Assembly (NCBI GenBank): GCA_965247095.1
Contig: OZ251997.1
Coordinates: 928,001 to 992,000, forward strand
Direction of reading: 5' to 3'
Length of the DNA stretch: 64,000 nt
Source: Candidatus Multivorans sp.
Lineage (GTDB): Bacteria > Acidobacteriota > Thermoanaerobaculia > Multivoradales > Multivoraceae
The position numbers were made by a program, and so were the translations under genes. Every line of letters begins with the position of its first letter. The first letter of the stretch is position 1. Positions 1-64,000 of this stretch are shown one piece after another. The notes under the pieces were generated by a model. It did not search any database and was not told the origin of the DNA. It worked only from the letters and a program-made list of their open reading frames with translations.

Positions 1-1755
1 AACGCAACGACAAGCAGGTTCCTGTTCGCGCTTGGGGCGGTGCTGGTTGTGAGTTCCGTGTTGCCCGCGACGGCGCAGCCTGGAACTCAGGTGCCAAGCG
101 CGGCCCTGCCGGAGGACTTGGTCTTCGGCGAGGAGATCGATGTCCGCATAGTCAACCTTGAGGTGGTTGTCGAGAAGGGAAACGGAGAGCGGGTTCGCGG
201 GCTGGGGCGGCAGGACTTCCGCGTCCTCGTGGACGGTCAAGAGGTCGATGTCGACTACTTCACGGAAGTATCCATGGGTCGGGTCAGGAGCGGCGAAAAC
301 GGCGAGGCGCCACCCGCGGTCGAGGCGGGCGAGAGGGTGAAGACGAACTATGTGCTCTTCGTCGATGACGACCACACCCAGGTTGCCCTCAGGCGGCCGG
401 TCCTACGCGGCCTTGCCGACCGGCTCACCGGTCTAGGCGTAGAGGATCGGGTTGCTGTCGTGGTCCAGAGCGGCAATCGGCTGGAGCTCCTGAGTCCGTT
501 CACGACGGACCGGGAAGCGACCCTCGCGGCGTTGGAGGAGTTGGACGACGGCGAGCGCTTCGGCGGCGTGCTGAGATCCCGGCGGTTCCACAGAGACTTC
601 ACGGGAGGGCAGGGAGGCGCCGCCGGCTACTTCCAGGCCGGCGGTCCGCTCGGTAGCCCGGAATCGAGAGCCGCCGCGGCTGATCTCTTTTTCCGCGGTG
701 GGGGCGCCGTATTTCGGCGCGACGACGACGGCGGAGCTTCGCCGTACCCGAGCCACGATGTCGTCGCCGAGGGGCTCGGTGCGGCGGGCAATGTCGTTGC
801 TTCCGGTCTGGTCTTCGACGGCATGAGGCCCGACAGCTTCGAGCTGGAGGCGAGGGCGTCGATCCTGGAACGGGATCTGAGCTTGTCGGTGAATGCCGTC
901 GTCTCCACGATGCGCGCGCTCGATCCGCCGGAGGGACGCAAGGTCCTCCTCCTTCTTGCGGGATTCTGGCCGACAGGGGAGTTCCGGCCCTACGGGCGCG
1001 GCGCGGGTCTGCGGACGGACCTGGAGACGTTGGACGGTCTGACCAACACGGCAAACCTGCTCGGCTACACGGTGTATCCGATGGACCAGCAGGTGGGCGC
1101 ACCGAACACCCGCTTGTGGCAGAACCTGCGCTACGTCGCCCGTGACACTGGCGGCATGGCCTTCATGGCCGGAAGCAACATCGACGCCCTGGAGCGAGTG
1201 AACGCCGACACCTCGAACTACTACTGGCTCGGCTTCGTGCCCGAGTACCGGCGGGACGACCGGATCCACGACATCGAGGTCGATGTCGTGCGGCCGGGAG
1301 TCCAGGTCCGCGCGCGCCGCGGTTACGTGGACCTGTCCCGCATTGCCGAAGCGGACATGGAAGCGCAACGTGTGCTGCTCTTCCCGAGCGAAGCGGAACC
1401 CGCCGCCGCGGTCCTGGAGGTGTGGGTCGGCGCCTCGAAGTCCCTCAGGGGACGGATGATGATCGTGCCCATCGACATCGACGTACCGGTCGGCATGTTC
1501 GCGGCGTTACCGTACGGTGAGCGGTTCCTGCAGCGTTTGGAGGTCCGCTTCGCGACGATTGACGGCGACGGTTGGCGTGTCGAGCAGCCGGCGATCCCGC
1601 TGGAGCTGTGGAGCGATACCGCCCCGGAACCGGATGCCGTGTTCCATTACCATGCCGAGGTGACGATGCGGCACCTGCCCCATACCGTCGCGGTCACCGT
1701 GCATGACCAGGTTTCCCGCCAGACTTCCAACGCCCGGGTCGAAGTTGTGCCGTGA
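1..1755 (+). CDS. VWA domain-containing secreted protein (acidobacterial VWFA-related type), probably 5'-truncated by the window edge
   Basis: Frame is open from base 1 (NATTSRFLFALGAVLVVSS..., signal-peptide-like). Motifs FGEEIDVRIVNLEVVV, GRKVLLLL, ARDTGG, YYWLGF and VRARRGY are typical of the family. Confidence 0.8.
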   Translation, partial: NATTSRFLFALGAVLVVSSVLPATAQPGTQVPSAALPEDLVFGEEIDVRIVNLEVVVEKGNGERVRGLGRQDFRVLVDGQEVDVDYFTEVSMGRVRSGENGEAPPAVEAGERVKTNYVLFVDDDHTQVALRRPVLRGLADRLTGLGVEDRVAVVVQSGNRLELLSPFTTDREATLAALEELDDGERFGGVLRSRRFHRDFTGGQGGAAGYFQAGGPLGSPESRAAAADLFFRGGGAVFRRDDDGGASPYPSHDVVAEGLGAAGNVVASGLVFDGMRPDSFELEARASILERDLSLSVNAVVSTMRALDPPEGRKVLLLLAGFWPTGEFRPYGRGAGLRTDLETLDGLTNTANLLGYTVYPMDQQVGAPNTRLWQNLRYVARDTGGMAFMAGSNIDALERVNADTSNYYWLGFVPEYRRDDRIHDIEVDVVRPGVQVRARRGYVDLSRIAEADMEAQRVLLFPSEAEPAAAVLEVWVGASKSLRGRMMIVPIDIDVPVGMFAALPYGERFLQRLEVRFATIDGDGWRVEQPAIPLELWSDTAPEPDAVFHYHAEVTMRHLPHTVAVTVHDQVSRQTSNARVEVVP

Positions 1756-1815
1756 ATGACGGCGAGTTCTGAGCAGAGCCCTGAAGCAAGGGGAAGCGTG
1801 AGCGAAGGAGGGAAC

Positions 1816-3456
1816 ATGCGTCAGCCGTTTCTCGCCTGGGTCCTGGCGCTGGGGTTGACCTGGACGTCGGCGCCCGCCATGGCTCAGCCCGATTCGGCGC
1901 CTCCCGCCGATCTGCTCTTCGGCGAGGAGATCGATGTTCGGGTGGTCAACGTGGAGGTCGTTGTCGAGGACCGGTCGGGGAGCCGGGTCCACGGCCTGGA
2001 GCCTGACGATTTTCGCATCTTCGTAGACGGCTTTGAAGTCGATGTCGACTACTTCACCGAGATCCTGGAGAACCGGGCCGTCGAGGCCGGCGCCGGCGCC
2101 GCCCCGCCAGCGATCGGCGACGGCGAGTCGGTGCCGACGAACTACGTGTTATTCGTCGACGACGATCACACGCACGTGACGTTCAGGCGGCCCGTGCTCC
2201 GCGGGTTGGCTGACCAGTTGGCGAGCCTGGGTCTGCGCGATCAGGTGGCGGTAGTCGTGCAGAGCCGTCGCCGGCTTGAGGTTCTGAGCCCGTTCACGTC
2301 CGACCGGGAGCGGACGCGTGCCGCCCTCGAAGAACTCGAGCGTGGCCGGCGCTTCGGCGGCGCCCTGCGCTCGCCGCGGTTGATCGATCAACTGTTCATG
2401 CGCGACGGTCGGCTGACGCCGCCGCCCGGCGGCCGGGGCGGCGGGGATCTGACGTCGGTGGAAGGGGACCTGCCGTTCCCGACGATGAACGTGCCGGAGT
2501 CCCTCACCGAAGCCCGCCTGGAGACGCTGGCGCGGGACCTGGAGTTCTCGATCACGGCGGTCTCCTCGACGATGCGGGCGCTCGACGTTCCAGAAGGTCG
2601 CAAGGTCCTGTTGCTGCTGGCCGGGGATTGGCCCACAGGTATGTTCCGGCCGGAGGGCCAGGGCATCGGTCTCCGCACCGACCGGGAGATGCTCGACGGG
2701 CTGGTCGACACGGCCAACGTCCTCGGCTACACGGTCTATCCGATGGATCAGCAGAGCGGAAGTTCCAATTTCACTCTATGGCAGAACTTCCGTCAGGTCG
2801 CGCGGGACACCGGCGGTCAGGCCTACATGGCGGGATCGAACCTGGCGGCGCTGGGCCGGGTGAGCGACGATGTCGCGAACTACTACTGGCTCGGCTTCGT
2901 TCCCGAGTATCGGCGCAACGACCAGGTCCACGACGTCCGGGTCGAGGTCCTTCGTCCGAACCTGCGGGTGCGCTCGCGCCGGGGCTACGTGGATGTCTCG
3001 CGGCGCGCCGAGGCCGACATGGAGACGCAGGGCCGGCTCCTGTTTCCGAGCATGGAGCGGGCGCTTGGCGAACCCGTCCTGCGCGTCGACTTCGGGGAAC
3101 CCGAGCGCGCCGGCGTGCGCAAGATGCGGGTGCCGGTAACCGTGTTCGTCCCGATCGGCTACTTCCCGCTGGTGCCTTGGAACGATCAGTTCTTCGCCCG
3201 GCTGGAACTGCGGTTCGCCGTCGTCGACCGGAACGGCCAGCAGGCTGGGATGCCGCTCATCCCCATCAATCTCCGTGGGCGGTCTCAGCCGGCAGCGGAC
3301 GCTGTCATGCCCTACACCGCGAGCCTGACCCTGCGGCGCAGACCCCATGACCTTGTGGTGTCGATTCACGATCCGGTGAGCAGACAGACCGTGAGTACGC
3401 GCAGACAGGTCGCCTTCAGGGTGGACGCGACCGATACGGAAGGCGGCGCCCAGTGA
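1816..3456 (+). CDS. VWA domain-containing secreted protein, tandem paralog of the upstream gene
   Basis: ATG at 1816 follows AAGGAGGG (RBS). Signal peptide MRQPFLAWVLALGLTWTSAPAMA. Shares near-identical blocks with 1..1755 (TNYVLFVDDDHT, RRPVLRGLAD, LGYTVYPMDQQ, YYWLGFVPEYRR). Confidence 0.85.
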   Translation: MRQPFLAWVLALGLTWTSAPAMAQPDSAPPADLLFGEEIDVRVVNVEVVVEDRSGSRVHGLEPDDFRIFVDGFEVDVDYFTEILENRAVEAGAGAAPPAIGDGESVPTNYVLFVDDDHTHVTFRRPVLRGLADQLASLGLRDQVAVVVQSRRRLEVLSPFTSDRERTRAALEELERGRRFGGALRSPRLIDQLFMRDGRLTPPPGGRGGGDLTSVEGDLPFPTMNVPESLTEARLETLARDLEFSITAVSSTMRALDVPEGRKVLLLLAGDWPTGMFRPEGQGIGLRTDREMLDGLVDTANVLGYTVYPMDQQSGSSNFTLWQNFRQVARDTGGQAYMAGSNLAALGRVSDDVANYYWLGFVPEYRRNDQVHDVRVEVLRPNLRVRSRRGYVDVSRRAEADMETQGRLLFPSMERALGEPVLRVDFGEPERAGVRKMRVPVTVFVPIGYFPLVPWNDQFFARLELRFAVVDRNGQQAGMPLIPINLRGRSQPAADAVMPYTASLTLRRRPHDLVVSIHDPVSRQTVSTRRQVAFRVDATDTEGGAQ

Positions 3457-3908
3457 GCCTGATCGACGGCGTTGGCGGCGCGTTCGTCTTCAGCGAGGCG
3501 CCGAAGCGGCTCGCCGACTGGTACACGGAGCACCTCGGCATCGAGTTCGAGGGCGGCGAGGAGTTCGGCGCCTTCTACGTCCGCTACGTGGCCGTCGATC
3601 CGGAGGACGAGAACTGGGTCATGGACACGACCTTCGCGATCATGAAGGCGAAGCGGCCGGTGCCGCGGATGACGCCGAACGAGGGCGCGGACCCCGGCGA
3701 CATGTACGGCGATCAGCCGTTCATGGTCAACCTGCGCGTGCGTGACCTGGACGCGGTGCTCGCACACCTCGCCGAGCGGGGCGTGAAACCGCTGCGCCGT
3801 GACGACGAGGGCTACGCCCTGTTCGCCTGGATCCGCGACGCGGAGGAGAACCGGGTGGAGCTGTATCAGCCAAGACCGGAAGCCGCGGCGGAGGCAGCCG
3901 AAGGCTGA
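3453..3908 (+). CDS. VOC/glyoxalase family protein
   Basis: GVGGAFVFS..PKRLADWY..HLG, FMVNLRVRDLDAVLAHL and FAWIRDAEENRVELYQP motifs; GTGA overlap with the upstream stop. Confidence 0.85.
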   Translation: MSLIDGVGGAFVFSEAPKRLADWYTEHLGIEFEGGEEFGAFYVRYVAVDPEDENWVMDTTFAIMKAKRPVPRMTPNEGADPGDMYGDQPFMVNLRVRDLDAVLAHLAERGVKPLRRDDEGYALFAWIRDAEENRVELYQPRPEAAAEAAEG

Positions 3909-3917
3909 GCGCTATCG

Positions 3918-4442
3918 CTAGTCCCCCAGCCCCTGACAGGCGCTCTTTGCTCCGGTCGGGTCCATCGCCTCTTTACCTTCGCCGATGTAGGCGATCTTGC
4001 CGTCCTTGCCGACCACGTAGGTCACGCGCTTGGCGAGGCCGGCGTACTGCTCCATCGTCCCGCCGTACTGATTGATGACCGTGGCGTCGACATCGCTGAG
4101 GAGCGCGAAGTCGAGTTCCAGGTCGGCTGCGAACTTCTTGTTGTCGTCCAGTTTGTCGGCGCTGATGCCGAAGACGATGGAATCACTGCCTGCGAAGTCG
4201 GAGATACCAGCCTGATATCCCTTCATCTCCATCGTTCACCCGCTGGTGAAGGCCTTGGGGAAGAAGGCCAGGACGACGTTCTTCTGGCCCGCGAAGGACG
4301 ACAGGCTCACCTGGGCGCCGTCCGTGCTGGGCAGCGTGAAGTCGGGCGCCGCGTCACCGACGTCGAGGGAGGCGCCGCTGGCTGGGGCTGAGGCGAACGC
4401 GGCGGCGGCCAGGAGGAGCGCCGAGGGTGTGCAACGGATCAT
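3918..4442 (-). CDS. Peroxiredoxin (AhpC/TSA, BCP-like) with signal peptide; in-frame UGA at 4238..4236 read as selenocysteine
   Basis: Joining the tail of ORF 4236..5786 to ORF 3918..4232 gives [14 protein letters not shown]...[13 protein letters not shown]-(UGA)-TMEMKG...FGISAD...FALLSD...[12 protein letters not shown]. The UGA occupies the peroxidatic Cys position of PxxxTxxC. ATG at 4442 has GGAG upstream. Confidence 0.88.
4201..4221 (-). promoter_or_regulatory. Candidate bacterial SECIS hairpin
   Basis: Minus strand GGGATATCA-GGC-TGGTATCTC: a 9 bp stem (2 G-U pairs) with a G-starting loop, 23 nt after the UGA. Confidence 0.65.
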
Positions 4443-4541
4443 GGAAGTCTCCAGGTTCTCGGGTTTCGTGCGCCAAGAGGCGGGAAGCGCGCGAGTGTAG
4501 CAGTCCTGGCAATGGGCTGCTGTACACTGTGCGACTAGGCG

Positions 4542-4703
4542 ATGACCACTCGGCGGAGCGCTGGAGGGTTCCCGTGGCCGACGGCGGACGGCCAGGTTTA
4601 CGAGTACGCCTGCCACGAGAGGAACTACGCGATGGGGAACATCATGCGCGGCGCGCGGCTGCTGGAAGCCGACGCGGCGGCCGCGGCGACAGGCGGCGAG
4701 TAG
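4542..4703 (+). pseudogene. 53-aa ORF, probable C-terminal remnant of a YEYACHEGNY-motif hypothetical protein
   Basis: Translates [53 protein letters not shown]. It resembles the C-terminus of much longer secreted hypothetical proteins (from recall) and is below the ORF-track cutoff. Confidence 0.55.
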
Positions 4704-4708
4704 GAACC

Positions 4709-7700
4709 CTGCGTCGCCGCGTCGCCAGCCCTGCGGCGGCGGCCGCAGCGATCTGGCTGGCCTCTGGCTGCGCCACGCCGGCGCCTGACGGGGTGCCGGC
4801 GGGCTTCGAACTCCACCCGGCGTTCGAGCTCGAACTCGCCGCGGCCGAGCCGGTCGTCCGCGACCCGATCGACCTCGCCTTCGACGAACGGGGCCAGGCG
4901 TTCGTGCTTGAACTGCCGGGCTATCCGGACATGGAGCGCCCGGCGCGCATCGTCGCGCTATCGGATCGCGACGGCGACGGGCGATGGGACCGGCGGCGTC
5001 TGTTCGCGGCCGACCTTGGCATGGCGGACTCGATCCTGCCGTGGCGGCAAGGTCTCGTGGTGGCGGCGCCGCCCGACATCGTCTACCTCGAAGACACGGA
5101 CGGCGACGGCAGGGCGGACCGCCGGGAGGTGCTGCTGAGCGGCTTTGCCGAGGGCAACCCGCAGCACAATGTGAACGCCCTCCGCTACGGCCTGGACAAC
5201 TGGATCCACGGGGCCAACGGAGGCAACGGCGGCAGTCCGTTCTGGCCGGATGCGCCGAACGACGCCATCGAACTCGGCCAGGATGACTTCCGGGTCGACT
5301 TCCGAGATGACTCGCGGGGTGAACCGGGGTCGCGCCGCTTCGAGCGGACCGGTCGCGGGGCGGGCGGGTTCGGCATGACCTTCGACGTCTGGGGCCGCTC
5401 CTTCGGCACCCACAATCTGGATCACCTGAGTCAGCTCGTGATTCCGCGCCGCTACCTCGCCCGCCTACCGGCCTCGCGGCAGAACGCCCGCCTGCGTCTG
5501 GCCGCGCACGCGGACGGCGGTCCCGCCGAGTTGTTTCCGATCGGCGTGCGGCAGACCCGCCCCAACCACCCGGAACAGTCGAGCCGGTTCTCGGCCGCCT
5601 GCGCGGTGAAGGCGTACGGGGGCGGCGCCTTCGACGGCGCCGGGCTGACGGATCGGGGCCTTGCCGTCTTCGTGGCCGATCCGTCGGCGAACGTGGTGCA
5701 TCGCGCGGTGGTCGACGCGGACGGCGCGGCAGCCGAAGCGGGCCGGGGGCGGCCCGGCGTCGAGTTTCTGGCCTCGACCGATCCACTGTTCCGGCCGGTC
5801 AACCTGCGCGTGGGCCCGGACGGCGCCCTCTACGTGCTGGACATGCACCGCGGCGTGGTCGAGCACCCGGAGTGGATTCCCGATCGGATGGAGGCCGCGC
5901 TCGACCTCTACGAGGGGGACGACCGCGGGCGCATCTACCGGGTCGTACCGGCGAGCGGTTTGCCGGCCTGGGCACCGGACTTCGGGGGCTTCAACCGGTC
6001 GCGGTCCGATGACCTGGTCGAAGCGCTTGGTCATGCGAACAGGTGGCGGCGCCTGACGGCACAGCGGCTCCTCGTCGAAGAGCATGGTGTATCGCCGCCG
6101 GCGACGCTGGTGGCGGCCCTGCGGCAGCGCATCGCGGAACCGGGCAACCCGCTGGGCCGGCTCCATGCTCTGTGGACCCTGGCCGGCGTCGGGGCGCTCG
6201 ACCGCGAGTCGCTGGAGGCTCTGCTCGGTGACCCTCACCCGGAGCTGCGCCGGAATGCGGTGCTGGCGCTTGAAGAATCGCTTCGCGGCGCTGCTCCGGC
6301 GGCGGACACGCCAGGGCTCGCGGACGCCGTGGTGAGTCTGATCGGGGATCGGGACCCGGGCGTGCGGCTGCAGGCGATCCTGACTGCCGGCGTCATGCTC
6401 GGGTCGGATGCCCTTCCGGGGCCGGACTTCGGCCGCGCCGTGGCATCCGCGGTCGTGGCCGGGGTGGCGCGCCCCGCGGGCGAGACGCCCGCGTCGTCAG
6501 CGGCGGGGACGCCTGAGCGAACGGACGTCGAGCGCGACGGACCCTGGCTGCGCCTGGCCGCCGTCTCGGTCCTGGCCGACGATCCGGCGCCGGCGCTGAG
6601 ACTGCTGCTCGAAGCCGGCGGATCGGCCGACCGGGGCGCCGCCGACGTGATCGAACGGGTGGCGGCGCTCCTGCCCGCCGAGCGGTTGGGCGAGATCGTC
6701 GGCGATCGCGCGGTGCTGCGCATCCTGACCGAGGTCGGCGACGACGGCGCCGGCGTGGGGCGCGCCCTGCTTGCCGGGCTCACCGCGGCCGCCTCCGGCG
6801 CCGCGGACACTGGAATCGACGGCGCCGGGCTGCTTCGACCCTTGCGGCGTCTGCGGCGATCGAACGACGATCGCCTGGCCGCGGCGGCCTGGCGCATGAG
6901 CTCCGCTCTGGCCGCCGACGTGGCCGCGGAAGAGATCGCGCTCCTCGACTGCGCCGGATTGCGGGCCGCGGACTCGGCCCGGGAGCAGGAGGAGCGGCTC
7001 GAAGCTCTGGCTCTCTTCGGTCTTCGCCGGCTCTGGCCCGGTAGCGCCGAAGAAGGCGCCGCTGCGTGCCCGGAGATCCGTGGGCAGAGGCCCGGGACGG
7101 CGCTCTCCGGCGGAACCTGGTTGGAACGGATGGGTGCGCTGCTCGATGCCGGACATCCGGAGGCGTTGCAGCGGGCCGCCATGGTGGAACTGGCCGTGGC
7201 GGAGGAAGCGGCCGTCACCCGCTACCTGGTCGATCGTTGGCCCTACCTGGGACCGGCCGCCAGGCGGGATGCCGGCAGCTATCTGATCCGTGGCAGGGGG
7301 CGGCACGGCTTGCTTCTCGACGCGATCGAGAGCGGCCGCATCCGGCTCGGTGAGATGAACTTCATCCTCGAGCGGCGCCGGTTCCTGCTGCGTTCGCCGG
7401 ATCCGAATGTCCGGCGGCGGGCGGCGGCCCTGTTCGACGACGCCGGTGTGGTGTCCCGCCCGGAAGCCCTCGCGGGGATGCGGCCGGCACTCGATCTCGA
7501 AGGAGACCCGGAGCAGGGCGAGACGCTGTTCCTCGACCTCTGCGCCCGTTGCCACCGCAGCGGCGAGAGTGGCGGCAGGCCGGGCCCGGACCTCTCCGGT
7601 ATCGGCCGCAAGAGCGCGGAGACCTTGCTGCACGACATTCTCGATCCGAATGCCGCGGTCGACACCGGCTACGTGAACTACATCGTCGAGACGGTAGACG

Positions 7701-7900
7701 GCGAGGCGTTCTCCGGACTCCTGGCGGAGAGTTCAGGCGGCGGAGTAGTCCTGCGTGCGGCCGAGGACACGCTGATCGAGGTCGCCGCCGAACGGATTCG
7801 GGAAGTCCGCAGCGACGGCCTGTCCATGATGCCCGAAGAGTTGGAGGCGGGCCTCGAACCCGCTGATATGGCCGATCTGCTCGCGTTCCTGCGTCGCTAG
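4709..7900 (+). CDS. PVC-type membrane-bound dehydrogenase-like lipoprotein with HEAT repeats and C-terminal cytochrome c (start uncertain)
   Basis: Lipobox-like IWLASG-C; beta-propeller motifs ([48 protein letters not shown]); HEAT-like repeats; CARCH heme motif, GPDLSG and SMMPE. The ORF-track start (4427) overlaps other genes; only a CTG at 4709 lies just before the signal peptide. Confidence 0.85.
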
Positions 7901-9321
7901 CGCTGTTTGACTCTCTCGATCGCCAGAAACCGCTCCTTGAGGCGCACCGCCTGCTCAAGGTCGAGCACCAGGTAGATCTCGTTTGGCCGCGGCCCACGCC
8001 GCAGGTAGTCGTAGAGGTAGGCGGGCAGCTTGTCGTGGCGGCCCAGGACGCGCCACAGGCCTTCCTCCGCGAGCTTGCGGGCGCGCTCCGCAAAGGGCGT
8101 CACGACGCGATGCTCGAACGGGCGCAGGTCGTGCATCGCCTCGAGCGCGAGGTAGTTCAGGCGGCGCGTGGTCTCGTCGACCGGGTACGACAGCACCGTG
8201 CCGAAGGGAAGTTCGTCACCGAACCACGGCGGCAGGGACTCGAGCGCTGTGTTGGGCCCCAGCGGGTAGGGCTCCGCCCGTATCGGGTGGTTCGTGTAGA
8301 GCAGCAGCGCGCCCTCCCATCCGCGTTCTTCGAGCGCCTCGATCAGCGCCACCGTCGTGTACTGGTGGTCGGCGTGGTTGTCGAGCAGCGGATTCGGCGC
8401 CGCGATCAGTTCGGGGCCCACCCAGTCGACTTCGCGGCCCAGGTCGGCCACCAGCTCGGGCCAGCTCGACTCGAAGGGCCGGGTGGCCAACTGCGGCTCG
8501 GAGTTGAAGCGGCGGAAATGGCCGGGCTCTTCGAGGTCCGTCAGGATCGGCGGCACGACCGCCGGCCGGCGCTGGTAGAGGGTGCTCAGCGTGCCGTCGA
8601 AGTACCCGAGGTTGCGTGCGCGGCCCATGGGCACGTGGCCGAGGAAGGGCACGGTCAGACTGTCCCAGGTGCGTATCCAGCCCTTGATCCGATAGTGCTC
8701 GCCGGTGTCGGGAAACAGCCCGCCGTAGTTCCTGCCGCCGTAGTCGCCCGCTGTCACCGTGACCACGTCGGCCAGCGTGGTGGCGTAGAGGCCGAAGGCG
8801 GCGATCTCGGCGTCGTCGGGGTGGGGAGCGACCACCAGCACCCGGGTCGAGGTATCGATCGGTCGGTTCGCGAACACGACCAGACTGGCCGATCCTGTGC
8901 GCCAGCCGATCTGCCGGCCGACCATCTCGATCTCGCCGCGGCCGGCCGCGGCTGAGACGTTCAGGTAGCGGCGGCCGGTTGAGCGCGGGGCGAAGGACTG
9001 GGTGAAACTCCGGCCGCCGGAACGGAACTCGATGTGGGGGTCGAGCGACGGCAGCAGCGGCCGAGTCTTGACGTGGAGTTCGAGGAACGCCGTGACCCCG
9101 GCGCCGGGGGCCTCCCGTGGCCAGTCGAAGCCCCTGCGGGTCAGGCGGACGTCGAAGGTCTGGCTGTCGCGTCGTTCCAGGGCGTAGTCGTGCGCCTGCC
9201 GCGGATCGTGCTGGAAGAAGTTCCGGTAGGAGCTGCCGCGGCAGTGACCCCAGAGTCCGACCGCCGCCAGGGCGATCAGAAGGGCGAGCCAGTGCCGGGA
9301 GACCCAGCGCCGGGAACTCAC
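7897..9321 (-). CDS. PIG-L/LmbE family deacetylase with N-terminal membrane anchor
   Basis: VLVVAPHPDDAEI and HADH metal-binding motifs; hydrophobic N-terminus. Confidence 0.8.
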   Translation of the reverse strand: MSSRRWVSRHWLALLIALAAVGLWGHCRGSSYRNFFQHDPRQAHDYALERRDSQTFDVRLTRRGFDWPREAPGAGVTAFLELHVKTRPLLPSLDPHIEFRSGGRSFTQSFAPRSTGRRYLNVSAAAGRGEIEMVGRQIGWRTGSASLVVFANRPIDTSTRVLVVAPHPDDAEIAAFGLYATTLADVVTVTAGDYGGRNYGGLFPDTGEHYRIKGWIRTWDSLTVPFLGHVPMGRARNLGYFDGTLSTLYQRRPAVVPPILTDLEEPGHFRRFNSEPQLATRPFESSWPELVADLGREVDWVGPELIAAPNPLLDNHADHQYTTVALIEALEERGWEGALLLYTNHPIRAEPYPLGPNTALESLPPWFGDELPFGTVLSYPVDETTRRLNYLALEAMHDLRPFEHRVVTPFAERARKLAEEGLWRVLGRHDKLPAYLYDYLRRGPRPNEIYLVLDLEQAVRLKERFLAIERVKQR

Positions 9322-12300
9322 CGCGGACCGGGCGGCGGCGGGCCGACGTACTCGCAGTGGCCTCGCGCGCCGAGCAGCTCTTCGATCTCGCTCTTGACCG
9401 CCTGATCGACCGGCGCACGGCTGCCGTTGGCGCCCGCGGTGACGGTCATGTCGTCGAGTTCGATCCTGAACTCCACTTCGACCCCGCCATTCGGTCTGCC
9501 GTTCGAGCCACGATGACGGTGCCGATCGAGCAGGTCGCGGAGGCGTTCCAGGTCGTCACCCAAGACGTTGCCGCCGGCGCCCGCGGTGCTCGTGCCGTCG
9601 AGGTGGATGCGGAGGCGCCGGGTGAGCTTCGCCTCGGCCTCGGCAATGCCGATCACCTTGCTGACGAGCAGGTTCGGGTCTTCGCGACGCCGGTCGACCC
9701 GGCCGGTGAAGAACAGCACGGCGCCTCGATCCAACGCCGCCTCGTGCTCGGCGTAGGCGTCCGCGAACAGGACGCCTTCGATCCGGTCGCTGCGATCCTC
9801 GAGCTGGACGATCGCCATCTTCTGGCCAGGATTGCGCCCCTTGCGGGTGCGGGTGGTGCGGATCCCGCCGAGCAGTGCGCCCAGGACCACTTCGGTGTCA
9901 GCCGGCAGCGCCTTCAACTGCTCGACATTCACGTTGCCGAACCGCTCGAGGAGCTCCCGGTGATCGTCGAGGGGATGGCTGGTGGCGAAGAAGCCGAGGG
10001 CCTCCTTCTCGTGGGCCAGGAGCTCGGTTGCGCTCCAGGGCGGCACCGACGGCAGGTCCTGTTCGGGCTCGTCCTCTTCGCCAGCGTCGGCCGCGGTGCC
10101 GAACAACAGGCTCGACTGGCCGCTCTCGCGATCCGCCGCGGCCCGCTGACCGGTCTTGATCGCCGGTTCCAGAGCCTGGAGCATGGCCGCGCGCTCGTCC
10201 TTGCCATGGACTCCGTCGAAGGCGCCCGACTTGATCAGGGCGTCGATTGCGGTCCGGTTGACGAGCTGCAGCGGCACCCGCCGGCAGAAGTTCCACAGAC
10301 TGCGGAAGGGGCCGCCCTCGTTCCGCGCTTCGAGGATCGCGTGCACCGCCTTCTCGCCGACGCCCTTGACCGCGGAGAGTCCGAAGCGGATATGCCCGTT
10401 GCCGCTGCGGCGCTCCTCCCCGGGCTCGAACACGACGTGGAATCGGACCCCGGAGCGGTCGATGTCGGGCGTGCCGACCTCGATCCCGGTGCGGCCGTCC
10501 GGGAGCTTCACCCGGGCGCACTCGTCGACGTACTTGACGAGCTTGTCCGTGCTGTCGGCGGTGTAGGTGAGGACCGCGGCCATGTACTGGACCGGGAAGT
10601 AGGTCTTCAGGTAAGCCGTCTGGTAGGCGAGCAGGGTGTAGCCCACGGAGTGGGACTTGTTGAAGCCGTAGCCCGCGAACTCCTCGATCAGGCTGAACAA
10701 CTTCGTGGCCTGGACCTTGCTCAGTCCCTTGTCCTGGGCGCCGGATAGGAAACGTTTCCGTGCGGCATTGATCGTCTTGCGGCTCTTCTTGCTGATCGCC
10801 TTGATCAGCGTGTACGCCTCCCGCAGCGGCACGTCGCCCAGCTCGTGGACGATCTGCATGACCTGTTCCTGGAACACCATGATGCCGTGGGTTTCGGCGG
10901 TGTGGCGGTCCACGATCTCGTGAACCTTCGGCGTCGCCTCGCGACCGTGCTTGCGGTCGCAGTAGGTCCCGATGAGCGCCATCGGGCCCGGGCGGAAGAG
11001 GGCGTTGGCGGCAACCAGGTCCTCGAGCCGGTCGGGCTTCATCTGCAGCAGCAGGTTGCGCATGCCCTCCGACTCGAACTGGAAGGTGCCCGCCGTGTCC
11101 GCGCGGGCGAAGACGTCGAGCACCTTCGGGTCGGCGAGATCGATGTGGTCGAGATCGAGGGGATCCCGGCCTTCGGCGGTGCCGGGAACCGCCTCGACGA
11201 TCGCCTCCGGCGGCAGCGTCTCGCGCACCAGTTGGCGGCAGCGCTCGATGATGGACAGGGTCGTCAGACCGAGGAAGTCCATCTTGAGCAGGCCCATTTT
11301 CTCGACCGTGGGACCGTCCCACTGCGTCACCAGAACGTCCTTCGACCCCTGGGTACGGCTGGTGGCCAGCGGCACCAGGTTCTCGAGCGGCTGGGTCGCG
11401 ATGACGAGCCCGGCGGCGTGGACGCCGCTGTGCCGGGTGATCCCCTCGAGTTCCCGGGCGGTGTCGACCACCTCGCGGACCTGCTCGTCGCCGTCGTAGA
11501 GCCCCTTGAGCTCCTTCTCGCGCTGCAGCGCCTGGTCGATCGTCACCCCGAGTTCGGCGCCGATCAGCTTGCAGATGCGGTCGACCTTGGCGAGCGGCAA
11601 CTGGTGCACCCGTCCCACGTCGCGGATCGCGGCGCGCGCCTTCATCGTGCCGAAGGTGATGATCTGGGCGACGTAGCCGTACTTCTCGCGGACGTACTCC
11701 AGGATCTCGGCACGACCGTCCTGGCAGAGGTCGATGTCGATGTCGGGGTACTCGCTGCGGTCGGGATCGGTGAAGCGCTCGAACAGCAGCCCGTAGAGCA
11801 CCGGGCAGGCGTGCGAGAGGCCGAGGGCGTAGCCGACCATGGTGCCGACGCCCGAGCCGCGCGCGGTAGCCGGGATGCCGCGCTTGCGCGCTTCGTTGAC
11901 GAAGTCCCAGACGATCAGGAAATAGGCGCTGATCTTCTTGTCCGCGAGCACCGAGAGTTCGTGGTCGAGACGCCGCCGATGCGCCTCTTCGACCTTTCCC
12001 CGATAGCGCCAGGTCAGGCCCGCCAGACTGAGTTCACGCAGCGCCTGGTCGCATTCGACCTGGAACCTGGCGAGCTCCTCCTCGTTCGACTGGACCGCCA
12101 GCGGCTCGACGTGGAAGCCGGAGCAGAAGCGCGCGAACCACCTGCTGGTCCCGGGCGCCGGCGCCTCTTCGCCTGCCGGCAGCGGTTCAGGGTCCGTGCG
12201 CTCGACCCGCACCAGGGGAGCGTGGTTGGCGGAGAAGTCGAGTTCGACGTTGCAGCGGTCGGCGATCCGGCGGGTGTTCGCCATGGCCTCCGCGGTCTCC

Positions 12301-13130
12301 GGGTCGGCGAAGAGCGCGGCCATCTGCTCCGGGCTCTTGACGTAGAGTTCCTTCGGGTAGTGGAGCCGGTCCTCGTCCTGCTTGTTCTTGCCGGTCGAGA
12401 CGCAGATCAGCGTGTCGTGGCTATCCCAGTCCTCGGCGGTCAGGAAGTGGGAGTCGTTGTCGCATACCAGGGGCAGGTCGAGCTCCCCGGCAAGGCGCAG
12501 GATCTGTTCGTTGACCTTGTCCTGCTCCGGTGTGTCGTGCCGCTGCAGTTCCAGGTAGAAACAGGGCTCGCCGTGCTCGTCACAGGCAAAGGTCTGCCGG
12601 TGCCACTCAGCTTCCTCGCGGGCGCGCTCCCAGTGGCTGTCGGCGCCGGTCTCGATGTGCCGCCTCAGGTGGTAGGCGAGGGAGGAGCCGAGGTGCCCGT
12701 TGATCGCGATCAGCCCTTCGTTCCACTGCCGGAGGGTCTCCTTGTCCATCCGCGGCTTGTAGTAGAAGCCCTCGAGGAAACTGTCCGACGAGAGTTTGAC
12801 CAGGTTGCGCCATCCCGTCTCGTTGCGGGCCAGCAGGACCAGGTGAAATCCGCCGTCGGCGACGCCCTGACTCTCCTTGTAACGGCGGTCGGACGTCTCT
12901 GTCTTGATGTCCGGCGCGACGTAGGCCTCGATGCCGAGGATCGGCTTGATGTCCCTCTTCCGGCATGCCTGGTAGAAGGCCACCGCGCCGAACAGGTTGC
13001 CGTGGTCGGTGAGCGCGACCGCGTCCATGCCGAGCCGCGCGATGCGGTCGACCAGGGGCGCCATCCGATTGCCCCCGTCGAGCAGCGAGTACTCGGAGTG
13101 GAGGTGGAGGTGGACGAAGTCCGGGGCCAT
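9318..13130 (-). CDS. dnaE: DNA polymerase III alpha subunit
   Basis: FVHLHLHSEYSLLDG, ALTDHGNLFGA, RGSG, LLFERF..PDR...PDIDID, FQFES, YGFNKSH and C-terminal OB fold. Start set at the ATG of MAPDFVHLH. Confidence 0.97.
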   Translation of the reverse strand: MAPDFVHLHLHSEYSLLDGGNRMAPLVDRIARLGMDAVALTDHGNLFGAVAFYQACRKRDIKPILGIEAYVAPDIKTETSDRRYKESQGVADGGFHLVLLARNETGWRNLVKLSSDSFLEGFYYKPRMDKETLRQWNEGLIAINGHLGSSLAYHLRRHIETGADSHWERAREEAEWHRQTFACDEHGEPCFYLELQRHDTPEQDKVNEQILRLAGELDLPLVCDNDSHFLTAEDWDSHDTLICVSTGKNKQDEDRLHYPKELYVKSPEQMAALFADPETAEAMANTRRIADRCNVELDFSANHAPLVRVERTDPEPLPAGEEAPAPGTSRWFARFCSGFHVEPLAVQSNEEELARFQVECDQALRELSLAGLTWRYRGKVEEAHRRRLDHELSVLADKKISAYFLIVWDFVNEARKRGIPATARGSGVGTMVGYALGLSHACPVLYGLLFERFTDPDRSEYPDIDIDLCQDGRAEILEYVREKYGYVAQIITFGTMKARAAIRDVGRVHQLPLAKVDRICKLIGAELGVTIDQALQREKELKGLYDGDEQVREVVDTARELEGITRHSGVHAAGLVIATQPLENLVPLATSRTQGSKDVLVTQWDGPTVEKMGLLKMDFLGLTTLSIIERCRQLVRETLPPEAIVEAVPGTAEGRDPLDLDHIDLADPKVLDVFARADTAGTFQFESEGMRNLLLQMKPDRLEDLVAANALFRPGPMALIGTYCDRKHGREATPKVHEIVDRHTAETHGIMVFQEQVMQIVHELGDVPLREAYTLIKAISKKSRKTINAARKRFLSGAQDKGLSKVQATKLFSLIEEFAGYGFNKSHSVGYTLLAYQTAYLKTYFPVQYMAAVLTYTADSTDKLVKYVDECARVKLPDGRTGIEVGTPDIDRSGVRFHVVFEPGEERRSGNGHIRFGLSAVKGVGEKAVHAILEARNEGGPFRSLWNFCRRVPLQLVNRTAIDALIKSGAFDGVHGKDERAAMLQALEPAIKTGQRAAADRESGQSSLLFGTAADAGEEDEPEQDLPSVPPWSATELLAHEKEALGFFATSHPLDDHRELLERFGNVNVEQLKALPADTEVVLGALLGGIRTTRTRKGRNPGQKMAIVQLEDRSDRIEGVLFADAYAEHEAALDRGAVLFFTGRVDRRREDPNLLVSKVIGIAEAEAKLTRRLRIHLDGTSTAGAGGNVLGDDLERLRDLLDRHRHRGSNGRPNGGVEVEFRIELDDMTVTAGANGSRAPVDQAVKSEIEELLGARGHCEYVGPPPPGPR

Positions 13131-13268
13131 GCTCGGTAGGAAGAGTCTACGCCGCGGGCGAGAAGCCGGGACCGTGCCGCGCCGCTGTGACGGCGCTAGC
13201 TTCTCACCGCCGAGGCGCCGGCGCAAGCCTCGGAATCGGGCTTTCACCCGTCCTTTTCGTCTAAGTCA

Positions 13269-15497
13269 GTGTGGCCGCGGCCCCAAAGGTCAGCCAAGAG
13301 GACCCCGGCGCTGGTCCAGGCGCCGCTCCTGCCCCTGGCCGCAGTGCTCGTGGTCGCGCTCGTTGCTGATGGGCGCGGCCGCGAGCAGCTCGGCGTCCTT
13401 GACCCTGCCCGGCCGGTCACTGCCGAAGTCGCTGTTCCCGCGCTTGGGGCAGCGGCGTGGCAGCGCGCCGACGACGGCTGGGCAGCGCGGGTCCGGGTCA
13501 TGGCGGTCGAGCAGGCGGGGCGCCAGGTCGGAGGTCCGGATCGAGCCTGGCTTCGGCTGCGCGGTGGTACGCCGCCGCCGCCGGAGCGGCAACTCCGGGT
13601 GCGCGGATACTTCAGCCGTCGCCAGTCCTACCTGAATCTGGATGTTTCCAGACCGGGAGACTGGGGGCTGACCGTGAAGAGCCGGCTGCTGCTGACCGGC
13701 ACGGGTGAGGCGCCGGGTCGCCTTCAGCAGGCGGCGCCGCAATTGCGGCATCGGCTCCTCGACGCGGTGAGGTCGACCGACCGGCCGGGCGCCATCCTCG
13801 CCCAGGCGCTGGTGTTCGGAGATTCGCGCCGCGTGCCGCCGGATTGGAAGACCGGACTGCGTCGCACCGGTCTGTCCCATCTGCTCGCGGTGTCGGGTCT
13901 CCACGTGGGATTGATCCTGGGGGGCTTCTGGTGGCTGTTCAGCGGCATCTCGAATCGGCTGACCGCATTGGGCGGCGTCGCGGTCCTCCTGCTGTACGGC
14001 TGCCTCGTCGGTCCGCGGCCGTCGCTGCTGCGAGCGGCGGTCATGGCATTGCTCGTCATCCTCGCGCTGGTCCTCGAACGGCCTCCGCAGGCGCTGAACT
14101 CGCTCTGCGCCGCGCTGATCGTGATCCTGTTCTTCGACCCGGCGGCGGCCTTCGATCTCGGCTTCCAGCTCAGTTTCCTGGCCACCGCGGGGATTCTGCT
14201 GCTGGCGCCACGGCTGCTCAAGTCGTGGCGGCGACGCGGAGTCGCGGGGCCGGCTGGGCATGTCGCCGTCGCCCTGGCGGTGACCGTCGCCGCCCAGCTC
14301 GCCACCTTGCCGGTCACGGCGGTCCGGATCGGCGTGCTGACGCCGCTGGCGCCGGCGCTCAACCTCGTGTTCGTGCCCTGGACGGCGTTGGCGCTGGGGG
14401 TTTCCCTGCTCTGGGTCGCCGTGGCGGCCGCCGCCTCCATGCCCCTGGTGTCGACGGTCGCCGAGCCCGCCGCGGCCGTGCTCCTGGGGATTCTCGACGC
14501 TCTGAGCCTGCCCTTCGCGTGGCTCGCGGAACTGCCTCCGGGCGCCTGGCTGGCAGTGCCGGTGAGTGTCGAATTCGGCGCCGCGGTGACGCTGGCGATC
14601 TGGCTCGGGATCCTCCTGTCCGGATTCCGGCGGGCCGCCTACGGGCTGTCGCTGGTTCTTGTGTGCACGCCGACGCCGGGCGCCCCTGAGCCGAGTCTGG
14701 CGATGCTGGACGTGGGCCAGGGGGAGGCGCTGCTGCTGCGGAGCGGCGATCGCGGCCCGGTGATTCTGGTCGACGGCGGAGGGTTCCGTCAGGGCAACTT
14801 CGCGGAGGTGGCGCTGCTTCGGGCCCTGGCCGCGGAAGGGGTTCGTCGGATCGACCTGGCGGTCCTGTCGCATGGGGACGCGGACCATTGCCAGGGTCTG
14901 CTCGAACTCGCCCGGTATCTGTGGGTTGAGCGTCTGTGGGCGGCGCGGGTGGAAGTCCAGGACGGCTGCGGCCGGGAGCTGGCCGAGCAGCTCCAGGGAC
15001 GCGTGGAGCTGGTCGAGCGCGGCCACGCGGAGGCAGTCGGCGTCTGGCGGCTCGAGGTCCACCACCCGGGACCGGAACCGGTCGCTGACGGCAACTCCGC
15101 CTCTCTGGTGGTCCGCGCCTGTGCCGACGGCTCGTGCGTCTTGCTCACCGGCGACCTCGATCTGTCTGGCGAGAGGGAGCTCCTGGCCTGGACCCGAAGC
15201 CGGGGAAGGTCCCTTCGAAGCGACGTGCTCAAGGTCGCTCATCACGGCAGCCGCACTTCGAGCGGTGCGGAGTTCCTCGACGCCGTGCAGCCGCGGCTGG
15301 CGCTGATGTCGGCCGGCCGACGCAACTCGTACGGCCACCCCTCGCCTGAAGTGGTCGAGCGAATCGAAGGTCGGGAGGCCCGTGTCCTGCGCACGGATCG
15401 TCACGGGCGGATCGAGATCCGCTTCCGGGGCCACGGCTCGGGTCCTCGGCGGCCCGTGTACGAGGTCGCGGCGTGGCCGCGCAGGGGCGTCGACTAG
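13269..15497 (+). CDS. comEC: ComEC/Rec2 competence protein
   Basis: TGLSHLLAVSGLHVG, GFQLSF, LDVGQG, LSHGDADH, LLTGDL, LKVAHHGS, NSYGHP motifs. Confidence 0.92.
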   Translation: MWPRPQRSAKRTPALVQAPLLPLAAVLVVALVADGRGREQLGVLDPARPVTAEVAVPALGAAAWQRADDGWAARVRVMAVEQAGRQVGGPDRAWLRLRGGTPPPPERQLRVRGYFSRRQSYLNLDVSRPGDWGLTVKSRLLLTGTGEAPGRLQQAAPQLRHRLLDAVRSTDRPGAILAQALVFGDSRRVPPDWKTGLRRTGLSHLLAVSGLHVGLILGGFWWLFSGISNRLTALGGVAVLLLYGCLVGPRPSLLRAAVMALLVILALVLERPPQALNSLCAALIVILFFDPAAAFDLGFQLSFLATAGILLLAPRLLKSWRRRGVAGPAGHVAVALAVTVAAQLATLPVTAVRIGVLTPLAPALNLVFVPWTALALGVSLLWVAVAAAASMPLVSTVAEPAAAVLLGILDALSLPFAWLAELPPGAWLAVPVSVEFGAAVTLAIWLGILLSGFRRAAYGLSLVLVCTPTPGAPEPSLAMLDVGQGEALLLRSGDRGPVILVDGGGFRQGNFAEVALLRALAAEGVRRIDLAVLSHGDADHCQGLLELARYLWVERLWAARVEVQDGCGRELAEQLQGRVELVERGHAEAVGVWRLEVHHPGPEPVADGNSASLVVRACADGSCVLLTGDLDLSGERELLAWTRSRGRSLRSDVLKVAHHGSRTSSGAEFLDAVQPRLALMSAGRRNSYGHPSPEVVERIEGREARVLRTDRHGRIEIRFRGHGSGPRRPVYEVAAWPRRGVD

Positions 15498-15523
15498 GGC
15501 CAAGGCGCGGCTATCCTGCGGCC

Positions 15524-16516
15524 ATGCCGGAACTCCCGTGGCAGGTCATCGCGGTCCTCGGCCCGACGTCGACCGGCAAGAGCACGTTCGCGATGCAGCT
15601 TGCCGAGGATCTCGGGGGGAAGGGCTTCGAGACCGAGTTGATCAGCGCCGACGCGTTGCAGGCGTATCGCGGCTTCGACATCGGCACCGCCAAGCCGGGG
15701 CCGCGAGCGCGGACCCGGGTGCGGCATCACCTGGTCGATGTGCTCGAACCGCATCAGGTCTTCTCGGCGGGAGAGTTCGCGCGCCGGGCGCGCGCCGCGG
15801 TGGAGGAGATCGAGGGGCGGGGCCGTCTCCCGATCCTGGTGGGCGGCGGCGGCTTCTACCTTCGTGCGCTGTTCGAGGGCCTGGCGCCGGTGCCGCCGGT
15901 TCCGCCCGAGGTGCGGGCCGGCTTGCGGAGCGAGCTGCGATCCAGAGGCCTCGAGGTGCTGCTTGAGGAGCTGCGGGTCGTCGACCCGCAGAGTGCGGCG
16001 GCGCTTTCGGGCGGCGACACGCAGCGCATTCTGAGGGCGCTGGAGGTGGTTCGTTTCACCGGCCGCACCCTCCCGAGCTGGCATCGCAGGGGCTCGGACC
16101 TGGCGCTCGACAGGCGAGTGCTCAAGCTCGGTTTGACCCTGCCGAGAGCCCTTCTGTACGATGCCATCGAGGCGCGGGCCAGACGCATGCTGGAGCGTGG
16201 CTGGCTGGCCGAAGTGAGGCGCCTGCGGAAACGCGCGGGCGTTTCGGGCGGGCGGTCCTGGGTTGAGTTGCCGGCGTGTCAGGCCATCGGCTACCGGCAG
16301 TTCGCCGATCATCTGGATGGGAAGTTGACGCTGGAGCAGGCCTTGGAGGAGACGATCCGCGCCACGCGCCGTTACGCCAAACGGCAGGAGACATGGTTCC
16401 GCCGCGAGACGGATGTGCGGTGGATCGACGCCTCGGGCAGGGAATGTGTGGAGCGGGCACTGCAGGGGATCGTCGAGGCCGTAGCCGGAATCCGAGCGGA
16501 CGGGGTGACGGAGTGA
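15524..16516 (+). CDS. miaA: tRNA dimethylallyltransferase
   Basis: GPTSTGKS, ISADALQAYRGFDIGTAKP, QAIGY, TRRYAKRQETWF motifs. Confidence 0.96.
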   Translation: MPELPWQVIAVLGPTSTGKSTFAMQLAEDLGGKGFETELISADALQAYRGFDIGTAKPGPRARTRVRHHLVDVLEPHQVFSAGEFARRARAAVEEIEGRGRLPILVGGGGFYLRALFEGLAPVPPVPPEVRAGLRSELRSRGLEVLLEELRVVDPQSAAALSGGDTQRILRALEVVRFTGRTLPSWHRRGSDLALDRRVLKLGLTLPRALLYDAIEARARRMLERGWLAEVRRLRKRAGVSGGRSWVELPACQAIGYRQFADHLDGKLTLEQALEETIRATRRYAKRQETWFRRETDVRWIDASGRECVERALQGIVEAVAGIRADGVTE

Positions 16517-17844
16517 AGACGCCGCGGCCCGCAGCGACCGTTCTGGCCGTCCTTCTTGCTGCCTGCGCCGGTTCAACGTCGAGGCCGGAGCCGCCGCAGC
16601 CGGAGGCCTCGTTCGACTATCGGGGCGGCCCGATCCTCCGTCCACCGCTCGAAGGCTTCAAGGAGAACATCCCCGAGCAGAGCCGCTACGAACTGGCCTC
16701 CGCGTGGGAGGCGCTCAACCGAGGCGAGTTCGAAACGGCGCGGAGCGGTGCGGAGACGCTGCTCGGAATCGATCCGACACTGCTGCCGGCCACCGTAGTG
16801 CTGGCTCAGGCCTATCTTGCTGCCGGGGATCCGGAGCGGGCGTTCGAACTCCTCGCTGAGCCGTTGGCCGGCTGGCCCGAATACACCGCCGGCCAGCTCG
16901 TCTACGCGCGGGCGGCGGAACTCACCGGCGATGCCGTTGCCGCCTACGGCGCCTACCGCGGCATAGCGGGCCTCGATCAGGAGGCGGCCGCCCGGGCCGC
17001 GGCCCTTCGCGCCCGGGCGACAGCGGAACTCGGCGCACGGACCGGGGGTGCCCTTGACGCGGGCCGGTTGGCGGAAGCCGGCGCGGCGCTCGCAACGCTG
17101 CGGACGTGGGCGCCCGACGCCGCGGCGACGGTCGATCTGCGGCGGCGTCTGGCGCGCGCCCGCGGCGACGTGGAGGAGGAGTTGGAGGCGACGCGGGTAC
17201 TGATCGCCGGCGGCGAGGCGTCGCTGGACCTGCTGCAACGGCAGGCCGCGCTCGAGGTCGAGAGCGGTGACGCCCGCGCCGGCCTCGATCTCTACGAGCG
17301 GCTCGCGGAACGCCATCCGGACAACGTGGAGATCGCGGCGGCTCTGGCAGTCGCTCGATTCACCTGGCGCACGAAGCTGCTGCCGGACAGAGTGGCGCGG
17401 CTGCTCGACGCTTCGAGCCTGTTGAGGGGTGACTTCGCGGCGCTGACGTACTGGCTCGTTGCGGGCGTACGGACCGGTTCCGCCGGCGATACGGTGATTG
17501 TCAGCGACATCGTGGAGCATCCCCAGCGCCGGGAGATCGCCCGGGTCCTGAACCTGGGGCTGATGGCGCCGGTCGATGCGGCGGTGCGCCGGTTCGCTCC
17601 CAATGAATACATGCGCCGGGGCCCGGCGCTGGCCACCCTGCTTCGCATGCCGGGGCGCATCGGCAGCGGCGCCGCCTGTGTCGGGGATGGCGGCGGTCCG
17701 GCGGCCGACGACACGGACGCCGTGTGCGAGGCGGCTCATCGTTGTCGCCTGATCTCCGAGCCCGCGGAATGCCGGCCCCAGGCGGCGATCTCGGGGGCCG
17801 AGGCCATCGAGGCGCTGCGCCGCACCCTCCATCTGATCCAGTAG
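16513..17844 (+). CDS. TPR-repeat lipoprotein with C-terminal SLH-like region
   Basis: GTG start overlaps the miaA stop; lipobox LLAA-C; Ala-rich TPR-like helices; SDIVEHPQRREIARVLNLGLM...FAPNEYMRRG resembles an SLH domain. Confidence 0.65.
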   Translation: MKTPRPAATVLAVLLAACAGSTSRPEPPQPEASFDYRGGPILRPPLEGFKENIPEQSRYELASAWEALNRGEFETARSGAETLLGIDPTLLPATVVLAQAYLAAGDPERAFELLAEPLAGWPEYTAGQLVYARAAELTGDAVAAYGAYRGIAGLDQEAAARAAALRARATAELGARTGGALDAGRLAEAGAALATLRTWAPDAAATVDLRRRLARARGDVEEELEATRVLIAGGEASLDLLQRQAALEVESGDARAGLDLYERLAERHPDNVEIAAALAVARFTWRTKLLPDRVARLLDASSLLRGDFAALTYWLVAGVRTGSAGDTVIVSDIVEHPQRREIARVLNLGLMAPVDAAVRRFAPNEYMRRGPALATLLRMPGRIGSGAACVGDGGGPAADDTDAVCEAAHRCRLISEPAECRPQAAISGAEAIEALRRTLHLIQ

Positions 17845-17894
17845 ACCGCGCCGCCGGCAGCTACCAGCGATCCAAACCAGCCGGAGACCGTTTC

Positions 17895-18518
17895 ATGACC
17901 TCATCCCGTCCCGCCGCGATGCCCGCTCTCGACCGGGAGCGCGCCGTTGTTGTCGTGATCGACATGCAGGGCCGGCTCGTCGACCTGATGCACCGACCCC
18001 GGATGATCATCGACGGCACGGCCCGGCTGCTGCGGCTGGCGCAGATGTTCGACCTGCCGGTGATCGTGACCGAGCAGTACCCGCGGGGGCTGGGTTCGAC
18101 CCGCGAGGAACTGGCGGCGGTGATCGAGGAAACGGATCCGGACGGCAGCCGCACACGCAGGGTGGAGAAGGAGTCCTTCGGCTGCTGTGGCGAACCGGGG
18201 TTCGAGGAGGCCCTGGCGGCAGCGAGACCGGGTCTCGCTCCGGCGGATCAGCAGGTTGTCGTGGCCGGGATCGAGGCCCACATCTGCGTCGTGCAGACAG
18301 TGCTCGATCTCGTCTCGCGCGGTACGGACGTCCATGTGTGCTGGGACTGCGTGAGCTCGCGGGGCGAGGAGTACCGGCGCCACGCGCTCGAGCGGATGGG
18401 CGCGGCCGGCGCCCAGATCACAAACCACGAATCGGTTGCCTTCGAACTTGCACGCGACAAGAACCATCCCCAGTTCAAGGGCGTCAACCGGTTGCTCCGT
18501 GAGGGCCAGATCGCTTGA
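17895..18518 (+). CDS. Isochorismatase-family (YcaC-like) hydrolase
   Basis: VIDMQ, TEQYPRGLG, EK.SF, GIEAHICV motifs; GGAG RBS before ATG 17895. Confidence 0.9.
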   Translation: MTSSRPAAMPALDRERAVVVVIDMQGRLVDLMHRPRMIIDGTARLLRLAQMFDLPVIVTEQYPRGLGSTREELAAVIEETDPDGSRTRRVEKESFGCCGEPGFEEALAAARPGLAPADQQVVVAGIEAHICVVQTVLDLVSRGTDVHVCWDCVSSRGEEYRRHALERMGAAGAQITNHESVAFELARDKNHPQFKGVNRLLREGQIA

Positions 18519-19204
18519 CCGGCCCGGTGCGGCTGCCGGTCCTGGCTGCGGTGTTGATCCTGGCGGCGGCGCCTCTCGCCGCTCAGCCGACGACCCCGGA
18601 CGCCGGCGACGCAGAGGCCGCGGTGCGGGCGACGTTCGAGGCCTACCGCCAGGCGCTGATCGCCGGTGACGGCGAGCGGGCGGCTGCCCTGGTCGACCGC
18701 GAGACGGGCGACTACTACCGGGAGCTGAAGCGGCTGGTCCTCGATGGCGGCGAGGAGGAGGTGCGGCAGAGGACCTTCGTCGACCGCTTCCTGATCGTGG
18801 CCTTCCGGCACCAGTTCGACGCTGCGGAGTTGACCGCGATGGAACTGGCCGACGTGATCGCGCGGGCGATGGAGATCGGCTGGATCAACGGAGCGGCGAT
18901 CGAGCAGCTCGCTGTGGGCGAGGTCCGGATCGAAGGCGACGAGGCGTATGCAGCCGCCCGCACGCGGGCGTCCCTCGAGGACCCTGCGCTCGGCGGCGGC
19001 GTCGACGAACTGGAGTACCGCTTCGTGAACGAGGGCGGGACCTGGAAGTTCCGTTTCAGCGTGCTCGTGTCGTCGATCGACGAGGTGATGCGCAACCTGG
19101 CCGCGCAGCTTGGCGCGGACGAGGACGACCTGATCTTCACCCTGGTCGAGTCCCTGACCGGAGTCGAAGTGCTGCCCGAGGTCTGGGACGCGGTCGAGCC
19201 CTGA
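18515..19204 (+). CDS. Secreted hypothetical protein (NTF2-like fold suspected)
   Basis: Signal peptide; VRIEGDEA and FVNEGGTWKF strands; strong GC3 codon bias. Confidence 0.6.
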   Translation: MTGPVRLPVLAAVLILAAAPLAAQPTTPDAGDAEAAVRATFEAYRQALIAGDGERAAALVDRETGDYYRELKRLVLDGGEEEVRQRTFVDRFLIVAFRHQFDAAELTAMELADVIARAMEIGWINGAAIEQLAVGEVRIEGDEAYAAARTRASLEDPALGGGVDELEYRFVNEGGTWKFRFSVLVSSIDEVMRNLAAQLGADEDDLIFTLVESLTGVEVLPEVWDAVEP

Positions 19205-19263
19205 TCGGGCGCCGCCGCGGGCGCCCGGCCCTCGCCGGCGGACGGCCGCGCCCGCTTTGGGGG

Positions 19264-20163
19264 GTGCGGTACGATCCCGCCGTGCCGATCCGGCGAACAG
19301 CGTTTCTTGTCGTTGCCGCCGCTCTCGTGGCGGCCGCTGGCGCCGGCCTGCTCGCCAGAGCCCCGGATCCGGCGCCGGCGACGCAGATCGGGGCCGTCGA
19401 CGACCGGCGCGACGCCCGCACCCGCTACCGGCGCTCCCTGCCGCCTCAGGCGATGAGGATGTTCGAGCGGTACCTGCCGCGGCCGGTCCATCCGGACGAG
19501 GTGCTGCGAGAGTTCTACTTCACCCGCCTCGCCTACAGCGGCAGGCCCTACATGGGCGGAGGCAGTTGGTCGGTCGACTTCCCGAAGGCCGACCGGCAGT
19601 TCATGCTCGGTCTCAAGCGGCTGCTCGACCAGTTGGACGCCTACGACTACGACAACGCCGTGGAGGCCACAGACCCGAAGCTCTCCCGCTTTCCCTTCCT
19701 CTACTCGGTGGAGGTCGGCCACATGATGTTGCGTGAGGAGGAGCGGGAGGCTCTGCGCCGGTACCTGCTGGCCGGCGGTTTCTGGGTCATCGACGACTTC
19801 TGGGGCAGTTGGGAGTGGGCGAACCTGGAGCGCGAGCTGTCTCTCCTGCTACCCAACTTCGCGATCGTCGAGCTTCCCCTGGACCACCCGATCTTCCACT
19901 GCTTCTACGATGTCGAAGAGATTCTCCAGGTGCCGAACGTGGGTCAGGCTGTACGTGGCGGGCCGACCTGGGAGCAGGACGGTTACACCCCGCACGTGCG
20001 GGGCATCTTCGACGACCACGGTCGCCTGATGGTGGTGATCAACTGGAACACCGACCTGGGCGACGCTTGGGAGTGGGCGGAAGATGAGTGGTACCCGGTG
20101 CGGTTCTCGCACTACGCGTACCAGATGGGAGTCAACTTCGTCGTCTACGCCATGTCGCACTGA
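19264..20163 (+). CDS. DUF4159 domain protein (secreted)
   Basis: W.VDFP.AD, LRRYLLAGGFWVIDDFWG, DHPIFHCFY, NTDLGDAWE and GVNFVVYAMSH motifs. Confidence 0.85.
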   Translation: MRYDPAVPIRRTAFLVVAAALVAAAGAGLLARAPDPAPATQIGAVDDRRDARTRYRRSLPPQAMRMFERYLPRPVHPDEVLREFYFTRLAYSGRPYMGGGSWSVDFPKADRQFMLGLKRLLDQLDAYDYDNAVEATDPKLSRFPFLYSVEVGHMMLREEEREALRRYLLAGGFWVIDDFWGSWEWANLERELSLLLPNFAIVELPLDHPIFHCFYDVEEILQVPNVGQAVRGGPTWEQDGYTPHVRGIFDDHGRLMVVINWNTDLGDAWEWAEDEWYPVRFSHYAYQMGVNFVVYAMSH

Positions 20164-20214
20164 CGCCGGCGCCGCGACCCTACGACCGCCCACGTCCGCG
20201 TCTCTTCGTTCCTG

Positions 20215-22524
20215 ATGACTGGCCTCTTCGAGTTCCTGTTCAAGTACCGGCCGTCTCTGTTCGACGAGGGCCGGTTCGCCCTCGCCGCTCCGGGCTGGAT
20301 GCAGGTGGCGGCGCTGCTTGCCGGCGGCGCGCTCGTGTTCGCCGCCTTCACCTACCGGCGGATGCTGCCGGGTCCGAGCGGCGGCGCCGAGCGCTACCGC
20401 TGGCTGCCGCCGACGCTCCGTTCATTGGCCATCGGTGTGCTGGTTCTGTGCCTGCTGCAACCTGCCCTGGTCCTGTCGACCGTGGTGCCGCAGGAATCCT
20501 TCGTCGGCGTCCTGATCGACGACTCGGGCAGCATGGCGATGCCGGACGAGGACGCTGCCGAGGACGGCACCCGGGCCGGCGCGGTCCGGGAGGCGCTCTC
20601 CGGGGCGCCGGGGTCGCTGCTGGAAGTCCTCGGGCAGCGCTTCCAGGTCCGCCAACTTGCCTTCGGCCGCGGCGCCGAGCGGATCGAGTCCATCGATCAG
20701 CTCCGGTTCGCCCGCTCTGACAGCCGCATCGGCGAGGCCCTGCGCGCGGCCTCGGACGAACTGGCGGGCCTGCCCCTGGCGGGTCTCGTCCTGCTCTCCG
20801 ACGGCGCCGACTCCGCACCGGCCGAGCTCGGTGACGCCCTGCTGGCGCTCAAGGCCGCGGGGACGCCGGTGCACGCGATCGGCCTCGGGCGGCCGCGCCT
20901 GGAGAAGGACATCGAGGTCTCCCGGGTGGTCGCCCCGCGGCGGGTGCTCGAAGGTTCAACCGTCGAGGTCGAAGTCACCCTGAGTCAGACCGGGTTCGGC
21001 GGCCGTAGCGTGAACCTCGAAGTCGAGGACGACGGGCGGATCGTGAACGTGGCGCAGGTGACCTTTCCGCGCCGGAGCTCGGCGGTCACGGCCCGGGTGA
21101 TGTTCGCGGCCAGCGCTGAGGGGGCGCGGGAGTTCCGCTTTCGGGTCGCCGGCCAGCAGGGGGAGGAACTGACGCTGAACAACGAGCGGGTGGCCCTGGT
21201 GGAAGTGACGAACAGGCAGAAGAAGATCTTCTTCTTCGAGGGCGAACCGCGACACGAGTCCAGGTTCCTGCGGCGGGCGGTCCAGTTCGACGAGAATCTC
21301 CGCCTCGTGTCGATGACGCGCCAGGCGGCGAACAAGTTCTACGGCATCAACTTCGATGAGGACACGAAGCGCTTCGACGGTTTTCCGACCCGCCGCGAGG
21401 ATCTGTTCGAGTACCAGGGCGTCATTGTGGGCAGCATGGAGGCGAGTTTCTTTACCCACGACCAGATGCGGATGCTGGTCGACTTCGCCGCTCAGCGCGG
21501 CGGCGGCGTGCTGCTGCTCGGCGCCCACAGGTCGTTCTCGGAAGGGGGCTTCGCTGGTACGCCGATCGCCGAGCTGTCGCCGCTTGTCCTCTACGAACCG
21601 CCGGCGGAAGACGGCCGTCCCGAACTGATCTACGACCTGCAACTGGAGTTGACGCCCCAGGGACGCGCCCACCCCGCAATGCTGCTGCGCGACGACCGGG
21701 CCGAATCCAACGAGCTCTGGTCGACCTTGCCGCGGCTCTCCGCGTACCAGCGGGCGACCGAACTGAAGGCCGGCGCGACCGCGCTGCTGAGGGCGGAGAC
21801 TCCCATGGTGCGCGATCCGCTGATCGCCCTGGCGCATCACCGGATCGGCCGCGGACGGGCGATCGCCTTCACGCCGCACGACTCCTGGCACTGGCAGATG
21901 AGCGCGGAGATCCCGCTCGAGGATCAGACTCACGAGCGGCTCTGGCGGCAGATGCTGCGCTGGCTGGTGTCCTACGTGCCGGACCGGGTCGAGGTCGAGA
22001 CGGACCGGGACCGGTTTGAGCCCGGCAGCACGGTGACGCTGCGCGCGATGGTGCGCGATGCGGCGTTTCGGGAAGTGAATCGGGCTCAGGTCACAGCGGC
22101 GATCGAGATGCCGTCCGGCGAGGAGGTCGAAGTGCCGCTCGATTGGTCGGTGGAGCGTGACGGGGAGTTCGTCGGCGCCTTCGTGGCCGGCGAGCGCGGT
22201 CATTACCGGGTCGAGGTGGACGCGCGGTCGGAGGGGGAACTGCTCGGTGTCGCGGTGTCGCACTTTGCCGTCGACACTCTGAACGAGGAACTCTTCGGCG
22301 CCGCTCGCCGGGACTCGGTGTTGCGGAGGATCGCCCGCGAGACCGGTGGCCGGCAGTACGAGTTGGACGAGATGGACAGCCTGGTCGAGGACCTCTCGGT
22401 CAGCCGCGAAGGCACGACCGTGCGTGAGGCGCGGGACCTCTGGGACATGCCGATCCTGTTCCTGCTGCTGGTCGTTTTCCTGGGCGGTGAATGGGCGGTT
22501 CGACGACGCCTGGGAATGGCGTGA
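20215..22524 (+). CDS. Membrane protein with VWA-like and class I glutamine amidotransferase-like domains
   Basis: N-terminal TM helices, IDDSGSM MIDAS, LLSDG, NN motif, RGGGVLLLG, GRGRA, W.W and C-terminal EWAVRRRLG anchor. Confidence 0.75.
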   Translation: MTGLFEFLFKYRPSLFDEGRFALAAPGWMQVAALLAGGALVFAAFTYRRMLPGPSGGAERYRWLPPTLRSLAIGVLVLCLLQPALVLSTVVPQESFVGVLIDDSGSMAMPDEDAAEDGTRAGAVREALSGAPGSLLEVLGQRFQVRQLAFGRGAERIESIDQLRFARSDSRIGEALRAASDELAGLPLAGLVLLSDGADSAPAELGDALLALKAAGTPVHAIGLGRPRLEKDIEVSRVVAPRRVLEGSTVEVEVTLSQTGFGGRSVNLEVEDDGRIVNVAQVTFPRRSSAVTARVMFAASAEGAREFRFRVAGQQGEELTLNNERVALVEVTNRQKKIFFFEGEPRHESRFLRRAVQFDENLRLVSMTRQAANKFYGINFDEDTKRFDGFPTRREDLFEYQGVIVGSMEASFFTHDQMRMLVDFAAQRGGGVLLLGAHRSFSEGGFAGTPIAELSPLVLYEPPAEDGRPELIYDLQLELTPQGRAHPAMLLRDDRAESNELWSTLPRLSAYQRATELKAGATALLRAETPMVRDPLIALAHHRIGRGRAIAFTPHDSWHWQMSAEIPLEDQTHERLWRQMLRWLVSYVPDRVEVETDRDRFEPGSTVTLRAMVRDAAFREVNRAQVTAAIEMPSGEEVEVPLDWSVERDGEFVGAFVAGERGHYRVEVDARSEGELLGVAVSHFAVDTLNEELFGAARRDSVLRRIARETGGRQYELDEMDSLVEDLSVSREGTTVREARDLWDMPILFLLLVVFLGGEWAVRRRLGMA

Positions 22525-23576
22525 GCTTCCGTGGGCGCACGGGACGGGTTCCGGCGGCGGCATTGGCGTGCTCGCTTGCCGTCGCCCCGCTCGCTGCGGA
22601 GAGCCACCTCCTGGTGGTGACCGGGGTTGGCGGGGAGCAGGTGTACACCGAGCGTTTCCACGCCTGGGCGACGCGGGTGGTGGAGGCCGCGCTCGAAGCG
22701 GGCCTGCGCGAGGACAATGTGGTCTACCTCGGCGAACGTCCGGATCTCGATCCGGAACGGATCCGGGCCCGTTCCACGGGCGAGAACCTGCTCTCGGAGA
22801 TCGAGACGCTCACCAAGCGGTCGAGCGCCGGCGACGACGTGTGGATCGTGCTCTTCGGGCACGGCAGTGGTTCGGCGGGTCCGCCGCGGTTCAATCTGCC
22901 GGGGCGGGATCTCGTGGCTGAGCAGTACGCCGCCGCGCTCGAGCCGCTCACGGACCGCCGCCTCGTGTTCATCAACGCGAGTTCCGCATCCGGCGGCTTC
23001 ATCGCGCCGCTGGCGAAGGAGGGGCGGGTGGTGATCACCGCCACCAGATCCGGCGCGCAGGGCAACGAGGCGCTGTTCGGCGGCTACATCGCGGAGGCCT
23101 TCGACGGCGCGGCGGGAGACCGGAACAAGGACGGCCGCACGTCCGCCCTCGAGGCGTTCGAGTTCGCTCAGCGCGAGGTCGAGCGCTACTACCGGCAGGC
23201 GGGGCAGATCCGCACCGAACACGCGCTCCTCGAGGACGACGGTGACGGTGAGGGAAGCCTGGAACCGGCCGGCGTCGAGGCCTCCAAGCCGGTCGACGGG
23301 AGGCTTGCGAGTCTCGTCCTTCTCGGCGAGGAAGCGCTTCCTCAAACACTGACGGATGAGAGCCGGGAGCTGGCCCTGCGGCGCGGCGCGATCGAGCGCC
23401 GGATCGACGAACTCCGGCTGCAGCGGGAAACGCTCGACGAGGAGGTCTACCTCAGCGAACTCCAGGATCTGATGGTCGAACTGGCCCTGGTCGACCGCGA
23501 GCTGGGGGCTGCCGGGGCGGACGGGGACGGAGAAGACGACGGTTCCGACGGCGCGAACGGAGACCCGGACCGATGA
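22521..23576 (+). CDS. Secreted caspase/peptidase C13-like (clan CD fold) protein with coiled-coil C-terminus
   Basis: Signal peptide; LFGHG, VFINASSASGGF, VITAT, DRNKDG and EHALLEDDGDG motifs; GTG start overlaps the upstream stop. Confidence 0.65.
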   Translation: MSFRGRTGRVPAAALACSLAVAPLAAESHLLVVTGVGGEQVYTERFHAWATRVVEAALEAGLREDNVVYLGERPDLDPERIRARSTGENLLSEIETLTKRSSAGDDVWIVLFGHGSGSAGPPRFNLPGRDLVAEQYAAALEPLTDRRLVFINASSASGGFIAPLAKEGRVVITATRSGAQGNEALFGGYIAEAFDGAAGDRNKDGRTSALEAFEFAQREVERYYRQAGQIRTEHALLEDDGDGEGSLEPAGVEASKPVDGRLASLVLLGEEALPQTLTDESRELALRRGAIERRIDELRLQRETLDEEVYLSELQDLMVELALVDRELGAAGADGDGEDDGSDGANGDPDR

Positions 23577-26293
23577 GCGCGAGCCTCGATGCCATCTGCC
23601 GGTGGATCGGACCGGTGGCGCTCGTTCTGGCGGTGGCCGCGTGGTCTCCCGCAGCCGTCGCGGCTCAGGACGGGCCGGTGTCGCTGGACGGCATCGAGCG
23701 GTGGATCCTGACCGGCCGCTACGACGAAGCGGTGGAGCAGCTCGAAGCGCGCGCCGACGAGGCGGGCGATCCCCGGGCGTTGAGGCTGCGCGTGGAGGCG
23801 CTGACCTCGACCGGCCGCTACGACGAGGCGGCCGCCGCGTTTGAGGGCGTCGACGCGCCGGCTCTCGGTCTCGGGGTGTTGCGGGGCAGGGTGGCGCTTC
23901 TTGTCGGCGATCGGGAGGAGGCCCGGCGTTCCTTCGCAGAGGCCCGGGCCGTCGGGGGTGAGGACGCCCTGGTCGCTTCGTTCGAACTCGCGCGGCTGGC
24001 CTGGGACCGGGGCGAGATCGAGGCAGCGACCGAAGGGTTCTACCGGATGATCGACGCCTACAACCTCGGCGCCGCCGACACGGCCGAGGAACTCGTCGCG
24101 GTGGGGCAGGCCTGCCAGTTGCTGGGGCGCGACGATCCGGAGCTGTTCAAGGACGCGCTGCGCGCCTACGACGAGGCGGTGGCGCTCGCTCCCTCCTGGC
24201 CGGCGCCTCGCATCCGGATCGGCGAGCTGTTCCTGGAGAAGTACGACAGCAGTCAGGCCCGTTCGTCGCTGACCGACGTGTTGCGGGCGAACCCGCGCCA
24301 TCCGGAGGCGTTGCTCGCGATGGCCCGAACGATGGGGTTCGACGGCGATCCACGGTCCCGGGAAGTCCTCGACTCCGCCCTCGAGGTCAATCCGAGGCTG
24401 ATTCCGGCCCGCGTGCACCGGGCCTGGCTCCACCTGGGGGCGGAACAGTTCGGAGAGGCCCGGGACGAGGCCGAGAAGGCGCTGGAGATCGATCCGGGTT
24501 CGTTCACGGCCCGGACCCTGCTGGCGGCGGCGGCGTTCCTGGAAGGGCGCGGCGAGGACTTCGCGCGTCTCCGCGACGGCATGCTGGCCGACAATCCCCG
24601 CTACGCCGATCTGTTCAACGACCTGGCCGATGCCAGCGTCAACAATCGTCTCTACCCGCAGGCGCGGGACTTCGCGGCGGAGGCCGTGCGGATCGATCCG
24701 AAGTCCTGGCGCGGCTACGGACTGCTGGGAATGAACCAACTCCGGCTGGGCGATATCGAGGCCGGACGAGCCAACCTGGAGACCTCCTTCGCGGGCGACC
24801 CCTACAACGTCTGGACCAAGAACACGCTCGACCTGCTCGACACGTTCGGCGACTACCGGAAGGTGAAGAGCGAGCACTTCGAGTTCCACATCCACGACCG
24901 CGAGGCCGACCTGCTGGCCCCCTACATGGTCGAGCTGGCCGAGGAGGCCTGGGCGACGCTCTCCGAGCGCTACCGCTTCGAGCCCCCGGCGCCGATCCGG
25001 GTGGAGGTCTATCCGTCGCACGCCGACTTCTCGGTTCGCACCGTCGGGCTGGCCGGGCTCGGCGCCCTCGGCGTGTGCTTCGGGCCGGTGCTTGCCCTCG
25101 ACTCGCCGTCGGCGCGTCAGGTCGGCCACTTCAACTGGGGCGGCACCCTCTGGCACGAGATCGCCCACACGTTCACCCTGCTCGCTACCGACGCGAAGAT
25201 CCCGCGCTGGTTGACCGAGGGCCTGTCCGTGTTCGAGGAGCGGCGGGCGCGGCCGGGTTGGGGAGACGACGTGCAGGTGCGTTTCCTCACCGCGCTGCGC
25301 GACGACGAGTTGCTCGGCATCGCCGAGATCAACGATGGCTTCGTGCGGCCCAGGTTTCCGAACCAGATCCTTTTGTCCTACTTCCAGGCCTCCCTGATCT
25401 GCGACTGGATCGAGGAGAACTACGGCTTCAACGCGATTCTCACGATGCTCGCGGGCTATCGCGACGGCAGGAGCACGGAGGAAGTGTTCGAGGAGGCGAT
25501 GTCCCTCGCCCTCGAAGACTTCGACGAACGGTTCTTCGGCCATCTCCGCGCGCGCTTCGGTGGCGCCATGGCGTCGCTCGGTGGTGCTCCTGCCAGCCCT
25601 GGCGAAGAGGAGCAGGAATCCGGCGAGGGCGGACCGTCCCGCGCGCCGACGCGGAACCCCTTCGAGCGCCGTGAGCCGAATCTCGAGCAGTTGGCGCTGG
25701 TGGCGAAGGAAAACCCGGACGATTTCAGAATCCAGATGACGTACGGCTACGCCCTGTTCCGGGAGGAGCGCTTCGCCGAGGCGGAGGCGCCGCTGTCGCG
25801 CGGTCGCGCCCTGTTCCCGGAGTACGTCGGCTCTGGAAACGCCTACACTCTGCTGGCCGAAATCTACCGGCAGCAGGAACGCGAGGAGGAGGCGACCGAA
25901 GCGCTCATGACGCTGGTGGCAAGCAACGAGATGGCCTGGGATGAGCACCTGGCTCTTGCCGAGCTGCTTGCCGGCGCCGGCCGCGACGAGCAGGAGGCCG
26001 AGATCCTGGAGCGGTCTCTCTACATCTCGCCGTACGATCTCGACGTGCATCGCCGTCTCGCCGAACTCGCCTCAGCCTCGGACCGCTTCGGGCTGGCCGT
26101 GCGCGAACGCGCGGCCCTGGTCGCGCTCGACCCGCCCGATCGCGCGGTGGCGCTCTACGAGCTGGCGCTGGCGCAGCGCAACGCGGGCCTGCCCGAGCGC
26201 GCGCGCCGGACGGTGCTGCGGGCGCTCGAGGTGGCGCCAGGGTACGACCCGGCGCAGGAACTCCTGCTCGACCTGGTGGGGGAGGGCTCGTGA
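23573..26293 (+). CDS. TPR-repeat protein with peptidase MA-like (gluzincin) domain
   Basis: Signal peptide; many TPRs; LWHEIAH...PRWLTEG zinc-binding motif. Confidence 0.82.
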   Translation: MSASLDAICRWIGPVALVLAVAAWSPAAVAAQDGPVSLDGIERWILTGRYDEAVEQLEARADEAGDPRALRLRVEALTSTGRYDEAAAAFEGVDAPALGLGVLRGRVALLVGDREEARRSFAEARAVGGEDALVASFELARLAWDRGEIEAATEGFYRMIDAYNLGAADTAEELVAVGQACQLLGRDDPELFKDALRAYDEAVALAPSWPAPRIRIGELFLEKYDSSQARSSLTDVLRANPRHPEALLAMARTMGFDGDPRSREVLDSALEVNPRLIPARVHRAWLHLGAEQFGEARDEAEKALEIDPGSFTARTLLAAAAFLEGRGEDFARLRDGMLADNPRYADLFNDLADASVNNRLYPQARDFAAEAVRIDPKSWRGYGLLGMNQLRLGDIEAGRANLETSFAGDPYNVWTKNTLDLLDTFGDYRKVKSEHFEFHIHDREADLLAPYMVELAEEAWATLSERYRFEPPAPIRVEVYPSHADFSVRTVGLAGLGALGVCFGPVLALDSPSARQVGHFNWGGTLWHEIAHTFTLLATDAKIPRWLTEGLSVFEERRARPGWGDDVQVRFLTALRDDELLGIAEINDGFVRPRFPNQILLSYFQASLICDWIEENYGFNAILTMLAGYRDGRSTEEVFEEAMSLALEDFDERFFGHLRARFGGAMASLGGAPASPGEEEQESGEGGPSRAPTRNPFERREPNLEQLALVAKENPDDFRIQMTYGYALFREERFAEAEAPLSRGRALFPEYVGSGNAYTLLAEIYRQQEREEEATEALMTLVASNEMAWDEHLALAELLAGAGRDEQEAEILERSLYISPYDLDVHRRLAELASASDRFGLAVRERAALVALDPPDRAVALYELALAQRNAGLPERARRTVLRALEVAPGYDPAQELLLDLVGEGS

Positions 26294-27102
26294 TCCTGTT
26301 GCGGAGCAGGCGCAGTGGACGCCCTGTATTGGCGGGTCTCGCCGCGCTCGCCGTGCTGGCCGGCGCCCTGTTCGCCCGCGACGACTTCTGGCGCGCCCCC
26401 AAGGTGGAGACGCCGTCCTTCCCCTACTCTGGCGGCTTCACCTTCGCCCGGATCAAGTTCGAGCCAACGCAGTGGCGCGGCGGCCCGTTCATGTGGGGCC
26501 TGGACCTCAAGTGGAACCACGACTATCCGATGGCGGAGGAGAACTTCACCCGCATAGTCGATGAAATGACTTACATCGACACGTTCACTGGCGGCGGCAA
26601 TGTGCTCGAGCTGACCGATCCGCGGCTGTTCGAGCATCCCTGGGCGTATCTCTGCGAGGCGGGCTTCTGGAACCCGACCGAGGAGGAACTCGCCAACCTC
26701 CGCTCCTACCTGCTCAAGGGTGGTTTCCTGGTCATCGACGACATCTTCGACATTCGGGGTTATCCGATCCGGTGGGAGAACGTCGAGCGGCAGATGGGTC
26801 GGCTCCTGCCCGGCTACGAACTGGTGCCGATGACTGTCGACCACCCCGTCTTCCGGGCCTTCTTCGTCCTCGAGGACATCAACTTCGATATCGAGGATCC
26901 ACGGTTCTACCCCGTGCGGGGCAAAATCTACGGCGTCTTCGAGGACAACGATCCCAGCCGCCGGCTGATGACCGTCATCAACTACAACATGGACATCGGC
27001 GACTTCTGGGAATGGTCGGAGTACGCCATCTACCCGGTGGACGTGACCCAGAAGGGCTTCAAACTGGGCGTGAACTACCTGATCTACGGCATGACTCACT
27101 GA
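26290..27102 (+). CDS. DUF4159 domain protein (second copy)
   Basis: WNHDYP.AE, LRSYLLKGGFLVIDD, DHPVF, NMDIGDFWE and GVNYLIYGMTH motifs. Confidence 0.85.
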   Translation: MILLRSRRSGRPVLAGLAALAVLAGALFARDDFWRAPKVETPSFPYSGGFTFARIKFEPTQWRGGPFMWGLDLKWNHDYPMAEENFTRIVDEMTYIDTFTGGGNVLELTDPRLFEHPWAYLCEAGFWNPTEEELANLRSYLLKGGFLVIDDIFDIRGYPIRWENVERQMGRLLPGYELVPMTVDHPVFRAFFVLEDINFDIEDPRFYPVRGKIYGVFEDNDPSRRLMTVINYNMDIGDFWEWSEYAIYPVDVTQKGFKLGVNYLIYGMTH

Positions 27103-27152
27103 ACCGTTCGGGGAGCGGCACGGACCCTTTTCCCCGCACCATGGAGAACTCG

Positions 27153-28214
27153 ATGAACGACACCCAGGATCAAGCAGCCGACGGCGCGGCAAGCGCCCAG
27201 GGCTTGACCAGCGAGAGCGACGTGGAGCTGGCGGCGCGTTTGGCGGTGGGCAGGGAGCAGATCCTGACTCAGCTCGCCAAGCAGATCATTGGCCAGGAGG
27301 AGGTGCTGGGGCAGGTGCTGATGACCCTGTTCGTCGGCGGCAACAGCATCCTGACCGGGGTGCCGGGTCTGGCCAAGACCCTGATCGTGCAGACCGTGGC
27401 ACAGATTCTCGACCTCAAGTTCGGCCGCATCCAGTTCACGCCCGACCTGATGCCGAGCGACATCACCGGCACCGACATCATCCAGGAAGACCACGACACG
27501 GGCCGGCGGGAAATGGTCTTCATGCCGGGTCCGATCTTCGCCCAGATCGTGCTCGCGGATGAGATCAATCGCACGCCGCCGAAGACCCAGGCGGCGCTGC
27601 TCGAGGCGATGCAGGAGCACCGGGTCACGGTGCAGGGCCGGACCTACGACCTGGAACAGCCGTTCTTCGTCTTCGCTACCCAGAACCCGATCGAACTCGA
27701 GGGCACCTATCCGCTGCCGGAGGCCCAGCTCGACCGCTTCATGTTCAACATCGTCATCGACCACCTGGGCGAGGACGAGGAGATGGAGATCGTCGACGCG
27801 ACGACCACGGTGCGGGAGTTCATGCTGGAGACAAAGGTCACGGGTGCCGATCTGCGTGCGTTCCACCGCCTGGTCCGGCGCGTGCCGATCGCTGATCCGA
27901 TCCTCCGGTACGCCGTCCACCTGGCGCGGATGACGCGGCCCGATACGCCCGAGGCGCCGGACTTCGTCAACCGGTGGGTGCAGTACGGGGCGAGTGTCCG
28001 CGCGGCGCAGTTCATGGTCCTCGGCGCCAAGGCGAAGGCATTGATGGACGGCCGCTACCACGTCGCTCACGAGGATGTCCGGTCCCTGGCCAAGCCGGTC
28101 ATGCGGCACCGCATCCTGACCAACTTCCACGCCGAGTCGGAGCGGATCACGACCGACGAGATCGTCTCCCGCCTGCTGGAACTCGCGCCGGTGACCGCGA
28201 GCGGCATGAGCTGA
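27153..28214 (+). CDS. moxR: MoxR-family AAA+ ATPase
   Basis: GVPGLAKT, RIQFTPDLMPSDITG, LADEINRTPPKTQAALLEAM, ATQNPIELEGTYPLPEAQLDRF motifs; GGAG before ATG 27153. Confidence 0.95.
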   Translation: MNDTQDQAADGAASAQGLTSESDVELAARLAVGREQILTQLAKQIIGQEEVLGQVLMTLFVGGNSILTGVPGLAKTLIVQTVAQILDLKFGRIQFTPDLMPSDITGTDIIQEDHDTGRREMVFMPGPIFAQIVLADEINRTPPKTQAALLEAMQEHRVTVQGRTYDLEQPFFVFATQNPIELEGTYPLPEAQLDRFMFNIVIDHLGEDEEMEIVDATTTVREFMLETKVTGADLRAFHRLVRRVPIADPILRYAVHLARMTRPDTPEAPDFVNRWVQYGASVRAAQFMVLGAKAKALMDGRYHVAHEDVRSLAKPVMRHRILTNFHAESERITTDEIVSRLLELAPVTASGMS

Positions 28215-28224
28215 CGGTGACGGC

Positions 28225-29118
28225 ATGAGCTACGGCCGGTTCGTCGACACCGAGACGCTGAGTCGGATCAGCAGTCTGGACCTGCTCGCCAAGACGGTGG
28301 TCGAGGGCTTCGTCAGCGGTCTGCACCGCTCGCCCTTCCTTGGCCGGTCGATGGACTTCGCCGAGTACCGCGCCTACCAGCCCGGCGACGACATCCGCCG
28401 CGTCGACTGGAAGCTCTTCTGTCGCACGGACCGCTTCTACGTCAAGGAGTTCGAGGCGGACACGAACACCGACCTGATGATCGCACTCGACATCTCCCGC
28501 TCGATGGACTTCGGCACCGGGGCGCTGACCAAGCTGGACTACGGGCGCTATCTCGCGGCCTGCCTGGGCTACTTCGCGTCCAAGCAGAAGGACCGCATCG
28601 GCCTGGTGACCTTCGACAGCGTGATCGTCGACTTCGTTCCACCCGCCGCCAAGCACCTCAAGGTCGCGCTGCACACGATCGACCGCATCCAGCCGGGCGG
28701 CGGAGGCAGTCTGCGCGAACCGCTGCTCGAGGTCGTGGACTCGGTGCGCCGGCGCAGCATGGTGGTCCTCATCTCGGATTTCTACGAGGATCCGGAGACG
28801 GTGATCAAGGCGGCGGCGGGGTTCCGGCACAAAGGCAGCGACGTCATCCTCTTCCACCTGCTTGATCCCGCCGAACTCCGCTTCAACTTCGAGGGCGAGC
28901 TGGACCTGCGTGACCTGGAGACGGGCACGCGGCAGGCGGTCATGCCGGACGTGCTCCGGGATCAGTACCTGGACCTGATTCGCGAGCACACGCAGACCCT
29001 CGATCGGTCCCTGGTCGAGGCGGGCATCGACTACACGCTGGTCGACACGTCGCAGCCCCTGGACGCGGCGCTGTACAGCTACCTGTCGGCGCGCCTGTAC
29101 GCCATGAAGGCGAGGTAG
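28225..29118 (+). CDS. DUF58 domain protein (VWA-like)
   Basis: GLHRSPFLG.SMDFAEYRAYQPGDDIRRVDWK, DISRSM and ISDF motifs. Confidence 0.93.
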   Translation: MSYGRFVDTETLSRISSLDLLAKTVVEGFVSGLHRSPFLGRSMDFAEYRAYQPGDDIRRVDWKLFCRTDRFYVKEFEADTNTDLMIALDISRSMDFGTGALTKLDYGRYLAACLGYFASKQKDRIGLVTFDSVIVDFVPPAAKHLKVALHTIDRIQPGGGGSLREPLLEVVDSVRRRSMVVLISDFYEDPETVIKAAAGFRHKGSDVILFHLLDPAELRFNFEGELDLRDLETGTRQAVMPDVLRDQYLDLIREHTQTLDRSLVEAGIDYTLVDTSQPLDAALYSYLSARLYAMKAR

Positions 29119-29124
29119 GGAACC

Positions 29125-31386
29125 ATGGGTCTGCTGGCGCCTCTCTTCCTGCTCGGCCTGGCCGCGGTCGCGGTGCCGGTGATCATCCACATGCGTCTGC
29201 GTCACCGTAGTCAGGTGGTCGCGTTCCCGTCCCTGATGTTCATCTCCAGGGCGCCCTACCGATCCGTTCGCCGGCGCCGTCTGCGCGATCTGCTGCTTCT
29301 GGCTCTGCGCTGCCTGGCGCTGGCGCTCCTGGCTGTGGCCTTTGCTCGGCCTCTGTTTCAGGGCGACGGGGCGGCCAACGCCGCCGCCGCCAACCGGCTG
29401 ACCGTCGTGCTGCTGGACAACTCGTTCAGCATGGGCTTCGGCGACAGGTGGCAGCGAGGCACGACGGCGGCGGCTTCGGCGTTTGACGGGCTGGGTACGG
29501 GAGATCGCGGCGCCCTGATCGTCTACTCGGATCGGGCGGAGATGCTGAGTGCGCCGACATCGGACGGATCCCTGCTGGCGACCCTGGCGAGGGAGGCGGA
29601 ACTGGTTCCCCGCGCCACGTCGCTGCTGCCCGCGATTCAGGTGGCCCGTGGGGTGCTCGCGGACGCGGGAAGCCTCGCCGTGAGGGAGCTCGTGATCGTC
29701 AGCGACCTCCAGCGTTCGTCTTGGGCGCCCGACAACGCGGCGTTGTTGCCCCAGGGCGTCGAACTGCGTCTGGTCGATGTCCGTTCGGAGGAGGAGGACC
29801 GGGGCAATGCCGCCGTCACCGACGTGGTGCTCGATCACTCTCGCGTGTCTTCCTCCGAGTCCGGAGGGGGCGCGCGGGAACAGGTGGGCATCGCGGCGCG
29901 CGTCAGCTACCAGAGTGTCGGCGGAGCAGCCGACGAGGATGGAGCAGCCGCGACCCTGCGGGCGGAAGTCGACCTGCTCTTCGACGGAGAGGTCATCCAG
30001 ACCCGGGCTGTGGAACTGCCGCTCGACTCCTCGACCATGGTCAATTTCGCGCCCGAGGTCCTGGAGCGGGAGCGCACCACCCGGGGCACGGTGCGGCTCC
30101 GGGAGGACGCTCTGGATACCGACAACGAGTTCCACTTCGTGCTGTCTCCCGCGCACGAAGTCGGAGTGCTGGTCATCGAGCCCGGGGGTGACCGGCGGCG
30201 CGGCCGCTACCTCGAGGAGGCGCTGTCGCTCGGCCGCCGTCCGTTCCTGCGGGTGAACAGAGTCCAGGCTTCCGGTTTTGAGCCGACGATGCTGGAAGGC
30301 AAGTCCGTCGTCGTGATCAACGACGCGGCGCAGCAGCTCCCCTCCGCGGCCGTCGCGGCGGTCCTCCGCTTCGTCCGTGAAGGGGGCGGCCTGCTGCTCG
30401 GGGTCGAGCGCGGCCTGAACTCGACTTCGGCTCTGCTCGGGGAGTTCGGGGTCGAAAGCTCGCAGCAGGTGGACCGGTTGTCCGGCACGCCCGGTTCTCT
30501 GGCCTGGTTCGACACCGGCCACCCGGTCTTCGACGTCTTCGCCACGGCGCGGAGCGGGGACTTCTCGTCGGCGTCGTTCTTCCGCTACCACCGCCTGGAG
30601 ACACCCGAAGGGGCGCTTCCGATCGCCCTTTTCGACGACGGCTCGCCGGCTCTGCTCGACCTGATGCCCGCGGTGTCGGAGGACTCGGCCTCGGGGGCCG
30701 TCGACGGCAAGGGCGGGCGCGTGCTGGTGTTGCCCACGTCGTTCGACACCTTCTGGAACACCCTGCCGCTGCAGGCGGTGTTCGTTCCCTTCGTGCATCG
30801 TTCGGCGCAGTACCTGGCCGGCTACTCGTTGCCCCGTTCGTGGTACCGCGTCGGCGAGGTCGCCTCGGTCGAGTTGCCCGGACCGGCGGGAGGCGAGGGC
30901 GACGGCTACATCTCGGTCGCTCCGTCCGGCCGCGAGCGCCGCCTCGGCACAGGTGGAAGCGATCTTCTGCTCGATGTGGAGGAGCCGGGCTTCTACGACT
31001 TTCGCGAAGTGCGGGCGGACGTTACAGCCCAGCGTCTGACACTTGCGGCCAACGTGCCGGTGTTGGAGTCGGACCTGGGCGCACTCGACCTCGACGAGTT
31101 CATGTCCCGAATCAGACCCGACCAGGCTGAAGACGCAGCGGCCGACCTGGAGAGCGCTACAACACCCGAAGAGCGGGAGGGGCGGCAGCGCCTCTGGTGG
31201 TATCTGATCGCCGCGGCGGCGGTGGTTCTGGCCGCCGAGGGCCTGTTCGGGAACCGTCGGCGGGCGGCTGCGACGCCGATCGTGACAGCATGGAGTTCCA
31301 TCCCCGCGCCCGATGACGGGCACGGGGACTGGTTCACGGTTCGCGCGGGGACGCGCCAACCGGGTTCCACCGGCGGGGAGACGTGA
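29125..31386 (+). CDS. BatA N-terminal domain + VWA + GATase-like membrane protein
   Basis: LFLLGLAAVAVPVIIH...FPSLMF...LLLALR..A...FARP, LLDNSFSM MIDAS, SDLQ, DN, ESDL and a C-terminal TM helix. Confidence 0.85.
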   Translation: MGLLAPLFLLGLAAVAVPVIIHMRLRHRSQVVAFPSLMFISRAPYRSVRRRRLRDLLLLALRCLALALLAVAFARPLFQGDGAANAAAANRLTVVLLDNSFSMGFGDRWQRGTTAAASAFDGLGTGDRGALIVYSDRAEMLSAPTSDGSLLATLAREAELVPRATSLLPAIQVARGVLADAGSLAVRELVIVSDLQRSSWAPDNAALLPQGVELRLVDVRSEEEDRGNAAVTDVVLDHSRVSSSESGGGAREQVGIAARVSYQSVGGAADEDGAAATLRAEVDLLFDGEVIQTRAVELPLDSSTMVNFAPEVLERERTTRGTVRLREDALDTDNEFHFVLSPAHEVGVLVIEPGGDRRRGRYLEEALSLGRRPFLRVNRVQASGFEPTMLEGKSVVVINDAAQQLPSAAVAAVLRFVREGGGLLLGVERGLNSTSALLGEFGVESSQQVDRLSGTPGSLAWFDTGHPVFDVFATARSGDFSSASFFRYHRLETPEGALPIALFDDGSPALLDLMPAVSEDSASGAVDGKGGRVLVLPTSFDTFWNTLPLQAVFVPFVHRSAQYLAGYSLPRSWYRVGEVASVELPGPAGGEGDGYISVAPSGRERRLGTGGSDLLLDVEEPGFYDFREVRADVTAQRLTLAANVPVLESDLGALDLDEFMSRIRPDQAEDAAADLESATTPEEREGRQRLWWYLIAAAAVVLAAEGLFGNRRRAAATPIVTAWSSIPAPDDGHGDWFTVRAGTRQPGSTGGET
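31298..31368 (+). repeat. Two-hairpin ~70 bp repeat, copy A (inside the BatA CDS, in frame)
   Basis: CCATCCCCGCGCCCG-ATGA-CGGGCACGGGGA-CTGGTTCA-CGGTTCGCGCG-GGGA-CGCGCCAACCG-GGTTCC; aligns with 48846..48915 (+) and 36693..36765 (-). Confidence 0.8.
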
Positions 31387-34300
31387 TGGCAGCCAGCTTC
31401 GATCCCATCTACGACCCGACCTACGGCGAACTGATGAGCGTGATCCGGCGCGTGCGCGCGCGCTGGCGCGTGAAGGTGGCCTTGCGCGGCCTCGTCATGG
31501 TGGCGGTGGCCGGATTCGTCGCCTTTGCGATGTCCGTATGGGGCATGGACTACTTCCTCTACAGCGAGCGGGCTGTCCAGATCTTCCGCTGGCTCACCTA
31601 TGTGGCCCTGATCGGGCTTGCCGTTCGGCTGTTGGTGGCGCCCCTGGTTCAGCGGGTGTCCAAGCAGCAGGTGGCGCTCTACGTCGAAGAGCACGAGCCG
31701 ACGCTCCGGGCCTCGGTCCTGAGCGCGGTCGAACTCGGACCGGTGCAGCACGGTTCGCCCCGCGATACGGAGCGGGTATCGCCCGAGCTCCAGCGGCGGG
31801 TCCTGGAAGAAGCGATCGAGCGCTGCCAGAACAGCGGCTTTGCTTCCCGCATCGAGCGTGGATCGCTGCGCCGCTTCTCGGCAGCCCTGGCGGGAGTGGC
31901 GGGCGCGGGCATGGCCGCGGTCCTGCTCAGCCCCGCTTTCCTGCAACACGGCGCCATGCTGCTGTTCGCGCCCTGGCGGGCGGCGGCGGCGGACAATCCC
32001 TACCAGTTGCGGGTGGGGCCGGGCAACGTGACCGTGGCGCGTGGATCGGACCAGTTGATCAGCGCGGCCGTCCTGGGCTTCGATCCGGAGCGGGTTGAGG
32101 TCGGACTCCGCCCACTGGATGCGAGCGGCAACGCCCAGGGCGACTGGCAGCAGTGGCCCATGAACCGCGTGAACGCCGAGATCGACCTCGACGCCGATCT
32201 GATGATCGGCGATGTGCGGGCCAGCCACGACTTCATTGCCCTGAACCTGCGCGCCGACACGGACTACTACGTCGACGCGTCCGGCGTGCGCTCGCCGATC
32301 TACCGCATCCGGGTCAAGGATCTGCCCTACGTGGAGCAGATCGACCTGGAGTACAGGTTCCCGGCGTACAGCGGTCTGTCCGACCGGACGGTCGAAGACG
32401 GCGGAGACATCGCCGTGCTCGAGGGCACGGAGGTCCTGTTCGGCATCCTGCCGATCTTCGAGGTGCCGGAAGGACGGCTTCTGATCGAGGGCGAGGAGCC
32501 GATCGACCTCAGTGCCGGAAGCGAAAGGCTGTCGGCCGCCTACACGATCAGCGGCAATACGTACTACCGCATCGAGTTGATGGACGACGAGGGCCGGTGG
32601 CGCCGGGCTTCGGCGGAATACATGATCACCGCGCTCGAGGATCAGCCGCCGATCGTCCGTTTCACCAGTCCCGGCCGGGACATCCAGGTGACGCTGGTCG
32701 ATGAAGTGTTCGCCCAGGTGGAGGCCGAGGACGACTACGGTGTGAGTCGTCTGGGCATTCGCTACACGGTGAACGGCGGCGAGGAGACCGCGCTGAACCT
32801 TGTGGACAGCCGCTCCGCGATGAAGAAGGTCAGCGCCGGGCATACGTTCTTCCTGGAGGAGATGGATTTGCAAGTAGGGGATTCGATCTCCTACTACGCC
32901 GAGGCCTGGGATCGCGGGCGCTCGAAGCCTGTGGTCAGCGACATCTACTTCCTGGAGATCAGGCCCTTCGATCGGAACTACAAGCAGGCCGAGCAGGGCG
33001 GCGGCGGCATGGGTGGCGCCGGCGGTTTCGACAACACGCTGTCGGTGCAGCAGAAGATGATCGTCTCGGCCACCTTCCGGCTGGTCAGGGACGCGGAGGA
33101 GTACAGCCGCCAGGAACTGTCCGAGAACCTGACCACGATCGCCCTGATGCAGGAACGGCTGCGGGAGCAGGTGGGCTCGCTGATCACGCGGATGGGCAAC
33201 CGCGGCCAGCAGTTGCTCGGGGACGAGGAGTTCTCCACGATCATCGAGTTCCTTCAACAGGCGGGCACGGAGATGGCAGCCGCCCAAGGGGAACTCGAGG
33301 CGGAGCGGCCCGACGAGGCGATGCCGGTGGAGAAGCAGGCCCTGGCCTCGCTGCAGCGAGCGGAATCGGCGTTTCGCGAACTGACGGTTTCGTTCCAGCA
33401 GGGCGGCGGCGGTGGCGGCGGCGGAAACCAGCAGCTATCGGAGGACCTCGCCGATCTGTTCGAGCTGGAGCTCGACAAGCTGCGCAACCAGTACGAGACG
33501 GTCCAGCGCGGCGCCGCCGAGCAGGCGCAGGCCGAGATCGACGAATTGATGCAGAAGTTGCGCGAGCTGGCCCGCCGTCAGCAGCGCGAGAACGAACGCC
33601 AGAACCGGCTGCGCGGCCGGCAGCAGCAGGGCGGCGGCGGCGGCGGCGGTCAGCAGCAACTGATCGACGAGACCGAGGAGTTGGCGAGGCGGCTGGAACG
33701 GTTGGCGCGTGAGCAGCAGCGTTCGGAACTCCAGCAGACGACCCAGGCGTTGCGGGAGGCCGTCGAGCAGATGCAGCGCTCACAGGCCGGCTCCTCCGGT
33801 TCGCAGTCGAGTGCCGGGGCGCAGGGGCTCGCGGCCCTGGACAAGCTGCGCGATGCGCGCCGCCTGCTGGCCCGCAACCGCCGCCAGCAGCTCGGCCGGG
33901 ACATGGAGGAACTGCAGCAGCGCGCCGAGCGGGTGTCGCAGATGCAGAGCCGGATCGAGGAGCAGGTCGAAGAGCTGGCGGGTCAGGAGGGCGATGACGG
34001 CCGGCGACGGAGCGGCCTCACGGCGCAGGAACGTTCGGAGTTGATCGAGCGGATCATGGAGCGCAAGGATCGCTTGACCGATGAGGTGGGCGGCCTGGAA
34101 GCCCAGCTCAACCGGATGACGAGGAGCGCCCGCGAGGAGCAGCCGGAGGCGGCGCGCAAGCTGCAGGCGTCGGCGGACGTGATTCGGGACGAGCAGTTGA
34201 AGGAGAAGATCCGCTACTCGAAGGGTGTGCTGGCGGGCCGTGACGCGGAGTTTGCGCGCCTGTTCGAGGGTCAGATCCGCCAGGACATCGACGAGGTGAC

Positions 34301-35045
34301 CGAGCGGATTGCCGAAGCACGGGAGAGCGTCGGTGAAGGGGGAAGCGATCGCCAGGACCGGATGCTCGAGCAGACTCGCGATCTGGTCGAGAACCTGTCT
34401 TCTTTCGAGGCCCGTCTACGTGACCGGGCCGAGGCCGGCGCCAGGCTTGGCCAGAGTCCCGGTCAACGAGGCGAACAGGAGGGCGGCGAGCAGCCGGGCG
34501 GCGACCAACAAGACGGCGACCAACAAGGCGGTGAGCAGCAGGGCGGCCAGCAGCAGGGCGGCAGTCAACAGGGCGGTCAGCCGGGAGATGCCTCAGAGAG
34601 CGGCGGCGCGCGCAACCGGGACGGCGGCGCAAGGAACTGGGGTCGTCCCAACCAGTACGGATCGAGCTCGGGCGGCTGGTACCAGCCCGGCATCTTCACC
34701 GCCGAGGACCTGCGCCAGGCTGAACGTGAGTTCGATCAGCGGCAGCAGGACCTCGAGGCCTTGAGAGGCGAGCTCCGACGCGAACGGATGGACACCGCCG
34801 ACCTGGATCAGCTCCTGCGCCAGATGGGCGATCTGAACCTGCTCGGGCTCAACCGGGATCCCCTCGCCCTCGAGTCCCTCCGCCGCGACATCGTCGAAGG
34901 GCTCCGGCAGTTCGAATACCGTCTGTGGCGCGATCTGCGCGGCGCCGACACCGAACGCGTCTACCAGGGCAATTCCGACCAGGTCCCGGCCGGCTACCGC
35001 GAACTCGTCGACGAGTACTTCCGCAAGCTCGCCAACGAGAGTTAG
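31383..35045 (+). CDS. Large membrane-anchored Ig-like/coiled-coil protein (DUF4175-like)
   Basis: N-terminal TMs, D.PP.V.F..PGRD, AEDDYG, YYAEA.D, long Q/E coiled coils, C-terminal VPAGYRELVDEYFRKLA. Confidence 0.78.
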   Translation: MMAASFDPIYDPTYGELMSVIRRVRARWRVKVALRGLVMVAVAGFVAFAMSVWGMDYFLYSERAVQIFRWLTYVALIGLAVRLLVAPLVQRVSKQQVALYVEEHEPTLRASVLSAVELGPVQHGSPRDTERVSPELQRRVLEEAIERCQNSGFASRIERGSLRRFSAALAGVAGAGMAAVLLSPAFLQHGAMLLFAPWRAAAADNPYQLRVGPGNVTVARGSDQLISAAVLGFDPERVEVGLRPLDASGNAQGDWQQWPMNRVNAEIDLDADLMIGDVRASHDFIALNLRADTDYYVDASGVRSPIYRIRVKDLPYVEQIDLEYRFPAYSGLSDRTVEDGGDIAVLEGTEVLFGILPIFEVPEGRLLIEGEEPIDLSAGSERLSAAYTISGNTYYRIELMDDEGRWRRASAEYMITALEDQPPIVRFTSPGRDIQVTLVDEVFAQVEAEDDYGVSRLGIRYTVNGGEETALNLVDSRSAMKKVSAGHTFFLEEMDLQVGDSISYYAEAWDRGRSKPVVSDIYFLEIRPFDRNYKQAEQGGGGMGGAGGFDNTLSVQQKMIVSATFRLVRDAEEYSRQELSENLTTIALMQERLREQVGSLITRMGNRGQQLLGDEEFSTIIEFLQQAGTEMAAAQGELEAERPDEAMPVEKQALASLQRAESAFRELTVSFQQGGGGGGGGNQQLSEDLADLFELELDKLRNQYETVQRGAAEQAQAEIDELMQKLRELARRQQRENERQNRLRGRQQQGGGGGGGQQQLIDETEELARRLERLAREQQRSELQQTTQALREAVEQMQRSQAGSSGSQSSAGAQGLAALDKLRDARRLLARNRRQQLGRDMEELQQRAERVSQMQSRIEEQVEELAGQEGDDGRRRSGLTAQERSELIERIMERKDRLTDEVGGLEAQLNRMTRSAREEQPEAARKLQASADVIRDEQLKEKIRYSKGVLAGRDAEFARLFEGQIRQDIDEVTERIAEARESVGEGGSDRQDRMLEQTRDLVENLSSFEARLRDRAEAGARLGQSPGQRGEQEGGEQPGGDQQDGDQQGGEQQGGQQQGGSQQGGQPGDASESGGARNRDGGARNWGRPNQYGSSSGGWYQPGIFTAEDLRQAEREFDQRQQDLEALRGELRRERMDTADLDQLLRQMGDLNLLGLNRDPLALESLRRDIVEGLRQFEYRLWRDLRGADTERVYQGNSDQVPAGYRELVDEYFRKLANES
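34461..34586 (+). repeat. Degenerate 15-nt coding tandem repeat (GG-E/D/Q-QQ pentapeptides)
   Basis: Encodes GQRGEQEGGEQPGGDQQDGDQQGGEQQGGQQQGGSQQGGQPG. Confidence 0.7.
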
Positions 35046-35090
35046 CGCCTGCGCGGGCTGGATGGCGCCTCGCCGCTGGGGGGGCAGACC

Positions 35091-35555
35091 TCAGGGCCGC
35101 TCCTTGAACAGGACGTGAACCGCGAAAGCTCTCCGGTCCCAGATGTCGGTGGTCTCGAAGTTCCTGACCGTGGTTCGTGCGTCCTCGATCCTGTCCAGGA
35201 CATCGGACTTGAAGAACGTCGTAGAAGGGTCGTAGTCGGCATGGCGCCGTTCGCGCTGAAGGTCTGCAAAGAGGTTCGCGAAGCGCCGTATTCGAGCGGG
35301 GAACATCCGCATCGTCCCGGTCCGCCCGCATGCACTCCTGGCCCGGCCATGGTCGAGCGCTCGGTAGGTCAGCTTCCAGGCATGTGTCATGCGGGCGTTC
35401 TTTCCGACCAGTGAGTCCGCGCAGCACCTCGCCAAACAGTGGAACAGCGCGTAGTACGCCGTGCTCACGGCGCGACGCAGATGCGTCTGCAACGGCCGCC
35501 CCGTACCGGCAGGAAGCTGCTGCTCCGCCGAGGCCAGGAGGTCAGATGCCTTCAG
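35091..35555 (-). CDS. HEPN-domain protein (putative toxin), probable CTG start
   Basis: LRRAVSTAYYALFH and LQRERRHADYDP motifs. The frame extends upstream of the tracked start as (L/M)KASDLLASAEQQL, with GGAG 9 nt before the CTG at 35555. Confidence 0.75.
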   Translation of the reverse strand: MKASDLLASAEQQLPAGTGRPLQTHLRRAVSTAYYALFHCLARCCADSLVGKNARMTHAWKLTYRALDHGRARSACGRTGTMRMFPARIRRFANLFADLQRERRHADYDPSTTFFKSDVLDRIEDARTTVRNFETTDIWDRRAFAVHVLFKERP

Positions 35556-35898
35556 GGCGCCAATCTCCGATGTCCGTCTTTGTAACGAAGTGCGTGCTGG
35601 GAAACACCTTCAGACGCCGGTCCCAGAGCGCGTCCTGAACCCGCGTGCGGAAGGAAAGCCTCGCCCGGGTATGGATCAGATCGGCCGCCTCGGCATCGTA
35701 GACGGCCCAGATGTCTACGACTTCGTCGCCGTACCAGGACCGGTCGGGCCGGACCCAAATGTCGATGAAGCGGACCTGCGGGAAGATCTCCTGGATGAGA
35801 CGGTCGACATCGTCCCTGACGTGGGGCAGTTCTTCCCGGAGACGTCGGCTGATCTCGTCGTAGGTGCTTACGTTCATTGGGGCCGAGTTCTCTTGCAT
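35542..35898 (-). CDS. Small acidic protein, putative antitoxin (degenerate nucleotidyltransferase-like)
   Basis: 118 aa, overlaps the HEPN start; AAAGGGG RBS; DIWV...GDEVVDIWAVYD...FP.THF pattern; no canonical GSxxxG. Confidence 0.55.
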   Translation of the reverse strand: MQENSAPMNVSTYDEISRRLREELPHVRDDVDRLIQEIFPQVRFIDIWVRPDRSWYGDEVVDIWAVYDAEAADLIHTRARLSFRTRVQDALWDRRLKVFPSTHFVTKTDIGDWRPEGI

Positions 35899-36085
35899 GA
35901 TGCACCCCTTTGAGGAGAGGCTAGCCTACTGATCTAGACGGATTCCGCCCTTGCGTTTGCGACGCCTTACCGATGGCACGACCGTGTACGTAAGGCCAGG
36001 GCGGGCGTTCTATGTTCCGCACGCATTCACTTCGCGGCGAAGGACGGTGGAGAGGGTGGCGCTAGTGAGAGGTCGCGTCCGATTC

Positions 36086-36319
36086 CTAGTGCAGCCTGGA
36101 CGCCGCTCTCTTCGTGCAGAGCGGCAGAAGGATCGCGTACGCCACGCCCTGCCATACCGCTGGGAGGCCGAGCGCCAAGCCGGAACTCCGGTCGTAGAGC
36201 ATGCACGTGAGCAGGACCGCCGTCGAGCCGATGAATACGGCGCCCGAGGCGAAGAGCAGGGGCGTTCGGCGAATCGTCCAGACCGGCTCGATCCGGTCCG
36301 CCTTCTGACGGTGTGGCAT
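36086..36319 (-). CDS. Possible small two-TM membrane protein
   Basis: MPHRQKAD...LLFASGAVFIGSTAVLLTCML...LALGLPAVWQGVAYAILLPLC has two hydrophobic segments; no recognised family. Confidence 0.3.
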   Translation of the reverse strand: MPHRQKADRIEPVWTIRRTPLLFASGAVFIGSTAVLLTCMLYDRSSGLALGLPAVWQGVAYAILLPLCTKRAASRLH

Positions 36320-36408
36320 CTCCAAGTCCTCCGCGCTTCTGCCCAAGGGATTCGCGACCGTGATTGTAGCGACCGTGAGTGCCCGAACGCGAAGGCTAGG
36401 ATTCCGGC

Positions 36409-36807
36409 ATGGTCGAGAAGGACGCGATGGTCGAGGAACTGACTCGAGTCCTGGACAAGGTGGCCGGGAAGTCGAGATTCAGGAGCGGAGGAAGACGCTG
36501 CCGAACTGGCCGCGTCATCAGGGCGTTGCTGGTGGAGTCCGAGTGGGGCGACGAGCACGAGATCTTTGACGACTTCGAGAAGCTGCTGTTGTGCCGTGCG
36601 GACCTCCGACTGATGATCTTGAACCGTGACGTCCAGCCGGCCCGGCCCGGGGAGTGGAGTGAGCGCCGACTCTCCAACCTCCGACCAAGTGCGAACCCGG
36701 GTGGCGCGATCCGCACCACCCGTGAACCAGTCCGTGCGCCCGTCAGCGGGCGCACGGATGGCACGGCCCTTGGGACACTCCCCTCCGCTCTCCGGGCCGG
36801 CGGGTGA
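36409..36807 (+). pseudogene. Remnant of a PD-(D/E)XK-like hypothetical gene
   Basis: LLVESEWGDEHEIFDDFEKLLLCRADLRLMI resembles a restriction-endonuclease-fold hypothetical family (from recall). Flanking translation is non-protein-like and runs into a repeat copy. Confidence 0.4.
36693..36765 (-). repeat. Two-hairpin ~70 bp repeat, copy C
   Basis: Reverse complement: CGTGCCATCCGTGCGCCCG-CTGA-CGGGCGCACGGA-CTGGTTCA-CGGGTGGTGCG-GAT-CGCGCCACCCG-GGTTC. Confidence 0.88.
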
Positions 36808-36861
36808 GCCCCGGCGGCGTGCCGAAGCCTCGTGCAGCGTCGGGACGCTGCGGTCGTTTCC

Positions 36862-38088
36862 TCAGGTCCCCGTCGGGATGTCGTTGTAGGGCACATCGCG
36901 GTCGACGCGAATCTCGCCGGGGAGGCCGAGGACGCGTTCGGCGATGATGTTGCGCAGGATCTCGTCGGTGCCGCCGGCGATGCGGAGGCCGGGGGAGTAG
37001 AGGTAGGACTGCTGGAAGAGGGCGGAGGCAGGCATCAGGGAGGGGTCGGTGATCACACCGCCCATGTCCATCAGGTCGGCGCCGAAGGAGGCCACGTTCT
37101 GCAGCTTCGAGGCGGAGACGAGTTTGCCGATCGAGTTCTCAGGCCCGGGGATCCGGCCCTGGGACAGGGCGGTCAGCGTGCGCGCCTTGGTGTGCTTCAT
37201 GCCCATCGATTCGACGTACCAGTCGGCGATCTTCTCTCGCACGGCGGAGTCGTCGATGGCCGGCCTGCCGTCGAGGAGGCAACCCGCGGCCAGCTTCATC
37301 ACTTCGCGGAAGTCCGGCGGCGGTGCGTCGCCGACGGCCAGGCGTTCGTTCATCAGGGTCGCGATCGTGACCTGCCAGCCCTCGCCGATCGCGCCGAGAC
37401 GCTGGGCGTCGGGCACCCGGACGTTGGTGAAGAAGACCTCGTTGAAGTTCGAGCCGCCGTTGATCTGCTTGATCGGCTTGACGTCGATTCCGGGCGACTT
37501 CATGTCGATGAAGAAGAAGGTCAGGCCCTTGTGCTTGGGCAGGGAGGAGTCGTGGCGGGCGACCAGGATGCCGTAGTCGGAGTAGTGGGCGCCCGAGGTC
37601 CAGGCCTTCTGGCCGTTGACGACCCAGTCGTCGCCGTCGCGGTGGCAGCGGGTCCGTAGCCCGGCGACGTCGGAACCGGCCGCCGGCTCGGAGAACAACT
37701 GGCACCAGACCTCCTGGCCGCGGATCATCGGCGGGATGTAACGCGACTGCTGTTCCTCGGTGGCGTACTTCGCCATGATCGGGCCGCACATGCCGAGCCC
37801 GATACCGAAGAAGCCGGTCGGAACATCGAAATGGGCCTCCTCCTGGTCGTAGATGATCGTTTCGAGCATCGGCCGGCTCTGGCCACCGTGCTCGGTCGGC
37901 CAGTGGCGGCAGGCGTAACCGGCCTCAGCCTTCTTGTTCTGCCACTTCTTGGCGAGGATGAGCCCTTCCTCGGCGTCCAGCCTGCGGCTAACGCTGGGGC
38001 GGTCCTTGCGCGGCGCCGCGTTGGCGCTAAGCCAGGCGCGGACCTCGGCTCGGTAGGCGGCCTGTTCCGGGGTGTCGTTGAAATTCAT
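36862..38088 (-). CDS. Acyl-CoA dehydrogenase (catalytic subunit)
   Basis: WCQLFSEPAAGSD, VNGQKAWTS, FNEVFF, L.NER and IAGGTDEILRNIIAERVLGLP motifs. Confidence 0.93.
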   Translation of the reverse strand: MNFNDTPEQAAYRAEVRAWLSANAAPRKDRPSVSRRLDAEEGLILAKKWQNKKAEAGYACRHWPTEHGGQSRPMLETIIYDQEEAHFDVPTGFFGIGLGMCGPIMAKYATEEQQSRYIPPMIRGQEVWCQLFSEPAAGSDVAGLRTRCHRDGDDWVVNGQKAWTSGAHYSDYGILVARHDSSLPKHKGLTFFFIDMKSPGIDVKPIKQINGGSNFNEVFFTNVRVPDAQRLGAIGEGWQVTIATLMNERLAVGDAPPPDFREVMKLAAGCLLDGRPAIDDSAVREKIADWYVESMGMKHTKARTLTALSQGRIPGPENSIGKLVSASKLQNVASFGADLMDMGGVITDPSLMPASALFQQSYLYSPGLRIAGGTDEILRNIIAERVLGLPGEIRVDRDVPYNDIPTGT

Positions 38089-39215
38089 CAGGCTGCCTGC
38101 CTTTCCAGACCGGAGATCAATCGGTTCTTCCAAACCCGTTCACTGCCGATGCTGAGCGCCAGCAGCTTGGCGCGGCGGTAGTAGAGATGGCAGTCCGACT
38201 CCCAGGTGAAGCCGATGCCGCCGTGGGTCTGGATGTTCTCCTTCGAGGCGAAGTGGAAGGCCTGGATCGCCGCCACTCGCGCCGCCGCCGCCGCCACCGG
38301 CAGTTCGGGGGCGTCGGTCGACAGGGCCCAGGCGCCGTAGTAGCAGTTCGCCCGTGCCAGTTCGTTCTTGATGTACATGTCGGCGAGCTTGTGCTTGATC
38401 GCCTGGAAGGAGCCGATCGGCCGGCCGAAGGCGTAGCGGCCCTTGGCGTAGCCGATCGCCATCTGGAGACAGGCGTCGGCGCCGCCGAGCTGCTCCATGG
38501 CGAAGAGCACCGCGGCGCGGTCGAAGACGCGGTCCTTGAGCGCCCAGCCCTGGCCGGACTCGCCCAGGAGTTCCGCCGCGGCGCCATCGAAGGTGATGCG
38601 GGCGTTGGAGCGTGAGGGATCGAGCGTGTCCACGGACTCGCGGGAGACGCCGTCGCCGGCGAGGTCGACGACGGCGAGGTCGACGACGGCGAGCGAGGCG
38701 CCCGCGCCGTCCCTGGCAACGACGACACAGAAGTCGGCGACGTCGCCGTCGGGCACGGGCATCTTCGTGCCGCTCAGACGGCCGTCCTTGAGCGTGGCTT
38801 GCAGGTTCGCTTCCGTGGCCTGACCCGGTCCCTCGGAGAGCGCGAACGTACCGATCGTCTCGCCGGCGGCCAGCTTGGGAAGCAGTCTCTGCTTCTGGTC
38901 CTCGGAACCCGCCAGGAGAACCGCCTCGGTGGCCAGGTAGACCGAAGACGAGAAGGGAACCGGTGCAATGGCCCGGCCGAGTTCCTCGGCGACGACGCAG
39001 AGCTCGAGGTAGCCGAAGCCGATGCCGCCGTACTCCTCTGGAATCGCGATCCCGGGCGACTCGTTGGCGCAGATCTGCTGCCAGAGATCGCGCGCGAAGG
39101 GCTCGTCCTCGTCCTCCAGCACGCGCCGGGGCACGGTGGTGTCGCAGGCCGCGCGGAGGAAGCCGCGTGTCTGCTGCTTCAATGCCTTCTGGGCATCCGA
39201 GAAATCGAAGTTCAT
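38088..39215 (-). CDS. Acyl-CoA dehydrogenase (partner subunit of a heteromeric pair)
   Basis: PEEYGGIG, R.AFGRPIGSFQAIKHKLADM and QTHGGIGFTWE motifs; stop overlaps the next start (TGATG). Confidence 0.92.
   Translation of the reverse strand: MNFDFSDAQKALKQQTRGFLRAACDTTVPRRVLEDEDEPFARDLWQQICANESPGIAIPEEYGGIGFGYLELCVVAEELGRAIAPVPFSSSVYLATEAVLLAGSEDQKQRLLPKLAAGETIGTFALSEGPGQATEANLQATLKDGRLSGTKMPVPDGDVADFCVVVARDGAGASLAVVDLAVVDLAGDGVSRESVDTLDPSRSNARITFDGAAAELLGESGQGWALKDRVFDRAAVLFAMEQLGGADACLQMAIGYAKGRYAFGRPIGSFQAIKHKLADMYIKNELARANCYYGAWALSTDAPELPVAAAAARVAAIQAFHFASKENIQTHGGIGFTWESDCHLYYRRAKLLALSIGSERVWKNRLISGLERQAA
38657..38693. repeat. Perfect in-frame 15 bp tandem duplication
   Basis: CGGCGAGGTCGACGA x2 plus CGGCGAG; protein reads LAVVDLAVVDLA. 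Confidence 0.85.
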
Positions 39216-39292
39216 CGCTGCTCCTGAACGTCTGTCTTGGTCTGTTTTGGAACGCGGAGTGTAGCAGCGGCGTCGTGAACTCCGAGCCGTAC

Positions 39293-40045
39293 TCAGACTT
39301 CGTAGGTGCGCCCTTCGACCAGGGCCTCGATCTCCAGATCGTCCCGCGCCAGCATGTCGTCGCCGAGGTGGGTGAGGAGCATCCGCCGGCAGTCGAGCCG
39401 GTGCCTCTGGGCGACGAGTTCAAGGTAGTTCAGGTGGTTCGGGATCGGCCGGTCGTAGGAGTTGCACTCGCAGATGAAGAGGTCCGCGCCCGCGGCGGCA
39501 TCGACGAGGGCCTCGGTCCACTCCGTGTCGCCGGAGAAGGCCAGTACGCGGTTGCCGTACTCGATCCGCAGGGCGTAGCTGGGCGCTCCGGAGGGGTGGA
39601 CGACCTCGAACGGTGTCACCACGAGCCCGTTGACGTCTGCTGAACGCCGCTCGTGGAGTTCGACGACCTCCAGTTCGAAGGCCAGTTCGCGGCCGGTGGA
39701 TGAAGGGTAGAGGGCCTCCTGCGCCTGCCGGAGCCTTGCCGCGAGACCGGGCGGGCCCGCCAGGGTCAGGGGCTCGGTGCGGCGGGCGCGGTAGTGGGCG
39801 TCCGAGAGCAGGAAGGGCAGGCCGCCGAAGTGGTCGCCGTGCAGGTGGGTGATGAGGATGGTGCGGATCGTCGACGGTTCGATGCCGCGGCCCTTCATCG
39901 CGGAGAGCGAGGTCGCTCCGCAGTCGAGCAGGGTCGGGGGCAGGGCGCCGTCACACGTCTCGCCCCGGAGCAGGAAACAGGTGTGCAGCCGGCCGCCGCT
40001 ACTGAACGCGTCGCCGCAGCCGAGAATCTGGAGTTGGAGCGTCAC
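39293..40045 (-). CDS. MBL-fold metallo-hydrolase (RNase Z-like)
   Basis: LGCGDAF, LLDCG, THLHGDHFGG, SGDT and LTH motifs. Confidence 0.9.
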   Translation of the reverse strand: MTLQLQILGCGDAFSSGGRLHTCFLLRGETCDGALPPTLLDCGATSLSAMKGRGIEPSTIRTILITHLHGDHFGGLPFLLSDAHYRARRTEPLTLAGPPGLAARLRQAQEALYPSSTGRELAFELEVVELHERRSADVNGLVVTPFEVVHPSGAPSYALRIEYGNRVLAFSGDTEWTEALVDAAAGADLFICECNSYDRPIPNHLNYLELVAQRHRLDCRRMLLTHLGDDMLARDDLEIEALVEGRTYEV

Positions 40046-40058
40046 GGACCGCCGGGTT

Positions 40059-41387
40059 TCAGTCCGCCGGCGACTTGTAGACAGTCCCCGCCTTCATCAC
40101 GAAGCGAACATCCTGAAGCTGGGTCACGTCCGCGATCGGGTCGCCCTCAACCGCGATCAGGTCGGCCGCCTTGCCGGCCGCGACCGAGCCGGTCTCGTCC
40201 CAGATCCCGAGCAGCTTTGCGGTGACGACCGTCGCCGACTGGAGCGCCGCCATGGGCGCCATGCCGCCTTCGACCATGAGCAGGAACTCGCGCGCGTTGC
40301 TGCCGTGCGGGCAGACGCCGCAATCCGTGCCGAAGGCGATCGGTACGCCGGCGCGGTGCGCCTTGGCGAACGTGTCCTGGATGACCGGCCCGATCGCCGC
40401 TGCCTTGGGCCGGATGATCTCGGGGAAGTACCCGGGGATCGCCGCCTTCTCGGCGACGAAGTTGCCGGCCAGGATCGTCGGCACGAAGTAGGTCCCGTGC
40501 TCTTTCATCAGCTCGAACGCCTCTTCGTCCATGTAGGTGCCGTGCTCGATCGTCGTCACGCCGGCCCGGATCGCGCGCTTCATGCCCTCGGCGCCGTGGG
40601 CGTGAGCGGCGACCATGAAACCGTAGTCCTTCGCGGTGTCGACGATGGACCGGATCTCCTCCTCGGTGAACTGCGGGTTCCGGCCGCTCTTGGCCAGACT
40701 GAGGACACCGCCGGTGGCGGTGATCTTGATCAGGTCGGCGCCTTCCTTGTAGCGCTGCCGGACCGCCTTGCGGGCGTCTTCGATGCCGTTGACGATGCCC
40801 TGCTTGGGGCCGGGGTCGCCCTGAAGATCGGCGCGCATGCCGTTGGTCCGGTCGGCGTGGCCTCCGGTCGTGGCCAGAGAGGTGGTGGCGGCGAAGATCC
40901 GTGGCCCCGGCATCTCGCCCTGGTTGATCGCGTTACGGACCGCGAGGATCGCGGTCGCCTCGCCGCCCAGATCGCGGACGGTCGTGAAGCCGGCGAGAAG
41001 AGTTCTCTCCGCGTAGATCAGGGTCTGGACGGTCACGTCCGCGGGGTTTGCCTGGAAGCGCTCCAGGTATGAAGCGGCGCCCGCCTGCTGGGACGTCAGG
41101 TGGACGTGCATGTCCATCAGGCCGGGCAGGACAGTGTGCCCGGAGAGGTCGATCAGGGTGTCGCCCTCTTCCGGGGCGGTGAAGCCTTCCTCGACCGTGA
41201 CGATGTTCTCGCCCTCGACCAGGATGGATCGCTTGCCTACGACCGCGCCGGCCGCAACGTCGACGAGGGCGCCGGCGTGGATCACGGTGCGGCCTTCTGC
41301 GGCGAGGCCGCTGGACGGCCCGAGCAGCAGGAGGGCGGCCAAGGAGAGGAAGGTGGCTGCGCGAAGCAGGAAAGGTCGGTTGTTCAT
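40059..41387 (-). CDS. Secreted amidohydrolase (Xaa-Pro dipeptidase-like)
   Basis: Signal peptide; [40 protein letters not shown] and GKAADLIAV motifs. Confidence 0.92.
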
Positions 41388-41483
41388 CGTCGGCAAGCTC
41401 CGGGAGTTGAGTCGTAGCGGGCGCCGGGACTGTAACGCAGGGCCGGTCGGCACGATTGCCGGCGGCACGGCGCCGCTCCGCTT

Positions 41484-42404
41484 TCAGCGGGCGTCCTCGC
41501 GCCGGGCGGAGGTTGAGGAACCTACGCGGCTGATGGCCCAGGTCAGGACGAAGCCGGCGCCGGCGATTCCCACGGCGGAACCGGCCTGGAGCGGGGCGGG
41601 ACCGAAGCCCTCGAAGGGCCAGAGACCGACGACGGCGCCCAGGAGAAGGCCGAGGAGTACGCCGAGTGTCGCCTGCCGGAACCGGTGCAGGGCCAGACGC
41701 ACCGCGTTGCTGATCACCGTAGCGCCGACGGCGATACCGATCAGGACCGGCAGCAGAACGCCGGCCGCCTCGACCAGGGCCCCGGCGTCACGGTCCCTGA
41801 GCGCCTGCAGCAGCCCGTCGACGGCACCGAGGATCGGTACGTACTGACCGAGGACGAGGAGCAGATAGCCGCCGCTCAGGCCCGGCAGGATCATGGCCGC
41901 GGCACCGGCCGCTCCGGCGATGGCGAGAAGAAGCGGCCCGTTGCCGCTGGCGCCGGCGGCGGTTGAATCGCTCTGCAGCAGGGCGAGGGCCGCCATGGCG
42001 GCGAACCCGCCCGCGGCGCCGCCCCACACGGCGCGGCCGACCGGTTGGGCGAGGCGCCACACCAGGGGCACGCCGCCCAGGGTCAGGCCGATGAAGGCGC
42101 TGTACATGATCCACTGGTGGTGAACCACGAGGTCGCCCAGCGTGCCGGCGAGCAGCAGGATGGCCAGCCCGCCGGATGCCGCCACCACGATCAGCAGCAG
42201 GAGCGGCTGAAGCCGGAACCGCAGCCGGGTCGTGTCCGCCACCGCCTCGATGAAGCGGGGATAGATCCCGACCGCCAGCAGCATCGTGCCGCCGCTGATC
42301 CCGGGCACCAGGTTCGCCAGGCCCATCAACGCGCCGCCCGCCAGTGCGCGCGGCGCCCAGGAAGCGCCTCCCGCTACGTTCGACCTGCTTGCTTTCGCGG
42401 CCAT
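41484..42404 (-). CDS. DUF368 family membrane protein (putative undecaprenyl-phosphate translocase)
   Basis: Twin motifs GLANLVPGISGGT and AMILPGLSGG; multiple TMs. Confidence 0.88.
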   Translation of the reverse strand: MAAKASRSNVAGGASWAPRALAGGALMGLANLVPGISGGTMLLAVGIYPRFIEAVADTTRLRFRLQPLLLLIVVAASGGLAILLLAGTLGDLVVHHQWIMYSAFIGLTLGGVPLVWRLAQPVGRAVWGGAAGGFAAMAALALLQSDSTAAGASGNGPLLLAIAGAAGAAAMILPGLSGGYLLLVLGQYVPILGAVDGLLQALRDRDAGALVEAAGVLLPVLIGIAVGATVISNAVRLALHRFRQATLGVLLGLLLGAVVGLWPFEGFGPAPLQAGSAVGIAGAGFVLTWAISRVGSSTSARREDAR

Positions 42405-42475
42405 CGGGTCGGAGTCTACGGGCGCTCCGCGGGCAGGGGTCGGTTTTCGTTGCGGATTCGTCTACCGTTACGCCG

Positions 42476-43870
42476 ATGACGGACTACGACTACGACCTGT
42501 TTGTGATCGGCGCAGGTTCGGGCGGTGTGCGCGCCGCCCGGATGGCTGCCGGCTACGGCGCGCGGGTGGCAATCGCCGAGGCCCGCCACCTGGGCGGCAC
42601 GTGTGTGAACGTCGGCTGCGTGCCGAAGAAGCTCCTCGTCTGTGCGTCGGCCTTTGCCGACCACTACCGCGAAGCTTCTGGATTCGGCTGGACCACGGGA
42701 CCTTCCGCGTTCGACTGGGCGCGTCTCGTCGCCAACAAGGACCGGGAGATCGAGCGTCTGAACGGAATCTACCGCGGGCTGCTCGAAGGCGCAGGTGTGG
42801 AAATCTTCGAGGGTAGGGCGCGTCTGGTCGACGCGGACAGGGTGGAGATCGATCTCGGCAACCGGATGCGGCGCCAGGTCGGCGCCAAGAACATCCTGGT
42901 GGCGACCGGAAGCTGGCCTCACCGGCCGCAGATCCCCGGCATCGAGTACGCCATCACCTCGAACGATGCCTTCCACCTGAAGCGTCTGCCGGAGCGCTTC
43001 GCGGTGGTCGGGGGCGGCTACATCGGCGTCGAGTTCGCCGGCATCCTGGCCGGGCTCGGGTGCCAGGTCACCCTGATCTACCGCGGCGAACTCTTCCTAC
43101 GCGGCTTCGACGAGGAGATTCGCCGCCATCTCGCCGACGAGATGCGGTCGCGCGGAATCGACCTGCGGTTCGGCTGCGAGGTCGAGGCGATCGAGTGGAT
43201 CGGGCCGGGGCCGTCCGGCAACGGCGTCGGCGGGTCGGGCGGCGACCGTCTCCTGCTTCGGCTCACAGGCGGCGTCGAGTTGCGGTCCGGCGAGGCGCTC
43301 TTCGCGACCGGCCGCAGTCCCGAGGTCGTGGGGCTGGGGCTCGAGGACTGCGGCGTCGCCCTGCGTGAGAACGGCGCGGTGCGGGTCGACGAGCTCTCGC
43401 GCACGAACGTTCCGAACATCTGGGCGATCGGCGACGTGACGGACCGCCTGAACCTGACCCCGGTGGCGATCCACGAGGGCATGTGCCTGGCTCGGACGCT
43501 GTTTGCCGGCGAGCCGACAGCGGTGGACCACGAGACCGTCGCTACCGCCGTCTTCAGCCAACCGCCCCTGGCCGCGGTCGGTCTGACCGAGGAGGAGGCG
43601 AGGGAGCGGTACGGCGAGGTCGATGTCTACCGCAGCCGATTCCGGCCGCTCAAGTTGACCCTGACCGACAACCAGGAACGGACCCTGGTCAAGCTGATGG
43701 TTGAGCGTTCGGGCGGGCGCGTCCTCGGCGCCCACATGCTCGGCGCCGACGCACCCGAGATCATCCAGGGCCTCGCCGTGGCCGTGAAGATGGGCGCCAC
43801 CAAGAACGACTTCGACGCCGCAATGGCGATCCATCCGACCTCCGCCGAGGAGTTCGTCACCCTGCGGTGA
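42476..43870 (+). CDS. gor: Glutathione-disulfide reductase
   Basis: YDYDLFVIGAGSGGVRAAR, GGTCVNVGCVPKK, GGGYIGVEFA, NLTPVAI and IHPTSAEEFVTLR motifs. Confidence 0.95.
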   Translation: MTDYDYDLFVIGAGSGGVRAARMAAGYGARVAIAEARHLGGTCVNVGCVPKKLLVCASAFADHYREASGFGWTTGPSAFDWARLVANKDREIERLNGIYRGLLEGAGVEIFEGRARLVDADRVEIDLGNRMRRQVGAKNILVATGSWPHRPQIPGIEYAITSNDAFHLKRLPERFAVVGGGYIGVEFAGILAGLGCQVTLIYRGELFLRGFDEEIRRHLADEMRSRGIDLRFGCEVEAIEWIGPGPSGNGVGGSGGDRLLLRLTGGVELRSGEALFATGRSPEVVGLGLEDCGVALRENGAVRVDELSRTNVPNIWAIGDVTDRLNLTPVAIHEGMCLARTLFAGEPTAVDHETVATAVFSQPPLAAVGLTEEEARERYGEVDVYRSRFRPLKLTLTDNQERTLVKLMVERSGGRVLGAHMLGADAPEIIQGLAVAVKMGATKNDFDAAMAIHPTSAEEFVTLR

Positions 43871-43882
43871 TCGAGTCGCGGG

Positions 43883-43907
43883 ATGCGCGGGCCTTCCGGC
43901 CCCGCAT
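43883..43907. terminator. Hairpin between convergent gor and gshB (REP-like, possible bidirectional terminator)
   Basis: ATGCG(C)GGGCC-TTCC-GGCCCCGCAT; no U-tract. Similar to GCGGGCA-GGA-TGCCCGC at 48826..48842. Confidence 0.4.
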
Positions 43908-43927
43908 TCGCCGCAGGCGGGCGCCGC

Positions 43928-44881
43928 TCAGGCCGTGGCGCGCCGCCGCTCGACGGCGTCGAGCACGTCGACCTCGAGGCGTGGACCGCCGAGGTCCGCG
44001 ATCTCGCGCAGGCCGGTCGGGCTGGTCACGTTGACCTCGGTCAGCCAACCGCCGATCACGTCGATGCCGGCAAAGACGATGCCCAGCCGGACCAGTTCCG
44101 GACCGACCGCGGCGGCGATCTCGCGGTCCCGGTCGTCGACCTTCGTGGCGGCAGGCTGGCCGCCGACGTGGAAGTTGGCTCGCGATTCGCCCTCTGCGGG
44201 CACGCGCAGCACCGCGCCGAGCGCTTCGCCTTCGACCAGGATGACCCGCTTGTCGCCCTGCCGGATCTCGGGCAGGTAGCGTTGCGCCATCAGGTAGCGG
44301 CTCTCGTGCGCGGTGGCCGTCTCGAGGATGGCGCTGGTGTTCCGGTCGCCGGCTTTCAGATGGAAGATGCCTTGGCCGCCGGCGCCGTCGAGTGGCTTGA
44401 CGATCATCTCGCCGCCCATCTCCTCCTGGAAGGCGAGCAGCTCCGGAATGCGGCGGGACACCCGCGCGGGTGGACACACTGCGGGGAAGCGGAGCGCGAA
44501 CAGCTTCTCGTTCGCGTCCCGCAGCGCCAGCGGGTCGTTCACGACCAGGGTGCTCTTCGCCACCATGGACAGCAGGTGGGTGGCGTAGAAGAAGGACATG
44601 TCGAAGGGTGGGTCCTTGCGCATCCAGACCACGTCGAACTCGTCGAGGAAGGCGGTTCGGCCGGTTCCGACCTCGTACCAGGCGCCGCCCTCGCCGGGGT
44701 CGACGGTCCGGGCGGGGACGGCTTCCGCCTGAGGCCGGCCGTCCGGCCCGAGGTCCAGCGTGTCCATCGTGCACACCGCGAGGTCGTGGCCGCGGCTGTC
44801 GGCCTCGCGCAGGAACGCGATGGTGGTGTCCTTCTCGGGATCCAGACGCTCGATCGGATCGATGACGAAGAGATGGCGCAT
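43928..44881 (-). CDS. gshB: Glutathione synthetase
   Basis: KDTT, WMRKDPPFD, NDP..LRDANEKL, KPLDG.GG, GDKR, RANFHVGG and EVNVTSPTG motifs. Confidence 0.96.
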   Translation of the reverse strand: MRHLFVIDPIERLDPEKDTTIAFLREADSRGHDLAVCTMDTLDLGPDGRPQAEAVPARTVDPGEGGAWYEVGTGRTAFLDEFDVVWMRKDPPFDMSFFYATHLLSMVAKSTLVVNDPLALRDANEKLFALRFPAVCPPARVSRRIPELLAFQEEMGGEMIVKPLDGAGGQGIFHLKAGDRNTSAILETATAHESRYLMAQRYLPEIRQGDKRVILVEGEALGAVLRVPAEGESRANFHVGGQPAATKVDDRDREIAAAVGPELVRLGIVFAGIDVIGGWLTEVNVTSPTGLREIADLGGPRLEVDVLDAVERRRATA

Positions 44882-44969
44882 GGCGGCGGCGGAGGATCGT
44901 AGCGGGCCGCGCAAGTTATCACGCGAGCGCATGGGAGCGTCCGCGCGCCGCCCTCTAGAATCCGGCGCT

Positions 44970-45542
44970 GTGGACCAAACCAGGCGACAGTGGATCTTCG
45001 GCTACGGCTCGCTGATCTTCCGGCCGGACATACCCTTCGTGGAGCGCCGGCGGGCGCTTCTGCGGGGTTGGGCGCGGCGCTTCTGGCAGTGGTCGACGGA
45101 CCACCGCGGCGAGCCGTGGCGTCCCGGCCGGGTCGTCACCCTGGCGCCGTCACCGGAGGAGGGCTGTTGGGGCGTCGCCTACCGGCTCGACGAGGCCCGG
45201 GCGGACAGGATCCTCGACGACCTGGACGTGCGGGAACGGGGCGGCTACGTCCGCATGGAGGTCGAACTCGAGTTGGACGGGGTGGAACGGGTGTTCGGCG
45301 TGACCTACCAGGCCTGGCCCGGCAACCGGAACTACGCCGGCCCGGCTCCATTGGCCGAAATCGCCGGTCAGGTCGTATCGGCAACGGGTCCCAGCGGCGC
45401 CAACGCCGACTACGTGCGCGATCTCGACGCCGCGCTGCGGGCAATGTCCGCGGAAGACGGCCATACGGTCGAACTGGCCGCCGAAGTGAGGGCGCTGCTT
45501 GCGGGGCCCCCGGGCGCGGTCAGGGCGCCATCGCCCCGGTGA
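44970..45542 (+). CDS. chaC: Glutathione-specific gamma-glutamylcyclotransferase (ChaC)
   Basis: WIFGYGSL, RRFWQ.STDHRG, PGRVVTL, LD.RE.GGY and GPSGANADY motifs. Confidence 0.92.
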   Translation: MDQTRRQWIFGYGSLIFRPDIPFVERRRALLRGWARRFWQWSTDHRGEPWRPGRVVTLAPSPEEGCWGVAYRLDEARADRILDDLDVRERGGYVRMEVELELDGVERVFGVTYQAWPGNRNYAGPAPLAEIAGQVVSATGPSGANADYVRDLDAALRAMSAEDGHTVELAAEVRALLAGPPGAVRAPSPR

Positions 45543-47151
45543 CACCGACTTCCCGCCCCTGCGGGTCGATCAGGACCCCCGGGTTCATCAGGCCGTCCGG
45601 GTCGACGGCCGCCTTGGCGCCGGCCAGGGCGCGTGCGAAGACCTCTGGCCGCTGACGGTCGTAGCCGTTCGGCCGGTGATCGCGTCCCACGGCGTGGTGG
45701 TGCGTCACCGTGCCGCCGGCCTCGACCACGGCCTCGTTGGCAGCCAGCTTGATCTCGCGCCACTGGTCGGCGAGCCGTTCCCAGTCGCCGAGCGCGGAGA
45801 AGGTGAAGTACGGCGCGGGTCCGTCGGGGTAGACGTGGGTGAAGCGGCAGGTGACGCGGCCGGGCCGGCCGGTCGCCTGCTCGAGGATCTCGGCGGTCCC
45901 AGCCGTGATCCGGGCGTGGAAGTCGGCGAAGCGGTCCCAGGTCACGGCAGTCTCGAAGGTGTCGCCGATCACACCCAGGGGCACGCCCACTTCGCGGAAG
46001 TAGGGCCCCTTGATGAAGGCGTCGCGCCAGGCCCCGGCTGCTCCTTCACGGTGGGAGCCGCCGGCGGAGGTGCTGTGATCGCCGCCGCAGTCCGCGGTCA
46101 GTTCGAGCGCTCGCCTGAGCCAGGCGTCGACCGGGTGATCGGCAGACTCGAATCCCAGCACGAGAAGCGACGTCGTGCCGTCGCCGGCGCCCGCATCGCC
46201 AGTCTCCTGGGCGTCGATCAGCCGGCAGTTCGAGGGGTAGAGGCCGCTCTGGGAGAGCATTCGCACCGCTTCCACGGCGCTGGCGTAGTCGGCGAAATGG
46301 ACCGCTGCCGAGCCGCGGTGGACGGGGCGATCCTGAAGCCGCATCCAGGCCTCGGTGATCACACCGAGGATGCCTTCCGAGCCGATGACCATCCGGTCCG
46401 GCGACGGTCCGGCGCCGGAACCGGGCAACCGTCGCGTTTCCATCACCCCCTGGGGCGTCACCGTGGTCGTCGCCTCGACGAAGTCGTCGATGTGGGTGTA
46501 GAGGCTGGCGAAGTGCCCGCCGGAACGGGTCGCGATCCATCCGCCGAGGGTGGAATGCTCGAAGCTCTGCGGAAAGTGGCGGAGCGTCAGCCCGTGCTCG
46601 CGGAGCTGCGCTTCCAGGCCGGGGCCGCGGGTGCCGCCCTGGATCCGCGCGGCACGGCTGGCGCGATCGACCTCGAGCACCTGGTCGAGCTTGAGCAGAT
46701 CGATCGTGACCGCGCCGGCGTAGCTGCCGCCGACCGCCGGTTCGACGCCGCCGACCACGCTCGAGCCGCCGCCGAAGGGGATCACGGCGGCGCCGGAGTC
46801 GCCGGCCCAATCGAGGATCCTGACCACGTCCTCCGTCGTCTCCGGATAGGCGACAAGGTCCGGGGGTTCCGTCACCTCGCGCCGGAACATCCGCACCGCA
46901 TCCGGGAAGGACTTGCCGTAGGCGTGAAGAAGCCGTTCGTACGGGTCGTCGCGAAACAGGGCCGCGAGCGAGGAGGGTGGCCGCAGCCGCGGCGGGCGCA
47001 GGTCGAAGTCCGCGGCCTGCGGCGCCGCCGCCCGCGGTTCGACCGGGGTACCGAAGCGCTCCGCGGTGCGGGCGCGGAACGCGTCCGCCTCCGCCGGCGT
47101 GAGTCCCTGCCCTTCGTAACCCCAACCACAGAGCTTGCGTTGTGACGTCAC
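45520..47151 (-). CDS. FAD-binding oxidoreductase (alkyl-DHAP synthase-like)
   Basis: PFGGGSSVVGG, HFPQSFEHSTLGGWIATRSGG, GSEG.LGVITE, THVYPDG and HHHAVG motifs. Confidence 0.88.
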   Translation of the reverse strand: MTSQRKLCGWGYEGQGLTPAEADAFRARTAERFGTPVEPRAAAPQAADFDLRPPRLRPPSSLAALFRDDPYERLLHAYGKSFPDAVRMFRREVTEPPDLVAYPETTEDVVRILDWAGDSGAAVIPFGGGSSVVGGVEPAVGGSYAGAVTIDLLKLDQVLEVDRASRAARIQGGTRGPGLEAQLREHGLTLRHFPQSFEHSTLGGWIATRSGGHFASLYTHIDDFVEATTTVTPQGVMETRRLPGSGAGPSPDRMVIGSEGILGVITEAWMRLQDRPVHRGSAAVHFADYASAVEAVRMLSQSGLYPSNCRLIDAQETGDAGAGDGTTSLLVLGFESADHPVDAWLRRALELTADCGGDHSTSAGGSHREGAAGAWRDAFIKGPYFREVGVPLGVIGDTFETAVTWDRFADFHARITAGTAEILEQATGRPGRVTCRFTHVYPDGPAPYFTFSALGDWERLADQWREIKLAANEAVVEAGGTVTHHHAVGRDHRPNGYDRQRPEVFARALAGAKAAVDPDGLMNPGVLIDPQGREVGVTGAMAP

Positions 47152-47223
47152 CGGAACCTCCTTCAGGTCGCGCAGGATAGCCGAGGAGGTGCGATGGCGG
47201 CTGCCGATCTAGAATGCCCGTTC

Positions 47224-48798
47224 ATGTCCTGGCAGCCCGAGGTCGACGAGATCGAACGCCGCCGGCGCCTGGCGCTGGCGATGGGCGGCGAGAAGGCGGT
47301 GGCGCGGCAGCACGAACGCGGCCGGCTGACCGTGCGCGAACGGATCGAGCGGGTCGCCGATCCGGGGTCCTTCATCGAGGAGGGCCGGCAGGCGGGGGCG
47401 GCCGAAGTGGACGGGGAAGGCCGCGTCGTCGCGTTCACGCCGGCGAACTACGTCGTCGGTTTTGCCGACGTGGATGGCCGGCGGTTGATCGTGGCGGGCG
47501 AGGACTTTACCCAGGCCGGGGGTTCGCCGTCGCCGGCCGGTCTGCGCAAGAGCGTCTACTCGGAGGAACTCGCGCTCAAGTACCGGTTGCCGCTGCTGCG
47601 GTTCCTCGAGGGCGGCGGCGGCAGCGTCCGCGGCAGCGGCGGTCGGGTCAAGGGGGCGCCGAAGAAGCCGCCGCGGCCGATGGGTGAGCCTGTCTATTCG
47701 CGGGCCCGTTTCTGGTCGATTGCCGAGATCCTGCGGACGGTGCCGGTGGCCTCGATCGGAGTCGGAGCGGTGGCGGGATTCCCCGCGGCGCGCCTCGTCG
47801 CGTCCCACTTCTCGGTGATGACGCGGCACACGGCGCAGATCCTGATCGGCGGCCCGGCGCTGGTCGAGCGGGCCCTGGGCGAGAAGAAGACGAAGGACGA
47901 GCTGGGCGGATGGCGGGTCCACAGCCGGAGCGGCGTCGTCGACAACGTGGCCGAGGACGAGGACGACGCGATGGAGCAGGTTCGCCGCTTCCTGAGCTAC
48001 CTGCCGCCGAACGTCGACTCGCTGCCGCCGCGTCGTTCCATCGGCGATCCGGCGGATCGGCGCGAGGAGCGACTGCTGTCCATCCTGCCGCGCGACCGCC
48101 GCTTCCTCTACGACATGCGCGAACTGATCTCCCTGGTCGTCGACCGGGACAGCTTCTTCGAGATGACCGCGGGCTACGGGCCGTCCCAGGTCACCGGTCT
48201 GGCGCGCGTCGACGGCTACACGGTCGGCGTGATCGCCAACGACTGCCGGCACATCGGCGGCGCGATGGACGCCGCCGGGGCGCAGAAGTTCCGGCGCTTC
48301 GTCGAGTTGTGCGAGACCTTCCACCTGCCGATCCTGAGCCTGGTCGACGAGCCCGGCTTCATGATCGGTTCGGAGTCGGAGGCATCCGGCACGATCCGCT
48401 ACGGCATGGAGGCGATCGCGGCGACCGTGCGGTCGACCGTGCCCTGGTGCGCTGTCCAGATCCGAAAGGCCTACGGCGTCGCCGCCGCGGCCCACTTCGG
48501 GCCGGGCGGCCGGGTGCTGATCTGGCCGTCGGCGGAGAGCGGCGCGCTGCCGATCGAGGGCGGGGTGGCGGTCGCCTTCCGGCGCGAGATCGCGGCGGCG
48601 CCGGACCCGGACAGGAAACGGGCCGAACTCGAGGCCGAGTTCGCCAAGCGCCGTACTCCCTTCCCGCGTGCCGAGGGGTTCTCGGTCCACGACCTGATCG
48701 ACCCACGGAGCACCCGCGCCGAAGTCGTCAAGTGGTTGAAACTGTCCGGGGCCCTACTCGCGGCCAGGGTGGCGGGGCGAAGCGGAGGAACGATTTGA
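47224..48798 (+). CDS. Acyl-CoA carboxylase carboxyltransferase subunit
   Basis: AMGG...VARQH..GRLTVRERI, DFT..GGS, IGGP.LV, LVDEPGFMIG, RKAYG and IDPRSTR motifs. Confidence 0.9.
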   Translation: MSWQPEVDEIERRRRLALAMGGEKAVARQHERGRLTVRERIERVADPGSFIEEGRQAGAAEVDGEGRVVAFTPANYVVGFADVDGRRLIVAGEDFTQAGGSPSPAGLRKSVYSEELALKYRLPLLRFLEGGGGSVRGSGGRVKGAPKKPPRPMGEPVYSRARFWSIAEILRTVPVASIGVGAVAGFPAARLVASHFSVMTRHTAQILIGGPALVERALGEKKTKDELGGWRVHSRSGVVDNVAEDEDDAMEQVRRFLSYLPPNVDSLPPRRSIGDPADRREERLLSILPRDRRFLYDMRELISLVVDRDSFFEMTAGYGPSQVTGLARVDGYTVGVIANDCRHIGGAMDAAGAQKFRRFVELCETFHLPILSLVDEPGFMIGSESEASGTIRYGMEAIAATVRSTVPWCAVQIRKAYGVAAAAHFGPGGRVLIWPSAESGALPIEGGVAVAFRREIAAAPDPDRKRAELEAEFAKRRTPFPRAEGFSVHDLIDPRSTRAEVVKWLKLSGALLAARVAGRSGGTI

Positions 48799-48845
48799 GT
48801 GGGCGGCGAGAAACGGAAACCGGATGCGGGCAGGATGCCCGCGTG

Positions 48846-48915
48846 CCATCCGTGCGCCCGATGACGGGCGCACGGAGTGGTTCGCGTGTGGCGCGGGTCG
48901 CGCCACACGGGTTCC
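48846..48915 (+). repeat. Two-hairpin ~70 bp repeat, copy B (intergenic)
   Basis: CCATCCGTGCGCCCG-ATGA-CGGGCGCACGGA-GTGGTTCG-CGTGTGGCGCG-GGT-CGCGCCACACG-GGTTCC; both stems are perfect (12 and 11 bp). Confidence 0.88.
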
Positions 48916-48952
48916 CAGGCCGGATGTGGGCGCAGCGCCCGAGGAGAGATAG

Positions 48953-49777
48953 ATGTCGATGAAGAGAAGGTACTGTTTTCTGGCAGCAGGCCCGCTGGCC
49001 GCGGGCCTGCTGCTGACAGCGGCCGCCGCCGCCCAGCAGCAGCCGGTCGGCTACGACGACACGCCCGAGCTGCCGGGATTGCCCTGGAAGGTGCACGACC
49101 CGAACCGGCCGCTGCCCCCGGTGGTTGCGCCCGGCGCCTCGTTCAGCGACATGGCGGCCGCCCCGGCCGACGCGGTCGTGCTGTTCGACGGCACGGACCT
49201 CTCCAAGTGGCAGAAGGCGGGCGGGGGAGATGCCGAGTGGAAGGTCGAGAACGGGTACATGGAGGTCACTTCCACGGGGTCGATCCGCACCCGGGACGAG
49301 TTCGGCGACTTCCAGCTCCACCTGGAGTTCGCGACGCCAGGCCAGGTCGAGAGCAACAGCCAGGGCCGCGGCAACAGCGGCGTGATGATCTACGGCGACT
49401 ACGAGGTCCAGATCCTCGACTCGTACGAGAACCGGACCTACGCCGACGGCCAGGCGGGCGCGATCTACGGCCAGACGCCGCCGATGGTGAACGCGGCGCG
49501 TCCTCCCGGCGCCTGGCAGACCTACGACATCATCTTCGAGGCGCCGCGCTGGGAGAACGGCGAGGTGACCAAGAAGGCCCACGTCACCGTGATCCACAAC
49601 GGGGTCGTGATCCACCACCGCAAGGAGTACATCGGCCGCACGATCCACCGCCGGGTCGGCGTCTACGACCGTCCCCACGAGCCGCGCGGCTGGATCGGCC
49701 TTCAGGACCACCGGAACCCGACCCGCTTCCGCAACATCTGGATTCGCGAGCTTCCCGGCTATGACCGGGGCGGCTGA
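48953..49777 (+). CDS. DUF1080 (3-keto-disaccharide hydrolase family) secreted protein
   Basis: LFDGTDLS.W, FGDFQLHLEF, GNSG, YEVQILDS, WQTYDI and LQDH....FRNIWIR motifs. Confidence 0.9.
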   Translation: MSMKRRYCFLAAGPLAAGLLLTAAAAAQQQPVGYDDTPELPGLPWKVHDPNRPLPPVVAPGASFSDMAAAPADAVVLFDGTDLSKWQKAGGGDAEWKVENGYMEVTSTGSIRTRDEFGDFQLHLEFATPGQVESNSQGRGNSGVMIYGDYEVQILDSYENRTYADGQAGAIYGQTPPMVNAARPPGAWQTYDIIFEAPRWENGEVTKKAHVTVIHNGVVIHHRKEYIGRTIHRRVGVYDRPHEPRGWIGLQDHRNPTRFRNIWIRELPGYDRGG

Positions 49778-49791
49778 GGCCGGCTTCTTCC

Positions 49792-50964
49792 TTGAAGATC
49801 TCCCTCTTCTACCTGCCCTCGATCGGCTCACGGGCCGACATCGAGCAGGGGATGGCCGGCCTGCGCGGCGATCTCTACGACCGGATGCTGGCCGAGGTCT
49901 CGGAGCAGGCCCGCCTCGCCGACGATCTCGGCTACGACTCGATCAGCTTCACCGAACACCACTTCCACATCGAGGGCTTCGAACTTTCGAACAACCCGGT
50001 GCTGCTCGACCTGTTCATCGGCATGCAGACGAAGAACATCCGGGTCGGGCAGTTGGGGATCGTGCTGCCGTCGCGCAACCCGATCCGGGTCGCCGAGGAC
50101 ATCGCGATGCTCGATCGGATGACCGGCGGCCGCGCCAACGCGGGCTTCGCGCGCGGCTACCAGCGGCGCTGGGTCGACGTGATGGCGCAGCAGACGCACG
50201 GGATCTCCGGCGCTCTCCCGCATCAGCGGGACGAGATCGACCGCACCAACCGGGCGGCGTTCGAGGAGTGCTTCCGGATCGTCAAGAAGGCGTGGACCGA
50301 GCCGATGCTCGACTACGACGGGCGGTTCTGGAAGATCCCGGTGGGCGGTCCCGAGGGCGGCACGCCGTGGACGCTCGAGGCCACCGAGCAGTGGGGCGCC
50401 GGGGTGGAGGACGGCGTGCTGCGCCAGGTCGGCGTGGTGCCGAAGCCGGTGCAGAAGCCGCATCCGCCGATCTTCCAGCCGTTCGCCGCGTCCGAGGAGA
50501 GCATCCGATGGTGCGCCAGGGAGGGGGTTACTGCGATTCTGCCGCCGCTCCACCCGAAGCGGGAGCAGGCCCTGTTCGAGCTCTTCGCCAGCGAGTCGGG
50601 ACGGCCTCTCGGCGACGGCATCGGCGTCCTGCGGGACGTGGTCATCGCCGACACGGACGAGGAAGCGGAGCGTCTGTGGAGGTCGAGCGGCGCCTTCTGC
50701 GGCTCCGCCTGGTTCGAGCCCTTCGGGTTCAGCCGCGGCATGCTGGACCCGGATACCGGGGAGGAGTTCGAGGACTTCCTTGGCGCCGGCATGGCGCTCG
50801 TCGGCACCGTCGACACGGTGACGCGGCAGCTCGAGGCCCTGTGCGAGCGCCTGCCCGTGACCTGGCTCTACTTCTGGGCCTACAACGGCCTGCTGCCGCA
50901 CGCGCGGCTGATGACGACGATCGACCGGTTTGCGACCGAGGTGCTGCCGCGGGTCGACGCCTGA
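49792..50964 (+). CDS. LLM-class flavin-dependent oxidoreductase
   Basis: ADDLGYD....EHHF, NPIRVAEDIAMLD.MTGGR...GFARGY and PKPVQKPHPP motifs. Confidence 0.9.
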   Translation: MKISLFYLPSIGSRADIEQGMAGLRGDLYDRMLAEVSEQARLADDLGYDSISFTEHHFHIEGFELSNNPVLLDLFIGMQTKNIRVGQLGIVLPSRNPIRVAEDIAMLDRMTGGRANAGFARGYQRRWVDVMAQQTHGISGALPHQRDEIDRTNRAAFEECFRIVKKAWTEPMLDYDGRFWKIPVGGPEGGTPWTLEATEQWGAGVEDGVLRQVGVVPKPVQKPHPPIFQPFAASEESIRWCAREGVTAILPPLHPKREQALFELFASESGRPLGDGIGVLRDVVIADTDEEAERLWRSSGAFCGSAWFEPFGFSRGMLDPDTGEEFEDFLGAGMALVGTVDTVTRQLEALCERLPVTWLYFWAYNGLLPHARLMTTIDRFATEVLPRVDA

Positions 50965-50971
50965 CGGGCCG

Positions 50972-53407
<2,436 letters not shown>

Positions 53408-53542
53408 GGAAGCGATGGCTGGTTTCCTCCCGGTCGCTCAGTGGCCGGACGGCGACCAGTGGACCGCGTTTTCGAGTTTCCACACAAGATGCGAGGCTGG
53501 TCGGCGGCTCGGAGACTCGTCATGGTCAGGTTCGGCGGTCCA

Positions 53543-53926
53543 CTAGTTGATGTCGTCATTGCCCGGACTGTCTCCGTCACCGGAGTCCTTGCCGTCGCCG
53601 TCATCGGGCTCGAGGGTGCACAGCAGCGGCATTTCCGCCTGCTGGGCCAGACTGTCGACTTCGGCGACCTTGGTCTCGGCGATGGAGAAGGGGTAGAGCC
53701 CGGCCACGCCGACGCCGTTCTTGTGGACGTAGAGCATCAGGCGCGAGCCGTCCGATTCGGTCATGTGGAAGACGTGCTGCAGGACCATGACGACGAACTC
53801 GCGCGGCGTGAAGTCGTCGTTGTGGAGAAGTACCTTGTACAGCCGGGGCCGGGCCAGGCGGGTTCGGGTCTTCGTCCTCGTGAGGACCTTGTTGTCCCCG
53901 TGCGCATCGTCTTCGAAGTGCGGCAT
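53543..53926 (-). CDS. clpS: Clp protease adaptor ClpS
   Basis: PRLYKVLLHNDDFTP.EFVV.VL, ML.VH..G and IAETKV motifs. Confidence 0.95.
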   Translation of the reverse strand: MPHFEDDAHGDNKVLTRTKTRTRLARPRLYKVLLHNDDFTPREFVVMVLQHVFHMTESDGSRLMLYVHKNGVGVAGLYPFSIAETKVAEVDSLAQQAEMPLLCTLEPDDGDGKDSGDGDSPGNDDIN

Positions 53927-53971
53927 GACAGCCAGACTATAGGTTCCCGCACAGGGCCGCGCGCAGCGCGG

Positions 53972-55171
53972 TCAGCCGAGCTGGGGCCGGTTGCGACGCC
54001 AGGCCTCGATGCCCTGCAGGTGGCGGGCCGCGTCCTGCTCCAGGGCGGCGGCCAGCAGTGAGTTGAGCTTCTCGTCCATGAACAGGTGGGAACTGTAGAC
54101 CGGCGCGGGCTCGAAGCCCCGGCTGATCTTGTGCTCGCCGCCGGCGCCGCCTTCGAAGACCTGGACGCCGCGTTCGATGCACTCGTCGATCGAGTGGTAG
54201 AGGCAGACGTTGAAGTGCAGGAAACGGTGCTCCTCGTGACAACCCCAGTAACGGCCGTAGAGGTGGGTTTCGGAGCGTAGATTGATCGCGCCGGCGATGA
54301 CACGGTCTGCCCGTTCGGCGATGACCAGCTCGATTTCGCCGTCCAGTCGAGCGAAGAGATCGTGGAACAACGCGCGGTTCAGGTAGCGGCCGCCCCACAT
54401 GTACCTGTCACAGGTCGTACCGTAGAGGTCGAAGGCGGTATCCGCCCAGCGCGCCGGATCGGCGGCGATCTCCTCGCCCCTCACGGTGCGGATGTCGATC
54501 CCCTGGCGGGCTGGTTCGCGTCGCTCACGGCGACATTGCGTGCGGCGCTTCGAACGAAGCCTGACCAGCCAGTCCTCTGACGTCCGGTAGTCGTAGTTGC
54601 GCCAGTGATACTGGACCATGACGCGCTGGGCAAGTCCGGCGCCGGCGAGAGCGTCGACCTCCGTCGCGCTGTGGTAGAGGACGTGAACGGAGGCGATCCC
54701 GACCTCGCGGGCGGTGTGGGCGGCAAGCTGGACCAACATTCGCGCGGCGAGCGCCGGATCGATGCTGTTCGAAGCCAGGATACGGCGCCCGGTAACAGGA
54801 GAGAATGGCACGCCGACCACGAGCTTCGGGTAGAAGCGGCCGCCGGCGGCGCGGACCGCGTCACCGAAAGCCCAGTCGCGGGAGAAGTCGCCCATGCCGT
54901 CATTCTTGATGTAGGCGGGAGCGGCAGCGAGAAGGGTGTCCTCCGAGGTCCAGGCGGTCAGGTGAAACGGAAGCCAACCCCGCTCGCCGGCCGCACAGCC
55001 CGTGCGCTCAAGCGCCTCCAGAAAGGTCCAGGACAGGAAGGGCCGGTCGCCCGCCTTGAGCAGGCCGTCCCAGCTCGGTTGGGGGATGTCCGCCATCGAC
55101 TGGACGATGCGCAACTCAATGGTCCGATCGGCGCCTTCCGGGCGCTGAGTGGCCGTTGAGTCGTCCATCAA
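53972..55171 (-). CDS. FemAB-related GNAT-family protein (DUF482)
   Basis: PFL...FL.ALE.TGC, YPKLVVGVPFSPVTG.R, LYGRYWG, LHFNVCLY and EGGAGGEHKISRGF motifs. Confidence 0.9.
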   Translation of the reverse strand: MMDDSTATQRPEGADRTIELRIVQSMADIPQPSWDGLLKAGDRPFLSWTFLEALERTGCAAGERGWLPFHLTAWTSEDTLLAAAPAYIKNDGMGDFSRDWAFGDAVRAAGGRFYPKLVVGVPFSPVTGRRILASNSIDPALAARMLVQLAAHTAREVGIASVHVLYHSATEVDALAGAGLAQRVMVQYHWRNYDYRTSEDWLVRLRSKRRTQCRRERREPARQGIDIRTVRGEEIAADPARWADTAFDLYGTTCDRYMWGGRYLNRALFHDLFARLDGEIELVIAERADRVIAGAINLRSETHLYGRYWGCHEEHRFLHFNVCLYHSIDECIERGVQVFEGGAGGEHKISRGFEPAPVYSSHLFMDEKLNSLLAAALEQDAARHLQGIEAWRRNRPQLG

Positions 55172-55227
55172 CCGTCAGTTTGGCATGTCCGGCGGTCCCC
55201 TCGGCCGTTCCCGGCCCAAGCCGGCCG

Positions 55228-56332
55228 TCAGGAGTCCGGTGTCGCCTTGGCCGACGCGCCGGGTATCAACCGTTTCCGATACTCGGAAGGACTGTAGCCG
55301 ACGGTGGCGCGAAACACACGCCGGAAGCTCCGGTCGCATTGGAACCCCACCGCGCGTGCGACCCGCGCCACGGGAACGTCGGACTCCCGGAGCATCAGGC
55401 AGCCGCGCTCGACCCGGTGGCGGGCCAGCCAGGAGCGAAAAGTCATTCCCACACGCTGCCGGAAGTAGCGTCCGAAGCTCGAAGGCGCCAATGCGGCAAT
55501 GGCGGCGACTGAGTCGAGGGTCAGCGCCTCGCCGATGTGCTCGTCGACATGGCGGCGAACGCGTGCCAGGCGCTCGAAGTAGTGAAACGGGTCGTACGGA
55601 CCATCGGGCGACGCCGAAGAGTCCCCATAGGTCGTGCTCGGGCTCACTCCAGAACCGATCGGGCGGAGGTCGACGTAAGCGGCGCCGTAGCACTCCATCG
55701 ACACTCTCGGAACGACCTTCACGCAGCGGTTCCAGCCGGGCGCCCACTCCGCGAACGTCTGGTACTCGCTGTTCTCCCCGCTGGGGTCGACGTGAGCCGG
55801 CAGATCGGTGAGAAAGGCCTCGTCGAACTTGCGGCCCACCAGGCGCGCTGGGAGTTGCGCCTTTTCAACGGCGTACACCCAAGCTGAGAGGCCGGCAGCG
55901 AACATCGCCTTCACGTGCCTCCTCGGATCCCGTCCCGCGAGTGGAAAGGCCGCCTTCAGGCCGGTACCGGCTAGCAGAACGGACGGGCGGTCTTCGAATC
56001 GCGGTACGAGGTCGCCAAAGGCAACCGCCTCTGCTCCGCGGCGGCGAAGGTCCCGGAAGGCGCTCTCCAGATCCGAGTCGCAGACGCTGAAGGACCGTCC
56101 GCGGGCAGCGCACTCGACCACCAGCAGGGGCAGGCCGGCTGCCGCTGCCTGTTCCTCCAGCAGTTCCTGCGTACCCCGTGGCCGGCGCCTCGTCCGTCGA
56201 AGCGGCTGACCGCCGCAATCAGCCCGACAACATCCCAGGAGGGTCGGATCGGAGCTCGTACAGAGCCCACGCCGCGTCCTTGTTTGCCGTCCACCACACC
56301 CACGTAGTGGTGCCCTGCCGGCGTCTCGTCAT
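55228..56332 (-). pseudogene. Dph6/MJ0570-like domain-AraC HTH fusion, paralog 2, with two 1-nt deletions in its 5' part
   Basis: Three frames join to match paralog 1: TWVWWTANKDAAWALYELRSD / SWDVVGLIAAVSRFDGRGAGHGVR / ELLEEQAAAAGLPLL...AFGDL...DPSGENSEYQTF...AraC HTH. Shifts fall near 56242 and 56167. Confidence 0.8.
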
Positions 56333-56363
56333 TGCCGGTGTCTCTCCCATTTCCTCGGGGCGC

Positions 56364-57584
56364 CTACCCAGCCATTGTGAACGGCTTGGACGGGCGCGCT
56401 ATTCCTTCCGGGTGTCGCGCCGCCGGTCCTGTTCGGGTCGATTGGGCGGGTGGTCCGACGTGAGCCTCAGTCGTCCAGGAGGCCCGTTTCCCGGCCGGCA
56501 CGGCAGTCGCGAGGTACCGCGTTCTGTACTGCGAAGGGCAGCAGCCCGATCGCGCACGGAAGACGCGTCGGAACGTTCTGCTGCACGAAAAACCAGCGGT
56601 CCGACCGACCGCGGCCACCGTCATGTCGCACCGGCGCAGGAGCAGGCGGGCGTGGGCTACACGATGGCTAACCAGCCACTGCCGAAACGACATCCCCACG
56701 TGCTGATGGAAGTAGCGCCTGAAGCTGGACGGGGTCATCGCCGCCGCCGAGGCAAGGGACTCGAGCCTCAGCTCGTCGGACAGGTGCGCGTCGACGTAGC
56801 GAATCACCCGACAGAGGCGGGCGTCGCACTCGAACGGATCGCGTTCTTCCCTGGCCAACGAATGGAAACGGTCTTCGCTGACCCGCACACCGGCTGGTGC
56901 GACCTCCAGGTCGGCAAGAGTCAGGGGACCGCGTTCGATCAGGCGGCTGGGCTTCACCGACACGCGGCGGTCCCATCCGGGCGCCCACTCCACGAAGGTG
57001 TGGAACTCGTCGCTGTCCCCGCTGGGCGCCACGTGGTCCGGCAGAGCGGCGAGAAAGCGGCTATCGAAGGTGGCGCCCGCCAGATCGGATCGGACTTCGG
57101 CCGTCGCCACCGCACAGACCCAGGCCGACAGGCCCGCCGACAGGAGCTCGTCGGCGTGTCTCCGCGAGTTGCGCCCCCAGAGGGGGAATGTGGGTCTCAG
57201 TCCGGTCCCTTCAAGGAGGAGAGACCGTCCTATTCGTTTACGTGGGCAGGACAGGTCGCCGAAGGCGACGAAGTCGGTTCCATCCCGTGCGAAGCGGCCG
57301 AGAACGTCCTGAACGGCGGACTCGTAGGCGCCGGATGGCGTCTCCCCTTCACATTCGATGGTGAGGAGGGGCAGGCCGACGGCCGTTGCCTGCTCTTCGA
57401 TGAGCTCTCTTCTGACGCCATGCACCACATGGCGGCCGCAGGACCGGCCCACGACCGTGATCAGTCCGCGGACCTCCCAGTGGGAACTCGACTGCAGCAG
57501 TTTCAGGGCCCAGGCAGCGTCCTTGTCGCCGGTCCACCAGAGCCAGGTCCGCCGGAAGCTCTCAAAAGAGGCACGCCTGACCAT
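56364..57584 (-). CDS. Dph6/MJ0570-like adenine-nucleotide alpha-hydrolase domain fused to AraC-family HTH, paralog 1 (intact)
   Basis: AGGAGG RBS. N-domain: WWTGDKDAAWAL, HGVRRELIEEQA..VGLPL, AFGDL, FPLWG, EFHTFV. C-domain: YVDAHLSDELRLESLA..A.M..SSFRRYF..HVG...GF.....F.RVF...G..PSQYR. Confidence 0.88.
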   Translation of the reverse strand: MVRRASFESFRRTWLWWTGDKDAAWALKLLQSSSHWEVRGLITVVGRSCGRHVVHGVRRELIEEQATAVGLPLLTIECEGETPSGAYESAVQDVLGRFARDGTDFVAFGDLSCPRKRIGRSLLLEGTGLRPTFPLWGRNSRRHADELLSAGLSAWVCAVATAEVRSDLAGATFDSRFLAALPDHVAPSGDSDEFHTFVEWAPGWDRRVSVKPSRLIERGPLTLADLEVAPAGVRVSEDRFHSLAREERDPFECDARLCRVIRYVDAHLSDELRLESLASAAAMTPSSFRRYFHQHVGMSFRQWLVSHRVAHARLLLRRCDMTVAAVGRTAGFSCSRTFRRVFRARSGCCPSQYRTRYLATAVPAGKRASWTTEAHVGPPAQSTRTGPAARHPEGIARPSKPFTMAG

Positions 57585-57665
57585 AACGATCCTCCTGCGC
57601 TCAACGAGCCGGAGTTAGGGGCGTTTCGCTACCCGCTTGGCGGGTGGCTTCTGTACGGTACTAGA

Positions 57666-59607
57666 CCGAAGTTCTGGGGGCCTGAGTGTCGCGGATCGTT
57701 GCCGCGCCTAGGGTTTTGCGGTTTCCGAGCCGCAAAGTGTACCCATGTATGATGGTCGAATGCGGTAGACATGGAGACATGATGAAGCTACAATAGAAGC
57801 CATGTACATCGAACGCGTACCCAACCGCAACTCGCCACCCGCCGTGCTCCTGCGCGAGTCCTACCGAGACCACGGAAGAGTCTGCAAACGGACACTCGCC
57901 AACCTCTCCAAGTGGCCCGATCATCTCGTTGAGGGCCTGCGCACTCTCCTCAAGGGCGGCGTCGCACTGCCCTCCCTCGACTCCGCCTTCGAAATCCTGC
58001 GCTCCAGGCCCCACGGTCATGTCGCCGCCACGCTCGGCGCCGCGCGACGACGCGGCCTCGAGACACTCCTCGACCGCCGACCCTCGCGCGAACGGGCGCT
58101 CGCGCTCGCCATGATCATCGCCCGCATCCTCGAACCTCGCTCCAAGCTCGCCACCGCACGCGGACTCTCAAGCGAGACCTCGTCCCACACCCTCGGCGAG
58201 GAACTCGGAGTCGAGGAGGCGGGCGCCGACGAGCTCTACTCCGCCATGGATTGGCTGCTCAAACGGCAGCAACGCATCGAGCGACGGCTGGCCGAACAGC
58301 ACCTCAAAGACGGTTGCCTCGTCTTGTGCGACGTGACCTCGGTCTACTTCGAGGGCGCGAAATGCGCCCTCGCCCGGCGCGGGTACTCCAAGGACGGCAA
58401 GCCGGGCAAGCCCCAGATCGTCTTCGCGCTGCTCTGCAACCGGGACGGATGCCCGGTCGCGGTCGAGGTCTTCGAAGGCAACACCGCCGATCCCGGCACG
58501 CTGAGTTCCCAAGTGCAGAAGCTCAACGAGCGCTTCTCGCTCGACCGCGTGGTCATGGTCGGCGATCGGGGCCTGCTCACCAGCGCCCGCATCCGCGAAG
58601 ACCTCGAACCCGGCGGCCTGTCGTGGATCACTGCCCTGCGCGCGCCCGCGATCCGCACCCTGGTGCAGCAGGGCCACCTGCAACTGTCGATCTTCGACGA
58701 ACGGGACATGGCCGAACTGAGCGCCCCCGAGCTGTACCCCGCAGAGCGGCTGATCGTGTGCCGGAACCCGCTCCTGGCAACCAGGCGGCGCCGCAAGCGC
58801 CAGGAGCTTCTCGACGCCACCGAGCGCAAGCTGGAGGCCGTCGCCGAAGCGACAAGGCGCCCACAGCGCCCCCTGCGGGGCAAGGACAAGATCGCCGCCC
58901 GCGCCGACCGCGCCCTGCGCGCCCACAAGGTCGGCAAGCACTTCGACACCGAGATCGACGAAGACGGCTTCCGCTACTGCCGCAATCAGACGCGGATCGC
59001 CGAAGAGGCCGCCCTCGACGGCTTCTACGTCATCCGCACCAACGTGGCCGAGGCCGACCTCCCGGCGCCGGAGGCGGTCCGGGCCTACAAGAGCCTCAGC
59101 CGCGTCGAGCGCGCCTTCCGCAGCTACAAGAGCGTCGACCTCAAGGTGCGGCCCGTCCACCATCGCCTGGCCGACAGAGTGCGAGCCCACGTCTTTCTGT
59201 GCATGCTCGCCTACTACGTCGAGTGGCACATGCGACGCCTTCTCGCTCCCTTGCTCTTCGACGACGACGACCCCAGGGACCAACGCTCCTCGCCCGTCCA
59301 GCCGGCTCGCCGGTCCCCCGCAGCCCGCGCCAAGGCGAGCGCCAAGCGCACACCGCAAGGACTACCCGTCCACAGCTTCCAGACCCTGCTCGCCGACCTG
59401 GCCACCCTGACCCGAAATCGCGTCCGAATGCAGGGCCACGAGAACGCCACCGCGGATGTCCTGGCCAGACCGACACCCCTCCAGGCCGAGGCCTTCAGCC
59501 TCCTCAACCTACCGACCATGACCAACCGTACCCAGTAGACAACACACCCTTATCCAAAAAAACACCGTCATTGCAGGAGTTTCACGACTTGGGCACCAGA
59601 ACTTCGG
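57666..59607 (+). mobile_element. IS1634-family insertion sequence, complete
   Basis: Perfect 12 bp terminal IR CCGAAGTTCTGG / CCAGAACTTCGG; 6 bp direct repeat ACTAGA at 57660..57665 and 59608..59613; single transposase ORF. Confidence 0.92.
57802..59538 (+). CDS. IS1634-family DDE transposase
   Basis: MYIERVPNRNSPPAVLLRESYR, DVTSVYFEG, RGYSKD, FEGNTAD, VGDRG, DGFYVIRT, YKSL..VERAFR and RVRAHVFLCMLAYY motifs. Confidence 0.95.
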   Translation: MYIERVPNRNSPPAVLLRESYRDHGRVCKRTLANLSKWPDHLVEGLRTLLKGGVALPSLDSAFEILRSRPHGHVAATLGAARRRGLETLLDRRPSRERALALAMIIARILEPRSKLATARGLSSETSSHTLGEELGVEEAGADELYSAMDWLLKRQQRIERRLAEQHLKDGCLVLCDVTSVYFEGAKCALARRGYSKDGKPGKPQIVFALLCNRDGCPVAVEVFEGNTADPGTLSSQVQKLNERFSLDRVVMVGDRGLLTSARIREDLEPGGLSWITALRAPAIRTLVQQGHLQLSIFDERDMAELSAPELYPAERLIVCRNPLLATRRRRKRQELLDATERKLEAVAEATRRPQRPLRGKDKIAARADRALRAHKVGKHFDTEIDEDGFRYCRNQTRIAEEAALDGFYVIRTNVAEADLPAPEAVRAYKSLSRVERAFRSYKSVDLKVRPVHHRLADRVRAHVFLCMLAYYVEWHMRRLLAPLLFDDDDPRDQRSSPVQPARRSPAARAKASAKRTPQGLPVHSFQTLLADLATLTRNRVRMQGHENATADVLARPTPLQAEAFSLLNLPTMTNRTQ

Positions 59608-59654
59608 ACTAGAGCCAAGGAACGGCGTAAGCGCAAGGCTCACGCGTGGTTTCG

Positions 59655-59703
59655 TCCGGTCTCCGTTTTCGCCTGTCCGTTTTCGGCTTTCCGTTGTCCG
59701 ATG
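59655..59703. repeat. Degenerate heptamer tandem array (7 units)
   Basis: TCCGGTC TCCGTTT TCGCCTG TCCGTTT TCGGCTT TCCGTTG TCCGATG. Confidence 0.55.
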
Positions 59704-59718
59704 CGAGCGGAAGCTTCG

Positions 59719-61362
59719 TCAGTAGCCCAGCGCCGCTCCGTCCTTGCGGGGATCCGAGGCGCCGACCAGGGTGCCGTGGCGGTCGATGCGAATCGCCTGA
59801 GCGCCTCCGAACTCGGCTCCGCCGGCGATCCGCACGTGGTGGCCGAGGTCCTCGAGACCGGCGACGGTCTGCGCCTCCATGCCGCGTTCGCACAACAGGT
59901 CAAGGCCTGTGGTGTGGCGCCAGCGCGGACGGTCGATCGCCGCCTGCAGCGAGAGCCCGTGGTCGTAGTGGTTGGTCAGGAGTTGGACATGCCCCTGGGG
60001 TTGGAAGGGGCCGCCCATCACGCCGTAGCAGAGCTCCAGCCTGCCCGAGTTCAGGACCATGCCGGGGATGATCGTGTGGAAGGGACGCTTGCCGGGTTGG
60101 TACTCGTTGGGGTGTCCGGGCGCCAGGGTAAAGCCGGCGCCGCGGTTGTGGAGCAGGATGCCGGTGTCTCCGCCCACGATCGCGGCGCCGAAGGGCGCGA
60201 ACAGGGAGTTGATGAAGGAGGCGGCGTTGCCGTCGCCGTCGACGACCGCGAGGTAGACCGTGTCCGAGCCGGCACGACCTCCGCCGGTGGGGATTTCGCC
60301 CGCGCCGACGAGCGATGCCGCGCGGCGAGGATCGATCTGACGACTCCGTTCCCGGGCGTAGCCCTTGTCCAACAGCTCGCTCAGCGGTACGCCGCCGCCG
60401 GTGCGGAGGGGATGGCCGTCCGGGTCGCCGACGTGAGCGTGGAGGTCGGCGTAAGCGAGCTTCTTCGCTTCGACCAGCAGGTGGGTGTGCTCGACGCCTC
60501 CCAGGTCCATGGCGGCCAGATCGAAGTTCTCAAGCAGATTGAGCATGAGCAGGACGCCCAACCCCTGACCGTTCGGCGGCAACTGGGCGACCTCGCGGCC
60601 GCGGTAGCGGGTGCCGATCGGATGGACCCAGGTCGACGTGTGGCGCTTGAAGTCATCGAGCTGGAGGAAGCCGCCGGTGCTTTGGGAGTAGCGCACGATC
60701 TCCTCGGCGATCGGTCCGCGGTAGAAGGCGTCTCGCCCGTTCCGTGCGATGCGACGGAGCGAGCGCGCGAGGGCGGGGGACCGGAAGGCGGCGCCGAGTT
60801 CCGGCGCGTCGCCGTCCGGGAGATAGTGCGTCGCCGCCGCCTGGTCGCGGCGCAACCTGTCCGCGCAGGCGCGCCACATGCCCTGCACGCGCTCACTGAC
60901 GGGGAAGCCCTGCTCGGCGGTCTCGGTCGCCGGGCCGATCAGATCGGCAAAGTGCAGGCGACCGAACCGCTCGTGCGCGGTCTGCCAGAGATCGACCGCG
61001 CCGGGGACGGTGACCGCCGGCCACGAGTCGGGTTCGATCGCGTCGCCGGCGAGCGCCTCTCGCGCCAGCCCCGCGGGTGAGCGTCCGCTGCCGTTGAGGC
61101 CCAGGAGTTCGCCCGGCCCGCCTTCCGGGTCGGCCCGGTAGTAGAGCAGGAACGCGTCGCCGCCGATGCCGGTCATCATCGGTTCGACCACCGCCAGCAT
61201 CGCGGCCGCCGCGACCGCTCCGTCGATCGCCGAGCCGCCGGCCCGCAGCATGTCGAGGCCAGCCAGGGTGGCCTGCGGATGGGATGTCGCCACCATGCCC
61301 CGGCACGCCATGACCAGGCTCCGGCCAGGCCGGTGGGGGCTGGCGAGCCTCGGAACCGTCAC
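59719..61362 (-). CDS. ggt: Gamma-glutamyltransferase (cytoplasmic type)
   Basis: GGSAIDGAVA, VVEP.MTGIGGDAF, VPGAV, PPNGQG, DTVYLAVVD (catalytic Thr), PGKRPFHTIIP, GVMGG..QPQG and SDPRKDG motifs. Confidence 0.93.
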   Translation of the reverse strand: MTVPRLASPHRPGRSLVMACRGMVATSHPQATLAGLDMLRAGGSAIDGAVAAAAMLAVVEPMMTGIGGDAFLLYYRADPEGGPGELLGLNGSGRSPAGLAREALAGDAIEPDSWPAVTVPGAVDLWQTAHERFGRLHFADLIGPATETAEQGFPVSERVQGMWRACADRLRRDQAAATHYLPDGDAPELGAAFRSPALARSLRRIARNGRDAFYRGPIAEEIVRYSQSTGGFLQLDDFKRHTSTWVHPIGTRYRGREVAQLPPNGQGLGVLLMLNLLENFDLAAMDLGGVEHTHLLVEAKKLAYADLHAHVGDPDGHPLRTGGGVPLSELLDKGYARERSRQIDPRRAASLVGAGEIPTGGGRAGSDTVYLAVVDGDGNAASFINSLFAPFGAAIVGGDTGILLHNRGAGFTLAPGHPNEYQPGKRPFHTIIPGMVLNSGRLELCYGVMGGPFQPQGHVQLLTNHYDHGLSLQAAIDRPRWRHTTGLDLLCERGMEAQTVAGLEDLGHHVRIAGGAEFGGAQAIRIDRHGTLVGASDPRKDGAALGY

Positions 61363-61385
61363 TGATCAGTAACACCCACCGTAGG

Positions 61386-63605
61386 TCAGCGGAACACATC
61401 GAAGGCGCGGTTGTACTTGACGATCAGGCTGCGATCGGGTTCCTCACGACCCAGGAGACCGAACTCGGAGATCTCGTTGTAGACCAGAAACAGCCCCCGG
61501 TTCGCCTCGTTCAGCCAACTGAAGCGCAGGTTCGTCGACACTCTGTCCGTCGTGTCGTTGTACTGGACCAGAGCCTGTAGCAGCAGGCTCGTGCTGAAGG
61601 CGTAGGTGACGCGAAGACGGCCGAGGTTTGCCTTGAACGCGCCGCCGGCGACTTCGATGTCGTTATAGGACCAACTGATCTCCGAAGTCAGGTAGTCGCC
61701 GAGGCGGATGCTCAGTGCGGGATCGATGGCGAACTGGTCGCCGCCGAAGAAACCGCCGGCCTGGACCATTGCGAACAGACTGACGGCGCGCCCGCGGTTC
61801 GTGTTCATGAACAGGAAGATGCCGTAGTCGTCGTACCTGCCGGCCTCGATCTCGACGCCTTCGCGAACCAGAAAAGAATCGACCAGACCCTCGTAGCGGC
61901 CGCCTCCGGAGAAACTGATCTGGGCGCCGCTACGGAACTCGACCTCGCCGCCGATGGAGTAGCGCTGGGTCTGGTGAAAACCGTCGAAGTCCCAGAAGCT
62001 GTCGTAGTAGACGCGGGGCCCGAACTCCTTGACCCGACCCTCGCCGGCGGGCCGAAACTGACGGCGGATGTAGCCGTTGAGCTGCCGGTAGCCGGAGCGG
62101 CTGAGGAAACCGACCTCCGGATTGAAGTCCTCGCCTATCTCCGCGTAGCCGGTTCGCCAGCGCCAGAACGGCGAGCTGTAGGAACTGCCGAGGCCGAAAC
62201 CGTGGTCGCGGCCGGTGAGGCCCGGGGTCTCGGTCTGCCCCACCCAGCCGGTGAGTTCGGTGTAGTCGCCGACCCCGATCTGCCCGTCGACCGCGTAGGT
62301 GCGGTTGAAGTCGCCGTCGGGCGCCAGGGCGCCCGTACCCTGGCGGTTGATGACGAGCACGCCCGCCCGGCTGCGGTTGCGGTACTCGCGGCTTACGCGC
62401 GCGACGCTGAAGTTGTTGCCGTGAATCTCGCCGAAATCGTCGGTCTGCATGTTCAGGAAGCCGACGTTCAGGCCGCCCGCCTTGCCGGAGAGTCGGACCC
62501 CACCCAGGATGGGGACCGGCTGGCCGCCGGCGAGGCCGATCCGCCGGCTGAAGAAGAGTTCCACCCCGCCGCGGAAGGAACTCCGGCCGCCGACCCGGAA
62601 CTGGCCCGCGTTCTCCAGGAAGAAGGGCCTCTTTTCGGGGAAGAAGAGGCTGAAACGGTCGAGGTTGACCTGCTGATCGTCGGCCTCGACCTGCGCGAAG
62701 TCCGTGTTCAGGGTCACATCGAGCGTGAGGCTCGGGGTGATGCCGTACTTGAGGTCCATGCCGCCGTCCCATTCGGAGCTGCGATCGGCGACGCCGTCGT
62801 CGCGAGTCGAGGACACGGCATACGGGGTCAACTGGAGGTTGCGCTGGCGGGGCGTGACCAGACCGACCAGCGTGCCGGCCTCGGACACCCGGTACAGACG
62901 GTGCTGCCGGGCGAGGTGCGCCCAGAAGGCGGTCTCGTTCTTGCGCCGGATGTTGCGCTCGAAGTTGACGCCCCAGGAGCCGGCCCCGGAGTCGAAGCGG
63001 AGACTGCGGAAGGGAATCGCCATCTCGGCGCTCCACCCGAAGTCGCCGACGCGGGTCCTGACGGTCCAGGAGGTGTCCCAGTCCAGGTTGGCGCCCGAAG
63101 AGGAGCCGCCGGAGAACGAACCACCGCTGCCGGACCCCTCGTTGGTCACCTGGCCGTCATACTGGATGCCACCGACGTTGGTGCCGAACATGAACGCGTT
63201 CTGCCGGTCGCCGTAGGTGTCGAGGATGAAGCGAAAGCTGTCCTCGTCGCGGAGAGAAACGTCGCGCCGGCTGTCTGAGATGACCAGCGTCGAGGCCTCG
63301 CTGTCGAAGCAGACAGCGGCGATGTACAGGTTCTGCTCGTCGAAGGCGATCCGAACTTCGGTGCGCTCCGAGGCCGGCTGGCCTTCGAAGGGCTCGGTCT
63401 GCTGGAAGCCGGTGGCGACATCGACCTGCTGCCACAGCGCCTCCCCGAGCACATCGCCGTCGATGACCGGCTGCTCCTGCAACCGATGTGCCCGGAGCTG
63501 CGGTCGGTCGCTACGGGGCTCTTGCTGTGCAGCCTCGGCGCCGCCCTGGGCCGCAAGGAAGGCGGCCAGCGCGACGGCGCCGCGCCGAAGTGCGATTCGG
63601 TGCAT
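61386..63605 (-). CDS. DUF5916 / CBM9-like outer-membrane protein
   Basis: Signal peptide; P.IDG, LDT..D, W.AEM.IPF.SLRF, NTDFAQVEAD, NLDRFSLFFPEKRPFFLE, FFSRRIG motifs; beta-barrel-like C-terminus. Confidence 0.88.
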   Translation of the reverse strand: MHRIALRRGAVALAAFLAAQGGAEAAQQEPRSDRPQLRAHRLQEQPVIDGDVLGEALWQQVDVATGFQQTEPFEGQPASERTEVRIAFDEQNLYIAAVCFDSEASTLVISDSRRDVSLRDEDSFRFILDTYGDRQNAFMFGTNVGGIQYDGQVTNEGSGSGGSFSGGSSSGANLDWDTSWTVRTRVGDFGWSAEMAIPFRSLRFDSGAGSWGVNFERNIRRKNETAFWAHLARQHRLYRVSEAGTLVGLVTPRQRNLQLTPYAVSSTRDDGVADRSSEWDGGMDLKYGITPSLTLDVTLNTDFAQVEADDQQVNLDRFSLFFPEKRPFFLENAGQFRVGGRSSFRGGVELFFSRRIGLAGGQPVPILGGVRLSGKAGGLNVGFLNMQTDDFGEIHGNNFSVARVSREYRNRSRAGVLVINRQGTGALAPDGDFNRTYAVDGQIGVGDYTELTGWVGQTETPGLTGRDHGFGLGSSYSSPFWRWRTGYAEIGEDFNPEVGFLSRSGYRQLNGYIRRQFRPAGEGRVKEFGPRVYYDSFWDFDGFHQTQRYSIGGEVEFRSGAQISFSGGGRYEGLVDSFLVREGVEIEAGRYDDYGIFLFMNTNRGRAVSLFAMVQAGGFFGGDQFAIDPALSIRLGDYLTSEISWSYNDIEVAGGAFKANLGRLRVTYAFSTSLLLQALVQYNDTTDRVSTNLRFSWLNEANRGLFLVYNEISEFGLLGREEPDRSLIVKYNRAFDVFR

Positions 63606-63610
63606 GACGG

Positions 63611-64000
63611 TTACGGTTGTGCGGGAACTCGATCTGCTTCGCGGCTGGTAGGGGGCTGGACGGCGGGTACTTCCAGTTCCCTTGCGCGCCGGTTCAGCTC
63701 CTCGAGGCGGGGACCGGTCAACTCGTCCACCGCTTCGAGGATCGGCAGCAGCTCCGCCTCAAGGTCTTCGAAGCGGCGACGCGCGCCGGCGGTCGGCCGG
63801 GCGGTGTTGCCGAAGACGTGAGTGTAGAGGTAGGCGTACTGGTTGTCGATCCTCGGCGGGAAGTTCAACGCGTCCTGGGATACGCGACTCTGGGCCTGGA
63901 TGAGCCGATCGTTCAGCTCGTCGGCGCGCTCCGCGACCTCGTCGACGACGGGCTTCAGTTCGCCTGCCCCGGCGGCGTCGAGCCGCTCACCCAGGGTCTC
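63611..64000 (-). CDS. C-terminal end of a VPS10/BNR-repeat 'glycosyl hydrolase'-type protein (runs off the window)
   Basis: Frame open to the window edge: ...LIQAQSRVSQDALNFPPRIDNQYAYL...RPTAG...LEELNRR, the helical tail typical of this family. Confidence 0.6.
   Translation of the reverse strand, partial: ETLGERLDAAGAGELKPVVDEVAERADELNDRLIQAQSRVSQDALNFPPRIDNQYAYLYTHVFGNTARPTAGARRRFEDLEAELLPILEAVDELTGPRLEELNRRARELEVPAVQPPTSREADRVPAQP

Follow-up and report, generated by a model that had tools for sequence, protein, structure and literature searches.

The 64,000-nt stretch of Candidatus Multivorans sp. DNA analysed here (the window) contains three copies of a two-hairpin element, which is a real, genus-wide mobile repeat. 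Orthologous empty sites demonstrate that a unit of 68 or 69 nt is inserted without target duplication at the sequence NT|TS, mostly GT|TC, the bar marking the junction. It is almost certainly a mobile DNA element, and a RAYT-type (Y1 HUH) single-strand mechanism acting in trans is considered somewhat probable. The spread of REP-like repeats in vivo is a standing question and the family offers what REPs usually lack: its ends are fixed, its target can be read and empty sites are available at orthologous positions. Phenomena of this class are already known; the analysis adds the precise rule for the junctions, the change of host from one REP to another, an adjacent RAYT of smaller range than the element, and the strand bias of the stem changes.

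The first-pass annotation had placed all three copies correctly with respect to position and strand (Table 1), but its unit of about 70 bp had to be redrawn as a mobile unit of 69 nt in copy A and 68 nt in copies B and C. Two hairpins were recovered in each copy, with z-scores of -5.0 to -9.1 for the six strand/copy folds, and none of 200 shuffles folded equally well. The stem-2 sequences of copies B and C had been interchanged: the copy at 36693 has CGGGT/ACCCG and the copy at 48846 has CGTGT/ACACG. The reported retention of pairing in stems of different sequence is borne out by the covariation of the family, but copy A carries one mismatch in each stem. The GGTTC following the hairpins, previously called invariant, is so in these three copies only; a terminal GTTC is present in 108 of 149 copies, and several diverged copies of distant species have TGAC, GGAC or CGAC as the middle motif. 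There is no tRNA gene in the window, and a short-motif search of the window for GACTGGTTC remained at chance level (17 matches versus 14.5 expected).

Table 1. Positions in the window of the three copies of the element and of the features around them.
Feature	Position	Strand	Remarks
Copy A	31297..31365	+	69-nt two-hairpin element, free insertion; adds 23 codons in frame to the last codons of the BatA/VWA gene
Left core dinucleotide GT of copy A	31295..31296	+	Junction comes right after; target-derived by the family rule
Copy A, hairpin 1	31301..31328	+	12-bp stem, 4-nt loop; CCA/TGG extension around a one-base bulge
Copy A, hairpin 2	31337..31362	+	11-bp stem; ends 3 nt short of the right junction
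Host gene of copy A	29125..31386	+	BatA N-terminal and VWA protein, 753 aa (PF07584, PF13519)
Copy B	36695..36762	-	68-nt element, intergenic, behind an acyl-CoA dehydrogenase gene
Family B, host repeat of copy B	36640..36800	-	Limits approximate; flanks common to six filled copies in the genome
Copy C	48845..48912	+	68-nt element nested in REP1
REP1 hairpin (6-bp GC stem) and GT before the copy C junction	48826..48844	+	REP1 tag GGAA-C on the - strand
Remainder of REP1 past copy C	48913..48919	+	

The repeat belongs to a family with many further copies. In the 4.6-Mb genome (labelled G000) an initial profile built from the three copies gave 159 matches at E<=1e-5, and a refined profile gave 160 non-overlapping copies at the same threshold and no match at E<=1 in the reversed genome. 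A covariance model detected the element in 40 of 42 genomes of the genus, with 3 to >118 matches in each (the count being capped); G011 and G022 are free of it and G014 and G052 nearly so. The model gave no match in 150 further genomes taken from the phylum, while an exact pattern matched 71 metagenome stretches. High copy number, mainly intergenic location and a taxon-restricted distribution are properties that the element shares with REPs. The compensatory stem changes hold across the family: in an alignment of 58 copies, 95.3% of the cells are paired, and both sides have changed in 12 of the 26 pairs. This exceeds both controls, the slid structures (30-45% paired) and 500 shuffles, none of which matches the observed level, a control that ignores the relatedness of copies.

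The 150 full-length copies of G000 comprise 74 located at the foot of REP1, the REP that brackets the only RAYT gene of the genome, 12 in five tandem arrays and 64 free ones. Of the free copies, 48 have GT as the left core and 61 as the right core, and the target bases following the right GT are T in 57 and then C or G in 63. Because of these counts and the empty orthologous sites, the left GT and the terminal TC are regarded as target DNA. T|G is the most frequent left junction (102 of 147), the orientation of the element in its target is fixed, and units of the tandem arrays are joined at the same GT. A GCTC target gives a left core GC and a right core GT, and the CTTC loops of REP2, the repeat that goes with the common RAYT of the genus, give CT and again GT. 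That the target supplies the left core and the element the right one, together with the fixed orientation and lack of duplication, points to a single nick position and not to a staggered double-strand exchange. Hairpins were not enriched beside free targets, and the free copies are divided 30:34 between replichores (rough origin estimate), without bias.

The junction rule was followed also in comparison with G055, a genome 97% identical to G000. For 20 windows chosen as probably empty in G055, 21 copies with orthologous flanks were found, of which 3 were filled and 18 were not. Among the latter, five (C1:546004, 552421, 744287, 1945734 and 2742403) formed clean pairs that differ by the element length alone, with GTTC or GTTT as the empty site; one was a trimer, with a difference of 207 = 3x69 bp over a GCTC site, and 12 showed larger or ragged differences. 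In windows not preselected as empty, 14 of 26 G000 copies were shared. At C1:2269885 the same REP1 is empty in G055 and filled in G000. Copy A is also present in G055 and is missing in five more distant relatives, four of them shorter by exactly 69 bp and one by 66 bp, with GCCC or ATCC at the empty site. No orthologous site for copy B was recovered in relatives; a related family B site, empty and reading CTTC, is situated upstream of an IS110 at C1:1495582. The windows of genome G024 consisted mostly of diverged intergenic DNA, and no 68/69-bp excision joint was found among the matches listed for assembled contigs of sequencing runs.

The first-pass annotation had proposed a REP/REPIN-like substrate of HUH (RAYT/IS200-type) transposases or a structured RNA, and had advised looking for a RAYT gene flanked by repeat clusters. 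The former stands insofar as the family is REP-like, gene-less, conserved in structure and mobile, with precise presence and absence, this RAYT being no more than a candidate for its transposase; copies do lie on both sides of the only RAYT, but nested in arrays of REP1. This RAYT (C1:2898169-2898813, -) is the only Y1 gene of the genome and has one nested element in the REP1 array on either side. Its score with the RAYT model is 79.8-80.1 bits, against a cut-off of 80; the HUH motif is present, as is a candidate for the catalytic tyrosine. REP1-like matches number 261 and 116 of them are empty, their sequence continuing directly through GT|TC. REP1 seldom has an inverted partner within 200 bp (10 of 248), and the boundaries of whole REP1 units were too ragged (7 usable rows) for the cut site to be read from them.

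The adjacent RAYT and its REP1 are confined to a subclade, a smaller range than that of the element. The 8 genomes with at least 91% identity to G000 are the only ones in which REP1 is abundant (85-239 exact matches); each of the other 34 genomes of the genus has at most 3 matches, and the G000-type RAYT occurs in 3 of 42 genomes (branch support 93/100). Relatives of this RAYT in other taxa have mostly the tag GGAG (43 loci, versus 4 with GGAA) and are without the element. In other species of the genus it is the loop of REP2, tagged GGTG, that houses the element; counts by eye put about 19 of the 30 top copies of five genomes there, and 50 of 60 metagenome copies that are distinct from one another. 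Since the bulge base differs, being G in 58 of 74 REP1-nested copies and C in 64 of 77 free ones, the nested copies are considered to be largely one subfamily multiplied with the host REP. The element adjoins a RAYT in 4 of 30 RAYT loci of the genus, each time within REP1 or REP2; neither these 30 loci nor 80 related RAYT loci of other taxa include a RAYT that has naked elements on its flanks. A RAYT is present in 9 of 14 element-rich genomes and in 16 of 28 others, which is hardly different, and none was detected in five genomes with at least 114 element matches.

The explanation we prefer, probable although far from secure, is that of a non-autonomous element moved by a RAYT-type HUH enzyme in trans and also hitchhiking on REP units. 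It builds on the observed boundaries, target motif, fixed orientation, GT-joined tandems, nesting in two REPs and in-frame survival of copies. The borrowed enzyme would move the element as single-stranded DNA. It would recognise the hairpins, with GAAC at the 5' foot on the minus strand, and nick after GT at both hairpin feet, and the cut piece would be joined into a matching nick elsewhere. Nested copies would multiply passively whenever the host REP unit is copied or converted. The compensatory stem changes could result from selection on still-mobile copies and from template-switch correction of imperfect palindromes, an RNA function being unneeded. Since the element has fixed ends, a readable target and empty sites, the nicks after GT at both hairpin feet constitute a sharp prediction.

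One group 3 enzyme is reported to choose the cut dinucleotide by pairing with the tag and to require in vitro a tagged REP on the cut strand (PMC8266576). The junction in REP1, T|TCC in the complement of the GGAA tag, is as predicted by this tag rule in the form given there (PMC8266576), and the right end of the element has the same geometry. Against the preferred explanation stand the lack of RAYTs between naked elements, a RAYT presence that does not follow copy number, the narrow range of the G000-type RAYT and of REP1, and the missing replichore bias of the free copies. Moreover, the T|G left junction is not predicted by the GGAA rule, the GGTG tag of the common genus RAYT predicts C|A instead of T|T, and the strand with T|T has no GAA tag, REP1 being seldom paired in inverse. 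A clean nick-and-join leaves unexplained the GCCC and ATCC sites of copy A, the base before GT, which is a duplicate in 3 copies and resembles the donor in 10 of 74 REP1-nested ones, and the sequence of the REP2 loops, which is GTCC in empty ones (all 100 listed of 138 empty G-type loops in genome G047) and ends in GTTC in filled ones.

Single changes in the stems affect plus-strand G more often than C, in a ratio of 83:22 in G000 and 51:20 in 106 other copies. The inner and the outer arms both show this bias, and each of the five gene-context classes has more G>A than C>T. If every change type in the second set is counted once, the bias is weak (29:19, P=0.09), and the copies are not independent. 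The bias fits a strand-specific intermediate. Because the junction and strand evidence is in favour of a RAYT-type HUH enzyme in trans with hitchhiking, the mismatches with the RAYTs oppose it and the searches for a partner were empty, this explanation is preferred and a dedicated enzyme is only tentatively entertained.

Such a dedicated mobiliser, possible but rather unlikely, might be a divergent HUH enzyme or another single-nick recombinase, perhaps mostly lost, with RAYTs amplifying the element passively after it has landed in a REP. The element is more widely spread than REP1 and the G000-type RAYT, a tRNA-adjacent copy is common to G000 and the 79%-identical genome G005, RAYT and copy number are not tied, and the same NT|TS rule applies in the REP foot, the REP loop and plain coding DNA, all of which would suit an enzyme of its own. 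No candidate enzyme was found, however. Multi-copy segments and lone hairpin ends of G000 did not include an autonomous partner, no long element with these ends is present in G000, and the left end with another continuation had a single match in 42 genomes, a mutated ordinary copy. None of 53 ORFs beside clustered or tandem copies encodes a mobile-element enzyme, and no copy was found in viral contigs (exact pattern search) or in plasmids and phages (BLAST). A GIY-YIG search gave one match, in a UvrC-sized frame of 645 aa with no link to the element. Were there such a mobiliser, the element could represent an orphan class of 68-nt 'parasites of REPs' with their own single-nick enzyme, scarless NT|TS insertion and genus-long persistence, colonising the locally amplified REP. 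We regard this as doubtful to the same degree; if true, the partner would be a new small insertion enzyme needing less than 70 nt of cis sequence.

It is improbable that no dedicated enzyme is involved and that the copies spread by break repair, with template switching primed by microhomology at GT and with gene conversion (homing) from one REP copy to another. The one- or two-base junction irregularities, the subfamily status of the nested copies and the larger, ragged indels that make up many REP-associated differences between G000 and G055 would be in keeping with such processes. They are opposed by the sharp fixed ends at 64 unrelated free sites with a consensus of 4 nt only, by the stem pairing kept across species, and by the finding that 331 doublets were not accompanied by any single-hairpin copy ending exactly at the middle GTTC.

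The structured RNA that had been offered as an option earlier, be it a cis-acting part of an mRNA or a small retro-element propagated via RNA, gained no support and is very improbable. Covariation above both controls would be expected of it, and reverse transcription could also yield strand-asymmetric mutations, but Rfam gave no match in the window (best E 2.5 around copies B and C) and the free copies are divided 21:20 by direction relative to co-directional genes. Moreover, unpaired mismatches (94 cells) exceed the wobble pairs of either strand (52 and 17), and the only reverse-transcriptase match is weak, partial and located in a DGR-like locus.

A miniature element of the IS91 type (Y2 rolling-circle) or of the IS110 type (bridge RNA), the least probable of the alternatives, is already largely excluded: GTTC targets without duplication, as described for IS801 and IS1294, and subterminal palindromes are common to the element and the IS91 family (PMC13181058), but the junction of the element lies inside the tetramer and not beside it, and IS110 members do enter REPs and have three genes in this genome, but their targets are long whereas the free targets of the element share 4 nt only. 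The Y2 transposase gene was not found in G000 and gave one weak match in 42 genomes (G016, L246), an absence that is weakly shown because control genomes gave no signal either. The non-coding leaders of both IS110 types match, by eye, their own ends and targets and not both flanks of the element junction. One IS110 end shares a 7-mer with the left end of the element and another 7-mer is shared with the other IS110 motif; both links were rejected since the opposite flank does not match.

In comparison with known systems, as far as the cited portions of the literature describe them, the element works most like REP/BIME or PATE, yet fails a defining feature of each. Like the RAYT-associated REPs and BIMEs of E. 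coli and the Pseudomonas/Stenotrophomonas REPtrons, it consists of short hairpins rich in GC, bears a constant motif at the 5' foot on one strand, is present in many copies with covarying stems, is amplified in tandem, has copies next to a RAYT that is itself single-copy, and has junctions that flank the palindromes, one of them in the complement of the tag; its foot motif is GAAC and not the GTAG/GTGG given in the text of these papers (PMC3333891, PMC8266576, PMC6006769). In place of the single 20-50-nt palindrome described for REPs it has two unlike head-to-tail hairpins with fixed ends within 68-69 nt. In addition, in the RAYT loci surveyed it flanks a RAYT only when nested in other REPs, and its junction is T|T or T|G instead of the C|T given for REPs. 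As in REPINs, a non-autonomous two-hairpin unit moves as an obligate doublet, but REPINs are described as one REP present twice in inverted orientation with a variable spacer, whereas the hairpins of the element are non-homologous, co-oriented and separated by a fixed 8-nt linker (PMC3116915). The element is not a REPIN, because its hairpins are unlike and arranged head-to-tail.

Like the CGTC-tagged REPs and the Rickettsia RPEs as described in the text of their source, it is an orphan repeat without a dedicated transposase gene that has in-frame intragenic copies, and a minority of its left ends read TGTCAT, resembling the CGTC tag (PMC3733652). Unlike them it has two stems of 11-12 bp rather than one of 8-9, its tag is not conserved, and CCA/TGG pairs instead of forming a tail (PMC3733652). 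The PATEs, gene-less IS200/IS605 derivatives, are similar in having two subterminal hairpins, no duplication, a fixed orientation and presumed mobilisation in trans. In the cited account of PATEs (PMC10055086), however, the target is wholly 5' of the junction whereas here it straddles the junction, and the genome has neither an IS200/IS605 TnpA nor a long element with these ends. Class II MITEs differ in having terminal inverted repeats and target duplication, while the ends of the element do not pair with each other and no duplication is made. Orphan REP families, in-frame REPs and REPs within other palindromes are described in the cited texts (PMC3733652, PMC6006769). No description of the present family was found in the literature by a search by topic, not by sequence, covering main texts; a published match may yet exist because REP catalogues are given as figures or supplements.

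The family presents one selfish repeat riding on two others, and housekeeping proteins gain 22-23 residues from it. Seven of the 150 copies lie clearly within coding frames. When a score >4 is asked of the two flanks as one continuous frame, all 7 in-frame copies are 66 or 69 nt long, in comparison to 32 of 76 free copies (P about 0.002); with the stricter cut-off set beforehand (>6) the numbers are 3 versus 0 (P=0.07). Two of the in-frame host genes encode proteins that we take, from their motifs, to be GyrA and a UvrD-type helicase, and a third host is a prolyl oligopeptidase.

The tag of REP1, the REP that brackets the sole RAYT gene of the source genome (locus L001) and hosts copy C of the two-hairpin element, is GGAA, whereas that of its RAYT relatives in other taxa is mostly GGAG: at the loci of these relatives (L166-L245) GGAG was present at 43 and GGAA at 4. 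The change of the tag in REP1 creates the target of the element. The gene adjoining the RAYT locus consists of two ORFs in the same frame, separated by an in-frame TAG.

In close strains represented in public sequencing runs, the segment comprising REP1 and copy C is replaced by 78 other bases, and the same replacement is found in one RNA contig. The segment that holds copy B is skipped in one strain of the public runs.

One copy of the element is located directly upstream of the start of a tRNA-like gene in both the source genome (G000) and the relative G005. Since it is common to two species that are only 79% alike, it is an old insertion. In a subfamily of the element, found in both genomes, the ends and the 69-nt length are retained, the upper stem of hairpin 2 is unrelated, and its loop is long.

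Positions of the features in G000 and G005 (C1 and C14, contigs)
Feature	Sequence	Position (strand)
REP1	L001	1321-1405, 2110-2283
Gene adjoining RAYT locus	L001	33-1229 (TAG, 591-593)
REP1 with copy C, replaced	window	48762-48996
Segment with copy B, skipped	window	35046-36861
Family B	window	36640-36800 (-), limits approximate
Family B, further sites	G000:C1	289622, 1954505, 2416923, 3042032, 3597983
tRNA-adjacent element copy	G000:C1	4039834
tRNA-adjacent element copy (L248)	G005:C14	32416
Element subfamily	G000:C1	292365, 292436, 2537278, 3784434
Element subfamily (L254)	G005	
IS110 with 14-nt motif (L309)	G000:C1	1057380-1058987
IS110 with 14-nt motif (L308)	G000:C1	4033500-4035107
Second IS110 (L310)	G000:C1	1494082-1497489
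DGR-like locus (L311)	G000:C1	4216155-4219454
Tandem repeats	G000:C1	3276420-3277008
Long open frame	G000:C1	2150570-2163783

An IS110 present at two loci (L309 and L308) has the same 14-nt motif at both ends. With one mismatch allowed, the motif occurs 35 times in G000, and it is also found around short gene-less modules. Part of it is present twice in the IS110 leader, as for a modular system of the ISPpu9 type. Family B, a longer intergenic repeat rich in purines, is host to the element, copy B included, and also to a second IS110. Four segments of the leader of this IS110, read by eye, match its own target and donor flanks, and in this respect resemble the guides of a bridge RNA.

At a DGR-like locus of G000 the motif at the end of the gene recurs behind a reverse-transcriptase frame as an adenine-rich stretch resembling a template repeat. 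Since the reverse-transcriptase match is partial and falls short of the cut-off, the gene is possibly broken. Elsewhere in G000, there are tandem repeats of about 88 bp whose beginning resembles a tRNA 3' end read on the reverse strand, and an open frame of more than 4,000 codons is made up of internal repeats of about 109 residues.
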